A stretch of 64,000 nt of DNA from an uncultured Gemmatimonadales bacterium (GTDB taxonomy: Bacteria; Gemmatimonadota; Gemmatimonadetes; Gemmatimonadales; GWC2-71-9): contig CAVUAK010000001.1 of the NCBI GenBank assembly GCA_963739455.1, positions 1,408,001-1,472,000 on the forward strand. Reading direction: 5' to 3'. This document shows positions 1 to 64,000 of the stretch, in pieces. The notes beneath the pieces are model-generated. The model had not been told where the DNA came from. It did no database searches and was given only the letters and a program-made list of their open reading frames with translations. Every line of letters begins with the position of its first letter. The stretch's first letter is position 1. The position numbers and the translations under genes are program-made.

Positions 1-243
1 GGTGCCGACGGGGTTGCGACTGTACTGAGCCGGAGGAACCAAACGCGGAGGAACCAAGAGCGGAAAAACGGCGTGATGAAGATCACTGCTGAAAGCTGCA
101 CTATGTCAAAGAGCTGAAAGCAGTTGCACCACCCCGCACTACGCCTCGAATAGCACCGTTCTTGCCTCGTTGATGGGTCGAGTTTCCCAAGTCATCCAGT
201 GACAGCGTCTTGGATAGAACCGACCCCGCATCACGAGGTCAGT

Positions 244-2644
244 ATGCAAACGTCCCGTGCGATCTGCGCTGCAGTTTCCGTTGTCAGTTTCTTGTCGCTC
301 TCGTCATGTACCGCGGTGTCCGAACCGGACCCAGGTGACGGCGGGACGCCTCCACCAGTCGTGAACGCGAACTGGTCGGATCCGGCAACGTGGGGCGGTA
401 CGGTGCCCGCTGCCGGCGCTGACGTCGTGATTCCGGCCGACAAGAACGTGCTCCTCGACATGGACACGCCGGCGCTTGGCAGCCTCACGATCAATGGCTC
501 GCTCACGTTCTCCCCGGCAAAGGACCTGGCGCTCACGTCACGCTACGTGATCGTGCAGGGCACGCTGCAGATCGGCACCGAGTCGTCCAAGCGGACGAAG
601 AAGGCGACGATCACGCTGACCGGCGACGGCAGCGGCGAGATCCAGGGCTTCGGCGACAAGATGATCGGTGTGCTTGCCGGTGGCCGTATCGAGCTGCATG
701 GCGAGTCGCGGCTGGCCTGGACCAAGCTGGCGTCGACCGCTGCCGTGGGTGCGACGCAGATCACGCTGGCGCAGTCGCCCAACTGGCGCGTGGGCGACCG
801 GATCGTGCTCGCCTCGACGGACTTCGATCCATTCCAGGCTGAAGAAGCGACGATCACTGCCAGGTCGAGCGGCTCGAGCGTGACGTTCGAGACGCCGCTG
901 CGCTATGCGCACTGGGGCGTGATGCAGTCGGTCAGTGGTGTGTCGCTGGATGAGCGGGCGCGAGGTGGGCCTGCTGACGCGCAACATCACCATCCAGGGC
1001 GACAGCGCGTCGCTCACCACCGGCATTGGTGGTCACGTGATGGTGATGCAGGGCGCCACGGCGCACGTGGAGGGCGTGACCTTCACCCGCATGGGGCAGA
1101 AGGCGCGACTGGCGCGCTACCCGATGCACTGGCACATGGCCGGCGCGGTGGATGGCCAGTATTTCCGCAACAACTCGGTGTGGAAGAGCTTCAACCGCTG
1201 CCTGACGGTGCATGGCACCGACAACGTGGTGGCCGACGGCAACGTCTGCCATGACCACATCGGTCACGGCTTCTTCCTCGAGGATGGCGCCGAGTCGGGC
1301 AACACCTTCACCGGCAACCTGGTGATGACGACGCGCGCGCCGGCGACGGGCGAGGCGGTGCTGCCGTCGGATACCCGGCCGGCGAGCTACTGGATCACCA
1401 ACCCGGACAACACCTATCGCGGCAACGTGGCGGCAGGCTCGCGCGGCATCGGCTTCTGGTGCGCGTTCCCGGCGTCACCCACCGGTCTCTCGGTGGGCGC
1501 GGCAGACCTGCCGCGGCGGACGGCGCTGCGCGAGTTCAAGGACAACGTGGCGCACTCCAACCGTTCGGTCGGCCTGAACGTGGATGACGGCCCGACGATG
1601 GACGGCACCACCGAGGTGACCAACTACTCGCCGAGGACGGATCCGGCGACGGATTCGCCGGCGGTGATTGGCGACTTCACCGGGCTCAAGGCGTGGAAGA
1701 ACAGCGGCCGCGGTGTCTGGCTCCGCGGCAGCAACCTGCGCATCACCAACGGCGCTGCATGGCCGACAACGGCATCGGCGCCACGTTCGCGGCGAACGAG
1801 ACGTTCGTGCAGAACTCGACCTTCATCGGCGAGAGCGAGAACGTGGGCACCGCGGCGCTGGGCTTCTACCGCGGCTACGAGTTCTACGATGGGCGGGTGG
1901 GTGCCGACAACGTGAAGTTCATCAACTTCACCAAGATGGGCACGATCCCGTCGAGCGCGCTGGGCCAGAACCGGAACAACTCGTTCCCGATCAGCACCGG
2001 CAACTTTGCGCGGCAGCTGCAGTTCATCAACTCGAACGAGGTGTACTTCGAGGACCCGCATGCCGACCGCGACGGCGACAAGGCCGCCGCGTTCTACGAC
2101 TCGACGGGCTCGGTGTCGGGCACGACGGGCGCATTCGTGGTGGCCAACGTGCCGTTCATGGTGGATGGCACCTGCACGCTGCGCTCGGCCTGGAACTCCC
2201 AGGTCTGCACCGGGCGGCGGGTGAACCTGCGGATCAACAACAACGGCGCCGAGGCGGCGGGCCCGTTTACGCGTGACGCGCGATGACGGCGCGGCGATTA
2301 CGCTGGTGGGCGTGCCGAATACGCAGACGACAGGCACCACCACGGCGCTGCCGGGGCGGAGCTACGTGGTGTCGTGGGGCGGCGCGGTGCCGCCCAAGCC
2401 GCGGGTGTTCATCAACCGGACCCAGGTGGGCGAATGGGCCCGGGTGACGGTGCCGTACCCGACGGCGAGCATCCGGGTGATCCGGGACTATGACTCGGGG
2501 CATCCGCTGACGCAGGTGGGGAGCGTCGCCGAAGTGGATGCTGCAACCGATGCCGCGTGGTATTACGACGGAACGTCGGTGCACTTGAAGCTGATCACCA
2601 AGACCGGCAGGGATTACGCGGCGATGTTTATCGAACCACTCTAG
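244..2644 (+). CDS. G8-domain / beta-helix lipoprotein, TMEM2/CEMIP-like; split by about 3 frameshifts (~960, ~1758, ~2280)
   Basis: Lipobox-like SLSSC. G8 motif WSDPATWGG..P.AG.DVVIP. After joining frames: EVGLLTRNITIQG, GGHVM, MGQ..LARYPMHWH, SFNRCLTVHGT, GHGFFLEDG, ASYWITNPDN, all typical of this family. ORFs 199-1254, 935-1915, 1693-2286 and 2273-2644 join up. Confidence 0.85.
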
Positions 2645-2669
2645 CGGCGAAGCCGCTCGAGCGGTTCTC

Positions 2670-2696
2670 AGGACGTGAGGACGTGAGGACGTGAGG
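2670..2696 (+). repeat. (AGGACGTG)x3 octamer tandem repeat
   Basis: Read directly; same unit at 49213 and related units at 57354 and 57423. Confidence 0.9.
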
Positions 2697-2699
2697 GGG

Positions 2700-2730
2700 G
2701 GCGGGCCGAGAGGGTCCGCCTTCTTCATTT
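2700..2730 (+). terminator. Probable intrinsic terminator after the G8 gene
   Basis: Stem GGCGGGCC-gagag-GGTCCGCC followed by TTCTTCATTT, between convergent genes. Confidence 0.6.
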
Positions 2731-2800
2731 GTGCCGCCGGGCGTTCGCCTGCGCCCTCGGTATCGGGCGCACGCGTCTTCCCTCTTCCCCGCCTCTCCTG

Positions 2801-4189
2801 TCACGTCCTCAACTCCGCCGGTACCTGCTCGATCATCACCCGTGTGATCGGGCGACGGAGGAGCGTGTACACCCGCAGCGTGAGGATGGCGGCGACGACC
2901 GCCAGGGCCGCGGCAAGGCCCCACCAGAGGCCTACAGGGCCCATGGAGGTATGAAAACCCAGGAGGAGGCTCAACGGGATCCCGAAGAGCCAGAAGCCGC
3001 CCAGGTTGATGAGCATGGGCACCCGGGTATCGCCGGCACCGCGGAGGATGCCGGCCGTGACGGCCTGCCCGCCATCGAAGAGCTGGAAGACGCCGGCAAC
3101 GGGCAGCAGTGTCGCGGCCAGGGCAATGGTGGCGACGTCGTTGGTGTACAAGTGCGCGAGCCAGTGCGGCACGGTGAGGAACATGAGGCTCGTGATCGCC
3201 ATGAACCCGACGCCATAGACGATCGCGGCGCGCGCCGCGCGGCGGGCGCTCGGCATGTCCGCGGCACCGATCGCGTGGCCCACGAGCACGGCCGCGGCCT
3301 GGCCCATACCGAGTGGCACCATGAACGTGAGTGAGGCGAGGTTGATGGCCACCTGGTGCGCGGCGACAGGAATGGTGCCGATGTGTCCCATCATGAGGCC
3401 CACGCCGCCGAAGGCGGTGAACTCGAGCGCGGTCTGGATACCGATGGGGAGGCCGAGGCGCAGCATGCGGCTGAGCGGTGCCAGTTCGAGCGTCTCGCGC
3501 CGCAAGGGGCGCAACGCGGGCCTGAGTTCGCGCCATGCAATCGCCAGCAGAATGAATGGCAGGATCCAGCGACCGATGGTGGTGGAGATCGCGGATCCGG
3601 TGACGCCCAGCGCGGGCGCACCGAGATGGCCGTAGATCAGCACCCAGTTCATGAAGCCATTGATGAGGTTGCCGACGAGGATGCTGATGACAATGGGCCG
3701 CACGGCGCGCAGCGCCTGGAGGCTCTGGCGTAGCACCACGAAGAGGTACAGGGGCAGCACGCCCGGCGCGCTCCACCGGGCGAACGCGCCGGCGAGGGGC
3801 ACCACCTCGGCCGGCTGGCCCAACCAGCGAAGCAGCGGCTCGGCATAGAGCAGCGCGATGACGACGGGAGCCGAAAGCCCGATGGCGAGGAGCAGGCCTC
3901 GCTGCACTCCACGCGCCACCGCGGTATGGTCCCTGGCACCAAGGGCCTGTGCCACGATCGGATCGAGGCCCGAGAGGGCACCCATGCCGAGAATGGCGCA
4001 GCCGAAGAAATACAGGTTGCCGAGGGCCACGGCGGCGAGCGCAGTGGCGGAGAGGTGGCCCACCATGATGGTGTCCACCACGCCCATCGCCATGATGCCG
4101 ACCTGCACCACCACCACGGGAAGGGCGAGGCGCAGCAGGGCCCGGCTCTCCTCCCCAGTGGGGAAGGCGCGGGCGACTACATTTCTCAT
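2801..4189 (-). CDS. MATE family efflux transporter (NorM-like)
   Basis: About 12 TM segments; LALPVV, VDTIMVGHL, LRLGLPIG, AAHQVA, QLFDG..GILRGAGDTR motifs. Confidence 0.93.
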   Translation of the reverse strand: MRNVVARAFPTGEESRALLRLALPVVVVQVGIMAMGVVDTIMVGHLSATALAAVALGNLYFFGCAILGMGALSGLDPIVAQALGARDHTAVARGVQRGLLLAIGLSAPVVIALLYAEPLLRWLGQPAEVVPLAGAFARWSAPGVLPLYLFVVLRQSLQALRAVRPIVISILVGNLINGFMNWVLIYGHLGAPALGVTGSAISTTIGRWILPFILLAIAWRELRPALRPLRRETLELAPLSRMLRLGLPIGIQTALEFTAFGGVGLMMGHIGTIPVAAHQVAINLASLTFMVPLGMGQAAAVLVGHAIGAADMPSARRAARAAIVYGVGFMAITSLMFLTVPHWLAHLYTNDVATIALAATLLPVAGVFQLFDGGQAVTAGILRGAGDTRVPMLINLGGFWLFGIPLSLLLGFHTSMGPVGLWWGLAAALAVVAAILTLRVYTLLRRPITRVMIEQVPAELRT

Positions 4190-4239
4190 GTTCAGTCTGG
4201 TCCCAGGGTTTCGCAGGCCGAAAGGTACACAGGTACTCC

Positions 4240-6087
4240 GTGGCGTCAGCCGAAGAGAAGAAAAAGAACCGGGTTACCACCGAGGTGGTCTGGCGCGAGG
4301 CGCGCGAGCTCGTCTGGGCACACCGGGGCAAGCTGGCCGTCGGCATGCTGCTGATGGTGGTGAACCGGCTGGCGGGACTGGTGCTTCCGACCAGCTCGAA
4401 ATTCCTCATCGACCGTGTGCTGCCGCAGCACCGCGTTGACCTGCTCGGCGAACTGGCGCTCGCGGTGGGCCTGGCAACGCTGGTGCAGGCGGCCACGTCG
4501 TTCGGGTTGTCGCAGGTCATGAGTATTGCGGCACAGCGGGCCATCACCGACCTGCGCCGGTCGGTGCAGGAGCACCTGCTGCGACTGCCGGTGAGCTACT
4601 TCGACTCGACCAAGACCGGCGTGCTGATTTCCCGGGTCATGAACGACGCGGAAGGCATCCGGAACCTGGTGGGCACCGGCATCGTGCAGCTGGTGGGCGG
4701 CTTCATGACGGCGACGATCGCGCTGGGTGTGCTCTTCTGGCTCAACTGGCGGATGACGACCATCACGCTGGTGGTCCTGATGGCGTTCGGCGGCGTGATG
4801 GCGGCAGCGTTCAACCGGTTGCGGCCGATCTTCCGGCAGCGGGGCGCGATCAACGCCGAGGTGAGCGGCCGGCTGGCGGAGACGGTGGGCGGCATCCGCC
4901 TGGTGAAGACGTACACCGCCGAACGGCGCGAGCGGCTGGTGTTCACGCGCGGGGTGCACAAGCTGTTCCGCAACGTGGCGGCGACGATCACGGCCATATC
5001 GTGGGTGTCGGCAGTGACCACGGTGATCATCGGCATCGTGGGGATGCTGCTCATCACCATGGGCGGTCGCGCGATCCTGAGCGGCCAGATGACGCTGGGC
5101 GACTTCATCATGTACGTCTTCTTCATCGGGCTGGTGGCGGCACCGCTGGTACAGATCGCTTCGATCGGCACGCAGGTGAGCGAGGCGTTCGCGGGGCTGG
5201 ACCGGATCCGCGAGGTGCGCGGGCTGGTCACGGAGGATGCCGGCGACGCAGGGCGGCGCGAGGTGCCGGTGATCGACGGCGACGTGCTGTTCGACGACGT
5301 GAGCTTCAGCTACGTGCCGGACGTGCCGGTGCTGCAGGAGGTCAGTTTCCATGCGCCGGCAGGCTCGACCACGGCGCTGGTGGGTTCGAGCGGATCGGGG
5401 AAGAGCACGATGCTGAGCCTGATCCTCGCATTCAACCGTCCCGTGACCGGACGGGTGATGGTGGACGGGATGGACCTGACGTCGCTCCGGCTGCGCGACT
5501 ACCGGAGCCAGCTGGGTGTGGTGCTGCAGGACAACTTCCTCTTCGACGGAACGATCGCCGACAACGTGGCGTTCTCGAAGCCGGGGGCGACGCGCACGGA
5601 AATCCTCGCGGCGGCCGGCCTGGCGCACTGCGACGAGTTCGTGAGCCGCTTCACCGAGGGCTACGACACGGTGGTGGGGGAGCGGGGCGTGAAGCTGTCT
5701 GGGGGCCAGCGGCAGCGGGTGGCGATCGCGCGGGCGATCCTGGCCGATCCGCGGATCCTGATCCTGGATGAGGCGACGTCGAGCCTCGACAGCGAGAGCG
5801 AAGAGCTGATTCGCGATGGCTTGCGGCGGCTGCGCACGGGGCGGACGACGTTCGTGATTGCGCACCGCCTCTCGACGATCGCGAGCGCAGACCAGATCCT
5901 GGTGCTCGAGGGTGGGCGGATCGTGGAGCGGGGCACCCAGCCGGAACTGCTGGCGCTGGGCGGTCGGTACAAGCAGCTCTACGACAAGCAGTATGGGCTG
6001 GAAACGGACCGGTTCATCAATCCGGGAGAGGATTTTACGCCGGAACTCGAGGCGGAGAAGGTGGTGGCGAAGACGGGAGCACTCTAG
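4240..6087 (+). CDS. ABC exporter, fused permease/ATP-binding protein (MsbA/Sav1866 type)
   Basis: N-terminal TM domain; Walker A GSSGSGKS, signature LSGGQRQR, Walker B ILILDEATS, H-loop IAHRLST. Confidence 0.95.
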   Translation: MASAEEKKKNRVTTEVVWREARELVWAHRGKLAVGMLLMVVNRLAGLVLPTSSKFLIDRVLPQHRVDLLGELALAVGLATLVQAATSFGLSQVMSIAAQRAITDLRRSVQEHLLRLPVSYFDSTKTGVLISRVMNDAEGIRNLVGTGIVQLVGGFMTATIALGVLFWLNWRMTTITLVVLMAFGGVMAAAFNRLRPIFRQRGAINAEVSGRLAETVGGIRLVKTYTAERRERLVFTRGVHKLFRNVAATITAISWVSAVTTVIIGIVGMLLITMGGRAILSGQMTLGDFIMYVFFIGLVAAPLVQIASIGTQVSEAFAGLDRIREVRGLVTEDAGDAGRREVPVIDGDVLFDDVSFSYVPDVPVLQEVSFHAPAGSTTALVGSSGSGKSTMLSLILAFNRPVTGRVMVDGMDLTSLRLRDYRSQLGVVLQDNFLFDGTIADNVAFSKPGATRTEILAAAGLAHCDEFVSRFTEGYDTVVGERGVKLSGGQRQRVAIARAILADPRILILDEATSSLDSESEELIRDGLRRLRTGRTTFVIAHRLSTIASADQILVLEGGRIVERGTQPELLALGGRYKQLYDKQYGLETDRFINPGEDFTPELEAEKVVAKTGAL

Positions 6088-6088
6088 G

Positions 6089-6158
6089 AACTGCGTGAGG
6101 AGGAACAGCAACTGCGTGAGGAGGAACTGAACAGCGTGAGGGGTGAGGGGTGAGGGGG
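6089..6158 (+). repeat. 21-bp repeat (AACTGCGTGAGGAGGAACAGC-like) x2-3 followed by (GAGGGGT)x3
   Basis: Read directly between convergent stop codons; same 21-mer at 25678, 36646 and 54471. Confidence 0.85.
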
Positions 6159-6163
6159 ATCCG

Positions 6164-7594
6164 CTAGGCTGAGATCACAATGAGGTCGGCGCGGGCGGAT
6201 TCGACCCGGTTCCTTCCCAGGGCCTTGGCGCGGTAGCAGGCCGTATCAGCGCGGTGGAGAAGATCATCCGGCAATTCGGGCGCCGGCTCGGCGGTGGCAG
6301 AGCCGATGCTGATGGTAAGATCGATGGAATCGGTGTTGGGATCCTTGCCCAGCGGCTCATCGGCAACGGCGCGGCGAACACGCTCGGCGACAGCGGCGGC
6401 CTCGGGCGCCCGGGTATGCGGCAGCAGGACCACGAACTCCTCACCACCCCAGCGGAAGAGCACGTCGTGCTCGCGCAGGGCTCCAGACACCCTCCGACAC
6501 AGCAGGTGCAGCACCTCGTCTCCCACTTCGTGGCCGAAGCGGTCGTTGAGCTGCTTGAACCGGTCGATATCGAAGAAGAGGAGCGAGACTGGGCGGGAGA
6601 GCCTGCGACTGCGGTCACCTTCGCGGCGGTAGAGTGCCCCGAAGGCGCGTCGATTCAAGCAGCCGGTAAGGGCATCGCGCTGGGCGCGGGAGTGATCGCG
6701 CTCGCCGAAACGCGCGAGGGCCATGGCGAAGGACATGGCGAGCGCCACGGCGATGAGCAGCAGCAGGCCCATGAAGCCGAGTCCCTCGCGCAGGCGGGTC
6801 ATGATGGCCTGCGCCTCGGGAGACGACCACAGCGGGTTGGCCGAGACGCTGTGGAGCATCAGGGCGACGCCGCGTGCCACCATGATCGCGAGCAGCGCAA
6901 TGATGGCAATAACCAGCGTGGTGGCCCGGGTGTAGCTGACGGTGAGGCGCGGCGGCGCCGGCACCTGTTCGTCGATCCACTTGCGGACGCCCGGCCCGAA
7001 CAGCCGGAGCACGATGGGCGCGAGCACGGCCATTTCCAGGAAATCTCCCACCAGCCAGCCCTGCCAGATGCGCTCACCCGACAGCACGTCGAGCCGGTGC
7101 ACCTCGATCCAGATCAGCCCGCCAAGCGACGATGCCGCGGCCGCCACCAGGCCGATGCCGGCGAAGAGGGCGAGGTCGCGGGTGCGTGGCAGGTCGGGAT
7201 GAATCTGGAGGAGGACCATGGTGCCCCAGATGATGAGCACCTCGACGGGCGTGGCACAGGCGAAGATGAGCGACTGCGGAAGCGTGAGCCCGCCGATGAG
7301 CCCGCTGATGAGGCCGGCGGCGTACCCCGGAATGATGCCCCACATCGGGCCGAGCCAGATGGCCAGCAGCAGGGAGAAGAAGAGCGGGGGATAAATGGTG
7401 AGCCCGACGGTCGCGTCGCCCACCTGGATCGGGATGCCGCTCCAGTTGAGGCGCGCCTCGAGGATGGCGAGCACCACGGCAACAGCGCCGACGGCAAGCC
7501 AGACGACACTGAGTCGCCGCACACCGGGATGGGCTCTTTCACGGAGAATCTTGACGGGCCACCAGCTGGGGCCCGCGTACTCACCTGCGCGCAT
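6164..7594 (-). CDS. Membrane-bound diguanylate cyclase (MASE1-like TM sensor plus GGDEF domain)
   Basis: DALTGCLNRR, DIDRFKQLNDRFGH..GD and RWGGEEF motifs; multi-TM N-terminus. Confidence 0.92.
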   Translation of the reverse strand: MRAGEYAGPSWWPVKILRERAHPGVRRLSVVWLAVGAVAVVLAILEARLNWSGIPIQVGDATVGLTIYPPLFFSLLLAIWLGPMWGIIPGYAAGLISGLIGGLTLPQSLIFACATPVEVLIIWGTMVLLQIHPDLPRTRDLALFAGIGLVAAAASSLGGLIWIEVHRLDVLSGERIWQGWLVGDFLEMAVLAPIVLRLFGPGVRKWIDEQVPAPPRLTVSYTRATTLVIAIIALLAIMVARGVALMLHSVSANPLWSSPEAQAIMTRLREGLGFMGLLLLIAVALAMSFAMALARFGERDHSRAQRDALTGCLNRRAFGALYRREGDRSRRLSRPVSLLFFDIDRFKQLNDRFGHEVGDEVLHLLCRRVSGALREHDVLFRWGGEEFVVLLPHTRAPEAAAVAERVRRAVADEPLGKDPNTDSIDLTISIGSATAEPAPELPDDLLHRADTACYRAKALGRNRVESARADLIVISA

Positions 7595-7690
7595 TCGCAG
7601 TCCCCCTCACGGAAACGAAGCGACGGGAGGAGAATGTAGGCCGGTCCGGTCGGCTCCACAACGCATGCAGGCCCGGGAAACCGCTTCCGG

Positions 7691-8590
7691 CTACAGCTGT
7701 CCAGCGGCGGTACCAGCTGCCTCCTTCGTGAGCCACGCATCGAGTGCCTGTGGCTTGCGCCCGGTGAGCAGCTCGACGGCATCGGTGACGGTCGCGAGCT
7801 TTCCCTCGCGCGTGTTCTGGTCGAACTCCACACTGAGGCGCGCCATGACCGCGGGAACGCCGGCGGCGAGAAGTCCCGCAAGCATCTGCTCATCGTTGAC
7901 GTGCACCGCCTCGATGGGCTTGCCGTATGCCCGGGCCACGAGGGCGGCCACCTCATCCTGGCTCCACGCTTTACCGCCGGTGATATCGTACCGGATATTG
8001 GACGATCCCTTCATCATTGCCGCTGCGGCAGCGCGCGCCGTGTCCTCCCGGGTGACATAGGCGATCTTCCCGTCCCGCGCGGCGGTGTACCACTTTCCCG
8101 AGGCGAGCGCGGCCGGAATGGCGTGCATGAGATTCTCGGCGTACCAGTTGTTGCGCAGCATCGTCCACCGCGCGCCGCTGGCCTCAATTGCCTGCTCGGT
8201 GACCCAGTGGTCGGGCGCAAAGGACACGGCGGAGGGCGGCTCGGGACGGGGCATGGAGGTGTAGTAGATGTCCCCGACACCGGCGCGAGTGGCGGCCGCG
8301 ACTGCGGCCAGTTGCTGGCGCTGGCGGACACCTGGGACGACAAGGGCGTCGGTGGAGATGATGAGGAGCCGATCGACGCCAGCGAAGGCAGCATCGAGTG
8401 ACGCCGGATCGTCGAAATCGGCGGGCCGGGCCTCGGCACCGCGATCCACGAGGCCGGCGATGCGAGCGGGACTCCGGGTACCGGCGATGATGTGGCCGGC
8501 GCCGGCGTCGAGCAGGCACTCAATGACCGTGGTACCAAACCGTCCGGCGGCGCCGGAGACGAAGAAGGTAGGCCGGGTGGTGCCAGGCAT
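7691..8590 (-). CDS. NmrA-like NAD(P)H-binding oxidoreductase (QorB/YtfG family)
   Basis: GAAGRFG Rossmann motif; AFAGVDRLLIIS, YYTS, H..TE, LRNNWY. Confidence 0.88.
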   Translation of the reverse strand: MPGTTRPTFFVSGAAGRFGTTVIECLLDAGAGHIIAGTRSPARIAGLVDRGAEARPADFDDPASLDAAFAGVDRLLIISTDALVVPGVRQRQQLAAVAAATRAGVGDIYYTSMPRPEPPSAVSFAPDHWVTEQAIEASGARWTMLRNNWYAENLMHAIPAALASGKWYTAARDGKIAYVTREDTARAAAAAMMKGSSNIRYDITGGKAWSQDEVAALVARAYGKPIEAVHVNDEQMLAGLLAAGVPAVMARLSVEFDQNTREGKLATVTDAVELLTGRKPQALDAWLTKEAAGTAAGQL

Positions 8591-9058
8591 CTATTTCACC
8601 CCCATGAGCTCGACGTCGAAGATGAGTGTCGCGTTGGGGGGAATAACCGGCGGCGAGCCGGGGGCGCCGTAGCCGAGATCGGGCGGAATGACGAGGCGAC
8701 GCTTGCCGCCGACCTTCATGCCGGCGATGCCCTCGTCCCATCCGGCAATGACGCGTTCCTGGCCGAGCGGGAACTCGTAGGGCTTCCCGCCGATGCTGGA
8801 GTCGAACTGCTTCCCGTTCGCGAGCCATCCGGTGTAGGCCACCTGGACCGTCTTTCCGTTGACGGCCTCGGCGCCGGTGCCTTCCTTCACGTCGAGCACG
8901 TAGAGGCCGCTGGGCCGCTTGGTCATGTGGTCGAGATGCACGTCGAGCTCCTTGGCGTACTTGATGGATTCGGGAGGGCCCGACACCTGGGCGCTGCTGT
9001 CGCCCTGCCGGCAGGCAACAAGAACCGTCAAGGTGGCGGCGAGGTATAACTTGCGCAC
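8591..9058 (-). CDS. FKBP-type peptidyl-prolyl isomerase, lipoprotein
   Basis: [45 protein letters not shown] lipobox after GTG at 9058. Confidence 0.93.
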
Positions 9059-9137
9059 GGGAATCTCCCGGGTTGGGTTGACCCTGAATCTAGCCGCTTG
9101 ACGCTCCCACCTCGTGCCCCTAGCATCCCCTCGCTCC

Positions 9138-10364
9138 ATGAGACTCAACCCCTTCCGCGCCCTGCGTCCGCCCCCGGAAATCGCCGCCCAGGTGGCGTGC
9201 GTGCCGTATGACGTGGTCAACCGTGACGAGGCGGCATCGCTGGCGGCGGGGAATCCGCGCAGCTTCCTCCACGTCGGGCGCCCGGACATCGACCTGCCGG
9301 CAAGCACCGATCCGTACGATGCGTCGGTCTACGCCCAGGGCCGCAAGGCGCTGGACGGGTTCCTGCGCGACGGGACGCTGCTGCGTGATGCCGATTCCAC
9401 GGTGTACATCTACCGGCAGGAGATGGACGGGCGGGGCCAGACCGGCGTGGTGGGCAGCGTGCACGTGGATGACTACGAGAACGACATCATCCGGAAGCAC
9501 GAGAAGACGCGGAAGGACAAGGAAGACGATCGCACGCGCCACGTGCTGACGCTCAACGCCAACGCCGAGCCGGTGTTCCTGGCCTACCGCCCGAGTGCGG
9601 CGATCAATGCCGACGTCGCCGCTGCGGTGAAGGGGAAGCCGCTGTACGACTTCGTGGCCGATGACGGCGTGCGGCACATCGTGTGGAAGGTGGCCGACCC
9701 GTCGCCGTTGCTGCAGCACTTCGCCGAGGTGCCGCTGGCATACGTGGCCGACGGCCATCACCGCTCGGCCAGCGCCTGGCGCGCCGGACAGGAGCGCCGC
9801 AAGGCGAACCCGAAGCACACCGGCGACGAGGAGTACAACTGGTTCCTGGCGGTGCTGTTCCCGTCGGACGAGCTGGCGATCCTGCCCTACAACCGGGTGG
9901 TGAAGACGCTCAACGGCCAGACGCCGGCGGCGTTCCGCGACCGGCTTGCCCTGCTGGGCCGGCTCGAGGCGGTGACGGATTCGCGGCCACCGCGGCCGGG
10001 GTCGTTCGCGTTCTTCCTCGAGGGCCGCTGGTGGCTCCTCACCATGGACGAATCCACGATCGACCGCCGCGACCCGATCAGGTCGCTCGACGTGTCGCTG
10101 CTGCAGGAGCGGGTCCTGGCGCCGATCCTGGGCATCAGCGATCCGCGCACCGACAAGCGGATCGACTTCGTGGGCGGCATTCGCGGCGCGGCGGAGCTGG
10201 AGCGCCGGGTGACGAGCGGCGAGATGGTGCTCGGGGTCTCGATGTTCCCGACGACGATGGAGCAGCTGCTGGCGGTGTCGGATGCGGGCGAGATCATGCC
10301 GCCGAAGAGCACGTGGTTTGAGCCGAAGCTGAGGAGCGGATTGTTTGTGCACGAGTTGAGTTGA
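9138..10364 (+). CDS. DUF1015 family protein
   Basis: [26 protein letters not shown] and [16 protein letters not shown] motifs. Confidence 0.9.
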
Positions 10365-10387
10365 GGGTCGAGGGTCGAGGGTCGAGA
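10362..10387 (+). repeat. (GAGGGTC)x3 heptamer repeat overlapping the DUF1015 stop codon
   Basis: tGAGGGTC GAGGGTC GAGGGTC GAGAG read directly. Confidence 0.8.
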
Positions 10388-10448
10388 GTATTCGACACTC
10401 CGTGCCCTGAACCTCTGACCACGACCCCACGACTCAGACTGGGAGACC

Positions 10449-11664
10449 ATGCGAGTCCTCATCGCAGACAAGTTCGAAAAAATCGGCATCGACGGCCTGA
10501 AGGAACTGGGCTGCGAGGTGGAGTCACAGCCCGACCTGGGTGCCGAGACGCTGCCGGGGGCGCTGGAGCGGGTCGACCCGCAGATCCTGATCGTGCGAGG
10601 CACGAAGGTGTCGGCGGCGGCGCTCAAGTCGGGGCGAGCCTGAGCCTGGTGATCCGGGCCGGCGCCGGGGTCGACACCATCGACGTGCCGGCGGCGTCGA
10701 GCCTCGGCGTGTTCGTCACCAACTGCCCGGGCAAGAACTCGATGGCGGTGGCGGAGCTGGTGATGGCGCTGCTGCTCTCCTGCGACCGGCGGATCCCGGA
10801 CCAGGTCGCAGAGCTCAGGGCGGGCCAGTGGAACAAGGGCGAGTACTCCAAGGCCCGTGGCCTGCACGGCCGCACGCTGGGCATCGTCGGGCTGGGGCAG
10901 ATCGGCCGCGAGATCGTGGCGCGGGCGCACGCCTTCGGGATGAACGTGGTGGCCTGGACCCGCAACCTGACGCTCGCGGAGGCGACGCGGCTGGGCATCG
11001 CCTACGCGGAGACGCCGATCGAGGTGGCGCGCCGCGGCCGATGCGGTGACGATCAACGTCGCGGCCAACGCGGAGACCAAGCACCTGGTGAACGCCGAGT
11101 TCCTGGCGCGCGATGCAAGCCGGGCGCCTACCTCATCAACACGTCGCGCGGCTCGGTGGTGGATGAGGCGGCGCTCGCCGAGGCGGTGCAAGACGCGCGG
11201 CATCCGCGCCGGTCTCGACGTGTACGAGGGCGAGCCGGGCGGCGCCAAGGCGGAGTTCGCGCCCGCGATGGTGAAGCTCCCGGGTGTCTACGGCACGCAC
11301 CACGTCGGGCGCATCCACCGACCAGGCCCAGGTGGCGATCGCGCACGAGGTGATCCGGATCGTGCAGCAGTTCCTGCACGCGGGGCTGGTGCCCCACTGC
11401 GTCAACCGGCTGGCACGCAGCTCGGCGACGCACGTGCTCTCGGTCCGGCATCAGAACCGTCCCGGCGTCCTGGCGCACGTCTTCAAGGTGCTGTCCGATG
11501 GTGCGATCAACGTCGAGGAAGTCGAGAACATCATCTATCACGGCGCCACGGCGACGCTCGCGCGGATCCACCTGGACGGCCGACCGGCCCCCGAGGCGCT
11601 CCAGGCGATCCGCAGCGGCAACTCGCACATCATCTCGCTCGACCTGACGGAGATCGACAAGTGA
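10449..11664 (+). CDS. serA: D-3-phosphoglycerate dehydrogenase with ACT domain; several frameshifts
   Basis: [53 protein letters not shown] motif HQNRPGVLA; adjacent to serC. Confidence 0.88.
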
Positions 11665-12754
11665 CCGATCGCATCTGGAATTTCGGCGCCGGCCCCGGCC
11701 GTGCTCCCCGAGTCCGTCCTCAAGAAGGCCCAGCAGGACATCTGGAACGTGGCCGGCAGCGGCATCGGCATCGGCGAGCACAGCCACCGGGGCAAGGTGT
11801 TCGACAAGATCATCAAGGACACCGAGCAGGCGTGCCGCGACCTGGCGGGCATCGACGACGACTACCGGGTGCTGTTCCTGCAGGGCGGCGCCTCGCTGCA
11901 GTTCTCGATGGTGCCGATGAACCTGCTGCCGCCGGATCGCACGGCCGACTACCTGGTGACCGGTGTCTGGTCGGAGAAGGCGGTGATCGAGGCGCAGCGG
12001 GTCGGCAGCGTACACGAGGCGGTGAGCGCGGCCGGCACCAAGTTCGACCGCATCCCGCCGGTGGCGGACATCAAGTACTCGCCGAACCCGGCGTACGTGC
12101 ACTTCACCACGAACAACACGATCTACGGCACGCAGTGGACGGCGGAGCCGCCGGTGCCGGCGGGCGTGCCGCTGATCTGCCGACACGTCGAGCGACATCT
12201 TCAGCCGGCCGATCGAGGTTGGCGAAGTACGGGATGATCTACGCCGGGGCCCAGAAGAACCTGGGCCCGTCGGGCGTGGTGCTGGTGATCATCCGCAACG
12301 ACCTGGTCGAGGTGGGCAGCAAGGACCTGCCGACGATGCTGCAGTACCGCACGTATGCGAAGGAAAACTCGCTGTACAACACGCCCAACACGTTCGGCAT
12401 CTACGTGATGGGCGAGGTGTTCAAGTGGATCAAGGCCGAGGGCGGGCTGACGGCGATGGCCGAGCACAACGAGGCGAAGGCGAAGGTGCTCTACGACTAC
12501 CTGGACCAGAGCAAGATGTTCACGGCGCGCGCGCGGCCGGGCAGCCGGTCACTGATGAACGTCTGCTTCTACACGGCCGAGCGAGGAGCTGGACAACAAG
12601 TTCGTGGCGGAGGCGACCAAGCGCGGGTTCGAGGGGCTCAAGGGCCACCGCTCGGCGGGCGGGCTGCGGGCCAGCATCTACAACGCGATGCCGGCGGCCG
12701 GCGTGAAGGCGCTGGTCGACGTTCATGAAGGAATTCGAGCGCGCCAACGGCTGA
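11661..12754 (+). CDS. serC: Phosphoserine aminotransferase; frameshifted
   Basis: [30 protein letters not shown]-lysine motif [35 protein letters not shown]. Confidence 0.93.
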
Positions 12755-12766
12755 GGCAGGTCGCCC

Positions 12767-13834
12767 TCAGTGCGCCGGTCCCGTCGAGGGACTGGTGCGC
12801 TGGGGATCGTCGAGGTTGATGGTCCACTCGTCCGCCATGAACGATTCGCGGTAGTACAGCGGCTCGTCATCCTCCGAGCCGCCCGCCAGCTTCCAGAAGT
12901 AACTCACCAGCGGCAGCAGTGCCGACGACGTCCCCGTCAGGAAGACGATCTCCCCGCCCGCATCCTCCTTCGGCTTGCCGGTCAGGAACTGCCACTCCGC
13001 CCGCGTGAAGGCATAGCTGCTGTCGATGCGCATCACGCCCGCAATGCCGGGACGCGTGGTGCGCCTGGTGCAGAACCCGATGGTCCATCCGGTCGGGCCC
13101 GACGAAATGGTGTAGAGCGCATTGAGCTGGCCGAACTCCGGCCGGGCGAAGTGGTCGGCGTTCCAGGTGCTGGAGCTTCGGGTACCACCAGGGGCCGGTG
13201 CCGCTGGTGGCGATGATGCCGACCGATCGTCCCGGCTTCCGGCGGATCGCGTAGCCCGAGTCGAGGATGAACTGGGAGGTTTGCGCCCGGGCCTGGCCAC
13301 TCACTCCCCAGCGCGTCGTGCCCCAGCTGTCGGGCGACGAGACTTTCGAGAGGATCGCCGTTTCCTGCGGTGCCGCGCCCGACGGCCCAGTATCGGCGCT
13401 CAGTCGGGAGGAGGGTGTAGCGCATGGTCGCGGCCTGCCAGACGCCGCGCGCAGCGGGCTCGTCCTCGCGACACTCGTACCGGGGCAGCGCCTCGACGAC
13501 GATGTCCGGGATCCGCGGGACGACCTTGCGCGAGCCGTACCTCGAGCGTGTCCGCTGCGGCCCACCGGGACCGAGGCGGCCTGATAGCCGATCGCCCGCG
13601 CAGACGACCGAGGTGAGTGACGGGAGCTTCTTGCGCTGGGCGAAGGCGAGCCCATCCTCCCGCGTGCTGAGGGTGAGCACGCGCCGGGTGCCGGCCCAGA
13701 GTTCGACGGCAGCGTTCGCGATCGGGGTGCCATCATCGGCGACCATCACCCGCACGACGAGCTGTTGCGCGGCGAGCGGGCGACCCAGGACCGTCAGTGG
13801 CCGCCAGCGACAGGCACAACCACAAGGCCTTCAC
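12767..13834 (-). CDS. Secreted hypothetical protein with a carboxypeptidase-regulatory-like N-terminus; several frameshifts
   Basis: Signal-like [11 protein letters not shown] then [20 protein letters not shown]; coding-like pieces continue across ORFs 13033-13755, 12867-13736 and 12767-13300. Confidence 0.55.
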
Positions 13835-13849
13835 GAGGGATCGGAGGGC

Positions 13850-15001
13850 CTAGCTCCGCGCTCCAGCCTTCGCAAACGACGCGATGAACTCGGCGTTGGT
13901 GGGATAGCGCTTCAGCTCGTTGACGAGGCGCTGCATGACATCGGCCGGTGCGAGCGAGGCAAACCCCGCCCTGCACCTGCCGCACGTGCTTCCAGCGCAT
14001 CGGGCGACATGAGCAGTTCCTCGCGCCGGGTGCCGCTCGCCCTGCAGGTCGATGGCGGGGTAGATGCGCCGCTCGGCCATCTCGCGGCTCAGCACCAGTT
14101 CGCTGTTGCCGGTGCCCTTGAACTCCTCGAAGATCACCTGGTCCATCTTGCTGCCGGTGTCGATCAGCGCCGTGGCGATGATCGTGAGGGAGCCGGAGCC
14201 GGCCTTCGGGTCCACCTGGCGCGCGCTACCGAGCAGGCGCTTCGGGGTTTCCAGCGACTGCGCATCGAGGCCGCCCGACAGCGTGCGACCGGTGCCGCGC
14301 TCGGTGGTGTTGAAGGCGCGGGCGAGGCGGGTGATCGAGTCGAGGATGATCACCGCGTCGCGGCCCTCCTCGACGCGGCGTCGCGCGCGCTCCACCGTGA
14401 GCTCGGCGAGGGCGACGTGCCGCTCGGCGGGGTGATCGAAGCTGGAGGAGATGACCTCGCCCACTCCCGCCATTTCCATCTCGCTCACTTCCTCGGGCCG
14501 CTCGTCCACCAGCAGGATGAAGAGCTGGGCCTCGGGATGGTTGTGCGCGATGCCGGCGGCGATGGTCTGCAGCACGGTGGTCTTGCCGGCCTTGGCCGGC
14601 GCCACGACGAGGGCGCGCTGGCCGAAGCCGAGCGGGGCGATGAGGTCGACGAGGCGACCGGTCATGTCGCCCTTCCGGCCCGGGGCCTGGGCGCCCTCGA
14701 GCTTGAGGACGCGGAACGGATGGGTCGCCGGGAGCCGGGTGAAGTCGGGGCGGCGCCGGGCCTCCTCGGGGGGACGGCCGTTGACGGCGGTGACCTTCCG
14801 CAGGAGTGGCGGCTTGCCGCGGTTGGGCGCGAGCACCTCGCCGGTGAGTTCGTCACCGGAGCGCAGGCCGAACTCGCGCACGGTGCGCTCGTCGACGCGC
14901 ACGTCGTCGCGCTGCGGATCCCACGCCATGCTTTGCCGGCGCAGGGAACCCTGGCGCCCATCGAGTTCGAGGACGCCGAGGCTTTCTGGTGTTGCCGTCA
15001 T
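13850..15001 (-). CDS. rho: Transcription termination factor Rho, short form; compensating frameshifts near 13960-14040
   Basis: GLRSGD RNA-binding segment, PLGFGQRALVVAPAKAGKT, LLVDERPEEV, LDSITRLARAFN, GSLTIIATALIDTGS.MD.VIFEEFKGTGN, RIYPAID. Confidence 0.93.
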   Translation of the reverse strand: MTATPESLGVLELDGRQGSLRRQSMAWDPQRDDVRVDERTVREFGLRSGDELTGEVLAPNRGKPPLLRKVTAVNGRPPEEARRRPDFTRLPATHPFRVLKLEGAQAPGRKGDMTGRLVDLIAPLGFGQRALVVAPAKAGKTTVLQTIAAGIAHNHPEAQLFILLVDERPEEVSEMEMAGVGEVISSSFDHPAERHVALAELTVERARRRVEEGRDAVIILDSITRLARAFNTTERGTGRTLSGGLDAQSLETPKRLLGSARQVDPKAGSGSLTIIATALIDTGSKMDQVIFEEFKGTGNSELVLSREMAERRIYPAIDLQGERHPARGTAHVARCAGSTCGRCRAGFASLAPADVMQRLVNELKRYPTNAEFIASFAKAGARS

Positions 15002-15021
15002 ATGCTCAGTGGCTCAGTTCT

Positions 15022-16614
15022 TCAGTCAGGGACGCGGCTGCGCCGGAGGGTGGGAGGTCGGGTTCCGCCGAGTGCGCGCGCGATGCGGCGCGAGGTAGGC
15101 GAAGACGAGGTGTTGTCGGATTCGTTGTCGAGCTGTGCGATGTGCGCCTGCAGCCAGTTGGCGAGGACCTGGTACTCGTCGGCCACTGACGGATCGTCGA
15201 AGGAGATGGTGTTGCCGCTGATCTCGTACTCACCCCAGTGCCCGAGCAGCAGGGTGTAGAGGTTGTCGGTGTAGGTGAGGAGGGAGTCGGAGAGCTCGGA
15301 TCCCTCGTAGCTCTCCTTGAGCGTGGCGCGGGCCTTCCAGTCGGACTGCTGGCCGCGGCTCCACCCCATGCGGGTCACCTGGTAGGTGACGGTGTCGCGG
15401 TAGGCCCGCTCGATCTGCACTTCATCGGAGTGGTAGACGCGCACGATGTTCTGCGCGCCGCGTGATGAGCCGTCGGCCGGCGCGGAGGCTGTCGCGACTG
15501 GTGAGGCGCGCAGTCGAGAAGAGGCGCGTCACACCGCCCAGGGCGAGGTCGGAATCCATGGCGGCGCGGGCGTTGGCGTACGCGGCGGCATAGCTGCGGC
15601 GCAGCTCGATGGGCGTCATGGGGCGCAGCCCCTCGACCGATGACCGCGGCTGCGACCCGGGGATGAGCCGCCCTGGCCGACTCGTGGCGCGCGGCCCCGT
15701 GCCTGCTGTCTCGGCCACGGCGAGCAGGGCGATCGCCTGCGCCAGGTCCCTGTCGGAGACGGAATCGACGGCCTGCACGGCGAGTGCGGTGTCACCCGGT
15801 GTACGGAGTCGGGCCTCGGTGGCCTGATGCACGGTCGCGGGACGATTGGACCACCACTGCCAGCCGAACCAGGCCCCGGTGCGAGACGAGCAGGACCAGG
15901 GCAACTGCCCCACCGATCAACGCCAGGCCGCGGAATCGCGGCTCCGGCTTCCACTCGAGCGGCTTGTACTCCGTCGAATCAGGCTCGTCCTCCGGCAGTG
16001 GCGCGAGCTCGCCGTCCAGCGGCGGCTCGTCCATGTAGGAAGTCGGCGATGGGATGGGAGCGCGGCCGCTCGTTGAGGGCGGGGAGGGCGGGGAGGGCGG
16101 GGAGGGCGGGGAAGACGGGGAAGACGGGGAAGACGGGGAAGACGGGGAAGACGCGATGGGGACGAGAGAAGGGATGGGTTCCTTCAGCGTCAGGAATTCA
16201 CCGGCGATCGCGAGTCCGTCGGCCGGCTTCACCTCCGGCGGCGCCGAGGCCATCTGCGCGGCGGTATCGATGGCGATGTCGGTATTGATGACGAGGTCGG
16301 CGATGGGGGCGACGGGCGGTTCAGGGACCTTGGGCGCCATGCCCTTGATCTCGGCGTCGCTCAGGAGATCGAAGTCGAGCCCGACCTCATCGGCGGTACC
16401 GTCCTCGGAAACGAAGCGCGTCCCGAGCTGCGGGTGCCGCGTGACCAGCACCCATTCCTTGGTTGCCGGATGAAAGATCAGCGCGTCCTTCGTGATCACG
16501 CCAAGCTCGACGTCCCAAACCATCTCTTCGACGGTTCGATACGTCTTCTCGTCTCCCGAAGGCAACCGGACGTAGTACACGGCTAGCGCACCGGGGTGAC
16601 GGGATGGGCGGCAA
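15022..16614 (-). CDS. Hypothetical membrane-anchored protein with a GYF_2-like N-terminus, Pro/Ser linker, TM helix and helical C-terminus; frameshifted
   Basis: N-terminal YYVRLPSGDEKTY..EEM...ELGVIT.DALIFH...EW segment, TM GLALIGGAVALVLL; ORFs 15792-16673, 15422-15913 and 15022-15444 join; start uncertain. Confidence 0.55.
16075..16153 (+). repeat. 9-bp G-rich tandem array (GGCGGGGAR / GACGGGGAA, about 8 units) inside a CDS
   Basis: Read directly; encodes [24 protein letters not shown] on the minus strand. Confidence 0.9.
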
Positions 16615-16693
16615 CGATCAGCAGCGGCCCTCTCATGGAGTGACCGTGAAAAGTAGGCACATGGTTGACGCAAGTCTATGAGCCAGCAGGGGA

Positions 16694-17302
16694 TCAGGCC
16701 TCGAGGCGGGTCAGGGAACGCGCAATGTTGGCGCGGGCGCGCGGTTCGCGGGACTGCATCACCGGGGTGAAGAAAAGCGGCCGCCGGGACGCAAAGTCGG
16801 CGAGGATCGTGGCGCGCCCAGCGCGGAACTGGCCGGCCGGGAGCATGGCGTACTCGGCGCGGATGGCGTGTTCGTACGCGTCAAAGGCATCGTCATCGGC
16901 GGCCAGGATGGAGAGGTCGGCGTCGCGCACGACGGCGGCGTCGGGTGATACAGACGCGGCGGCGAGGTGGCGGGTTTCGAGTATGAGGGCGGGGAAGACG
17001 GGGAGGGCGGGGAGGGCGGGGAGGTGCTCCATTCCCCATTCAACGCTCCGCTGCTCGCAATCGTTTCGCATCGGCTCCCAGACGACGTCGTGCAGCCACA
17101 GGGCGAGTTCCGCTACGTCCGGATTGGGGGCGAGGTGGCGGAGCTCGTCGAACGTGGCGAGCACTGCGTCGAGGTGCGCGAGGGTGTGATAGTGCCGACC
17201 GGGTGCGGAGTACTGACGCTCGAGCTCGGCAAAGGCGTCGTCGGAGGGCACAGTACCGAGGCGCTGCCAGAGCGCATCCCAGCGCGCCCGGCGCGGGGTC
17301 AT
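16694..17302 (-). CDS. HD-superfamily metal-dependent phosphohydrolase (COG4339-like)
   Basis: [31 protein letters not shown] motifs; start overlaps the selO stop (ATGA). Confidence 0.85.
16985..17024 (+). repeat. 9-bp G-rich array x4, in frame inside the HD hydrolase gene
   Basis: Encodes [13 protein letters not shown]. Confidence 0.88.
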
Positions 17303-18780
17303 GACGAGCAGCTGAGCTCGATTGACCCAGCCCAGGCGGGTGAGACGGTGGCCCAGGCCTCGCGCCCCGGCTGTTCCTCAAAGGGGCGACCTCAGGGTCT
17401 GCATAGCGCATCGACCACGCTGAAGTCACCCTTCTGCGCGGCGGTGATGGCCTCGTGGGCCATCCAGGTGCGAAGCACGTACTTCGGGTTGGTGGTGTCC
17501 ATCCGCGCCGGGCGCAGGGTATCGTCGCTGTTCTCGGCGCGGAGCCGCGCACGGTATGCGGCGAGCCAGGTATCGCATGCCACGCGATCGGCGAACTGGG
17601 ACGAGAAGGCCCGGCTATCGGTGTCGACGCCGATGCCCCCGAGTGCGCGCCAGGTGATGGTCCAGTCGGCGCGCGCGTTGTGCATGAGGACCAGGAGTTC
17701 ATCGAGCAGCTTTTCGTCGCCGGGCTGTGCCGTCTCCAGGCCAAGTTTCGCCCGCATGATGCTGGCATACGCCTCTTCCCACGCCGGGACGTAAGTGTCG
17801 AAGGCAGCGACTGCCTGCTCGCGCGGCATGAGTGGCAGCAGGGCCTGCGCCAGCGCACTCACATTCCACTGCCCAATGGCGGGCTGCTGGTCGTAGGCGT
17901 AGCGGCCTTGGGGATCGGAGTGATTGGGAATGAACCCGCTCTCGAACGCCTCCATGAAGGCGTAGGGGCCGTAGTCGATGGTGAGGCCGGTAATGGAGAA
18001 GTTGTCGGTGTTCATGACGCCATGCACGAAGCCGACGGCCTGCCACCGGGCCATGAGCGACGCGGTGCGACGCGCGACCGTCTCCAGCATGCGAGCGTAG
18101 CGATCGTCGAGACCAACGAGCTCGGGGAAGTGAAGCTCGATGGTGTAGTCGGCCAGTTGCCGGAGGTAGTCCACCTGGCCGCGCGACGCGAAGACCTCGA
18201 AGCTGCCGATCCGGACGTGGGTCGGCGCCATGCGGATGATGCTGGCGGCGGTCTCCACTGTTTCACGGCGCACCGGCTCGGAGCTCCCCACGACACAGAG
18301 TGCCCGCGTGGTGGGAATGCCGAGGGCGTGGAGCGCCTCGCCGCAGAGATACTCGCGGATGGCGGAGCGGAGCACGGAACGGCCATCGAAGCCGCGGGAG
18401 AATGGCGTGGGTCCGCTGCCCTTGAGGTGAAGGTCCCAGCGATCACCGCGGTTGTTCACCACCTCACCCAGGAGGATGGCGCGGCCGTCGCCCAGCTGGG
18501 GCACGAAGCTGCCAAACTGATGGCCGGCGTAGAGCATGGCGACGGGATCACTGCCGGGGATCGACTCCGCGCCCGACGCATAGCGCAGGAATTCAGGGCG
18601 CGCACCCTCGGCGGGATCGAGGTCGATGAGGCGCGCCGCATCGCTGTTGAAGTGGACAAGCACGGGATCGGGCAATGGCGTGGGGTCCACCCGCACGCCA
18701 AACGGCTCGCCGAGGCGAGCGTAGCTGTTATCGAAGGCGAGGCCGGTGATCGGGCGCAGCGCGGTAGCAGTTGCGGTCAT
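17299..18780 (-). CDS. selO: Protein adenylyltransferase SelO (YdiU); frameshifted near 17385-17405
   Basis: [52 protein letters not shown]; shifted C-terminus reads FEEQPG...IELSCSS*. Confidence 0.93.
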
Positions 18781-20081
18781 CCTTTAATGATACCTCGGCA
18801 CTCGCCGAACCCGATGCGGACAAACCCCTCGCGTTCGCAGGCGCCGCGCATGATGACTTCGTCGCCATCCTCGAGGAAACGACGGGTTTCGCCTGAGGGG
18901 AGCTGGACTGGATCGGCACCGCGCCAGGTGAGTTCCAGGAGGCAGCCCCGCGCGTCCTTCGCCTCGCCGGAGACAGTGCCGCTGCCGAGCAGGTCACCGG
19001 GCTGCAGGTTGCAGCCGTTCGACGTGTGGTGGGCCAGGAGCTGGGCCGGCGTCCAGTAAAGATCGGCCAGGGTGGAGTGACTGATGCGCGCCGGGGCGAT
19101 TCCCTCGGCGCGCATCCGCGCACTGGAGAGCAGCACCTCCAGCCGCACGTCGATTCCGCCGCCGGCCTGGTCGGCCTCGTCGGTGAGATACGGCAGCGGA
19201 GCGGGGTCGCCGTCGGCGCGCGGGAAGGCGGGCACGCGGAACGGCGCGAGCGCCTCGAGTGTCACCACCCATGGGGAGATGGTGCTGCTGAAATTCTTGG
19301 CGAGGAACGGCCCGAGCGGCTGGTACTCCCAGGTCTGGATGTCGCGGGCCGACCAGTCGTTGAGGAGGCAGAGGCCGAAGAGCCGCGCGCCAGCGTGCTC
19401 GATCGGCACCGGTTCGCCCTGGGCATTGGCGCGCCCGACGAAGAACCCGACCTCGAGTTCGTAGTCGAGGCGTCGCGTGGGCCCGAACGCCGGCGGCTGG
19501 GCGGCGTCATCACGGGCCTGCCCACTGGGTCGGGGCACCGCCGTGCCACTTACGACGATGGATGACGCGCGGCCGTGGTAGCCGATGGGGACGTACTTGT
19601 AGTTGGGCAGCAGCGGGTTGTCGGGCCGGAACATCTTCCCGACGTTGGTGGCGTGATAGATGGAGGCGTAGAAGTCGGTATAGTCGCCGATGGTCGCGGG
19701 GAGCAGCATCTCGGCGTCATCCTGCGACACGAGCTTCGTGCGCGACGCATCGGCACCGGAGCGGAGCAGCGCGCTGATGGTGTGACGGAACTGGAGCCGA
19801 TGCGCGTGCGGGAGCGACATCAGGGCATTGAGGGTGGGCGCCTCGCAGGCCTCGCGCAGGCTGTCGGCGCCGGTGACCAGGTTCTCCTGCGTGGCGTGGT
19901 ACAGGTCGAAGATGGCATCGCCGATGGCGACGCCGATGCGGGGCCGGTCGTTCGAGCCGCGCCGGCGGAAGATCCCGAGCGGCAGGTTCTGCACGGGAAA
20001 GTCGGTGCCGCGCGCATTGGCCGATGGGACCCAGCTGCTGAGCGCGGCGTCGTGCGTTTCGTCTACTGGAAAGCGAGTCAC
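18777..20081 (-). CDS. fahA: Fumarylacetoacetase
   Basis: FPVQNLP.G, GDYTDFYAS..HATNVG, YHGRASS, LDYELE, NDWSARDIQ.WEY.PLGPF, GDLLGSGT. Confidence 0.95.
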   Translation of the reverse strand: MTRFPVDETHDAALSSWVPSANARGTDFPVQNLPLGIFRRRGSNDRPRIGVAIGDAIFDLYHATQENLVTGADSLREACEAPTLNALMSLPHAHRLQFRHTISALLRSGADASRTKLVSQDDAEMLLPATIGDYTDFYASIYHATNVGKMFRPDNPLLPNYKYVPIGYHGRASSIVVSGTAVPRPSGQARDDAAQPPAFGPTRRLDYELEVGFFVGRANAQGEPVPIEHAGARLFGLCLLNDWSARDIQTWEYQPLGPFLAKNFSSTISPWVVTLEALAPFRVPAFPRADGDPAPLPYLTDEADQAGGGIDVRLEVLLSSARMRAEGIAPARISHSTLADLYWTPAQLLAHHTSNGCNLQPGDLLGSGTVSGEAKDARGCLLELTWRGADPVQLPSGETRRFLEDGDEVIMRGACEREGFVRIGFGECRGIIKG

Positions 20082-20980
20082 AGGAGTCCGAGGGAGCGAA
20101 GGTCATCCACGGGCTCCTGGAAGGAACAGGAGCCGAAGCTGAGTGCCGCGTGGTGCCGAATGGCGGAAATTTCGGTGCGTGTCACCGTCTTACCGCGCCA
20201 ACTCGCGCTGGTTTCGGTGAACTCGAATGCCGTTGCGTCCTTCTCCTCGAGCAACTGCGCCAGCTCCTTGAGCGTGAGACCGGCGCGGGCGAAGGCAGCG
20301 GCGAGGAAAACGTTGAGGAAGCCGAACATCATGCCGTGCGGACTGGCCGGTTCGTAGGTGAGGCGATACTCCCCACGCAACGGATGGTGCAGTCCGGCCG
20401 TGGCCTTGAACGGCACGCCCGCGTCGGCGCAGGACTGAATGAATCGAGCGAGGGCGTGGCTCGCCGGAAAGGCCCCGGGTGTGACGCCACCGGTACGGAC
20501 CTTGGCGCGGCCGCCGGCCCGGGAAATGGCAGCGAGATGCGGGGCGAGGTCATCGTCGATGGGGAGCTCAACGTAGGTGGTGAGGGTGGACGGCAGGATC
20601 GCGAGGGCGGCGTCGAGATCGGGCACCGACTCGAGCTTGAGCTCGATGGTGTCGACAACGGCCGAGCGGGGCTGGGCCACCTTGTTGCTCTGGTTGAAAT
20701 CGCCGATCGCCGCTACCGTGGCGTCGAGGTCGGCACTGGGGAGGACGCTGAGCTGCCAGACGTCGCCAATAGTGGAGCTGCCGAGCGAAGCAAGTGCAGT
20801 CTCGAACTCGGCGAGGCGGCTGACGGGGAGGATGAAATGGCCGAGCATCCAGGCATGGTCGCTGGCGCGATGGAGCGCGTATTCGTGAACGGCGGCGTTC
20901 ATGTCGAGGGCGGCCGGGGGAAAGAGGCCGGCGTAGTCGACGAGGGAGTGGAGGAGGGTGCGGAGGGTGGTCGAGGTCAC
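20078..20980 (-). CDS. Conserved hypothetical protein (DYAGLFPPA / KATAGLHH family)
   Basis: LVDYAGLFPPA, KVRTGG, FKATAGLHHP, GFLNV and SFGSCSF.EP motifs; stop overlaps the fahA start. Confidence 0.8.
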   Translation of the reverse strand: MTSTTLRTLLHSLVDYAGLFPPAALDMNAAVHEYALHRASDHAWMLGHFILPVSRLAEFETALASLGSSTIGDVWQLSVLPSADLDATVAAIGDFNQSNKVAQPRSAVVDTIELKLESVPDLDAALAILPSTLTTYVELPIDDDLAPHLAAISRAGGRAKVRTGGVTPGAFPASHALARFIQSCADAGVPFKATAGLHHPLRGEYRLTYEPASPHGMMFGFLNVFLAAAFARAGLTLKELAQLLEEKDATAFEFTETSASWRGKTVTRTEISAIRHHAALSFGSCSFQEPVDDLRSLGLL

Positions 20981-20991
20981 GGGTGAAGTAT

Positions 20992-21021
20992 AGGGCGGGG
21001 AGGGCGGGGAGGGCGGGGAGG
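20992..21021 (+). repeat. 9-bp G-rich array (AGGGCGGGG)x3, intergenic
   Basis: Read directly. Confidence 0.85.
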
Positions 21022-21057
21022 TTAGCCGCCCCACCCGCCTCCCGCGCCTTCCCGGTC

Positions 21058-22986
21058 CTACCTGGCGCCCACCTCGTCGTTCTCCCCGCCGCCCATCCCT
21101 CGCGCGACCTCGGCGAGGCGGACGAACTCGGCGCGGTACCCGCCGGGATCGGTGCCAATGTTCTGGCGGGCCATCGCAATGACGTTCTCCCAACTCGACT
21201 GCGCCTTGTACTCCGAGTTTCGGAGGAGCATGCCGTACTCAGCCACGGCAGCAGCGAAGCGGAGGTTCTCGTTGCCGCTGGCATTGTCGTCGCGGCGCAC
21301 GGTCTCGGAGATGAGGCGACTGGCGCCCACACCAGTGGGCTGCTGGTAGCGCAGCTTCACGGTGAAGAGTTCGTCGGTTGAAGCGCCGGTGTTCTTCGGC
21401 GCCTGGTACTTGAGCGGATCGACGCTGGTGCCGGTGCCACCCTTGCCCACCAGGACCACCTCGTAGATCGCCGTGACAGCGTGACCCGCGCCGAGCTCGC
21501 CGCCATCCTTGGTGTCGTCATTGAAGTCTTCCGCCGCCATGAGGCGGTTCTCGTAGCCGATGAGGCGGTACTCCGCCACCTGCGCCGGATTGAACTCGAC
21601 CTGGACCTTCGCGTCCTTCGCGATGGTCACCAGGGTGGCGCCCATTTCCTGCACGAACACCTTTCGTGCCTCCATGATGTCGTCGACATAGGCGTAGTGA
21701 CCGTTGCCCTTGTCGGCGAGGGCCTCCATGCGGCTGTCCTTGAGGTTGCCGGTGCCAAAGCCGAGCACGGTGAGATAGGTGCCCTGCTGCTTCCTCGACT
21801 CGATAAGCCGCACCAGCTCGCCCTCGCTGGAGACACCGACGTTGAAGTCACCGTCGGTGGCGAGAATCACGCGGTTGTTGCCATTGGCGAGGTGATTCTG
21901 CTGCGCCACCTGGTAGGCGAGCTTGATGCCCTCGCCGCCGGCGGTAGAGCCACCGGCCTGGAGCTCATCGAGCGCCGCAAGGATGGTGCGCTTGTCGGAG
22001 CCGGGCGTGGATGGAAGCACCAGGCCCGCGGCTCCGGCATAGACGACGATCGCGACGCGATCCTCCGGGCGAAGCTGCTCGACCAGGAGACGGAAGGCGC
22101 GCTGCACGAGCGGCAGCTTGTCGGGCGACGCCATGGAGCCGGAGACATCGAGCAGGAAGACGAGGTTGCTGGGCGGCAGCTCGCGCGCATCGATGCGGCG
22201 GCCCTGCAGCCCAATGAGTACGAGGCGATGGTCGTTGGCCCATGGTGCCGGCATTTGCGCGGTAGTTACGGAAAAGGGGTCGCTGCCGCGGGGATCGGGA
22301 TAGTTGTAGGGGAAATAGTTGATGAGCTCTTCGACACGCACGGCATCGGCGGGCGGACGCTGTCCCTGGGTGAGGAAGCGGCGGACGTTGGAGTAGGATG
22401 CAGCGTCAACGTCGATCGCGAAGGTCGAGAGCGGGCTCGTCGCGGGGCGCTGGAACCCGTTGTCCCTGAAGTTGTGGTAGTCCTCGGTGTTGAACGGCTG
22501 CTGCCTGGCGTACGCCACACCCGGCATGTTGAAGGTCGAGGTCGCGCTCATGCCGAGGGCACGGACGCCGGGAGGCACGGCCTGCTTCGAGGCTACCTCG
22601 TCGCGTGCCGCGATGTCCTTCTCCTTCTCGTCGAGGCGTCCGGGTACCAGGCGAATATCGACAGTGGTGGCCTGGCCGGCGCGCACCACCACATTTGCAA
22701 TTACCGCGGTCTTCCACCCGGTCTGGGTAGCGCGAACGGTGACCATGCCTACGGGTACGCTGGTGAGGGCGTAGTGGCCGAGTGGATCGCTGACGGTGGA
22801 GATGCGGGTGCCGTCGACGGAAACAGCGACCCCGGCGATCAGGGCACCGTTGATGTCACGGACGGCGCCCTCGATGCGGCCGGTGGCCACGGGGCGGTCG
22901 GCCAGGGGAACCGCGGGGATCAGGGCGCAGGCGAGTGCCAGGCCCCGGGATTCGCGCAGCAGGTGCTGGAGAAAGGTGAAAGACAT
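21058..22986 (-). CDS. VWA domain protein, YfbK-like (vWF_A N-domain, VWA, DUF3520) with an N-terminal carboxypeptidase-regulatory-like domain
   Basis: PLSTFAIDVD.ASY, VRVEELINYF, MIDAS DVSGSM, ATDGDFNVG, YRLIGYENR, RFAAAVA. Confidence 0.92.
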   Translation of the reverse strand: MSFTFLQHLLRESRGLALACALIPAVPLADRPVATGRIEGAVRDINGALIAGVAVSVDGTRISTVSDPLGHYALTSVPVGMVTVRATQTGWKTAVIANVVVRAGQATTVDIRLVPGRLDEKEKDIAARDEVASKQAVPPGVRALGMSATSTFNMPGVAYARQQPFNTEDYHNFRDNGFQRPATSPLSTFAIDVDAASYSNVRRFLTQGQRPPADAVRVEELINYFPYNYPDPRGSDPFSVTTAQMPAPWANDHRLVLIGLQGRRIDARELPPSNLVFLLDVSGSMASPDKLPLVQRAFRLLVEQLRPEDRVAIVVYAGAAGLVLPSTPGSDKRTILAALDELQAGGSTAGGEGIKLAYQVAQQNHLANGNNRVILATDGDFNVGVSSEGELVRLIESRKQQGTYLTVLGFGTGNLKDSRMEALADKGNGHYAYVDDIMEARKVFVQEMGATLVTIAKDAKVQVEFNPAQVAEYRLIGYENRLMAAEDFNDDTKDGGELGAGHAVTAIYEVVLVGKGGTGTSVDPLKYQAPKNTGASTDELFTVKLRYQQPTGVGASRLISETVRRDDNASGNENLRFAAAVAEYGMLLRNSEYKAQSSWENVIAMARQNIGTDPGGYRAEFVRLAEVARGMGGGENDEVGAR

Positions 22987-23046
22987 TGCACGGCTCCATT
23001 GTGATGGTCGCATGGGGATGCGGGGAGCCGGGATTGGTGCACAAGA

Positions 23047-23142
23047 CAGTCGGCAGTCGGCAGTCGTCAATCGGCAAGGAGTCGTCAGTCGACGTAAGTG
23101 GCTGTTGACTCTCTGACGACTGTCGACTGCCGACTGCCGACT
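23047..23142. repeat. Heptamer arrays (CAGTCGG/CAGTCGT) arranged as an inverted pair
   Basis: cagtcggcagtcggcagtcgtc ... ctgacgactgtcgactgccgactgccgact. Confidence 0.85.
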
Positions 23143-23147
23143 TGGAC

Positions 23148-24368
23148 CTAGACGCGACGCTCCGGTGAGATGATGTCGGCGAACAGGAGGCCTGCAACGA
23201 GCGCGATGGCAGTGAGGACCATACGGAAGGCGGTCTGCACAGCGGGGACAACCTGGGCGTCGAGGAGCGACGACAGACTATTGAAGCCGATGGTTCCGGG
23301 GACGAGCATGAGCGTACCGGGAACGAGCATCACCACCGACGGCCGATTGCGGAGGCGACTGAAGAGGTTGCTGGCGATCCCGACCACCGAGGCGCCGACG
23401 AAGCTGCCCAGCTCGAGTCCAAGCGCCTGGGCGCCGATGCGTCCAGAGAGGACGGCGAGGAGCCCGGCGAGCACGACCCAGGGTGCATCGCGCAGCTCGG
23501 CCTTGAGGATCACGGTGAAGGCGAGGCCGGCGAGGAGTGCGCTGAGGAAAAACGTCCACTCGGGCAATGGCTGAATGGGTGCCAGCATCGGCGGCCCGAC
23601 CACGACAAGAGCGAGGCGGTTGCCGAGTGCGACGCCAAAGATGATGCCGAGAAACGTGATGCCGGCACCGGCGAGACGGGCGGTGCCCGACGCGAGGTGG
23701 CGAGTGGAGAGCTCGCGAATGGCGATGGTGAGCATGAAGCCCGGAATGAGCACGATGAGCCCGGCGAGCGTCGCGGTCATGGTGGCGAACGGCATCCAGA
23801 TGACGCTCAACACGCCGGCAATGAAGCTGGCGGTGCACGCGGCGACCGGCTCGTAGACGTCGCCCAGTGGCTTCACCCTGGCGGCCAGGAGTGCCAGGAG
23901 GCCGGTGATGATCCCGATGACCACGCCGACACCGATCTCGCGCAGGCCGCCGCCAAGGAAACGGGCGACGGCGCCAGAGGTGAGGGCGAAGGCGGTCACC
24001 AGGAGCACATCGCCGTACGGCGCGGGGGACGCCTCGATCTCGTCGATGCGGGCGAGGCCGGCCTCGGGCGACATGGTGCCACCCACGACGTCGCTCACGA
24101 TCCGGTCCAGCCGGGTGAGGTGCGTCAGGCTGATCGAGCCGGGCTCGACCCGGAGGAGGTGCGTCCGCTGATTGTCGAGCGCACCGAACGCCGCATAGAT
24201 GGCGGTGGGCGTGGAGAAAATCTGGGGAAGGGGCAGCCCGAGCTTCTCGGCGAGCCGGGCCATGGCGCGTTCGAGGCGGCTGGCGGAGAACCCGGCGCGG
24301 TGGAGTGCGCGGCCCATGCGGAGCACGAACTCGACGGCATGCGGTGAGAGCGGTGCGGATGACGTCAC
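23148..24368 (-). CDS. Threonine/serine exporter, ThrE family
   Basis: Soluble N-terminus followed by about 10 TMs, with the duplicated motifs LIPG and LVPG. Confidence 0.88.
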   Translation of the reverse strand: MTSSAPLSPHAVEFVLRMGRALHRAGFSASRLERAMARLAEKLGLPLPQIFSTPTAIYAAFGALDNQRTHLLRVEPGSISLTHLTRLDRIVSDVVGGTMSPEAGLARIDEIEASPAPYGDVLLVTAFALTSGAVARFLGGGLREIGVGVVIGIITGLLALLAARVKPLGDVYEPVAACTASFIAGVLSVIWMPFATMTATLAGLIVLIPGFMLTIAIRELSTRHLASGTARLAGAGITFLGIIFGVALGNRLALVVVGPPMLAPIQPLPEWTFFLSALLAGLAFTVILKAELRDAPWVVLAGLLAVLSGRIGAQALGLELGSFVGASVVGIASNLFSRLRNRPSVVMLVPGTLMLVPGTIGFNSLSSLLDAQVVPAVQTAFRMVLTAIALVAGLLFADIISPERRV

Positions 24369-24409
24369 GCGCCGAAGATAGCGGGAGTGCCGGGGCAGCG
24401 CGTTAGGTT

Positions 24410-25687
24410 ATGCGCGTGACTGACGAGCGAGCGGAAGGTCCGGGAAGAATCGTGATCGTCGGTGCCGGCGCGACCGGTACGATGGCGGCAATTTTCGCGG
24501 CCGAGGCTGCCGCGTTGCGGTTGCCCCGGCGTGAGGTGTTGCTGCTGGAGCGGACGCAGGATGGGGGGCGGAAGATCCTCATCAGCGGTGGCGGACGCTG
24601 CAACATCCTCCCGTCGAAGGTCGACGTGACGCGGTTCGTCACCGACTCATCGACCAACAGCCTGCGCAACATCCTCAAGGGCTGGCCACTGGAGGAGCAG
24701 GTTCGCTTCTTCAACGAGCGGCTCGGCCTCGACCTTACGCTCGAGGAGGAGAGCGGGAAGCTCTTTCCGCGATCGAACAAGGCGCGGGACGTGCGCGACG
24801 GGCTGCTCGCGCTGGCGACGTCGGTCGGTGTGCAAATGCGCTTCGGCGTGACAGTGGAGAGCGTGGAGCCGCCGGGCAGGCTGGGCGAGGAATGGCAGGT
24901 CGTGTTGACGGGCGGCGAGCGGATTGCAGCAAGTGCCGTGGTGCTGGCGACGGGAGGGCTCTCGGTGCCGGCGACGGGGAGCGACGGCACGGGGCTCCGG
25001 GTCGCGGCAGCGCTGGGGCATGAAATGCATCCTACTTATCCGGCGCTCACCCCACTCACGGCGAATGAACCTCGACACTCGGCGCTCTCGGGGATTTCGC
25101 TTCCCGTCACACTGGGCGCACGGGTGGATGGGAAGCGATTCAGTGCCACCGGTGGATTCCTGTTCACGCACAGGGGGTACAGCGGGCCATCGGTGCTGGA
25201 CCTGTCGCACCTCGCGGTGCGGTCGCGGCTCGGGGGTATGGCGAGGCAGGAGATCACGGTGCAGTGGACCCCACTCGACGCTGCAGCCTGGGAGGAACGG
25301 CTCCGCGCCGGCGGGACGGTGCACGTGGGTACGCTGGTGCGGCGCGAGCTGCCCGAACGCCTGGCGGAGATGGTGCTGGCGTCGGCGGAAGTGAATGGTT
25401 CCACGCCGGCGGCGCAGCTCAAGCGCGACGATCGACAGCGCCTGGTGACGGCGCTCGCGAGCATGGCCCTGCCGTGGACGGGCGATGAGGGCTACAAGAA
25501 GGCAGAGGTGACGGGCGGAGGTGTCGCTCTCAGTGAGATCGATCCACGGACGATGGAGAGCCGGCGGCACCGAGGATTGTTCCTGTGTGGTGAAATGCTG
25601 GACGCGTTCGGGCCGATCGGGGGATACAACTTCTTGTGGGCGTGGGCGACGGGGAGGGCGGCGGGGATTGGAGCGGGAACAGCATGA
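24410..25687 (+). CDS. HI0933/YhiN/BaiN family flavoprotein
   Basis: IVGAGATG, GRKILISGGGRCN, ATGGLS.P.TGSDG, FTHRGYSGP, VTGGGV, GPIGGYN..WA..TG. Confidence 0.93.
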   Translation: MRVTDERAEGPGRIVIVGAGATGTMAAIFAAEAAALRLPRREVLLLERTQDGGRKILISGGGRCNILPSKVDVTRFVTDSSTNSLRNILKGWPLEEQVRFFNERLGLDLTLEEESGKLFPRSNKARDVRDGLLALATSVGVQMRFGVTVESVEPPGRLGEEWQVVLTGGERIAASAVVLATGGLSVPATGSDGTGLRVAAALGHEMHPTYPALTPLTANEPRHSALSGISLPVTLGARVDGKRFSATGGFLFTHRGYSGPSVLDLSHLAVRSRLGGMARQEITVQWTPLDAAAWEERLRAGGTVHVGTLVRRELPERLAEMVLASAEVNGSTPAAQLKRDDRQRLVTALASMALPWTGDEGYKKAEVTGGGVALSEIDPRTMESRRHRGLFLCGEMLDAFGPIGGYNFLWAWATGRAAGIGAGTA

Positions 25688-25727
25688 GGAGGAACCGCAA
25701 CTGCGTGAGGAGGAACTACGACTGCGT
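25678..25727 (+). repeat. 21-bp repeat family copy containing the stop codons of both convergent genes
   Basis: aacagcaTGAggaggaaccgc aactgcgtgaggaggaaCTAc gactgcgt. Confidence 0.85.
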
Positions 25728-27807
25728 AAAGCGGGTCGTATCCAGCACGAAGGCATACCTGAAGGCGACTTCCCTCAAGTAATCGTACCTCCCACTGGCC
25801 CCGGCGTGACCGGCGCCCATGTTGGTGCGGAGGAGCAACCGATTGCTGTCGGTCTTCAGTTCGCGAAGCTTCGCGGTCCACTTGGCCGGCTCCCAATAGG
25901 CCACGCGGGGATCGTTGAGCCCGGCCGTGACGAGCAGGTTGGGATACGCCTTCGGCGCCACGTTGTCGTATGGTGAATACGACAGGATGTACCGGTAGGC
26001 CGACTCGTCGGCGGTGGGATTGCCCCACTCGTCGTACTCGATGACGGTGAGTGGCAGGCTCGGGTCGAGCATGGTGTTGACGACGTCCACGAAGGGCACG
26101 TCGGCCACCACGGTGGTAAACAGGTCGGGCCGGAGGTTGGTGACGGCGCCCATGAGCAGGCCGCCGGCGCTGCCGCCGGTAATCGCCAGGCGGTCGCTGG
26201 AGGTGTAGCGCTGCGCGACCAGGTGCTCAGCGCAGGCAATGAAGTCGGTGAAGGTGTTGCGCTTCTTCTTCTGCTTCCCGTCGTCGTACCAGCGACGGCC
26301 CATTTCCTCGCCGCCGCGCACGTGGGCGATGCCCACGATGAATCCCCGATCGAGCAGGCTCAGGTAGTGAGACGAGAACGAGGGATCGAAGTTGATCCCG
26401 TAGGAGCCGTACGCCTGGAGGTACATCGGGCGCTGGCCGTCCTGCACGAGCGGCTCCTTCCACACCAGCGAAATCGGCACCTGCACACCGTCGCCGGCGG
26501 TGGCCTGGAGACGGGCAGAGCGATACTGCGTCCGGTCGTACCCGCTGGGGATGACCTGTTCCTTCCGCAGGCTCCAGGTGCGCGCGTTCATGTCATAGTC
26601 GACGACCGACGCGGGGGTGACGAGCGAGGTGTAGGTGAAGCGGACGGTGCTGGAGTTCCACTCGGGGTTACCGTGGCGGCGCACGCTGTACACCGGCTCC
26701 GGGAAGGCCACCCGATGGCTCATGCCGCCGTCGATGTCGATGATCCTGACCTGCGGCAGCCCGCCCTCGCGCTCGTACACCACGAGGTGCGAGGCGAACG
26801 CCTCCACCGCGTCGAGCTTGATGGACTCGGTGGGCGGAATGACGACCTGCCACGCGGTGGACGGATCGCTGGTGGGCACACTCACCAGCTGGAAGTTGCG
26901 GGCACCCTTGTTGGTGACGAGGTAGAACCGGTCGCCACGATGGGTGACGTCGTACTCGATGCCGGCCATGCGCGGGCGCACGATCCGGAACGGCGCTTCC
27001 GGCTGCGTGGCCGGGGCGTAGCGCGTCTCGGACGTGGCGTGACTGGCCGACTCGATGAGAAGGAAGGCGCGACTCTTCGTGAGCTCGACGCCCACCCAGA
27101 AGGCCTCGTCCCTCTCCTCGTACACCATGGTATCTGCGCCCAGGGTGCCGACCCGATGGCGCCAGACCTGTGAGGGCCGCTGGGCGGCGTCCAGGGTGAC
27201 GTAGAACAGCGTCTCACTGTCAGCGGCCCAGGCGAGATTACCGCTGGTACCTGGAATGGCCTCGGAAAGAATGGTGCCGGTGACCAGGTCCTTCACGCGC
27301 GCGACGTAGACCTCGGAGCCGGAGATATCCTCGCCCCAGGTAAGGCGCCGCTGGTCAGGGCTGACGCGTGAGGCCGGCGGCCCGGTAGTAGGCGTGCCCG
27401 GCGGCCCGCTCGTTCTGGTCGAGCAGCACTTCCTCGGCAGCATCAGCGGCGTCGCGGCGCCGGCAGAGGATCGGGTACTGGCTTCCCTCAGCGGTGCGCA
27501 GGTAGTAGAGCCACCCGCTCTCGAGCTCGGGAACGGTGAGGTCCGTCTCCTGGATTCGTCCACGCAGCTCCTGGAACAGCGTCTCCTGCAGCGCGCGCGT
27601 CGGCTGCATGACGGTGTCGGTCCAGGCATTCTCGGCCCGCAGGTACTCGAGCACGGCCGGGTCTTCCCGGTCCCGAAGCCAGAAGTACTGGTCGACGCGG
27701 GTATCACCATGCACTGTCGTGACATGGGGGCGCCGCGGGGCTCCCGGAGGGGTGGGGCCCGACGGGGCCTCCAGGGCAGGACCAGGGATGGTGGACGGGG
27801 TACTCAT
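25716..27807 (-). CDS. ptrB: Oligopeptidase B (S9A); frameshifted near 27360-27385
   Basis: HGDTRVDQYFWLR, YGSYG, HVRGG, catalytic GGSAGG, D in NDPRVAYWEPAKW, H in GAGHAG. Confidence 0.93.
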
Positions 27808-27957
27808 AGGGGGCGGGAAATAGCGGCAACCAGGGACGGGCGTCAAGCGCGTGTCCAGTTTGGGAGGTATCTTTGACGACACAATCTCCGCCCGACGGCA
27901 GGGAATCCAGTGGCGCAGGTTGGCCTCCTAACTCACTTCGTAACAAGAGGTTGAAGC

Positions 27958-29402
27958 ATGAAGCGGTGCATCATATCGATGCTCCTTGCTGTCGCGACGG
28001 TGGCCTGTGCCACCAACCCTGTTACAGGGAAATCCGAGCTCTCACTCATCTCTGAATCGCAGGAGATCGAGATCGGGCGCCAGGAGGCCCAGAAGACGCT
28101 CCAATCGATCGGCGAGTACGACAATGCCGCGGCGCAGGCGCTGGTGCGGCAGATCGGGATGCACATGGCGTCAACGTCGGAGCGGCCCAACCTCCCGTGG
28201 GAATTCCACGTGCTCGACGACGCCCAGGTAAACGCGTTCGCCCTGCCGGGCGGCTACATCTTCGTGACGCGCGGGATCATGGCGTACATGAACGACGAGG
28301 CGGAGCTGGCATCGGTGATCGGTCATGAGATCGGGCACGTGACGGCGCAAGCACTCGGTGAGCCAGATGAGCAACCAGCAACTGGCCCAGGTGGGCCTGG
28401 TGGCCGGGATGGTGATCTCGCCCACGGTGCGGGGCATGGGCGCCGAGCTGCAGCAGGGAATGCAGCTGCTCTTCCTCAAGTTCAGCCGGGATGACGAGTC
28501 GCAAGCCGACGTGCTCGGCTTCCGGTACATGGCGAAGGACGGTTACGACGTGCGCGCGGCGACGGACATGTTCCGCACGCTGGACCGGATCAGCGGCCCG
28601 CCAGGACAACGGCTGCCGGAATGGGCGTCCACCCACCCCGACCCCGACAACCGGGTGCACAAGGCGGAGCAGCGGGCGGACTCACTGCAGCAGGGTGGGC
28701 GCAGCCTCAGCGGCGCAACGATCGGCCGCGAGTCGTACATGAAGCTGCTGGACGGATTCGCCTTCGGGGAGGATCCGCGGCAGGGCTACTTCAAGAACGG
28801 GGTGTTCTATCATCCCGACCTCAAGTTCGAGCTGACGTTTCCCGCGGGGTGGCCGACGCAGAACAAGCCGGAAGGGGTGCTCGCGGCGTCGCCGCAGTCA
28901 GATGCGGCGGTGCAACTGCGCCTGGCGGGGAAGGGCACGTCGGCGGCCACGGCGGCCAGTACGTTCTTTTCGCAGGAGGGAGTGCAGACCGCCGGAACGA
29001 GCAATGCGCGGATCAACGGACTGCCGGCGACCGCGGGCGATTTCCAGGCGCACCTCGAGGACGGCACGACCGTGGCCGGCAGCTGCCGCGTTCATCGAGT
29101 ACGGCGAGTACACGTACATGATCATGGGGTATACGCTGCCGTCGCACACGCAGTCGGTGGCGGCGATCCGGCAGGTGATGCGCACCTTCAAGCCGCTCAC
29201 CGACCCGGCATACCTCAATGTGCAGGCGGCGCGACTCGACATGGTGAAGGTGCCGCGCGAGATGTCGCTGGAGCAGTTCAACCGCCAGTTCCCCTCGACG
29301 ATCAGCATGGCCCAGCTGGCCGCGATCAACGGGGTGGACAATGAGAGCTCTGCGTTGCGGGCGGGGCAACTGGCGAAGCGGGTGACCGGGGGACTCAAGT
29401 AA
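27958..29402 (+). CDS. M48 family metalloprotease lipoprotein with a C-terminal extension; frameshifts at ~28350 and ~29085
   Basis: VACATNPVTG lipobox, VNAFALPGG, HEIGH, FSRDDESQAD, STHP. Confidence 0.88.
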
Positions 29403-29423
29403 CTGTCACGCTGGAGCGCAGGT

Positions 29424-31298
29424 TTGCCGGAGTCGCCACACAACGTCCGATTTCCCATCATGGCACCGCCGCGTCCGTCGACGGTGCATGAGGTTGCGTC
29501 CGCGTCCGACGCCGGTCGCCGGCGGGGTCGCAACGTGGACGCGGTCGCCGTCTTGGGCCTTGGGCTGCCACAGGACGACCTCGACATCGTGGTGCTCGCG
29601 GTGTCGGATGGCCTGGGCGAGCATGCGCGGGGTGACGGCACCAGTTCGGTGGCGGTCGAGGCGTTCGGGGATGCGCTGGGCGGGCTGGTGGGTTCGCTGC
29701 ATATCGGGCCGCGCTGGCAGTTCGCGATGGCGGAGATCGTGGAGACGGCGGTGGCCGACACGAACGCGAGGGTTCGCGCGCTGCCGGAGGTGAGCGACGG
29801 CGTGCCGGCGGCCACCACGCTCACGGCGGCGGTCCTGATGGGCGACTGGCTCTGTGCGGTGCACGTGGGGAACAGCCGGGTATACCGGTTGTCGGCGAAC
29901 GAGCTGGAGCAGCTCACCGAGGATCATGCGCAGGACCCGCTCGCGCTGCTCACGCCGCCGCGCGAGGACATGCTCACGATCAACGACACGGGGCGCCTGG
30001 CGTCGGCGCTGGGCGTGTCCGAGGTGGCGACGCCGAGCGTGCTGTTCCGGCGGATAGCGCCGGGTGACGTCATCGCGGTGTGCAGCGATGGCCTGCATGA
30101 GCAGCTGGAGGGTGAGGAACTCGCGCGGCTGCTGAATGCGCCCGGTTCGCTGGAGGACATCGCGGCGCGGCTGGTGGCCGCGGCGAATGCGCATGGGGGC
30201 GACGACAACGTCAGTGTTTGCCTGGCGCGGGTGGGGAAGGTGACGACCCGGCTCCCGGCCCCGGATGAGCGGGCGGCCCGCCTGTACGGCGACGTCGCGG
30301 CGACGATCCTGCCGAGGTACCAGGCGGAGGCTCCACGGCAATGGCTGCCCGACCGGATCGGGCTGGTGGCGGGATTCCTGGGTTCGCTGGTGTTGCTGGT
30401 GGGGTTCGTGGCGTGGGATGGTTATAAGGCGGGGAAGGCGGGGAAGGCGGGGAGGGCGGGTGAAGAGAGGGCGGGGATGGCGGGGATGGCGGGGAAGGCG
30501 GGGAAGGCGGGAGACGTTCTCGCAGAGTCGGTGTGGAGTGCGGGGCCGGCACCTGCGCCGCCCCCGGTGGCGGTGGCAGCAGATACGCACGCCGTTGCAG
30601 AGAAGCCGACCAAGTCGGCTGTGAGTATCGACTCGACCCCGCGTGTTCCGTCGGCGGTGGTTGCGGACTCGATCGCGGGGGCACTGGCCCTCAAGCGAGA
30701 GGCGGCGCAGGAAAAGGTGCAGCGCCTGCGCGATTCGCTGGTCGAGTCGCGCATGGCGGAGGCGGAGCGTCAACGGCGCGACTCGGTGGAACTGGCCGAC
30801 GCGGCCGCGGTGAGGCTGGCAGAGCAGCGCTCGCGAGATTCCTCTGCCGCCGCCGAGAAGCACCGGCGCGACTCGGTCGAGGCACAGGAGCGGGTGGAGG
30901 CGCAGGCGCGGGCGGCGGCGCAGGCGGAAACGACGCGGGTGACCCAGGAGCGCTTGCGGGAGACGCGGCTGGCCTCGGGGCGCGCGGCGCTCAACGGGTG
31001 GTTGCAGCGCGTGGTCGCAGCGGTGAGTGCGGGAGAATCACACGCGGCGGTACTGACGGCGGGGCCATCGAGCTTTGCCGCGTTCGTGGAGAAGAACAGC
31101 CCGAAGATCTCGGACGCGAGCATGACGTCGCTCGAGGTGGATGAATCATCGGGCGAGGCGACGGCGGAGTGGCTGCTCAAGTGGCGGAGCAACTTCGGCA
31201 CGGCGACACAGCGACGGGTGAAGGCATCGGCGACGGTGGTGCGCGATGGAGAGACATGGCGCCTGCTGGGGTGGAAGATTCTCGAGGGGGAGCCGTGA
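29424..31298 (+). CDS. PP2C-like Ser/Thr phosphatase domain plus TM helix and coiled-coil extracytoplasmic tail
   Basis: SD.GRRR..NVD, VSDGLG, TTLT, HVGNSRVY, QLTEDH, CSDGL, GG.DNVS; TM IGLVAGFLGSLVLLVGFV. Confidence 0.82.
   Translation: MPESPHNVRFPIMAPPRPSTVHEVASASDAGRRRGRNVDAVAVLGLGLPQDDLDIVVLAVSDGLGEHARGDGTSSVAVEAFGDALGGLVGSLHIGPRWQFAMAEIVETAVADTNARVRALPEVSDGVPAATTLTAAVLMGDWLCAVHVGNSRVYRLSANELEQLTEDHAQDPLALLTPPREDMLTINDTGRLASALGVSEVATPSVLFRRIAPGDVIAVCSDGLHEQLEGEELARLLNAPGSLEDIAARLVAAANAHGGDDNVSVCLARVGKVTTRLPAPDERAARLYGDVAATILPRYQAEAPRQWLPDRIGLVAGFLGSLVLLVGFVAWDGYKAGKAGKAGRAGEERAGMAGMAGKAGKAGDVLAESVWSAGPAPAPPPVAVAADTHAVAEKPTKSAVSIDSTPRVPSAVVADSIAGALALKREAAQEKVQRLRDSLVESRMAEAERQRRDSVELADAAAVRLAEQRSRDSSAAAEKHRRDSVEAQERVEAQARAAAQAETTRVTQERLRETRLASGRAALNGWLQRVVAAVSAGESHAAVLTAGPSSFAAFVEKNSPKISDASMTSLEVDESSGEATAEWLLKWRSNFGTATQRRVKASATVVRDGETWRLLGWKILEGEP
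30426..30513 (+). repeat. 9-bp G-rich array, in frame just after the TM helix of the PP2C-like gene
   Basis: Encodes [29 protein letters not shown]. Confidence 0.88.
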
Positions 31299-31882
31299 TG
31301 ATAAAGGCGGGGAGGGCGGGGAGGGCGGGGAAGGCGGGGAAGGCGCTGGGGTTCCTATTGCTACTTGCGGTGCCGCTCGCGGCGCAGTCGCGGGAGCTCG
31401 TATCCGTCCAGGTGTCCGGGGAACTGGTGTTCCCGACGGAAGACTACGGTGTACTGGAGAAGAGCGTGACGCTTGGGTGGGAGGCGCAGGCGCGCCTCAC
31501 GTTCGGGCGCTTCTCGGTCGGTGCCGGCTACCAGCGGAGCACGGTGTTCAAGTCTGACGCGAGCGTCGGGGATATCACGGCGACGCTGTCGGTGGGCTTC
31601 GTGGAACCGAGATATGTGCTGGGGGTGTTCGGGAATGTGGCGGCGCCCTATGTGGCGGCGCGACTCGGTTACGGCGGGCTGCTGATCCGCTCGCCGAGTG
31701 ACCTGGTCCGCTCGACGGAGAACTCGTTCATCTACGGCGGCGGCGCGGGCGTGATCTTCCAGCTGGCGCAGCGGGTCGGCATCGACCTCGGCGCACAGTA
31801 CTTCGTCGCGGACTTCACTGGGAACCAGGGAAGCGCGGGTTATTTCCTCACTCGACTTGGGGTGTCTGTTGGTCTCTTCTAG
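31298..31882 (+). CDS. Outer membrane beta-barrel protein (8-stranded, OmpA/OmpW-like)
   Basis: Signal peptide ending PLAA-Q, amphipathic beta strands, PYV.ARLGYG, YGGGAGV, C-terminal Phe. Confidence 0.75.
   Translation: MIKAGRAGRAGKAGKALGFLLLLAVPLAAQSRELVSVQVSGELVFPTEDYGVLEKSVTLGWEAQARLTFGRFSVGAGYQRSTVFKSDASVGDITATLSVGFVEPRYVLGVFGNVAAPYVAARLGYGGLLIRSPSDLVRSTENSFIYGGGAGVIFQLAQRVGIDLGAQYFVADFTGNQGSAGYFLTRLGVSVGLF
31304..31345 (+). repeat. 9-bp G-rich array forming the n-region of a signal peptide
   Basis: Encodes [14 protein letters not shown]. Confidence 0.85.
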
Positions 31883-34003
31883 GTACTTGCTGCTCGGCCT
31901 GCTGGCGGTCACGGGCTGCGGTGGTGGCGGCGGCGACGGCGGGGGTGACTGTGACCCGATCGCGGCGACGCTGGTGTCACGCATCGTCGTGACCCCGGCC
32001 TTGCCGACCCTGTCCGACGGGGCGTCGGTCCAGCTGGTGGCGACGGCATTCTCCTGTGACGACACCCCGCTGAGTGTGCCGTCGTTCACCTGGTCGAGCG
32101 GCGATGCGACCACGGTATCGGTGAGCACGTCGGGGATGGCGGTGGGCGTGAAGGTGGGCGGGCCGGTGACGGTGACGGCGGTGGCGCAGGGGAAGCAGGG
32201 GACGGCCCACGTACTGGTGGCGCCACGCTCGGTGGCATCGGTCGAGGTGAGCCGGCCACCGCGAACGTCGCGGTGGGACGCACCAGCACGCTGGTGGCCA
32301 AGGCGCTCGACGCCCAGGGCAACGAGCTTGCCGGGCAGCGCGCGGCGACGTGGAGCAGCAGCAACGAGGCGCTGGTCACTGTGTCGCAGGGGGGTGGCGA
32401 TCACGGGCGTGGCCGCGGGCGGACCGGTGACGGTGACGGCCACGATCGAGGGCCATTCGGGCACGGCGCGAGGTGACGGTGGTGGAGGCCGCAGTGGCGA
32501 GTGTCACGGTGACGCCGCCCACGTCCAATATCGAGGCTGGATCGACGGCGCAGTTGAGTGCGGAGCTGAAGGATGACGAGGGCAACGTACTGACGGGCCG
32601 GGCGATCACCTGGAGCACGTCGGATGCGCTTCGCGCGTCGGTATCCAGCACCGGCCTGGTGACGGGGCTGGCGCCGGGTGGTCCGGTGACGATCCTGGCG
32701 ACGTCGGAAGGGCGGAGTGGCGGATGCGCAGGTGACGGTGACGCCGGCTCCCGCAGTGCGGCTGGCGTTCGCCGCTCAGCCAGGCAATGCGGCGGCGGGT
32801 GCCAACATCCCGCAGGTGCGGGTGGAGATACAGAATTCGCTTGGCGGGCGAGTCACCACGTCGAATGCATCGGTGACGCTCTCGCTGGGTTCCAACCCCG
32901 GGTCGGGCAACCTGACCGGCACGCTGACGGTTGCCGCCGTCAACGGTGTGGCGACGTTCAGCAACCTCAAGATCGACCAGCCGGGAGCGGGCTACACGCT
33001 GGCCGCGGCGTCGTCCGGGCTGACGGGTGCGACGAGCACGCCGTTCAACATCACGGCTGGCGCGCCGACGTCAATTCGCTTCCTGGTGCAGCCGACCAAT
33101 GTTGTGGCCGGCGCCGAAATGGCGCCGATGCAGGTGGAATTGCTCGACGCGCTGGGGAACCGGGCCAGTGGTTCAAGCGCGCAGGTTACCCTGTCGCTGG
33201 GGAACAATCCGGGGGTGCCACGCTCAACGGGCACGGCGACGGTGAACGCGAGCAGCGGGGTGGCAACGTTCGCCGGATTGAGCCTCAACCAGGCTGCGAG
33301 CGGCTACACGCTGGTGGCCGCTACGGCAGGGCTCTCCCGCGTTACCAGCAACGCGTTCGACGTGTCACCCGGCGAGGCGGCAGCGATCGTGTTCACTGTG
33401 CAGCCGAGCAACGGCGACAGCCGGGGCGCCGATTGCGCCGGCGATCGTGGTGGAGGTACGCGACGGGTTCGGGAACCGGGTGACGAACGTCGGCGACGCC
33501 AGTGTCGCTGTCGCTCAGCAACAATCCCGGTGGGGCGACATTGGGCGGCACGGTTGTCGTCAACACCGTCGATGGCGTGGCGACATTCGACGCGGTGACG
33601 CTGGACCTGACGGGTGCAGGTTACACGTTGGTCGCGGGATCAGGGGCGCTGAATACCACCAGCGCCGCATTCGACGTGACACCGGGGCCGGCGGCGAGGC
33701 TGCGGTTCTTCGTGGGGCCGCCCCCGTCGGCATCGCTCCAGCAGACGCTGGCCCCGCCGATACAGGTCGAGATTCTCGACGCCCATGGCAATCGGGTGAC
33801 GACGTCGGCCGCCAGAGTCGCCGTGAGCAAGACTGGCCCCGGCGGCCCGAACAGGCTGGCGGGAACCAAGGACAGGACAGCGCAGAATGGCGTGGCGGTG
33901 TTCGATGACCTGCGGTTCACGAGCACGGGAAACTTCGCGATCATGGCGTCATCCCCGCCGCTGAGCGCCATTACGCAGTGCACCAATCGCTGTCGGTTTC
34001 TGA
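31857..34003 (+). CDS. Lipoprotein with multiple bacterial Ig-like (Big_2-type) domains; several frameshifts
   Basis: LAVTGC lipobox; repeated TWSS.D...VSV...G.VTG...G.VTVTA units; later F..QP...VE..D..GN repeats. Confidence 0.8.
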
Positions 34004-34015
34004 AGGGGGTACTCG

Positions 34016-35306
34016 TCAGAGCTTGCGCGTCTTCCGCTTCATGAAGTCCATCAGGATGAACTGCCCCAGCGTCATCGTGTTGGTGAAGTAGGCCTTCCCG
34101 CGACAGATCTCCGACACCTGCTTCACGAAATCCACCAGCTGGCGATCGCGCGCGAGCATGAAGGTGTTGATCATGATGTCCGATGCGCCGGCAGTTCGCC
34201 ACCTCGCGGTAGGTCGCCTCGAGGATCTTCGGGTCGAGTCCCATCGAATTGACGTAGATCCGGCCGTCGGGCAGCGTGCAGCGCCGACGGCTTGCCGTCG
34301 GTGATCATGATGATCTGCCGCATGTCCTTCTTCTGCGCCAGCGAGGATGCGCCGCGCCAGCTTGAGGCCTTCGGCGGTGTTGGTGTGATACGGGCCCACC
34401 TGCACGTTGGCGAGCGCCGCCGAGCGGAATCTCCTCGGCGGAGTCGTGAAAGAGCACGACCTGGATGCGAGTCGCCGGGGAACTGGGTGCGGATGAGGTG
34501 GGTGAGCGCCAGCGCCACCTTCTTGGCCGGGGTGAAGCGATCCTCGCCGTAGAGGATCATCGAGTGGGAGCAGTCGAGCATCAGGACGGTGGCCGCCGAC
34601 GAGCGGTACTCCGTCTGGTTGACCATCAGGTCGGGATAGTCGAGCTCGAGCGGCACCTTGAGCCCGCCGCGGGCGATGGCGCTGGTGAGCGTCGCCGGCA
34701 CGTCGAGGTTCAGGGTGTCGCCGAACTCGTAGGGGCGGCTGGCCGCCTCCGCCTCGACGCCGGTGGCGAGGAAGCGGGGTGTCGTGGGCACCGAAGCTCG
34801 ACTTGCCGATGCTGCCGAGCAGGCCCTTGAGCGGTCTTGTAGCCGAGGAAGTCGATGCCCTTCTCGGTGAGGCCGAACTGGACCTGCTGCGGCGGCCTCG
34901 CGGGCCTGGCCGTCGGGGCCGAACAGCGGACTGGTAGCCGGCAGGCACCTGCGGGGCGTTGTCGACCTTGAGGAACCCCTCGTCGATGAGGCGCTGGACG
35001 ATCTGGTCGAGCAGCTCGGCGAGCTGGCGCTCGAGGTCCTCGTCCTTCGCCGGGTCGCCGGTGGACTCGCCGCGGAGCAACTGGAGCATTTCGGGGGTGA
35101 GCTGGCCCGACTCCATCAGCGCCTGCAGGATGGCCTCGCGGAGGGCGTCCATGCCGCGGTCGGGCTCGCCGGGATCGTCGTTCCACGAGGCCACCGCCGC
35201 CGAAACCCGACTGCAGCAGGAAGTCACCCAGCTGGTCGAGCAGGGCCTGCAGGTTGACCGCGTCGGCGAGTTCGGGGAGGAATTTTGAGTAGGTGGTGAA
35301 GCGCAT
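34016..35306 (-). CDS. VWA domain protein (COG4867-like, partner of the chelatase-type ATPase); frameshifted
   Basis: [25 protein letters not shown]-like [38 protein letters not shown]. Confidence 0.85.
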
Positions 35307-35307
35307 G

Positions 35308-35353
35308 TGAGTCGGCAGTCGTCAGTCGGCAGTCTACAGTGAGTCGTCAGTCG
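35308..35353 (+). repeat. Heptamer array (AGTCGGC/AGTCGTC family)
   Basis: gagtcggcagtcgtcagtcggcagtctacagtgagtcgtcagtcg. Confidence 0.8.
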
Positions 35354-35410
35354 CTTCCCATGGTACCCCGAATTGGCGGAGAGTTCAAACTTCCGCTTAC
35401 GTTTCGAGAC

Positions 35411-36655
35411 GTGACTGCCCCCGGCCTCATATCCCGGATTCCCGGGTCCCTTCCTGCGCTCCGTTCCCGGAACTTCCGGTTGTTCATCACCGGCCAGCTC
35501 ATCTCGTACACCGGATCGTGGCTGCAGACGGTGGCGCAGGGGTGGCTGGTGCTGCAGCTGTCCAACTCCGCGTTCATCGTGGGACTGGTGACGGCGCTGG
35601 GGTCGCTGCCGATCCTCCTGTTCACGCTGTATGGCGGGGTGCTGGCGGACCGGGTAAACCGCCGGAAGACGGTGATGGTCCTGCAGGCCTTGCTGGCGGT
35701 GGAAGCGCTGGCGCTGGCGATCCTCGTGGTCCTCGGACACGCCACGGTGCACTGGATCATGGGGCTGGCGCTGTTCACCGGGCTGGTGACGGCGTTCGAG
35801 GTCCCGATCAGGCAGTCGATGGTGGCGGAGCTGTCGGGTCGGGAGTCGCTCATGAACGCGATCGCGCTGCAGTCGTCGGTGTTCAACCTGGCGCGCGTGC
35901 TGGGGCCCGCGTTCGCCGGGGTGATCATCGGGATCTGGGGCGTGGCCGCGTGCTTCTTCCTCAACGCAGCCAGCTTCCTTGCGGTGATCTGGGGACTGTG
36001 GCGGATGGACCTTCCCAATACGCCACCAGCCAAGCCAGGGGTGGACGTGATCGCGGCGTTCAAGGAAGGGGCTCGCTACGTGCGGCATGAGCGGTGGCCG
36101 CGCGCGCTCATGATCCTGATCGCCTCCACGACAATCTTCGGCTTCTCGTTCCTGGCGATGCTGCCGGTGTTCGCCCGCGACGTGCTGGGAAGCGATGCCG
36201 GCGGGTATGGTGCGCTGGTGTCGTCGGTGGGCGTGGGCGCCCTGTCGGGTGCGCTCTTCCTGGCGGCGTTCGGCGGCGCCATGCGGAAGCGGCGTCTCGC
36301 GCTCATTTCCGCGGCGGGCTTCGGGACTGCCCTGGTGGCGACGGCGCTCGCGCCGAACTACTGGGTGGCGTTCGGGTTGCTGGCGGTGGTGGGGTGCAGC
36401 ATGGTATTGCAGAGCATCAGCGCCAACACGCTGCTGCAGCAGGAGGCACCGGATCACCTGCGTGGCCGGGTGATGGGCTTCTACTCGTTCGTGGTGCTGG
36501 GGATGGCGCCATTCGGGGCGCTGCAGATCGGGTGGGTGTCACAACACTTCGGGACCCGGGTGGCGTTTGGGCTGGGCGGGGCGCTGTGTGTGGCGGTCGC
36601 GATTTATGTGTGGAGGGTGGTGGTGGTGGGGCGGAGAGGAACCACAACAGCGTGA
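35411..36655 (+). CDS. MFS transporter (MFS_3/DUF894 type)
   Basis: ALRSRNFRLF..GQ.IS..GSWLQ.VAQ.WLV, GGVLADR.NRR, FNLAR.LGPA, LRGRVMG. Confidence 0.92.
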   Translation: MTAPGLISRIPGSLPALRSRNFRLFITGQLISYTGSWLQTVAQGWLVLQLSNSAFIVGLVTALGSLPILLFTLYGGVLADRVNRRKTVMVLQALLAVEALALAILVVLGHATVHWIMGLALFTGLVTAFEVPIRQSMVAELSGRESLMNAIALQSSVFNLARVLGPAFAGVIIGIWGVAACFFLNAASFLAVIWGLWRMDLPNTPPAKPGVDVIAAFKEGARYVRHERWPRALMILIASTTIFGFSFLAMLPVFARDVLGSDAGGYGALVSSVGVGALSGALFLAAFGGAMRKRRLALISAAGFGTALVATALAPNYWVAFGLLAVVGCSMVLQSISANTLLQQEAPDHLRGRVMGFYSFVVLGMAPFGALQIGWVSQHFGTRVAFGLGGALCVAVAIYVWRVVVVGRRGTTTA

Positions 36656-36698
36656 GGGGGAACTGCGACTGCGTGAGGAGGAACTGCAACTGCGGAGG
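36646..36698 (+). repeat. 21-bp repeat family copy containing the MFS stop codon
   Basis: aacagcgTGAgggggaactgc gactgcgtgaggaggaactgc aactgcggagg. Confidence 0.85.
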
Positions 36699-36704
36699 TA
36701 GCGC

Positions 36705-37343
36705 TTGATCATCACAATATCCCGGCAGTTCGGGGCGGGCGGCGCCGAGGTGGCGAAGCGGGTCGCGGACCGGCTGCAGTGGCGCGTGGCGGACAATGAG
36801 TTCGTCGATCGCGTCGCGGCGCGGGCGGGGCTCACGCCCGATGAAGTGGCACTCCGGGAGGAGCGGGTGCCCAATTTCATCGAGCGACTGGCCTGGGCGC
36901 TCGCTTCCGCCTCGGCGGAGCTGGCGGTGCCGACCGGTGCCACGATGGAGGGATTGAGCGAGCCGCTGATGGTGCGGGTGACGGAGAGTGTCGTCGCGGA
37001 GATTGCGCGCGAGGGACGGGTGGTGCTGGTGGGGCGCGGTGCCGCCGCCGTGCTGGGAGAACGGGAGCGGACGCTGCACGTGCAAGTGGTGGCACCGGTT
37101 GGCATCCGAGCGGAGCGGATTGCGGGGCGGCTCAACATCCCGGTGGAGGAGGCACGAAAGAAGATCCAGGAGACGGACGGGCGGCGGGCCAAGTATCACA
37201 AGGAGTACTACGGGCGGGACTGGGCGGATCCGGTGAACTATCACATCGTGATCAACACGGGATACCTGGGCCTGGACGGAACGGCGGACCTGGTCGTGCG
37301 GGAAGCGGGGAGGAGGGGGTGGGCGTTTCGACAACAGTCGTGA
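36705..37343 (+). CDS. Cytidylate kinase-like family protein
   Basis: IITISRQFGAGG, VVLVGRGA, R.ERIA, D..RA.Y..YY..DW.DP.NY...INT. Confidence 0.9.
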   Translation: MIITISRQFGAGGAEVAKRVADRLQWRVADNEFVDRVAARAGLTPDEVALREERVPNFIERLAWALASASAELAVPTGATMEGLSEPLMVRVTESVVAEIAREGRVVLVGRGAAAVLGERERTLHVQVVAPVGIRAERIAGRLNIPVEEARKKIQETDGRRAKYHKEYYGRDWADPVNYHIVINTGYLGLDGTADLVVREAGRRGWAFRQQS

Positions 37344-37369
37344 GTCGTGAGTCGTGAGTCGTCAGCCGT
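37335..37369 (+). repeat. (GAGTCGT)x4-5 heptamer array containing the stop codon
   Basis: cagtcgT GAgtcgt gagtcgt gagtcgt cagccgt. Confidence 0.85.
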
Positions 37370-37371
37370 TC

Positions 37372-38845
37372 CTAGCCGAATGAGATTCCGCCTTGACCGT
37401 GACCCTGATCCTTCTTGCGCTCGGGGCGAATGCGAGAGTAACCCAGTTCATCACTGCGGGTGATCTTCTTCTGTGCGGCAAGACCTTCCAGGATCAGTTC
37501 GCAGGCGGCGACGACCTTGGCGGTCTCGTTGCGACCGGCGAGTTCACCAGCCACCACGGCGTTGACGAGGCCGGGCACCACCGAGAAGCCCTTGAGGCAG
37601 ACGTCGGTCTTTTCGTCTCCTGCAATCTTGAGCGCGCCGCCGCTGTCGAACCACGCCACGATCGAAGCGAGGTCGAGATGACCGATGCGCTCCATCATGG
37701 TGGCCCCGGCAGCGCGGCGGATCAGCTCGCGCGCGATGGCGTCGGCGCCCTGCAGTTCTCCCTCGTATTCCAGCTCGAGCTTGCCGGTGATGGACGGCAG
37801 CGCCGCGTAGATGTCGGTGATGCGCGGCGACGACCGTCGTCTCCTTGTGCGCGAGCGCCCGACGCTCGGCGCTGGAGATGGCGTGCTCGAGCACGCTGAT
37901 CGGCAGGCGCTGGCTGACGCCGCTCCGGCGATCGACCCGCTTGTCCTCGCCGCGCCTCGAAGGCGACCCGCTCGACCACCTCGAGCACGAAATCGGGGAC
38001 GTCCACCGGCTTGGCGCCGCGGTCGATCCACGCTTCCTGCGCGCGTGATCTCCATGCCGAGCTCGACGGTGCGCGGATAGTGGGTGAGGATCTCGGAGCC
38101 GATACGGTCCTTGAGCGGCGTGATGATCTTGCCGCGCGCGGTGTAGTCCTCGGGGTTGGCGGTGAAGCACGATGCAGGACATCGAGCGGCAGCCGGACCG
38201 GATAGCCCTTGATCTGGACGTCACCCTCCTGCATGATGTTGAAGAGGCCGACCTGGATCTTGCCGCTCAGGTCGGGCAGCTCGTTGATGGCGAAGATGCC
38301 GCGATTGGCGCGCGGCAGCAGGCCGAAGTGCATGCGTGAGCTCGTCGGAGAGCAGGTGCCCGCCGCGCGCCGCCTTGATCGGGTCGAGGTCGCCGATCAT
38401 GTCGGCGATGGTGACGTCGGGCGTGGCCAGCTTCTCGACGTAGCGGTCCTCGCGCTTGCAGCCAGGCGATCGGCGTGGCGTCGCCGCACTCGGCGACCAG
38501 GTCGCGGCCGAACTTGGAGATCGGGCCGAAGGGGTCGTCGTTGACCTCGCTGCCGGCGATGACCGGAATGACTGGGTCGAGGAACTCGACGAGGGCCCGC
38601 AGGAGCCGGGTCTTGGCCTGTCCGCGAAGGCCGAGCAGGATGAAATCGTGCCGGGCCAGGACGGCGTTGACGATCTGGGGGAGGACGGTGTCCTCGTAGC
38701 CGACGACGCCCGGGAAGAGGGGCGTGCCTGCCTCGAGGGCCTGGATGAGGTTGGCCCGAAGCTCCTCCCGGACGGTGCGTCCGCGGAGTGGGGCGTCGTT
38801 CCAGGGGCTGTTCTTGAGGTCAAAAAGCGAATGTGGCTGGCGCAT
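37372..38845 (-). CDS. Mg-chelatase/MoxR-related AAA+ ATPase (Rv0958-like); several frameshifts
   Basis: [11 protein letters not shown], Walker [63 protein letters not shown]. Confidence 0.88.
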
Positions 38846-38879
38846 GCGTGATTATACCCGGGAAGAGCGATTGGGTTTT

Positions 38880-38984
38880 GGAGGGCGGGGAGGGCGGGGA
38901 AGGCGGGGAAGGCGGGGAAGGCGGGGAAGGCGGGGAAGTTGTATGGCTTCGCGTCCTCCCCGTCTTCCCCGCCCTCCCCGCCTT
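38880..38984. repeat. 9-bp G-rich array x6 with an inverted C-rich partner x3 (hairpin) in a divergent promoter region
   Basis: (GGCGGGGAR)6 at 38880-38938; cctccccgtcttccccgccctccccgcc at 38955-38984. Confidence 0.88.
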
Positions 38985-39023
38985 CATTTGTGCGCAACCT
39001 CACAAATCCCAGCAACTTACCCG

Positions 39024-39051
39024 TTGACGAACGGTAATACGTGGGTACCTT
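39024..39051 (+). promoter_or_regulatory. Possible sigma-70 promoter for the small lipoprotein
   Basis: TTGACG-16 nt-TACCTT; GAGGAG Shine-Dalgarno before ATG 39130. Confidence 0.35.
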
Positions 39052-39129
39052 GCGCGCGGTCGTGGGCGTTGGTCGACGCCGGGCAGTGGTTGGGGGGCAG
39101 GGTCATTCAACTTCGAGGAGTTCGAGCAA

Positions 39130-39444
39130 ATGCGGAAGTTCCTGATGGTGGCCGCGGTGGTTGCGGTTGCGGCTTGTGGCAAGAAGCAGGCGGATACGAC
39201 GGCTGAGTCGATGGGCGCGGCGGCTGGTGCGGCGGTGGACACGGCAGCTCACGTTGCCGACAGCGCGATGGGTGCGATGGCCGATTCGGCCCACGCAGCG
39301 ATGGCCCCGGCAGCGGCAGCGGCAGGCGCGGCGGTTGATACCGGCAAGACGGTGGTGCAGAAGGCTGCTGACGCGATGAGCGCCCCGGCCGCGCCGACCA
39401 CCACCAAGATGGAAGCCGCGCCGGCCGCTCCGGCGAAGCCGTAG
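39130..39444 (+). CDS. Small Ala-rich lipoprotein
   Basis: MRKFLMVAAVVAVAAC lipobox, strong SD, internal AAAGAAVDT repeats. Confidence 0.8.
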   Translation: MRKFLMVAAVVAVAACGKKQADTTAESMGAAAGAAVDTAAHVADSAMGAMADSAHAAMAPAAAAAGAAVDTGKTVVQKAADAMSAPAAPTTTKMEAAPAAPAKP

Positions 39445-39452
39445 TTCAGTAG

Positions 39453-40350
39453 TTAAGACAGGGGCAGGGCAGTGACGGTGGCGGGCAGTCCGCCGGCCGT
39501 CACTACCTGACCGGTCTCCACCTCGCGGCGAATGAGCGCGAGGGCGACGCGCCCGGTGGGCAGCGTGAGGATACTCCTCACGCTGCCCACTTCCTTTTCG
39601 CCGAGGAAGATCTTCGCGTCGGTGAGCGGTTCGGTGCTGTCCCAGGCCAGGCCTCGGAGGTCGCGGTTGGTGTGCCCGCGGAAGTGCAGTCGCGCGACGG
39701 TTTCCTGCCCGGTGTAGCACCCCTTCTCGTACGACACGCCGTTGTTTTCATCGAACCGGACTTCCTGCACCAGGGTCTTTTCGTCGATCTCGGCGCCGCG
39801 CTGGGGCCAGCCGGCGAGGATGCGGGCTGCCTGCCACTCGTCATCGGTGGCGGTTCGGGCGCCGTCGAGGGCGAGGCCCTTGAGGGTGTGGGCCATGTCG
39901 TCTGCTGTGCCGAGAACCAAGGCAGTGAAGGGGCTTCGGCCGCTTTGCGGCCTCGCAATGACGGCGGGGGGCAGCGGTGTCGCCGGACCCAGGACGCGCC
40001 ATACCTGCCACTCGTCGGTAAGGTCGGTGACCTTCGCGAGACGGGGCGGAAGCTGCTTCTTGAACAGCTCAGCGGCGGTAGTGCGCGCATCGAGGTCGGT
40101 GATGAAGCAGGAACCGATCGGCGAGCTTGATGACCCAGCAATCGAGGATGATCAGGCCCTTGGGCGTGAGGAGCGCGCCATAGACGAGCGATCCCTCTTC
40201 CGGCTTGTTCAGGTCGTTGGTGAGGAGGCCCTGCAGGCACTGCAGTGCACCGGGTCCGGTGATCGAGAAGACCGCCGCGGGCATGCGGTGCACGAGTGTC
40301 CCGGTCTTGAGGCGCTCGAGGCTCTCTGCGTTCAGCGTGGCCTCAACCAT
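39453..40350 (-). CDS. ygfZ: YgfZ/GcvT-type folate-binding protein; frameshifted
   Basis: LQGLLTND, ALLTPKG and the signature KGCYTGQETVAR. Confidence 0.85.
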
Positions 40351-41011
40351 TGCCGTTGACCCAGGGCAAGTCGGCGGGCAGCCGGCCGGTGAAGTCAGGC
40401 CACACTGAGTCGGCGCCGGTCAGTGCGTCGGCGGGATGCGAGGTCGAGAGCATGGCGCAACGAAGTCCCGCGCCGCGCGCCGCCTTGAGACCGGGGAGGG
40501 AATCCTCGATGACCATGCAGTCAGCGGGATCGGCGTTCAGGGCGGCGCGGGCCTGGTTGTAGCCGGCGGGGTCGGGCTTGCAGTCGGGGACATCTTCGGC
40601 GGCAACGACGAGCTCAAACAGGGGCGCGATGCCATCGGCCGAGAGAACGAGGTCGATTTCCCGCCGGAGGGCGCCGGATACGATGGCCAGCCGATGCCCC
40701 GCCTCGGCGCAGGCGCGGACGAATTCGGAGGCACCGGGGACCATCGGCATGTTCGCCTTCACCAGTCGCTCCCAGGCGGCGTTCTTCCGCTCGGTGGCAT
40801 CCGCGATGCTGGCGGCGTCGGAGGGGCGGTTGGCCTGGGTGAAGCTGTAGCGGAAGCATTCGCGGTCATCGAAGCCGAGATAGTCGCGATAGTAGGTATC
40901 GCGATCGAGGTCGATGCCGTACTCAGCGAGGGTGTGGATGAGCGCCTCGCAATGCAGCGGCTCGTCGTTGATGAGGACGCCGTTGAAGTCGAAGAAGATT
41001 GCTTTCGTCAT
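40343..41011 (-). CDS. HAD family phosphatase
   Basis: Motif I FDFNGVL, IVSGA, KPDP, VIEDS..G. Confidence 0.88.
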   Translation of the reverse strand: MTKAIFFDFNGVLINDEPLHCEALIHTLAEYGIDLDRDTYYRDYLGFDDRECFRYSFTQANRPSDAASIADATERKNAAWERLVKANMPMVPGASEFVRACAEAGHRLAIVSGALRREIDLVLSADGIAPLFELVVAAEDVPDCKPDPAGYNQARAALNADPADCMVIEDSLPGLKAARGAGLRCAMLSTSHPADALTGADSVWPDFTGRLPADLPWVNGNG

Positions 41012-41022
41012 TCCCGGAAAAT

Positions 41023-41059
41023 AGGCGGGGAAGGCGGGGAAGGCGGGGAGGGCGGGGAA
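41023..41059 (+). repeat. 9-bp G-rich array x4, intergenic
   Basis: Read directly. Confidence 0.85.
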
Positions 41060-41066
41060 ACAGGTC

Positions 41067-42315
41067 CTACTGTTGGCGGCTGTAGAGGCCGCCAACGCGA
41101 TAGGACTCGTCCAGCAACTCTACCGGGTGAAGGACGGCGGTGTCCATGCCGGCGACGCGGAGGCCGGCGCCGATCTGCATGTGGCAGCCGGGATTGCCGG
41201 TGGTGACAACGCGCGGCACCGGCGAGGCAGTGGCGATGCCCTTGATCTTGTCGTCGAGGACGGCGCGGGCCATGTCGGGGTGCAGCATCGAGTAGATGCC
41301 GGCGCTGCCGCAGCACTTGTCGGAGCCCGGAAGCAGCCGCAGGCGCAGTCCGGGAATGGCGTTCAGCACGGCGAGCGGCTCGGCCTGGACCTTCTGCGCA
41401 TGCTGAAGGTGGCAGGGGGCATCGTACACCACATCGAGCGGCAGGGGGCCTCCCTGCCGAGGTCCCTTGGCGGCGAGCAGTTCGGTGACGTCGCGCACCC
41501 GGTCGCCGAACTGTTCACCCTCGCGGGTGCCGAGGAGGTGGCCGTACTCCTTGAGCAGGGCGCCGCAGCCGGCACTGTTCACCACGATGAAATTGGCGCG
41601 GCTGCCGAACGCCTTCACGTTCTGTCGCGCGAGCGACTCCGCGCCGGCGCGATCGCCGGCATGTTCATGCAGCGCGCCGCAGCAACCCTGCCCGTCGATC
41701 TCCACCACGCGATAACCATTGGCCTCGAGCACGCGCCGGGTTGCGTCGTTGACGTGGCGAAAGACGGTGTCCATGACGCAACCGCGGAACAGGGCGACCG
41801 TGGGTGCGGAATGAGAGATGTGAAAGCTCGGGAAGGAGCGGGGCTTCTCGGCGCGCTTGGTGGAGGCGAGCATGCCCATGCTGAAGCCAAGGCGGCTGCC
41901 ACTCGACCAGCGAGCCGGCAGTCCAGTCATGCGGAACCAGCGCGCCAGCGTGAGCAGCTGTCCGCCAGATGACCCGATGAGAGAAGACGGCGAGGATGGC
42001 CCGCGCGGCAGGGGCGATGCCGCGCTTCGCGGCGAGGATCTCGCGCGCGGCTTCCAGGCCCTGACCGTAGCCCACGCCAGACGGGCAGGCGGGCTCGCAG
42101 CCGCGGCAGCCGAGACAGGCATCGATGTGCTGGGTGAGGGCGGGATCGTCGGCGCCGATCTCGCCGCGCTCGAGTGCGCGCATGAGCACGATGCGCCCGC
42201 GCGGGCTGTCGGCCTCGTCGCCGGTGGCGAGGTAGGTGGGGCAGGCGGGAAGACAGAATCCGCAGTGGACGCAGGGGTCCAGCGCGGTGAACCGCGAGTC
42301 GGTACTACCGGCCAT
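41067..42315 (-). CDS. glcF: Glycolate oxidase Fe-S subunit; frameshift near 41965
   Basis: [38 protein letters not shown] domains (GCCGAL, CCGSAG). Confidence 0.9.
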
Positions 42316-43528
42316 CACCATCGCCCTCGAGCGCCACGCTCAGCAGCAGGCCCGGATCGAATGTCTCCCTGAGCCGGCTCACGAGCGCACCGACGCCCTC
42401 ACGATAGGCACCGAAGTGCCCGAGCTGCTGGCGAATGGCCCAGGGCGCGCGCTCGAGGGTCATGGGAATTTCGCGCGACGCGGCGGTGCGACGAAGCGCG
42501 CGCAGGGCATCGATGCGTGCCTCACCACTCCAGCGAATGCCACCGGCGCTGCCGACACCGGCCGTGATGAGGCCCTCGTCGAGCGTCGCGGCGAGCATGT
42601 CGAGCGAATCGTCGAGTCCCGGCTGCAGCACACCGAGCCGGAGCGTGACGGCGCCGCCGAGCACGGCGCGCGCCGAGAGGTGCCAGAAGGAACTGGCGCG
42701 CTCGACGGGGAGCTGCTGCCAGACGAGCGACGTGGCGGCGACAAGCCGCCGGGCCTCGGCGGCAACGCCGTCCTCGGTACCCATGAGGCGCGCGGCCAGG
42801 ATCCAGTCAGGCTCGGCCGCAATGGCGGGCGAGAAGAGCTCGAGGGCCTGCAGCGAGAGCCGCGCATCGGTAAGGTCGCGCGCGACGCTCGTGAGGTGGT
42901 CGCGACTGGCGCGGGTGATGAAGGTCTGGTCGGCGCGCGGAAGGGCACGGAGCCGGAGGTTGAGCTCGGTGATGACACCGAAGCCGCCGAAGCCACCGAT
43001 CTGCAGCTTGCCGAGGTCGTAGCCGGCGACGTTCTTGACGACACGCCCGCCGGCGCGGACAACGCGCCCGTCTCCGGTGACCACGCTCAAGCCGAGTACG
43101 TGATCGCGAACCGGACCGAAGCCCTGGCGCAGGGGGCCGGCGGTGCCGGCGGCCACAATGGAGCCGATGCTCCGCTCCGGTCGACCGGGCGGGTCGACGG
43201 CGAGCCACATGCCATCGTCGGCAAGACGCCGGCGCAGCGTGCCGATGGCGACACCGGCATCGACTGTGGCGACGAGATCGGCGGGACTGACACTGGTGAC
43301 GCGATCGAGCCCGCGGGTACTGACCGCGAAGTCAGCGGGGGCGTCGCTGGAGAGCCAGGTGCCCTGTCCCTCGATGCGCGCGCGCCAGTTGCGTCCGTGC
43401 GCCAGCGCAAAGAGCCGCGCCATCGACTCGGTGTTGTCGGGAACCACGCGCGGGAGCCCGGCGGGGTCGCGCTCTACACCGGAGGCGCCGACGATCTCGC
43501 GAAGCCGAGCCAGCATGCCGTCAATCAT
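42305..43528 (-). CDS. glcE: Glycolate oxidase FAD-binding subunit GlcE-like
   Basis: [27 protein letters not shown]-terminal FDP; lies between glcD and glcF. Confidence 0.85.
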
Positions 43529-44984
43529 GGACCACCTCCGCCAGCGTGAGTCCGCGGGTGCCATTGGTGCGAACAGCGGGTGTCGCACACCACTCCCTGC
43601 ACGCGTGGACTGGTACAACCTTGCCAGGATTCGAGCGCTCGCCGGGGTCGAAGACCCGACGCACAGCCTGCATGGCGCCGAGTGTCTCGGCGTCGAAGAT
43701 GAGGGGCATGTAATCGAGCTTGTCGTTGCCGACGCCGTGCTCACCGGTGATGCTGCCGCCGGCGGCGACGCAGGCGGTCATGATCTCGCGACTCGCATCG
43801 CGTACCCGCGCGGCGAGGGCAGCATTGCGACGGTCGAAACTGATGTTCGGGTGCAGGTTCCCGTCGCCGGCGTGAAAGACGTTGCTGATGTGCAGCTGGT
43901 AGCGATCGCGGATCTCGAAGATCTGGTCGAGCACATCGGGAAGCGCGGAGCGAGGCACCACGGCATCCTGCACCACGAGGTCGGGGGCGATGCGGCCCAT
44001 CGCGCCGAAGGCCTTCTTGCGCCCCTGCCAGAGCCGGGCGCGATCGGCGGCGGTCTCGGCGGTGAGGACGTTCCGGGCCTTGTGGGCGCGAAGCAGCGGC
44101 TCGACCACGGCGTGCTCGGCGGCGACGCTCTCGGGCTGGCCGTCGAGCTCCACCAGGAGCACCGCCGCGGCATCGGTGGGATACCCCGCTGCATAGATGG
44201 AGGCCTCGACCGCCCGCACGCAGGCCTGGTCCATCATCTCCAGCGCGGCGGGTACGATGCCGGAGGCAATGATGGCGGAGACCGCCTCACTGGCGGCGCG
44301 AATGCTCGGGAAATCGGCGAGCATGGTGCGCACGGTGACCGGAATCGGCTCGAGCCGCACGGTGATGCTGCAGGCGATGCCGAACATTCCCTCGCTGCCG
44401 ACGAAGAGTCCGACGAGGTCGGGGCCCCAGGCGTCGCCGTGCGCGGAGCCAAGGCGCGCAAGCGTCCCGTCGGGGAGAATGATCTCCAGGTCGGTGACGT
44501 GATTGGTGGTGACGCCGGCCTTGAGGCAGTGCGGGCCACCGGCGTTCTCGGCGACGTTGCCCCCGATGGTGCAGGCGGTCTGGCTGGATGGATCGGGGAC
44601 GTACTGCAGCCCGTGCGGCAGGACGGCCTCTGACAGCCGGGCATTGACGACGCCGGGCTCGACGACGGCGCGGCGAGTAGCGGGGTCGACGCTGATGATG
44701 CGGTTCAGGCGCGTGAGTGCCACGAGCACCGCATTGCTCTCGGCGAGTGCACCTCCACTCAAGCCGGTCCCTGCGCCGCGCGCGACGAACGGTGTCTTCG
44801 TGGCATGAAGCTGTTTCACGACAGCGATGAGCTCGTCGCGCGAGCCGGGGAGCACCACGACGCCAGGGTATGACTCGTGAGTCGGGAGCCCGTCCATGGT
44901 ATAGGTGGCGAGCTCGGCGCGGCGATGCCGCACCCAGCGGGGACCGACGATACCGGCGAGGCCGGTGAGCAGCGCCTCGTTCAC
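43521..44984 (-). CDS. glcD: Glycolate oxidase subunit GlcD (FAD-linked oxidase)
   Basis: RGAGTGLSGG, PDPSS..ACTIGGNVAENAGG, GSEG, HAGDGNLH, ITGEHGVG. Confidence 0.92.
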   Translation of the reverse strand: MNEALLTGLAGIVGPRWVRHRRAELATYTMDGLPTHESYPGVVVLPGSRDELIAVVKQLHATKTPFVARGAGTGLSGGALAESNAVLVALTRLNRIISVDPATRRAVVEPGVVNARLSEAVLPHGLQYVPDPSSQTACTIGGNVAENAGGPHCLKAGVTTNHVTDLEIILPDGTLARLGSAHGDAWGPDLVGLFVGSEGMFGIACSITVRLEPIPVTVRTMLADFPSIRAASEAVSAIIASGIVPAALEMMDQACVRAVEASIYAAGYPTDAAAVLLVELDGQPESVAAEHAVVEPLLRAHKARNVLTAETAADRARLWQGRKKAFGAMGRIAPDLVVQDAVVPRSALPDVLDQIFEIRDRYQLHISNVFHAGDGNLHPNISFDRRNAALAARVRDASREIMTACVAAGGSITGEHGVGNDKLDYMPLIFDAETLGAMQAVRRVFDPGERSNPGKVVPVHACREWCATPAVRTNGTRGLTLAEVVHD

Positions 44985-45646
44985 GAGCCGGCCAGGTCGG
45001 GAGGGTGATGCCCCTTCCCGTTGGAGTGCGACTTCTTCCGGGTGCGGAGCCCGGCATCGAGCGCGCTCACAAGCGGCGGGAGCATGTCGAGGAGGAGGTC
45101 CACGCGCTCGGTGGTGGAGCGGATCTCGAGCAGGGCCTGCTTCTCGGCGGCGCTGCAGTCGAGCGCGGCGGCGACATGAAACGAGAGTGCCGTGGGCTCG
45201 CTGGGGATCGCGCGGGTATCCGGCTCGAGGTCGTTCAGCTCGCGAAGCGCCGGGAGATAGTGTGCGAAGGCATCGGTGAGGGCGGCGCAGCGCGCGGCCG
45301 AAGGCAGGCTGTCGTCGCGGTCGTCAAAGGCCTCGACCATTGCGACGAGGTAGGGCGCGGGGTCATCGAGGTAGCGCGTGACGAGGAAGCGCGTGGTGCC
45401 CTGGACGACGATGTTGGAGCGACCGTCGTCGAGGGACTGGGCGCCGCGAATTCCGGCGACGCAACCGACGGCGCCCAGGGACGGCGCTTCGTGGGCGATA
45501 CCGGGGAGGGCCAGGCCGAACCGTTCGTCACCAGCGACGCAATCGGCGAGCATCCGGCGGTAGCGGGGCTCGAAGATGTGCAGGGGGAGCAGGGCGCCGG
45601 GGAAGAGGACGACGCCGAGTGGGAAGATGGGGAGGCGGAACGTCAT
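44981..45646 (-). CDS. Stand-alone Lon substrate-binding (LON N) domain protein
   Basis: LPIFPL.VVLFPG..LPLHIFEPRYR.M; EKQALLE. Confidence 0.9.
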   Translation of the reverse strand: MTFRLPIFPLGVVLFPGALLPLHIFEPRYRRMLADCVAGDERFGLALPGIAHEAPSLGAVGCVAGIRGAQSLDDGRSNIVVQGTTRFLVTRYLDDPAPYLVAMVEAFDDRDDSLPSAARCAALTDAFAHYLPALRELNDLEPDTRAIPSEPTALSFHVAAALDCSAAEKQALLEIRSTTERVDLLLDMLPPLVSALDAGLRTRKKSHSNGKGHHPPDLAGS

Positions 45647-45656
45647 GGTGGAAGAT

Positions 45657-45720
45657 AAGGCGGGGAGGGCGGGGAGGGCGCGTAAGGCGGGGAAGGCGGG
45701 GAAGGCGGGGAAGGCGGGGC
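45657..45720 (+). repeat. 9-bp G-rich array, about 6 units, in a divergent intergenic region
   Basis: Read directly. Confidence 0.85.
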
Positions 45721-45800
45721 GTGGCGCAGGTTTCGAAATTGTCATGATGAATTCATGTCCGGGCAATGGCGTGTCGAGGCTGGCCTAATCCGGGGATGGC

Positions 45801-46526
45801 ATGATCCTCCGGACCACGAAAACCGGAGGCCGCGTGTTCGAGACGCTGATCGAGTCATCGGGTTCGGTAAGGGGGCGGGGTGGAGAGGCGGCGGTATCAA
45901 TGGCATTGCATCTGGTGGTGCTGGCGGGGGCGGTGCACGCGACGCAGGGGGCCATGACCAGCGGCGCACTGCGCATTGTCGACACCACCATGGTGTTCGT
46001 GACGCACGCGCCGTCGCCGTCGCGCGCTGCTGTCCCACAGGCACCGAGCGAACCGCCGCGAGCGCCGGACCCCCTGGATGGATTTGTGCCACCGGATATC
46101 GTGCCGAGCGATATCCCACGCATCAGCCTGAGCGGTGGGCCATTCGATCCGGTCGCCGTGATCAGCATGTCGAGGCAGGCGGGAATTCCTGACGAAACTG
46201 CGGGCACCGCGCCGCGGACCGGCATGGATGGCGTGTACATGTCCGCCGAAGTGGAGGTAGCAGCGGAGGTGGTCGCGCAGCCGCAGCCGAAGTATCCACA
46301 GCTCCTGAAGCATGCGGGCGTCAGCGGCTACGTGGACATTGCCTTTGTCATCGATGCGTCGGGGCGAGTTGAGGCGGGCACAATGAAGGTGCTTGCGTCA
46401 TCGCACGACGCATTCGTGGCTCCTGCCCTGGAGGCGATCCTCAACGGGGTGTATCGCCCGGCGCAGTACCGAGGGGTTGCGGTGCGGCAACTGGTGCGGC
46501 AAAGGGTGTCGTTTGTCGGGAAGTAG
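45801..46526 (+). CDS. TonB family energy transducer
   Basis: TM S.ALH motif, Pro-rich linker, PKYP...GVSG.V...FVID..G.V C-terminal domain. Confidence 0.82.
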   Translation: MILRTTKTGGRVFETLIESSGSVRGRGGEAAVSMALHLVVLAGAVHATQGAMTSGALRIVDTTMVFVTHAPSPSRAAVPQAPSEPPRAPDPLDGFVPPDIVPSDIPRISLSGGPFDPVAVISMSRQAGIPDETAGTAPRTGMDGVYMSAEVEVAAEVVAQPQPKYPQLLKHAGVSGYVDIAFVIDASGRVEAGTMKVLASSHDAFVAPALEAILNGVYRPAQYRGVAVRQLVRQRVSFVGK

Positions 46527-47331
46527 TCACTTCCCGGCGCAGGACGAGCATGCGCAGCAGCCAGAGGAGGGCAGCAGCAGCGAGCAAGTGCTTGAGGGAG
46601 TGGCCGCTCACCCGATTGCCCGTCGCAGTGAAGATGGCCTGATCGAATTGCTCGGCGCCCTTCGACAGGGCGTAGAGAGCGAGCGCGCCAAGGATGTCAG
46701 CCCCCCGCGTGTAGCGGGAGGGGAAGAGGGCGATGAGTAGGAGCAGCAGCAGCAGCGACCCGAACTGCACGGCGGCGTAGGGATTCAGGTTCTCGACCCC
46801 GTGCCGGACGCTCCAGCGCCAATACCAGACGGAAGCGATGCCCACCATGACGAGGGGCGTCAGGAGGCGGCGACCCGCGGTGCCACTGATGCGCTCACTG
46901 ACCACCGCGGCCACGAGGCCCATGAAAGCAACCGCCATGGGCAGCCTGTCCCAGGCCAGGCGGGGGCTGTCGGGAGCGAGGTGATAGAACATCGATCCGA
47001 AGCAGGTTGCGGTGGCGCCGAGGAACACAACACCCCAGCACCCGCGCTCGGACGATTCCTCGAAGGCGGCCCCGCCATCGCGGCGGGTTCCGCGAATTAC
47101 GAAGCCGAGGCCCATGAGGCCGACCACAAGGAAGCCGATGTTGGAGGCGACGTCGAGGAAGTTGGGAATGCCCAGTGCGGCGTGCTGGTCGGCGAAGTGG
47201 TGATACGCCTCGGGCTGCGTGAAGCGCGGCGCAATGGCGGCCGCGAGTGCAATGATTGCGGCAGTGAGGCAGACAAACCAGATCCGACCGTTAGTATTGC
47301 TGCGCGATGTCATTGCCGAAGCTACCATCAT
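46441..47331 (-). CDS. Ceramidase-like (CREST superfamily) membrane hydrolase; true 3' end may be near 46527
   Basis: QP.AYHHFAD, NF.DV.SN, GS.FYH..P, WDRLPM, SGHSLKHL motifs. Confidence 0.85.
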   Translation of the reverse strand: MMVASAMTSRSNTNGRIWFVCLTAAIIALAAAIAPRFTQPEAYHHFADQHAALGIPNFLDVASNIGFLVVGLMGLGFVIRGTRRDGGAAFEESSERGCWGVVFLGATATCFGSMFYHLAPDSPRLAWDRLPMAVAFMGLVAAVVSERISGTAGRRLLTPLVMVGIASVWYWRWSVRHGVENLNPYAAVQFGSLLLLLLLIALFPSRYTRGADILGALALYALSKGAEQFDQAIFTATGNRVSGHSLKHLLAAAALLWLLRMLVLRREVTTSRQTTPFAAPVAAPQPLGTAPGDTPR

Positions 47332-47396
47332 GGGAGTCGAGCGGAAGGCTCACATACCTGAGGTGGGGGTTCGATCCCTCATGTGCGTTGAAGACG

Positions 47397-47846
47397 TCAT
47401 CGAGGCAACGGAGGAATCGGACCACCGAGCAGACCCGCAGCAGCGAACTCCTCACACCGGTCTCCTACGGCAACCACCTTCTGCGACAATGAATCCTGGA
47501 CCCGTCGCCACTGTGCTGCCGTCACCTGTTCCTTGACTCGGCGTCCAGCCTCGTCCAACAGCACATTCAGACTGTCGAGACTTACTAGCCGGCTCAGGCG
47601 TATTCCTTCGCAGAAAACCACTTCTTGGACCGCAGCCGGATCCTTCGCCTTGACTTGCTCCAGCCTGAGAGCAACAAACCTGTTGATCAAAGTGTCGGCC
47701 TCCAGCGATCTCTGCCGGGGGGTCTTCGTGCATCCAGAACAAAGCAAGGTCAGTGCGCTCGCCACCACAAAGGTCCTGCATGGTGTGCAGTTAGAATACC
47801 AACGCGACCACTTCCCCATCATCAACTTCCTGAAGGCCATCGGCAT
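47397..47846 (-). CDS. Hypothetical lipoprotein in a low-GC segment; start uncertain
   Basis: Hydrophobic stretch VVASALTLLCSGC (lipobox-like); atypical codon usage. Confidence 0.4.
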   Translation of the reverse strand: MPMAFRKLMMGKWSRWYSNCTPCRTFVVASALTLLCSGCTKTPRQRSLEADTLINRFVALRLEQVKAKDPAAVQEVVFCEGIRLSRLVSLDSLNVLLDEAGRRVKEQVTAAQWRRVQDSLSQKVVAVGDRCEEFAAAGLLGGPIPPLPR

Positions 47847-48314
47847 ATCCTTTCACGTCTTCAACTCAACAATGACTGAGCCGCAGACACTAGCCGTGTG
47901 TGCTGAGGACCATGCCAATTGCCGTAGCACACAGAGATGGGCTTCTTGGGTTGGTGCGAGTCGCTCCGGCTTGCAGCCTAGCCGAGACTTAAGGCCGTCC
48001 TCGCCTACTCGCTCCCACACTGTTGCCAAGTCTGCCGCACAGTGGAAAGGTGGCGCCAGCGGTTCCACCGGATTCGATGCCTGTTCCACCCGGACTGGGA
48101 GCCACACTTTCAAGAGGCAAAGCTAGATCGAGATCTCAGTATTCCAATACTGTTTGACTCATTGGCGTGTACTGGTAGATAGTTCGATCCGGTCGTTGCC
48201 TATCGTAGGCTTTCCCTTCAAGCAGACAGTTTGAAGCCTTGGCTCGCGTCACCGGCAAGGGCCCTGAACAGCGCTCGGTCTCTTCCGTTCCACGCAAAGG
48301 GAGTCGATCAGCCG

Positions 48315-49214
48315 GTGACAATCTCGAGGGGTTCCATTGCACTGGGCTTCCTGCTGGTTGCCGGTCGCGCCAATGCCCAGGCGCCGTTCAATGCCTGCTT
48401 CGACCGGCTGGGGCAGCCGATTCCCACTGTCGCGGACGACGCGATTGGCCGGGGAGGTGTCGCGACCTACCAGGGAGGCCAACGCGTCATCCTCTGGAAC
48501 AGCGACGCGAACAAGAGCGCGTCAGCAACCACGCAGCTGTTCCTGTACCTCCGCGCCTGCGCGCACCACAACCTGGGGCACCTCCAGCAGCGCGCGAGCG
48601 CGCAGACCGAGGGCGAGGCCGATTGCTGGGCCATCCAGCTGATGGTGGATGGCGGCATGATCGGAAGCCGCAACCTCGACCTGCTGCAGAAGGAGCAGGT
48701 GGCGGTGCGGGGAGACAGCACGCGCCTGAGCGGGAAGGCGTTGATCGACAGCTATGAGCGGTGCCTGACCATCAGGACGGATGCCAGTGCGTGGGCCGAC
48801 GCGCTGTCGGCATTCACCGCGGCGGCGCCCGACAGCTTCGGTGCGATTCGCGGGCACCCGGTGGAGGACGCGATGCCGGGAATTCACCAGTCGAGGCAGG
48901 ACGCGCCGGGCACGTACGATTGCGAAGTCCGGGGAATGGACTCGGTTCGCTGCATGGTGTTCGCGGCGCGAAAGACGAGTGCGGCTCGGAAGCGCTACCA
49001 GGAACTGATCAAGATCTTCCGGGGGTGGTTGCCGCCCACATGGACATCGGTCGAGCAGGAAGGCACGGCGAGCCTGGTGGAGCGGCAGTTCCTGGCGCAG
49101 GACAGCGAGAACAACACCGTGATCGCGCTGCTGGTGACGTCTGAGGCGCGGGTGTACTTCGTGGTGCGAAGGATGGCGGCTGACGTGAGTTCGATACAGC
49201 TGCAGGGAGATTAG
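48315..49214 (+). CDS. Secreted hypothetical protein with a degenerate zincin/M48-like N-domain
   Basis: Signal ending ANA-Q; FLYLRACAHHNLGH ... EGEADCWA resembles HExxH...ExxAD; GC-rich codon usage. Confidence 0.7.
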   Translation: MTISRGSIALGFLLVAGRANAQAPFNACFDRLGQPIPTVADDAIGRGGVATYQGGQRVILWNSDANKSASATTQLFLYLRACAHHNLGHLQQRASAQTEGEADCWAIQLMVDGGMIGSRNLDLLQKEQVAVRGDSTRLSGKALIDSYERCLTIRTDASAWADALSAFTAAAPDSFGAIRGHPVEDAMPGIHQSRQDAPGTYDCEVRGMDSVRCMVFAARKTSAARKRYQELIKIFRGWLPPTWTSVEQEGTASLVERQFLAQDSENNTVIALLVTSEARVYFVVRRMAADVSSIQLQGD

Positions 49215-49240
49215 GACGTGAGGACGTGAGGACGTGAGGG
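49213..49240 (+). repeat. (AGGACGTG)x3 octamer starting inside the TAG stop codon
   Basis: Read directly; same unit and copy number as the array at 2670. Confidence 0.9.
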
Positions 49241-49258
49241 TGGCTGAAGGTGGGAGGG

Positions 49259-51026
49259 TTACTCAGCGAGCAATGCAGCAGGCTCCGTGCGGATTGCGCG
49301 GCGCAGGGGGCGGATGGCACCGATCATCGCCGCGAGTGAAAGCAGTGCCGCCGGCACTAGGAGATCGCTGACAGGGAGGAGCGGGAGGTCGCCCAGGATC
49401 TCCGAGAGTACGGCGCGCAACGATGGTCCCACCGCGGTGAGTGCCACCAGGATTCCAGCCGCAATAATCAGGACGGTGCGCCCCAGGACGGCCGCAGAAA
49501 TGTGGCGGCGCGTGGCGCCGAGCGCGCGATGGATCGCCAGCTCGGGCACGAGGGCTGAGGCCCAGATCGAGACGCTGACCATGGTGCCCAGCGCGCCGAG
49601 CAGCAGCGCCGCGATGGCCTCAACGCGGAACCAGCGGGCGAACCAGAGCATCGGCAGGGTGGACGCCCGACGGAGCGCGGATTCCGCCATGCCGCTCGAG
49701 TGCCTGATGGTGGAGAACTTCGCGAGCGTGGCCTCTGCGTTGGCCGCAGCGGCAGCATTGCCGCGAACGACGAGATCGGCGGCGGCGATGGGGTGCTGCA
49801 GCGTGCTGAGATAGACCGCGAAGCGGGGCTGGAGTCCGCCGCTCCGTCGCGGTGCCATTCCATCGTCGACGACACCAACAACGGTGTACGGCACGCGATC
49901 GGTGCCCATGAAGATGCTGCGGCCCACCGCGCTGCCGTGCTCGAAGTGGAGTGCTGCCATCTGGCGATTGACGATCGCGACGCGCGGTGCCTTCCAGTTG
50001 TCATCCAGCGTGAAGGTGCGACCGGCGACAAGGGGAATGCCCATGACCTTGAAGCTGTCGGGGCTCACGACGGAATGTATTGCCCGCTCGTTGTGCCACT
50101 GCAGGAAGATCCCGCCGACGAAGCACTGTCCGCAGTCGGTCTCCACCCAGTCCACGGTACCGAGTCCCGACGAGTGCACCGGGGCTGGTGAGGCTCGCCC
50201 CTTCGATGCCCTCAGTGGCCGCGAGATCGCGGAGCATGTCCAGGTACTGTGCGGAGCGAGCAGCGGGGTCGGCGTCGCTGCCCGCGAGCTGGTAGACGGT
50301 GCCGTCGGCGGCGGTGTTACCGGCGCCCATCAACAGCGTCGCCTGCCTGCTGACGAGCGTGGCGGCGAGCAGGATGGCGAGGCTTGCGCCGATCTGCACG
50401 ATGGGGGGAAACAGGCCCAGCGGATTTGCCGGGAGGTTGACGAGCCGCTTGCCGCGAGCGTGGCGCATTGGAAGCATCGCGCTGAGAAGCAGTGCCACTG
50501 CAGTGCTGATGGAGACAGCGACGGGCGCGTAGTGCCAAGGGCCGAGTGCATCAGGCCAGGTGCGGAGCGCCACGCGCAGCGCGATGTATCCCGCGGCAAT
50601 TCCGAGTGGAACGGCCGTCAGCACGATGACGAGGCCCTCGCTGAGAAAGCTGAGGGCCAGGTCGCGTCGGGAGGCGCCAACAGCTCGGCGGACTGCGGTG
50701 TCGGCTGCGCGTTCGCCAGAGCGAGTCCACTGCAGGATTGCGGCGGTGACGACGGCGACGGCGCAGGCGGCTGCAGCGATGACAAGAAGCAGGGCCAGGA
50801 GCTGCGCGATCGCTCCCGATTGAAGTGCCGCAGGTGACTGTGCGGTGCTGGTCCAGGCGAGGCCGAGGTCGGTGTCGCGAATCGGGCTGGGCTGGAGGGC
50901 CGATGGTCCGAGCGAAAGAACAGGTGCAAGGGTGGCGATGGCGGCGGCTGACGCGATGCCGAGCCAGGCGGCGGTGCGCCCATGATCACGAAGGGCGTCC
51001 GTGAGCGGGACGAGGATGCGCGTTAT
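49259..51026 (-). CDS. FtsX/MacB-type ABC permease (ADOP-like); frameshift near 50165, start uncertain
   Basis: Duplicated AVRRAVGASRR / AIHRALGATRR motifs; VSPDSF..MGIPL.AGR.F...D, IVN. Confidence 0.75.
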
Positions 51027-51508
51027 AGCGGAGTGTCCACCGTTGCCATGCATTCGAGTTCCATTCGTGCGCCGAGTGCCAGTCCGGTGGTGCCAAAGGC
51101 ACTGCGCGCAGGGAAGTGCTTCGTAAAGTATGTGGCGTATACCGCGTTCATCGCGGGCCACTCGCTCATGTCGGCCAGCATCGCGGTGCACTTCACGACG
51201 TTGTCCATCGACGATCCGTTTCGTTCCAGCGCGGCCTTGATGTTCTCAAGGGTCCGCCGGGTCTCGGCCTCGATACCGCCAGGCACGATCTTGCCGGCAC
51301 TGTCACCAAGCTGGCCGGACAGGTACAGCATGTTACCCACGCGCACGGCCTCGGCGAAGGGTCGCGCGGGACCGTTGTCGGCGCGCGGAATGTACTGGAC
51401 AGTGGGGGACGACGGCGGGGCCGGTTGTGACGATGGCCGGCTGCGATCGCAGCCGGCCAGGGTCAGCACCACGAGTACCAGCGGGAGGGACTTCAGGCGG
51501 CCACCCAA
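51023..51508 (-). CDS. RidA/YjgF family protein with a lipoprotein signal
   Basis: PFAEAVRVG.MLYLSGQ, VVKCT..LADM, MNAVY, PARS, E.EC; N-terminal LVVLTLAGC. Confidence 0.88.
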   Translation of the reverse strand: MGGRLKSLPLVLVVLTLAGCDRSRPSSQPAPPSSPTVQYIPRADNGPARPFAEAVRVGNMLYLSGQLGDSAGKIVPGGIEAETRRTLENIKAALERNGSSMDNVVKCTAMLADMSEWPAMNAVYATYFTKHFPARSAFGTTGLALGARMELECMATVDTPL

Positions 51509-52422
51509 CGGCCCTTGAGGTGCTGGATGTCGGGGCAGTGCCGGAGCTTCTCGAAGGCGCGCTCGCGGATCTGCCGGATGCGCTCGCGGGTGACGCCGAG
51601 CCGCTCGCCGATGGCCTCGAGCGTCAGTGCCTCGGAGCCTTCCTCGAGCCCGTAGTACATGGAGAGGATGGCGCGCTCGCGCGGCGTGAGGTGGCGCGCA
51701 AAGAGCCGGTCGACGAACTCGCGGGTGAGATGCTGGTCCGTCAGGGACTCGATTTCTGAATCGGCGTTGCCGGCGACGCGCTCACCGATGGTGGCACCGT
51801 GACGATCGCGGCCGTCGACCGGGGCGTCGAGCGACATCTCGATGGTGGACATCTGCCGGGCTTCGCGAATGGTCTCGACCTGTTCGCCGAGTGCCCGCGC
51901 GAGTTCGCCATCGGTGGGCGCGCGGCCGAGCTCCTGGGAAAGGAGCGACTGCACGCGGCTCATCTTGATGAGCGATGAATTCTGGTTGAGGGGAATCCGA
52001 ACGCTGCGTGTCTGTTCTGCGAGAGCCTTGAGGACTGCCTGGCGGACCCACCACACTGCGTAGCTGATGAACTTGACGCCATGATCGGGATCGAACTTCC
52101 GCACTGCCTTGAGGAGCCCTTCATTGCCGATCGCCACCAGTTCGCCGAGGTCGAGTCCGTGTCCCTGATACTTCTTCACGTAGGCGATGACGAACCGGAG
52201 ATTGGCGGTGACGAGTCGCTCGGCCGCCGTCTGGTCGCCGCTGAGTGCGCGGCGAGCAAGCGCGCGTTCCTCGGCGGGGTCGGTGATCATCGGGAGACGT
52301 TGTATGTCGACGAGGTACTGGTCGAAGGATCCCTGGGCGACTGCTCGGCCCACGTTGCGGACGCCAGGGCGAGCAGCCTTGCGAGCGACAGGACGAACAA
52401 GGCTAGCGCGGGTGCGAGCCAT
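51493..52422 (-). CDS. RNA polymerase sigma-70 factor, RpoD/SigA family, lacking region 1.1
   Basis: Region 1.2 FDQYL..I; region 2 ANLRFV, GNEGL.KA..KFD, KFISYAVWW.RQ; region 4 TLE.IG...GVTRERIRQI. Confidence 0.95.
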   Translation of the reverse strand: MARTRASLVRPVARKAARPGVRNVGRAVAQGSFDQYLVDIQRLPMITDPAEERALARRALSGDQTAAERLVTANLRFVIAYVKKYQGHGLDLGELVAIGNEGLLKAVRKFDPDHGVKFISYAVWWVRQAVLKALAEQTRSVRIPLNQNSSLIKMSRVQSLLSQELGRAPTDGELARALGEQVETIREARQMSTIEMSLDAPVDGRDRHGATIGERVAGNADSEIESLTDQHLTREFVDRLFARHLTPRERAILSMYYGLEEGSEALTLEAIGERLGVTRERIRQIRERAFEKLRHCPDIQHLKGRWVAA

Positions 52423-52530
52423 TCATACCCCCTTCAGGGGAACCGTCGAGTTGTTTGGATGCTACGGAACAGCATTGCGGTAAGGGCAGCCAATATAGGA
52501 AGCGACAGTAATGCGGTCAAGCAAGAAAAC

Positions 52531-52598
52531 TTCTCCACATCACAAATATTCGTGGGGCATAAGCTTGTGGAGGTTATACAGTTATCCACTTATCCACA
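52531..52598 (+). promoter_or_regulatory. Cluster of DnaA-box-like 9-mers in an AT-rich intergenic region
   Basis: Perfect TTATCCACA at 52590-52598, TTATCCACT at 52582-52590, TTCTCCACA at 52531-52539, weaker TTATACAGT at 52574. Confidence 0.6.
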
Positions 52599-52659
52599 GA
52601 AACCGGTGTGACGTCGGTGGCAGTATGGGACGATCGACCTAGTTGGGATGCTAAGCTGC

Positions 52660-52690
52660 GGGAACAGGGAACGGGGAACAGGGAACAGCA
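52660..52690 (+). repeat. (GGGAACA/GGGAACG)x4 heptamer array
   Basis: gggaaca gggaacg gggaaca gggaaca gcaacg. Confidence 0.8.
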
Positions 52691-52793
52691 ACGCGGGGAG
52701 AGGGAAGAGGGAAAGCGGCTGCGGGTAGAGGGACCCCGCGTGGAAGTCGCGGGATTGCCGCGTCGGCCGCGTTGCGGCCTCCTCAGCAATGAC

Positions 52794-53921
52794 TCAGAGA
52801 ATTGCGGCGAGACCCGCGTCGATGGTGGCTTCGTCGAAGGCAACAGTCCAACTGTCGTTGCGCGCGCCCATCGTACCGATGTCGAGTGGCACCGCGAAGC
52901 GAATCTCGCCGGCGACATTTTTCTTGTCGCGCGTCATGGCCTGGCGCACGCGTTCGGCGTTGGTGCGGAACGTTGTTCGCACCGGGAGGCCGAGCTGCGT
53001 CAGGAGTGCGGCGAGGCGCTCGCAGGTGCCCGGCTGAAGCAACCCACTTCGCTCGGCCATGGCGGACTCCGCGAGGAGACCCAGCCCCACCGCCTGGCCG
53101 TGGAGCAACTGATAGCCCGACACCTGCTCGAGCGCATGCGCCACGGTGTGACCCGCGTTGAGCATCGCGCGCGGACCGGCTTCGCGCTCGTCTCCCGACA
53201 CGACTCCCGCCTTGATCTCGACGCTGCGACGGATGAGGACCTCGAGCGCGCCAAGATCGCGCGCCAGCAAGGGCGCCACGTTGGATTCAATCCAGGACAG
53301 ATAGCCGGCATCGGTGATGAAGCCGTGCTTCACCGCCTCGGTGAGGCCGCTCGCGTATTCAGCATCGGGAAGGCTCCGCAGAGTCGCCGGATCGATGACC
53401 ACAGCGACCGGCGGATGGAATGCGCCGATGAGGTTCTTGCCGTGCGAGGTATCGACACCAGTCTTGCCACCGACCGAGGCATCGAGCATCGCGAGGAGCG
53501 TGGTGGGGACGAGGACGAAGGGCACGCCACGATGGTAGGTGGCGGCCACAAAGCCGGTGAGGTCGCCGATCACGCCACCGCCCAACCCGATGAGCGCGGA
53601 GTCGCGCCCGAAGCCCTGATCAAGCAGAGCATCAGTGAGGCTGGCCCAGGTGTCGCGCGTCTTGAACTTCTCTCCCGGTGCGACGCTCAGGCGCGTTGTC
53701 CAGTCGTGCGCCGAGTGCTTGCCAAGGCGATCGACGGACCAGGAGGAGTTTGCGCCACTCTCCCACGCTTCGTACTGGCGGCCCACCGCCGCATCGGTGA
53801 CCAGCGCGATCGCGCGCGCACCGCAGTGCGCGGCGACGATCTCGGGGAGGTCGGCCAGGGCACCTGGAGCGATGTAGACAGGATACTTGCCCAGCGCGTG
53901 GCGTACGAGAATCGGTTCCAT
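52794..53921 (-). CDS. aroB: 3-dehydroquinate synthase
   Basis: GEKFK, GGGVIGDL.GF.AATY.RG, PTTLLA..DASVGGKTG, KNLIGAF, LN.GHT..HALE, HGQAV. Confidence 0.95.
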   Translation of the reverse strand: MEPILVRHALGKYPVYIAPGALADLPEIVAAHCGARAIALVTDAAVGRQYEAWESGANSSWSVDRLGKHSAHDWTTRLSVAPGEKFKTRDTWASLTDALLDQGFGRDSALIGLGGGVIGDLTGFVAATYHRGVPFVLVPTTLLAMLDASVGGKTGVDTSHGKNLIGAFHPPVAVVIDPATLRSLPDAEYASGLTEAVKHGFITDAGYLSWIESNVAPLLARDLGALEVLIRRSVEIKAGVVSGDEREAGPRAMLNAGHTVAHALEQVSGYQLLHGQAVGLGLLAESAMAERSGLLQPGTCERLAALLTQLGLPVRTTFRTNAERVRQAMTRDKKNVAGEIRFAVPLDIGTMGARNDSWTVAFDEATIDAGLAAIL

Positions 53922-53922
53922 G

Positions 53923-54468
53923 CTACCAGGTCACGTCGCCGGTGCCGGCGCGATGATTGGCAAGGCGCGCCAGCGTGAAGAGGAGATCAGATAGGCGGTT
54001 GAGATACACGATGAACAGCTCGGGCACGGTGTCCTGGCCCGCGAGATGAACGACCTGCCGCTCGGCGCGCCGGCAGACGGTGCGGGCGAGATGCAGTGCC
54101 GCAGCCTTTGGTGTCCCAGCGGGCAGCACGAACGCCGTGAGGGGTGCGAGCTCGAGGTCGGCGGCATCGATGACGCGCTCGAACTCGGTGACTCGATCGG
54201 CGGAGAGGCTCGCCTTCTCGAGCGCCTTCCGGACCTTGTCGGGATCGGGCGTGGCGAGATGCCCACCGATGGAGAAGAGGTCGCGCTGGATCGACTCGAG
54301 CAGGGCGTCCTCGAATTCGACCGGTGCGGTGGCACGGACCAGGCCAATGACGGAGTTGAGCTCGTCAACGTCGCCGTAGGCAACGACGCGAATATGGTCC
54401 TTGGGGACACGGCCGCCGCCGAAGAGGCCAGTGGAGCCGGTGTCGCCGGTCTTGGTGTAGATCTTCAC
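53923..54468 (-). CDS. pduO: ATP:cob(I)alamin adenosyltransferase (PduO type)
   Basis: KIYTKTGD.G.T, YGDVDELNS, ARTVCRRAER, YLNRLSDLLF. Confidence 0.93.
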   Translation of the reverse strand: MKIYTKTGDTGSTGLFGGGRVPKDHIRVVAYGDVDELNSVIGLVRATAPVEFEDALLESIQRDLFSIGGHLATPDPDKVRKALEKASLSADRVTEFERVIDAADLELAPLTAFVLPAGTPKAAALHLARTVCRRAERQVVHLAGQDTVPELFIVYLNRLSDLLFTLARLANHRAGTGDVTW

Positions 54469-54470
54469 GC

Positions 54471-54525
54471 GACTGCAACAGCGTGAGGAGGAACTGCGAC
54501 GGCGTGAGGAGGAACTGAAACAGCG
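54471..54525 (+). repeat. 21-bp repeat family copy
   Basis: gactgc aacagcgtgaggaggaactgc gacggcgtgaggaggaactga aacagcg. Confidence 0.85.
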
Positions 54526-54532
54526 GGCATGA

Positions 54533-55925
54533 TCAGGGTCCTCCTTTCAGGGCAGACAGCATTTCGGGGATGCGGGTGAACTTCTCTCGCGGGGCGCCGC
54601 GGGTCTTGCCGGCGGCCTGCTCGAGTTCATCCAGCTTCTTCCAGTCGGCGAAACGTCACGACCTGCACGCCACGGGACTTGAGCATCTGATCGACCGCGG
54701 TACGGATACCGCGTGCCTTCGGCTTGAGGGCGCCGCTCGCCACATCCTCCAGCAGCAGGTCAACCGTCTCGGCGGAGTCGGGCTTGTTGGTGCCGATGAC
54801 GCCGCTCGGGCCACGCTTGATCCAGCCGACCGCGTATACCCCGGCGAGCATCTCCATGGCACCCGGTGCCACGAGCACGCGTCCCTCGACATTGGGAATG
54901 ACGCCGGCGCGCTGGTCGAATGGCACGCCCGGAATCGCCACGCCCTTGTAGCCCACGGAACGAAAGATGAGGCCGGCAGGTAACGTTTCGGTCTCGCCGG
55001 TGGCCTCGGCGCGAAGCTCACCATGCGGCGCCCGCACCAGGCGGTTCCTCGAAATCTTCACTCCTTCCACACGATTGCTACCGAGTATTTCTACGGGCGA
55101 CACGAGGAACCGAAGCACGATGCGGCGCTTCCGCCCCGATGGCTTGCGCTCGGCGAACTGGTGCAGGGTGTGAAGGTTCTTCTCCGCGGTGCGGTCCTCG
55201 TGGCCGGTGAGCTGGTGCGCGCTGTGCTCATCGAGCTCGAGTTCGCGAGGGTCCACCACCACATCCGCCTCAGCGAGCTCGCCCAGCTCCTTGAGCTCGG
55301 GATTGGTGAACGCGGCCTGCGCTGGACCGCGGCGACCGAGCACGTAGATGGTACCCACCTTGCTGGCGCGGAGCTCCTCGAGCGCGTGACCCGAGATGTC
55401 GGTGGGGGTGAGCTCGTCCATGCTGCTCGCCAGGATGCGGGTGACATCCATGGCGACGTTGCCCATGCCGACAATGACGGCGCTGGTGGAGCCGAGCTCG
55501 AAGCGCCGATCGCGATAGTCGGGGTGCCCATTGTACCAGCCGACGAACTCGGTGGCGGCATGACTCCCGGCCAGTTCCTCGCCCGGTATGCCAAGGTGCC
55601 GGTCGGTCTGTGCACCCGAGGCATAGATGACGGCGTCGTACAGCGCGTGCAGCTCGGAGTGATCGATGCTGCTGCCGATCCTCACGTTGCCGAGAAAGCG
55701 AAAACCGGGATGTGCGGCAATCCGCTCGTACATGCGGGTGACCGACTTGATCTTGGGATGATCGGGCGCCACGCCGCCGCGCACCAACCCATACGGTGTC
55801 GGCAGTCGATCGAACATGTCGATCTCGACGGCGGGCACCTTCTTCTGCAGGTGCTCCGCGGCGTAGAACCCCGACGGGCCGGACCCGACGATGGCAACGC
55901 GGAGCGATCCAGGCTGGGCAGTCAC
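54533..55925 (-). CDS. fprA: Ferredoxin--NADP+ reductase (FprA/adrenodoxin reductase type); frameshift near 54650
   Basis: IVGSGPSG, PYGLVRGGVAPDH, FVGWYNGHP, G.GNVAMDV, GRRGP.QAAF, GWIKRGPSGVIGTN. Confidence 0.9.
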
Positions 55926-55926
55926 G

Positions 55927-57465
55927 TCAGCGTCCCTTCATCATCTCGACCACAACGCTATCGAGCTGGGTGAGTATGGCCGAGCTGGGCAAGGTGTGGT
56001 GGTTCGCCTGCACCGAGAACGTGATGACCTTGCCGCTCTCGAGGTTTACCCAGCCCGAAAGCGTGTTGGTGCGCGAGATGCTGCCGGTCTTGGCATGCAC
56101 GCGCCCCTCGATGGGTGTCCCGACGAACCGGTTCTTGAGCGACCCGCGCTGGCCGGACTGCGGCAGCCCGGCAGTGAACGTGGCCGCATGCGGGTGGGTC
56201 CGGATGAACCGCAGCACCTGGGTGAATGCCAGCGGGCTCACCAGGTTGGACGCGGCGAGCCCCGAGCCATCAACGAGCGCGATCTGGGTGGAGTCGACGC
56301 CAATCGAGTCGATGAGGAAGCGGCGCTCGATGCGGAGGCCCTCATCCCAGCTGCCGGCGCGACCGAACTGCTTCCCGAGCTGCTTCAGGGTCATCTCGGC
56401 GTACCAGTTCTGGCTGGTGTTCAGGATCGGGAAGATCCAGTCCTTGAGCGGGCGGCTGGTGACCTCGGCGAGCGGCGTGCCGCGGCGCACGATCTCGAAC
56501 GTCATGGAGTCGGTGGTCGAGCGCGTGGTGCCAAGGACTGCGATGCCCTGTGCCGCGAGAGCAGCGCGCAGCGCCCGCGCAGCGAACATGTTGGGATCGG
56601 GCAGGGCGAAGGACTCGGTGCGGGGGCGGCGCCCCGCCTCGACGTTGCCCTGGGCCCAGACGGAAAGCGTGCCCGCCGTGCGGAAGAAGTCGATGGTCTC
56701 GTCCTGCCCGCGGGCGACCGTCTTCGTCTGGTTGTCGAGGGTGACGTCACCGAAATCGGGGGTAAATGTCAGCGTTGCGGGCGGGCCCACGCTGTCGCCA
56801 GTGGAGTACTTGATGTCGATGCTGTTGTCGTTGTAGCCGAGCCCGCTCACTGGTGCCGCGTACCACCAGTTGAGGTCGTAGCCCTCCCATGCGGGGTGCA
56901 CGATCATGGGCTCGAACCAGCTCCCGTCTCCCACCACGTTGCCGGACACGGAGGTGATGCCGGCACGCGCGAGCTGGGTGGCGAGGTCGCTGAGCTTCTG
57001 CATCGGGTTCGTGTCGCAGGCGCCTGCCACGGTGGTATCGACGGCGTAGCAGCGCTCACTGAAGGTCGGGTCGCCGCGGCCGTAGAGCACCAGGTCTCCC
57101 TGCAGCACGCCATTCACGACGGGACCGCTGCCGTAGAGGCTCGTCCGCACGGTGAAGTCGGGCGAGAAGAGCGCGGCGGCGACGGCGCTCACCACGATCT
57201 TGGTGTTGCTCGCGGGCACGAACAGGCGATCGGCGTTGCGACCGTAGAGCAGGGTGCCCTTGTCGTCCACGAGAGCGACGCCCCAGAGCTGGCGGTTGTA
57301 CGGCGGCTGGTCCAGCCGGGAGTCAAGTCGCTTCTGAAGAGACGCCGCCTGGGCGTGAAGACGTGAAGACGTGAAGACGTGAGGTGACAGTAGGACAAGA
57401 AGTGTGAGAACCGCAAGGAATCTCCTCACGTCCTCACGTCCGCACGTCCTCACGTCCTCAGTCAT
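55927..57465 (-). CDS. dacB: D-alanyl-D-alanine carboxypeptidase/endopeptidase PBP4 (S13); alternative start GTG at 57429
   Basis: SxxK in PASNTK, G.GDP, SxN in SQN, DGSGL, KTG. Confidence 0.93.
   Translation of the reverse strand: MTEDVRTCGREDVRRFLAVLTLLVLLSPHVFTSSRLHAQAASLQKRLDSRLDQPPYNRQLWGVALVDDKGTLLYGRNADRLFVPASNTKIVVSAVAAALFSPDFTVRTSLYGSGPVVNGVLQGDLVLYGRGDPTFSERCYAVDTTVAGACDTNPMQKLSDLATQLARAGITSVSGNVVGDGSWFEPMIVHPAWEGYDLNWWYAAPVSGLGYNDNSIDIKYSTGDSVGPPATLTFTPDFGDVTLDNQTKTVARGQDETIDFFRTAGTLSVWAQGNVEAGRRPRTESFALPDPNMFAARALRAALAAQGIAVLGTTRSTTDSMTFEIVRRGTPLAEVTSRPLKDWIFPILNTSQNWYAEMTLKQLGKQFGRAGSWDEGLRIERRFLIDSIGVDSTQIALVDGSGLAASNLVSPLAFTQVLRFIRTHPHAATFTAGLPQSGQRGSLKNRFVGTPIEGRVHAKTGSISRTNTLSGWVNLESGKVITFSVQANHHTLPSSAILTQLDSVVVEMMKGR
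57354..57460. repeat. Inverted pair of octamer arrays, (CGTGAAGA)x3 and (CTCACGTC)x4, in the dacB 5' end
   Basis: Read directly at 57354-57383 and 57423-57460. Confidence 0.88.
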
Positions 57466-58378
57466 ACGCCACTCGCGGATCAGCTTTCGCATAGAGCAGG
57501 TCGGTCACCAGGTTGACGAAAACAAACAAGACACTCAGGAACAAAATGCTGCCCTGCACCGCGGGGAGGTCGCGCTTCTCGATCGCGGTCAGCACGTAGC
57601 GCCCCACGCCGGGCCAGGAAAAGATCGTCTCGGTAAGAATGGACCCGGTAAGGTAGCTGCCGAAGTCGAGTCCGAGCACCGTGATGACCGGCAGGAGCGC
57701 ATTCCGGAGCCCATGATGCAGCAGCACCCGGGCCTCGCCCAATCCCTTGGCGCGGGCGGTCCGGATGAAGTCGCTCTGCAGTGCCTCCTGCAGCGCCGCC
57801 CGGGTCATGCGCGCGATGACCGCAATGGAGCGCATGCCGAGCGTCGTGGCCGGGAGGATGAGGTAGATGAACCCCCATGATCCCGACGGCGGGAGCCAGC
57901 GGAGCTGCACCGCGAAGACGAGGATCAGTACCAGGCCCACCCAGTACACCGGGAACGATACGCCGAGGTACGCCCCGAGGGTGAGGAAGCGGTCGAGCCA
58001 TCCACCGGGGCGCCAGGCGCCGTAGATACCGACGGCGAGGCCGATGGTGGTGGCGAAGATCATGGCGGCGAGGGCCAGCCGGAGTGTCGCCGGGAAGCGG
58101 TGGCGCAGCTCGGAGACGATGGACCGCCGGGTGATGTACGACGTGCCGAGGTCACCCTTGAGGATGTTGCCGACATAGTGCGCGAACTGCTTCGGGAGCG
58201 GCTCGTCGAGGCGGAGCTCCTTGCGGAGTCGTGCCAGCGTCTCGGGGTCGGCGCGCTCGCCCACCATGGCCTGCACCGGATCGCCGGGGGCGACGTAGAG
58301 CAGCAGGAAGGTCACCAGCAGCACGCCGAGCAGGGTCGGGACGAGGAGGGCAACGCGAAGCCCGAGGAATCGCATCAT
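57458..58378 (-). CDS. Peptide/nickel ABC transporter permease (DppB/OppB type)
   Basis: PGDP, GDLG.S, EAA-like IRTARAKGL, RNALLPV, ETIFSWPG.G, DLLY...DPR. Confidence 0.93.
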   Translation of the reverse strand: MMRFLGLRVALLVPTLLGVLLVTFLLLYVAPGDPVQAMVGERADPETLARLRKELRLDEPLPKQFAHYVGNILKGDLGTSYITRRSIVSELRHRFPATLRLALAAMIFATTIGLAVGIYGAWRPGGWLDRFLTLGAYLGVSFPVYWVGLVLILVFAVQLRWLPPSGSWGFIYLILPATTLGMRSIAVIARMTRAALQEALQSDFIRTARAKGLGEARVLLHHGLRNALLPVITVLGLDFGSYLTGSILTETIFSWPGVGRYVLTAIEKRDLPAVQGSILFLSVLFVFVNLVTDLLYAKADPRVAYD

Positions 58379-59928
58379 GGCTTCGCGTCCCCGCCGATGA
58401 TGTGTGCCTGCTGCCACCGCTGACCGTTGAAGATCGCGGGAATGCTCCAGCCTTCCACCCTCGGGTTGCGCGCGTAGAGATCCACGGGATGCCAGAGAAA
58501 GATCCACGGCGCCAGCGCAAAGATGCGGGCGTCGGTCTCGCGGGCGAGCCGGGCCTTCTCGGCTTCGTCCACCGTGGTGCGGACGCGGACGGTAAGGCTG
58601 TCGATGACCGGATCCTTCAAGAAGGCGTAGTTCCCACCGGTACCAGCATTCCTCGAGTTGAAGAGCGGGTAGGTGAAGTTCTCGGGATCGGGATAGTCGG
58701 CGTACCAGTCGGTGAGGAAGAGGTCGGCCTCGCCCTTCCGGACGGCGGCGCGGGCACTCGACGCGTCACGCTGGACAATTTCAACCTGAATGCCGACGGC
58801 CGCGAGGTCCTGCTGCACCGCCTGCGCGATGCGGGCGTACTCGGGTCGCTGCGAGCGCCAGAGCTTGAGCGAGAGCCCGTTGGCATGACCTGCGGCGGCG
58901 AGCAGTGCGCGCGCGCTGTCGGGATCGTGGGGAAAGGGTGCCCGGGTGGAGTCGTAGCCGGTGATCCCCGGCGGGATGACACCGTGGGCCTGGAGTCCAC
59001 GTCCCGCCATCACCGTCTGCAGCAGTGTGGGCACGTCGACGGCAAGGTTGAGCGCCTGGCGCACTCGCACGTCGCTCAGGGGACCGCGCGTGGTGTTGAT
59101 CGCGATGTAGAGGTCGCGAATGGTGGGTCGCCGCTGGAGTTCGCTGCCGTGCCGCTCCTCCCAGCGCCGCGTCTCACCGAAGGGAATTTCCACGACGCTC
59201 AGTCCGCCGCGCTCGTACTCGGCGGCCTGGGTGAGGGGCTCGGGGATGATGCGGATGCGCATGCTGTCTGCCAGCGGAACGGATCCCCAGTATGCGGGGT
59301 TCTTCGCGAGCACGATGTAGTCGTCGTGGGACCAGGAGACGAAGCGCCAGGGCCCGCTGCCAATGGGCGCCTGGTCGAAGTCGTCTCCCGTTGGCGTGGG
59401 CACGATACCGGTGGACGGCATGGCCACCAGCTTGGGGAAGATGTTGAGCGGTTCCTCGAGGGTGATGACCAGGGTGGAATCGTCGGTGACGACGAGGCCG
59501 CTCACGCCGGGTGCGTCGCCCTTGTTGAAGGCCCGCGCGCCGAGAATGGGGTATAGGGGCCAGGGGCGTCCGCCGAGTGACTTCGGGGAGAGGGCGCGGA
59601 GCCAGGACGCCTCGACATCGGTGGCACGGACGGGCCGGCCGTCGTGGAAGGTGGCGTTGGTGCGGAGATGGAAGGTGTAGCGCGATCCGGTGGGGTCCAC
59701 GTCCCACGATTGCGCGAGGCCAGGCTGGAGCCGGCCGTCGACATCGAACTGGGTGAGGTTGTCGAACAGGAGCGCGTCCACCTCGCCGGTCGGGACGTCG
59801 GTGGAGAAGGCCGGATCGAGCGAGCGCGGGTCGTAGGTGAAGTAGTACTCGAGCGTGCGGCTGGGTCCCTTCGGACTACAGGCCGCGAGCCCGATTGCGA
59901 TGCCGAGGGCGGGAAAATGGCGCTTCAG
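58375..59928 (-). CDS. ABC transporter substrate-binding lipoprotein, family 5 (peptide); start uncertain
   Basis: GLAAC lipobox, SLDP, LAQSW, YTFHLR...FHDG, PIGSGPW, VRQAL..AVD. Confidence 0.9.
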   Translation of the reverse strand: MKRHFPALGIAIGLAACSPKGPSRTLEYYFTYDPRSLDPAFSTDVPTGEVDALLFDNLTQFDVDGRLQPGLAQSWDVDPTGSRYTFHLRTNATFHDGRPVRATDVEASWLRALSPKSLGGRPWPLYPILGARAFNKGDAPGVSGLVVTDDSTLVITLEEPLNIFPKLVAMPSTGIVPTPTGDDFDQAPIGSGPWRFVSWSHDDYIVLAKNPAYWGSVPLADSMRIRIIPEPLTQAAEYERGGLSVVEIPFGETRRWEERHGSELQRRPTIRDLYIAINTTRGPLSDVRVRQALNLAVDVPTLLQTVMAGRGLQAHGVIPPGITGYDSTRAPFPHDPDSARALLAAAGHANGLSLKLWRSQRPEYARIAQAVQQDLAAVGIQVEIVQRDASSARAAVRKGEADLFLTDWYADYPDPENFTYPLFNSRNAGTGGNYAFLKDPVIDSLTVRVRTTVDEAEKARLARETDARIFALAPWIFLWHPVDLYARNPRVEGWSIPAIFNGQRWQQAHIIGGDAKP

Positions 59929-59995
59929 GGGTGATATGATCGAGGCGCTCCGGAGGCGCTGGGGGGCAGGCGGCGTTCGGCTACCGGTCAAAACA

Positions 59996-60024
59996 TTGAC
60001 ACTGCGCCCTAACGCTGCAAAAAT
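59996..60024 (+). promoter_or_regulatory. Possible sigma-70 promoter for the tamA/tamB-like operon
   Basis: TTGACA-17 nt-AAAAAT in an AT-richer divergent intergenic region. Confidence 0.4.
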
Positions 60025-60152
60025 ACATGGGTTAGCTAACGTCGTCAATCGTCGCTGTGGCTCCGAATGTGGGTCGTGGAGCGAGCGCAAGCGGCTCGGG
60101 AGTGTCGTATTTCTTTGCAGATAATCAGCTCTCCGCCCGCCAGGCGAAGCGC

Positions 60153-62318
60153 GTGAAGTTCGCGCGGGCCAGCCTCCTCGCGGGGGCGCTGGTAGTTGTG
60201 GCGTTGGTATCACCCGCTCGCGTGCTGGCGCAGGATGGCGAGCGGATGGTGCGCGCGCTCCACTTCGAGGGTAACAAGGCGATCGACAACGCGACGCTTG
60301 CGGCGTCGATCTCGACGTCGAACTCGAACTGGTGGTCGCGGACCGGGGCGGTGAAGTGGATCGGGCTGGGCACGCCCAAGTACGTGAATGAGCGGGAACT
60401 GCAGCGGGACGTGCTGCGCATCCAGGTGCTGTATCGCCGGAGCGGGTTTCCGTCGGCCACGGTGGACACGGTCATCAAGCGCACCGAACAGGACATCTGG
60501 ATCACCTTCAAGGTCACCGAGGGTGCGCCGATCGTGCTGGAGCGCCTGGCCTTCGACGGGCTGGATTCGCTCCCGCCGAAGTTGCAGAAGGAAGTGACGG
60601 AGGACCTTCCGCTGCGGGAGGGGAAGCCATTCAACCTGACGCGACTGCAGATGAGCATCGACACGGTGTCGCTGCGGCTGCGGAATCGCGGGTACCCGAC
60701 GGTGGACATCTTCCGCGCGTTCTCGTCGGACAGCGCCACGCGGAAGGCGGATGCGACGCTGACAGTGGAGACGGGGAAGCACTACAGCTTCGGCTCCGTG
60801 CGGGTGGTGGGGACGGAGCGGGTGGACACGAGCGTGGTGCGGGCGCTGCTGGTGGTGAAGGAGGACCGCCCCTTCTCCGAACGCGAGATCACGGCGAGCC
60901 AGCTGAACCTCTACCGGTCTGACCTCTTCAGCCTGGCACAGGTGACGCTCGACACGGCGGCCTTCGAGAAGGCCGACACGGTGGTGCCGGTGCTGGTGAC
61001 GATCGCCGAGGCAAAGCGGCGGACGGTGCGCGCCAGCGCCGGCTACGCGTCACAGGACTGCTTCCGGGTGAGCGCCGGCTGGGCGATGCGCAATTTCCTC
61101 GGGTCGGGGCGCATCCTGGACATCAGCGCGCAGGCCTCGAAGATCGGCGTGGCCTCGCAGCCGGGGTTCGTGAACTGGAACCTGGAGAACAGCCTCTGCC
61201 CCGGCGTGGTGGAGAACGGCGAGGTCGAAATCGGCTCGCGCAAGATCAACTACAACGTGACGGTGTCGGTGCGACGCCCGGCGTTCCTGTCGACGCAGAA
61301 CTCGATGACGCTGTCGGGTTTCTCGGAGCGGCGCAGCGAGTACAGCATCTACACCCGCGATGACATCGGCGTGGGGATCGCGCTGCTGCGCGAGTCACCG
61401 GTGCGGCGTGACCCGCTCACGATCGCCTACACCTTCTCGTACGGTGCCACGCAGGCGACACCGGCGGCGTTCTGTTCGTACTTCAGCGTGTGTACTCCCG
61501 AGGTGCGTGCCGCGCAGTCACTGCGGCGGCCGATCGCGGTGTTGAGTGCCACGGCGACGTGGCCGCGGGTGAACAACCCGGTGGACCCGACGCGGGGCCG
61601 GCTGTTCTCGGCGGAGGTGGCGTGGAGCTCCGCGCTGATCGGGTCGTCGTCGCTGCAGCAGTTCACCCGGTTTGCGGTGGAGGGTCGCTGGTACCGCACC
61701 ATCGCGCCGGACGTGGTGCTGGCGTGGCGGGCGCGCGTGGGCCGGGTGTTCGGGCGGAGCACTGACAACCAGGTGAGCGGCAACTTCGTGCCGGTCGAGC
61801 AGCGGTTCTACGGTGGCGGGCCGAACGACGTGCGCGGTTTTCCCTACAACCAGCTCGGCCCGATCGTCTACGTGATCTCGGATGCCGACACGGCGGGGTA
61901 CGCCGCGAACCCGCAGGTACTCGACGACAACGCGGTGCCGTTCGCCACCGGCGGCAACGTGCAGCTGATCGGCAACGTGGAGGTGCGCTTCCCGGCGCCG
62001 GTACTGCGGGGCCGGATGCGACTCGCGGCGTTCATCGATGCCGGCGGCGTGTGGCAGACGAATGACCCGGTCAACCGGGAGAAGCGCATCGTGGCGACGC
62101 CGGGCATGGGCCTGCGCCTGGTGACGCCGGTGGGGCCGCTGCGCTTCGACGTGGCGTACAGCTGGAACCGGCTGCAGTACGGCACGGTGTACGTCAGCAA
62201 CTCGGTGACGGAGGACCTGACCGAGCTGCGCCCGGTGCCGGGTGGCCCGCCGCTCACGTTCCAGCCGATCAACCCGGGCGGGTGGCAGCTCAACCTGACC
62301 GTGGGGCAGCCGTTCTGA
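60153..62318 (+). CDS. BamA/TamA (Omp85) family outer membrane protein
   Basis: POTRA-like repeats (FEGN, Y...GF, L.NRGY), RFYGGGPNDVRGF, TPVGPLRFDVA, C-terminal GQPF. Confidence 0.9.
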   Translation: MKFARASLLAGALVVVALVSPARVLAQDGERMVRALHFEGNKAIDNATLAASISTSNSNWWSRTGAVKWIGLGTPKYVNERELQRDVLRIQVLYRRSGFPSATVDTVIKRTEQDIWITFKVTEGAPIVLERLAFDGLDSLPPKLQKEVTEDLPLREGKPFNLTRLQMSIDTVSLRLRNRGYPTVDIFRAFSSDSATRKADATLTVETGKHYSFGSVRVVGTERVDTSVVRALLVVKEDRPFSEREITASQLNLYRSDLFSLAQVTLDTAAFEKADTVVPVLVTIAEAKRRTVRASAGYASQDCFRVSAGWAMRNFLGSGRILDISAQASKIGVASQPGFVNWNLENSLCPGVVENGEVEIGSRKINYNVTVSVRRPAFLSTQNSMTLSGFSERRSEYSIYTRDDIGVGIALLRESPVRRDPLTIAYTFSYGATQATPAAFCSYFSVCTPEVRAAQSLRRPIAVLSATATWPRVNNPVDPTRGRLFSAEVAWSSALIGSSSLQQFTRFAVEGRWYRTIAPDVVLAWRARVGRVFGRSTDNQVSGNFVPVEQRFYGGGPNDVRGFPYNQLGPIVYVISDADTAGYAANPQVLDDNAVPFATGGNVQLIGNVEVRFPAPVLRGRMRLAAFIDAGGVWQTNDPVNREKRIVATPGMGLRLVTPVGPLRFDVAYSWNRLQYGTVYVSNSVTEDLTELRPVPGGPPLTFQPINPGGWQLNLTVGQPF

Positions 62319-64000
62319 TGCGGTACCTCATCCGGGTGTTCGTGCTGCTGGTAGTGGGCGTCGCGGCGTCGCTGGTGGGCGTCCTGGTGGCGCTGACGCT
62401 GACGCCGCCGGGAAGGGCGCTGCTGGCGCGGAACGTGTCGCACCAGCTGGGCGTGCTGCTGCGGGGGCAGGTGCTGGTGGGGAACATCGAGGGCTCGTTC
62501 CTCCGCGACCTGGTGCTGACCAACGTGGTGGTGCGCGATACCTCCGGGGTGCTGCTGGTCTCGCTGCCGGTGGTGCGGGTGAGCTACCTCATCCCGAACT
62601 TCCTGGCGCGGCGCTTCATCCTCGAGAAGCTCGAGGTGGACCGTCCGGTCATCAACCTGGTGCGGCATGCATCGGGACGGTGGAACTATGAGGAGGTGCT
62701 GCGTCTCTCGGAGGGGCCGCCGGGGAAGAAGAGCACGCCGCCGCTGATCGAGTTCCGCAACATGAAGCTGACGGACGGCGCGCTCTCGCTGGCGTACCCG
62801 TGGCCCACGGGCCACATGACGGACGCCGAGCGGGAGCGGCAGGTGAACTCGGTGCGAGCGACCCCGGGGCGGATCGTGTCGGACACGCGCGAGGGCACGA
62901 AGCGGATCATGACGTTCTCCAACCTGACGACGGCGATCCGGCGGCTTCGCATCTCGACGCCCGACCACAAGCCGGTCCTGGCGGTGATCGACACGCTGCG
63001 GACCGACGCGAGCGAGCCGGCGCTGCAGCTCAGGCAGCTGCAGGGCACGATCGAGCAGCAGGGCGACTCGCTCAAGTTCTGGCTGACGCGTGCGGCGCTG
63101 CCGGGCACGTCCGCGGTGGCGGAGGGCATGGTGAGCTGGCCGCGGGACACGATCATGTGGGACTTCCACGCCGACGCGAGCCCGGTGGACCTGGTGGACC
63201 TCCGGTTCATCTCGCCGGAGTTCCCGGCGATGTCGGGGCATGCGACGATCGTGGCGCATTCCCATAGCGGGCGACGCACCGACTACGCGCTGACGAACCT
63301 GCTGCTGACGGACGGGCCGGAGCGCATCGAGGGGAGCCTGGTGGCGGAGGTGGATGCGGTGGATGGACTGGGCGTGCGGCGGCTCAAGCTCCGGCTCACC
63401 GACCTCAACCTCGACAAGGTGCGCCCGTACATCGATTCGCTGCCGTTCATCGGGGAGGTGAGCGGCCCGGTGGAGGCCGACGGCGACCTCAATGACATCG
63501 CGACGCGGGGTGACATCGTCTTCACCGATCTTGCCGTGCCGGGCCGACCGGCTACCAGCCTCTCGTTCAACGGGCGACTCCAGACCGGCAGCGGGGCGCT
63601 GGTGTTCGACAAGGTGGCGATCGCGCAAAGCGACATCGACCTGCGCACGGTGCGGAACCTGGCGCCGGCGGTGATCCTCGACGGACGGCTCAACGCCGTG
63701 GGCACGCTCAACGGGCCGCTGACGAACACCACCTTCACCGGCGTCGCGCGACACAAGGACGCGGCCCGCCCGGAGAGCGTCATCGACGGATGGCTGCGCC
63801 TCGACAGCCGGGAGGAGACGATGCGGGTGGCGGCGGACGTGACGCTGGCGCCGCTCAGCTTCGAGGGCATCCGCGGGACATTCCCCACGATCCTGTCGGA
63901 GGGCACGCTCCGCGGGCGCGTGAAGCTGGACGGCCCGGTGGACCGGCTGTTCGTGGATGCGGACGTGCAGGGCGAGATCGGTGCAGTGAAGGGATCGGGT
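62318..64000 (+). CDS. TamB/AsmA-like translocation and assembly module protein, 5' part (runs off the window)
   Basis: ATG overlaps the Omp85 stop (TGATG); N-terminal TM MRYLIRVFVLLVVG..LTLTPPGR, then beta-rich sequence; absent from the ORF track, consistent with no stop before the window end. Confidence 0.8.
   Translation, partial: MRYLIRVFVLLVVGVAASLVGVLVALTLTPPGRALLARNVSHQLGVLLRGQVLVGNIEGSFLRDLVLTNVVVRDTSGVLLVSLPVVRVSYLIPNFLARRFILEKLEVDRPVINLVRHASGRWNYEEVLRLSEGPPGKKSTPPLIEFRNMKLTDGALSLAYPWPTGHMTDAERERQVNSVRATPGRIVSDTREGTKRIMTFSNLTTAIRRLRISTPDHKPVLAVIDTLRTDASEPALQLRQLQGTIEQQGDSLKFWLTRAALPGTSAVAEGMVSWPRDTIMWDFHADASPVDLVDLRFISPEFPAMSGHATIVAHSHSGRRTDYALTNLLLTDGPERIEGSLVAEVDAVDGLGVRRLKLRLTDLNLDKVRPYIDSLPFIGEVSGPVEADGDLNDIATRGDIVFTDLAVPGRPATSLSFNGRLQTGSGALVFDKVAIAQSDIDLRTVRNLAPAVILDGRLNAVGTLNGPLTNTTFTGVARHKDAARPESVIDGWLRLDSREETMRVAADVTLAPLSFEGIRGTFPTILSEGTLRGRVKLDGPVDRLFVDADVQGEIGAVKGSG

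Follow-up and report, generated by a model that had tools for sequence, protein, structure and literature searches.

The closest known counterparts of the repeats described here are the G-rich heptamer repeats of Xanthomonas and Nostoc, which share the anatomy of these arrays but lack a strand preference (PMC4692102). In the window—the whole 64-kb stretch of uncultured Gemmatimonadales DNA that was analysed—the original prediction saw about 21 arrays of several families polarised to one strand. Tandem Repeats Finder, together with direct reading of arrays and flanks, recovered 21 array loci, every predicted one among them, and the + strand is G/purine-rich in 21/21 (two-sided binomial p = 9.5e-7). 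The arrays are far above chance: a double 9-mer with at most one mismatch is matched 30 times in the window versus 0 times in each of 100 dinucleotide-preserving shuffles. The units comprise the 9-mer GGCGGGGAR (eight loci), the 8-mer AGGACGTG/AAGACGTG (three), a 21-mer (four), AGTCGKC/G (three), and the single-locus GAGGGTC, GTGAGGG and GGGAACA (Table 1). As had been proposed, C-rich copies in the window are confined to 23113, 38955 and 57423, where each forms the downstream half of an inverted pair. The picture of gene-flanked arrays held for most loci, with 30426-30511 and the pair 57354-57460 instead lying inside open reading frames on a gene map drawn by a crude ORF picker made for this analysis.

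Table 1. Repeat arrays and associated features of the window; copy numbers are assembly values.
Position	Strand	Feature	Context	Congeners or other loci
2670..2696	+	8-mer AGGACGTG x3.4 (Tandem Repeats Finder, direct reading)	starts 25 nt past stop of + ORF 2273-2644	
about 2697-2733		separate hairpin with T-rich tail	3' of the 2670..2696 array	
6088..6157	+	composite: 21-mer x2.7, then GTGAGGG x3.1 (6136)	begins immediately past TAG stop of ABC-transporter ORF 4240-6087	21-mer-then-GAGGGGT composite at two further genome loci
10363..10386	+	GAGGGTC x3.4	first unit overlaps TGA stop of DUF1015 gene (9114-10364)	heptamer arrays at this junction in many Gemmatimonadales MAGs
16080..16153	+	9-mer x8.2, CGGGGAGGG then CGGGGAAGA		
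16985..17024	+	9-mer x4.4		
20992..21054	+	9-mer x3.3 (20992-21021), then degenerate C-rich inverted copy (about 21026-21054)	fold z = -2.6	
23047..23142	.	inverted AGTCGKC pair, arms 23047-23076 and 23113-23142; unit nearly neutral in G minus C	flanked by two - strand genes; DNA fold -37.2 kcal/mol, z = -8.2	
25678..25727	+	21-mer x2.4	spans stop of + ORF 24410-25687, extends to stop of - ORF 25716-27725	
30426..30511	+	9-mer x9.9	within open frame 29424-31298 (PP2C-type domain at N-terminus), translated as 29 residues	
31304..31345	+	9-mer x4.7	5 nt past stop of ORF 29424-31298	
35310..35353	+	AGTCGKC x3.4-3.6	3 nt from CAT (start codon on - strand)	GAGTCNA or AACGGTG arrays, or none
36636..36698	+	21-mer x3.0	first unit contains end of MFS gene 35339-36655	21-mers, AGTCGTC or GGTGAAC arrays
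37336..37362	+	AGTCGTG x3.9	provides TGA stop of cytidylate-kinase-like gene 36705-37343	21-mer array in G001 and G003; empty (2 nt) in G008
38880..38982	.	inverted pair of 9-mer arrays, G-rich at 38880-38938 and C-rich at 38955-38982, followed by TTCATTTGTG tail	DNA fold -44.2 kcal/mol, z = -6.6	same tail, after a plain hairpin or different repeats
41023..41059	+	9-mer x4.1	11 nt ahead of HAD hydrolase gene start codon on - strand	GGCGGGTAG or GACGTGAG arrays, or short spacer
45657..45719	+	9-mer x7.0	10 nt ahead of LON-domain gene start codon on - strand	8-mers in G006; GGGAGAC 7-mers in G008
49213..49239	+	8-mer AGGACGTG x3.4	overlaps TAG stop of ORF 48231-49214	
52660..52733	+	GGGAACA x4.1 leading into degenerate units of 21/28 nt		21-mers, 8-mers or other units
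54472..54525	+	21-mer x2.6	3 nt upstream of GTG start, cobalamin adenosyltransferase gene (- strand)	AACGGTR pairs, GAGTCAA or AGTCGTG arrays; empty in G007, G009
57354..57460	.	inverted 8-mer pair: CGTGAAGA x3.6 (57354-57382), TCCTCACG x4.8 (57423-57460)	within predicted signal-peptide coding part of S13 peptidase gene (-, ATG at 57465); DNA fold z = -5.5	pair kept in 5/11 bridged loci (L005, L006, L007, L009, L011), made of different units in L009

The assembly contains indel errors, and among public sequencing runs searched to confirm copy numbers none contains more than 0.07 of the sampled words. The arrays are not an artefact of one assembly, because independently assembled congeners, including assemblies fragmented into at least 200 contigs, carry identical unit families at orthologous junctions. 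Comparison of these junctions also revealed rapid turnover between sister species: at 10 junctions bridged in congeners the spacers contain other unit families or none, so that a given site may hold different units or stand empty. At six of these junctions, G-richness falls on the same strand in 23/27 bridged spacers, with three of the four exceptions at the hairpin-pair junction at 38880. Unit repertoires are species-specific; of the 41 genomes searched, G000 and G003 alone contain the 9-mer triple. Because arrays are replaced between species that are ~80% identical, their polarity must be set at or soon after birth rather than by slow substitution.

Mapped genome-wide, array orientation is non-random: each strand carries the same unit families, and which strand is G-rich depends on whether the local GC skew is positive or negative, with opposite orientation in negative-skew domains. 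Along contig C1, purine- versus pyrimidine-rich arrays per 100 kb number 0 versus 24 at a skew of -0.104, 29 versus 2 at +0.077 and 35 versus 3 at +0.111. Among single arrays both concordance and density climb with |skew|, from 48/74 (0.65; 44 per Mb) below 0.03, through 116/134 (0.87; 114 per Mb) at 0.03-0.06, to 155/160 (0.97; 211 per Mb) at 0.06 and above, whereas arrays with a reverse-complement partner keep a constant 20-28 per Mb across the classes. Arms of inverted pairs make up 8 of the 13 discordant arrays in the highest class. Within this genome the window does not stand out; its arrays are uniformly + because all 64 kb fall in one strong positive ramp of +0.1, 14 kb ahead of a sharp switch. 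Array polarity is independent of gene direction. The pattern extends to a second species, G006, where 20/24 8-mer loci are concordant at interpolated |skew| of at least 0.03, while in G008 loci share one strand per contig (5/5 on C5, 4/4 on C17). Of what had been proposed, the replication-oriented process is the part that these results support.

The skew itself is a general mutational asymmetry, the product of neither arrays nor transcription. Measured on the top strand of the window region, third codon positions have a skew of +0.145 in + genes and +0.240 in - genes, and array-free intergenic DNA one of +0.096, with genes divided 28 + to 34 -; zero-skew regions give third-position values of -0.05 and +0.05, and background skew runs through arrays without a step. 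The G-rich strand is likely the leading one: of 43 tRNA genes at |skew| of at least 0.03 it carries 32, and contig C2 shows a gene-strand bias of -0.5 to -0.9 toward its G-rich strand over most of its length, matching a terminus-proximal high-bias region reported for the phylum (PMC11237797). On C1, dnaA (881-883 kb, together with rpmH and dnaN) is on one side of the window and the cumulative-skew maximum (2460 kb) on the other. Chromosome skew forms a conserved saw-tooth with at least four sharp + to - switches on C1; one origin plus one terminus cannot explain this, which counts against a replication-based reading.

The G-rich strand of the 7-, 8-, 9- and 21-base arrays coincides with the G-rich strand made by the skew, and we put at roughly one in two the probability of an explanation in which replication sets this polarity. 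In it, slippage or a switch of template at the ends of genes would probably create the arrays, units would pass from locus to locus through template switching or through gene conversion between one array and another, and arrays would likely disappear where their G-rich strand serves as template for the leading strand; the cause would then be orientation-dependent loss, not orientation-dependent birth. Such a filter is favoured over oriented birth alone because array density rises five-fold with |skew| while that of paired arrays stays flat. A precedent of the right sign exists. Loss of this kind is not general to such arrays, because the Xanthomonas repeats lack a leading/lagging preference (PMC4692102). 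A mechanism specific to G-quadruplexes is not enough, because units unable to form strong ones are nearly as polarised (0.90, n = 114, versus 0.97, n = 67). Two further observations sit awkwardly with this account. The 9-mer forms arrays at 75 loci while its isolated copies stay at composition level (31 seen; roughly 37 expected by hand estimate), a contrast that slippage leaves unexplained. By hand calculation, per-base skew compounded over two to three units predicts a polarity of 0.65-0.97, near that observed for the most G-rich units; the neutral AGTCGTC is unpolarised.

That calculation touches on a simpler proposal, in which the arrays are ordinary slippage products, polarised only as G-rich words are commoner on the G-rich strand. 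Isolated copies of several units agree with composition—GGCGGGGAG at 24/31 (0.77 versus 0.77 expected), AGGACGTG at 20/33 (0.61 versus 0.65) and GAGGGTC at 51/77 (0.66 versus 0.65)—and array concordance scales with a unit's net G minus C, from AGTCGTC (net-neutral, 7/13) to AGTCGGC (17/19) and AGTCGTG (9/9). Yet AGTCGGC, at a net +1, far exceeds the 0.6-0.65 or so that compounding predicts by hand calculation, isolated AAGACGTG falls off expectation (2/12), and chance seeds are insufficient, given the empty shuffles and the 75 array loci of the 9-mer (61 at |skew| of at least 0.05) against 56 isolated copies at |skew| of at least 0.07. We therefore consider so passive an origin improbable. General G-skew, which would have refuted the original prediction had it explained the polarity in full, accounts for its direction only; it does not explain that the arrays exist, how dense they are, that 97% of single arrays are polarised alike, or the arm order of inverted pairs.

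Genome-wide, 40 inverted pairs place the G-rich arm first, none the C-rich arm and 6 are neutral, and skew cannot account for the rule because it is strand-symmetric. C-rich arms are almost confined to the 3' side of hairpin pairs; of 453 arrays, 99 have a reverse-complement partner downstream and only 2 have one upstream. The rule is valid in tandem, convergent, divergent and intragenic contexts and recurs in G008 (5/5 close pairs) and G003 (2/2). On the G-rich strand, moreover, the 5' edge of the array is flush against the neighbouring coding sequence: 91/120 G-sense arrays lie within 5 nt of the stop, versus 14/89 C-sense arrays, and a check free of gene calls finds stop triplets at the 5' edge in 48% of arrays versus 26-30% further upstream. 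All of this would suit strand-specific manufacture by the replisome, a nascent G-rich 3' end, probably of the leading strand, slipping or switching template and folding back to give G-arm-first pairs. Birth of this kind alone, however, predicts a constant total density where a five-fold rise is observed, and a concordance equal to the fork-direction share, which the observed values outrun by hand reckoning with skew taken as proportional to share. At least one family in other Gemmatimonadales (GCTATCC then GCGGATA, 4 loci) also puts the C-rich arm first. We regard strand-specific birth as possible, though on the unlikely side.

Selection on gene expression could likewise place the arrays, if they serve in transcripts as G-rich starts of 3' UTRs, C-rich leaders or terminating hairpins. 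The stop-codon adjacency of G-sense arrays fits such roles, analogous Xanthomonas repeats are transcribed according to Rehm et al. (PMC4692102), and long hairpins are the predicted fold of the window pairs (z = -5.5 to -8.2). The pair at 38880 is terminator-like, because congener hairpins or repeats at its junction end in the same tail, of (C/T)ATTTGTG type in the pair and its counterparts in five congeners; at 39555-39591 the 21-mer core forms part of a perfect 17-bp hairpin followed by a T tail. But polarity tracks skew rather than gene direction, leaving window arrays sense for + genes and antisense for - genes, TTT follows within 15 nt of just 5% of single arrays, and some congener junctions are empty. 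The 11 terminator-like sites at 30-50 kb, compared with 7.5 +/- 3 in shuffles, include no array pair. Function in RNA is quite improbable as the general explanation; it could hold for the pairs yet leave polarity unaccounted for.

The remaining proposals of the original prediction fared less well. Oriented protein-binding sites of KOPS or Chi type, which a DNA translocase or recombination enzyme would follow along the replichore, would be co-oriented with the presumed leading strand, as the arrays are, and array density does peak beside sharp skew switches; GGGGAGGG, which we take to fit the E. coli KOPS consensus, occurs at each unit junction of the GAG-form 9-mer array. Such sites are nonetheless a very remote prospect, since the same polarity is shared by at least five unrelated unit families, isolated units show no bias beyond base composition (0.57-0.80 for 9/10 units), sister species carry different units at the same junction, and the arrays are tandem blocks at gene ends, not scattered single motifs. 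Similarly little credence attaches to scars or cargo of a mobile element, or to a dedicated enzyme such as a reverse transcriptase, REP-associated transposase or telomerase-like repeat adder. Single-strand transposons do insert with replication-linked orientation, each species has its own unit repertoire, and identical units stand at tens of loci, including a 27-nt array identical at 2670 and 49213. However, 181 array loci of five families show no conserved non-repeat flank or target duplication, and, as had been noted, no mobile-element gene, transposase or reverse transcriptase is among the 49 window ORFs scanned. RVT_1 (PF00078) and Y1_Tnp (PF01797) are unmatched in the 3.6-Mb assembly, although control searches gave matches in 3 and 6 of the 14 reference genomes; their absence is not proven, because the assembly is 83.7% complete by marker genes.

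The window arrays are real, fast-changing G-rich tandem repeats in the gene gaps of an uncultured soil-type bacterium, and they share one orientation because their G-rich strand keeps to the chromosome's local strand bias, which likely reflects the direction of replication.

All 21 tandem-array loci of the original prediction were recovered with Tandem Repeats Finder (TRF), with the same units and coordinates, and their sequences were read together with the flanks. The claim that they share a strand also holds: at 21/21 loci the + strand carries the G/purine-rich side of the first or only array (two-sided binomial p = 9.5e-7), and the C-rich arrays are the three that had been described as downstream arms of inverted pairs. 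The arrays are not a product of chance, as doubled 9-mer units, allowing up to one mismatch, give 30 matches in the window versus 0 in 100 dinucleotide-preserving shuffles. Genes were mapped with a crude ORF picker of our own, based on high GC at the third codon position, combined with Pfam; the map depicts an ordinary housekeeping stretch on both strands, and among the 49 window ORFs scanned Pfam found no transposase or reverse transcriptase, as predicted, and no integrase. Most arrays adjoin a coding boundary, and 19/21 loci lie outside ORFs or overlap only their last or first codons. The other two lie within open frames: a 9-mer array that translates as KAG-type repeats in a PP2C-domain protein, and an inverted 8-mer pair with both arms in the predicted signal peptide (MTEDVRTCGREDVRRFLAVLTLLVLLSPHVFTSSRLHAQ...) of an S13 peptidase, the ATG of which shares bases with the stop of the permease gene upstream. 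Congeners retain a pair at this site, and one builds it from different units. Genome-wide, the mean genic fraction for arrays with periods not divisible by 3 is 0.42, the ORF map being too rough at gene ends for a firm intergenic share.

Several genes are seemingly broken into pieces, for example an aminotransferase (piece of 178 aa), a GCV_T gene (93 aa) and a phosphate-binding protein that appears as two ORFs. Small indel errors of assembly may alter array copy numbers. Among public reads, the best of the 19 runs listed shares 0.07 of sampled words, and no RNA run is among those listed. The order of GAG and GAA variants within 9-mer arrays, as a sign of growth direction, shows no trend (+ strand, 6 G-then-A versus 2 A-then-G; - strand, 5 versus 8), and no Rfam family reached its gathering score in the window.

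Positions of features in window coordinates, unless a contig (C1, C3) or a separate locus (L056) is named
Position	Strand	Feature	Context
31-64	+ (purine-rich)	15-nt array, CGGAGGAACCAAAAG x2.3	Beyond the range of the 21 loci; has GGAGGAAC in common with the 21-mer
about 2721-2733		TTCATTTGTG-type tail	Behind a hairpin
6088	+	Array	Begins at or inside stop codon of + gene
10363	+	Array	Begins at or inside stop codon of + gene
11284-12237		Gene seemingly in pieces
23113		C-rich array	Downstream arm of inverted pair
30426-30511	+	9-mer array	Within open frame, PP2C-domain protein
35310	+	Array	3-11 nt from start codon of - gene
36636	+	Array	Begins at or inside stop codon of + gene
37336	+	Array	Begins at or inside stop codon of + gene
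38880		Inverted pair	G+C-rich hairpin and T run, also at congener counterparts
38955		C-rich array	Downstream arm of inverted pair
about 38983-38995		TTCATTTGTG-type tail	Behind a hairpin
39555-39601		Perfect 17-bp hairpin	Arms hold 21-mer core (CAGCGTGAGGA); G-rich arm first; T-rich tail after
40069-40350		Gene seemingly in pieces
41023	+	Array	3-11 nt from start codon of - gene
45657	+	Array	3-11 nt from start codon of - gene
49213	+	Array	Begins at or inside stop codon of + gene
51493-52422	-	Sigma-70-family gene	DnaA-box-like cluster upstream
52531-52598		DnaA-box-like cluster	TTCTCCACA, then tandem TTATCCAC-TTATCCACA
54472	+	Array	3-11 nt from start codon of - gene
57354-57460 (to 57465 with the ATG)		Inverted 8-mer pair	Within open frame, S13 peptidase
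57423		C-rich array	Downstream arm of inverted pair
L056:9251-10352		Gene seemingly in pieces
C1: 77 kb		Sharp + to - skew drop
C1: 779 kb		Sharp + to - skew drop
C1: 880-883 kb		dnaA with rpmH and dnaN
C1: 1,486 kb		Sharp + to - skew drop	End of the window's ramp, 14 kb past window end
C1: 2,460 kb		Sharp + to - skew drop	Cumulative-skew maximum and gene-strand switch at about this point
C3: 395,700		Weak palindrome from dif search	Away from any skew switch

The pattern extends across the whole assembly of this uncultured Gemmatimonadales bacterium (GCA_963739455.1; 3.6 Mb, 67% G+C, four contigs), in which the window spans C1: 1408001-1472000 and TRF detects 1080 non-overlapping arrays. The unit families of the window each recur at tens of loci, in similar numbers on both strands; the leading families are 9-mers at 50 and 19 loci, 8-mers at 45 and 19, GGGAACA at 33, and AGTCGKC types at 28, 15 and 15. 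On contig C1, purine-rich arrays change strand as local GC skew changes sign: per 100 kb, purine-rich versus pyrimidine-rich arrays number 0 versus 24 at a skew of -0.104, 29 versus 2 at +0.077, and 35 versus 3 at +0.111. Skew within the window is positive in 16/16 4-kb bins (0.057 to 0.162), and its uniform polarity arises because the whole window sits inside one strongly positive ramp. We call an array concordant when its G-rich strand coincides with the strand made G-rich by local skew, and single when it has no reverse-complement partner. When arrays are left out of the skew estimate, concordance among single arrays holds in 48/74 cases (share 0.65; 44 per Mb) at an absolute local skew below 0.03, in 116/134 (0.87; 114 per Mb) at 0.03-0.06, and in 155/160 (0.97; 211 per Mb) at 0.06 or more. 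Arrays with a reverse-complement partner keep a steady 20-28 per Mb across all three classes. Arms of inverted pairs account for 8 of 13 discordant arrays at the highest skew, a result that generalises the earlier remark on C-rich copies.

Polarity grows with the net G minus C of the unit, falling to 7/13 for the neutral AGTCGTC, which indicates that the relevant property is G-richness rather than a specific word. KOPS and Chi, by comparison, are G-rich words co-oriented with replication that occur as single dispersed octamers, recognised by proteins and conserved within a species group, whereas here the words form tandem blocks of changing sequence. Oriented binding sites of that kind had been put forward for these arrays, but for 9/10 units the copies isolated outside arrays reach a concordance of 0.57-0.80, where composition predicts 0.50-0.77, the exception being AAGACGTG at 2/12; isolated units at their compositional expectation argue against protein-recognised polar motifs. 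A purely passive origin from strand composition fails on three counts: there are more array loci than isolated units, no chance seeds occur, and turnover outpaces re-orientation by substitution.

Inverted pairs follow a rule of their own. In 40 pairs the G-rich arm lies 5' and the C-rich arm 3' (G-arm-first), in 0 the order is reversed, and 6 are neutral; among 453 arrays, a reverse-complement partner lies downstream in 99 and upstream in 2. Since a G-arm-then-C-arm pair is identical on either strand, replication skew cannot produce this rule. It applies in tandem (25), convergent (11), divergent (3) and intragenic (7) contexts, as well as to close pairs of the congeners G008 and G003, and the C-arm-first order was seen in one family, in other Gemmatimonadales. 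Array position is equally asymmetric. Read on the G-rich strand, the 5' edge is flush with coding sequence, at most 5 nt from a stop in 91/120 G-sense versus 14/89 C-sense arrays, and a check independent of gene calls places stop triplets at the 5' edge of 48% of arrays versus 26-30% further upstream. Where the upstream gene runs in the direction of the G-rich strand (193/298 arrays), the median distance is 1-5 nt to that gene and 80-160 nt to the downstream one; where it does not (105 arrays), the medians are 103-192 nt upstream and 67 nt downstream. Among arrays facing an opposite-strand start codon, 16/36 lie within 15 nt of it (genes of 200 aa or more).

Some hairpins resemble terminators. 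TTT occurs within 15 nt of 5% of single arrays, and a terminator scan of 30-50 kb, admitting loops of 3-8 nt only, gave 11 sites versus 7.5 +/- 3 in shuffles, with no array pair among the 11. The perfect 17-bp hairpin possibly links repeat units with terminator stems. The orthologous 38880 junction in five congeners (L140-L144) ends in similar (C/T)ATTTGTG, TTTTGTG or AAATGTG tails.

The likeliest course is that slippage or template switching at the ends of genes gives rise to arrays, with units probably spreading from array to array likewise. Those with their G-rich strand as leading-strand template would then be lost, and a C-rich arm could survive if paired in a hairpin. A serious rival holds that arrays are instead born polarised on a G-rich nascent 3' end, which would account for the constant position of the 5' edge as well as for the G-arm-first order of pairs; a filter nonetheless agrees better than oriented birth alone with the five-fold increase in single-array density as absolute skew grows. 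The filter has weak points of its own, in that units without G-quadruplex (G4) potential are nearly as polarised as the others (0.90 versus 0.97) and one unit has spread to 75 loci. Dedicated machinery, another proposal of the original prediction, receives little encouragement from the genome. REP, BIME and REPIN elements are short intergenic repeats, often inverted hairpin pairs, for which an orientation bias tied to single-stranded DNA at the fork has been proposed, and REP units are imperfect palindromes of 20-40 nt that depend on a Y1 (RAYT) transposase. The units here, in contrast, are non-palindromic 7-9-mers in tandem, and the assembly, which is 83.7% complete, has 0 matches to PF01797 (Y1; control positive in 6/14 reference genomes) and 0 to PF00078 (reverse transcriptase). 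Nor do the 181 array loci compared have conserved flanks, as scars of a mobile cassette might.

Comparison with sister species points to rapid replacement of units at fixed places. The 9-mer triple occurs only in the focal genome (68 matches) and the congener G003 (8 matches) among 41 genomes of the order, and the 8-mer triple in 5/12 genomes of the genus. Orthologous junctions, which the original prediction had suggested comparing, were bridged in congeners at ten places, where the spacers hold other unit families or none. For instance, junction 54472 is occupied by the 21-mer, AACGGTR pairs, GAGTCAA or AGTCGTG, or is empty, while junction 37336 spans 2 nt in G008 and carries a 21-mer array in G001 and G003. 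At junction 49213 the right flank alone was matched in congeners, leaving it unbridged. Across six junctions of one comparison, the same strand is the G-rich one in 23/27 bridged spacers, with 3/4 exceptions at the 38880 hairpin-pair junction. Many Gemmatimonadales MAGs have heptamer arrays at the junction behind the DUF1015 gene, and none were found at the loci from other phyla. The congener G006, a single 3.54-Mb contig collinear with C1 (reversed), C3 and C2 (reversed), has 20/24 8-mer loci concordant at an interpolated absolute skew of 0.03 or more, and its arrays change polarity between 1.907 and 1.942 Mb, where the 1,486-kb switch has its ortholog. In the fragmented G008 assembly, loci on one contig keep the same strand. 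The arrays are therefore not artefacts of one assembly or platform. When polarity was tested in other genomes, the 80 loci of about 4 kb gave too little power, with 6 concordant versus 5 discordant.

Cyanobacterial STRR resemble these arrays in that several heptamer families per genome are dispersed in non-coding DNA by a mechanism not known; we know of no report of replication-linked polarity among them. Rehm et al. 2015 (PMC4692102) describe G-rich heptamers, GGGAATC in Xanthomonas and GGGGA(C/T)T in Nostoc PCC 7120, the former with 5' proximity and 'convergent' pairs, the latter with 5' proximity and few inverted pairs; neither shows a leading/lagging preference and no function was found. 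Like them, the present arrays are dispersed tandem G-rich short units, mostly between genes, that sit near stop codons on the coding strand, form inverted pairs in 'convergent orientation' and differ in length and sequence among close relatives. In both cases the 5' ORF is nearer than the downstream ORF, whatever the ORF direction (28 versus 160 nt in PMC4692102; median 1-5 versus 80-160 nt here). Each genus there has one unit, whereas families of 7, 8, 9 and 21 nt coexist here and replace each other at one junction; single arrays here are 97% polarised at strong skew; and G-quadruplex formation was measured there, but counted from sequence here, with four or more G3+ runs in 144/453 arrays. 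The 8-mer, AGTCGKC and 21-mer families have no such set of runs. Direct repeats of the heptamer TAACTGA in Beggiatoaceae, cyanobacteria and Bacteroidetes (MacGregor 2015; PMC4679880) likewise form many short intergenic arrays, 169 sets in one genome, a few nt from coding sequence, and their means of spread is not evident either. Those units are A/T-rich and gene-oriented, just upstream of start codons, suggesting a translational role, whereas the G-rich units here follow skew and ignore gene direction. For CEB1, a G4-forming minisatellite, instability in a yeast helicase-mutant background depends on which template of replication holds the G-rich strand (PMC7063842); provided that the leading strand here is the G-rich one, the stable orientation of this G-rich tandem array matches that of the present arrays. 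CEB1 is a eukaryotic, experimental and G4-forming case, whereas here non-G4 units are polarised too and the pattern is known from sequence alone.

We infer the leading strand to be the G-rich one. At absolute skew of 0.03 or more, 32/43 tRNA genes lie on it, a count inflated by clusters, and the window falls between dnaA and the cumulative-skew maximum, for which the standard model predicts + as leading. On contig C2 (497 kb), almost all genes lie on the - strand, its G-rich strand, with a bias of -0.5 to -0.9 along the greater part of the contig; its skew is only -0.03 and its arrays are few. A terminus-proximal region of high gene-strand bias has been described for Gemmatimonadota (PMC11237797), and C2 is probably one arm of it. 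The DnaA-box-like words of the window form the sole such cluster in the genome, and skew is unchanged across it; exact TTATCCACA occurs only twice in 3.6 Mb, once in this cluster and once just upstream of dnaA.

The skew itself is a strand-wide mutational asymmetry, since around the window top-strand skew is present at third codon positions of both + genes (+0.145) and - genes (+0.240) as well as in array-free intergenic DNA (+0.096); in zero-skew regions third-position skew is about -0.05 and +0.05. These values, together with a gene count of 28 + and 34 -, exclude a transcription or gene-orientation effect. The arrays' own bases are too short to make the skew (2.3 kb in 80 kb), and arrays as local sources of domain skew were rejected, with background skew at 0.044 on both sides, 1-6 kb upstream and downstream. 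A short halo does precede them: skew of the G-rich strand climbs, reaching about 0.2 over the final 50-100 nt ahead of the 5' edge and extending at most 300 nt upstream. Genome-wide, this halo often lies inside the neighbouring gene, and skew dips at 50-100 nt downstream of arrays.

Along the chromosome, skew describes a saw-tooth of gradual ramps from about -0.1 to +0.1 ended by sharp drops. The four sharp C1 switches have no repeat in common, 27 ORFs scanned there encode only ordinary housekeeping functions, and a search with a dif-like pattern gave no convincing match. The landscape is kept in G006 (Pearson r = 0.76, same sign in 35/40, over 40 syntenic samples), making it neither an assembly error nor a recent rearrangement. 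A single origin and single terminus do not predict full-amplitude ramps recurring four or five times; such ramps would be expected if initiation were dispersed between fixed convergence points. We consider unlikely, on present evidence, the fullest reading: that the arrays sensitively record fork direction and expose an unusual replication programme in the genus, with at least 5 domains, each showing a linear climb of skew and array polarity from about -0.1 to +0.1 before a sharp flip, a landscape conserved at about 80% identity between two species, and dispersed origin-independent initiation between fixed fork-meeting sites. Such domains would be a bacterial counterpart of eukaryotic skew N-domains, but with sharp termini where those have sharp origins. 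The open-access literature on Gemmatimonadota yielded no description of such arrays or of saw-tooth skew.

In cyanobacteria and Xanthomonas, dispersed repeats of the G-rich heptamer type are long familiar but have been given neither mechanism nor function. This lineage offers three ways into the problem: a strong, graded tie to strand skew, which separates skew-dependent single arrays from skew-independent hairpin pairs; a strict, strand-symmetric G-rich-arm-first rule, pointing to events on a G-rich 3' end; and unit families that are quickly replaced at fixed junctions among sister species. If polarity reflects fork direction, the arrays could let the direction of replication in uncultured bacteria be read from sequence alone, and a saw-tooth skew tracked by arrays and kept in two species would challenge the one-origin, one-terminus picture for the group.
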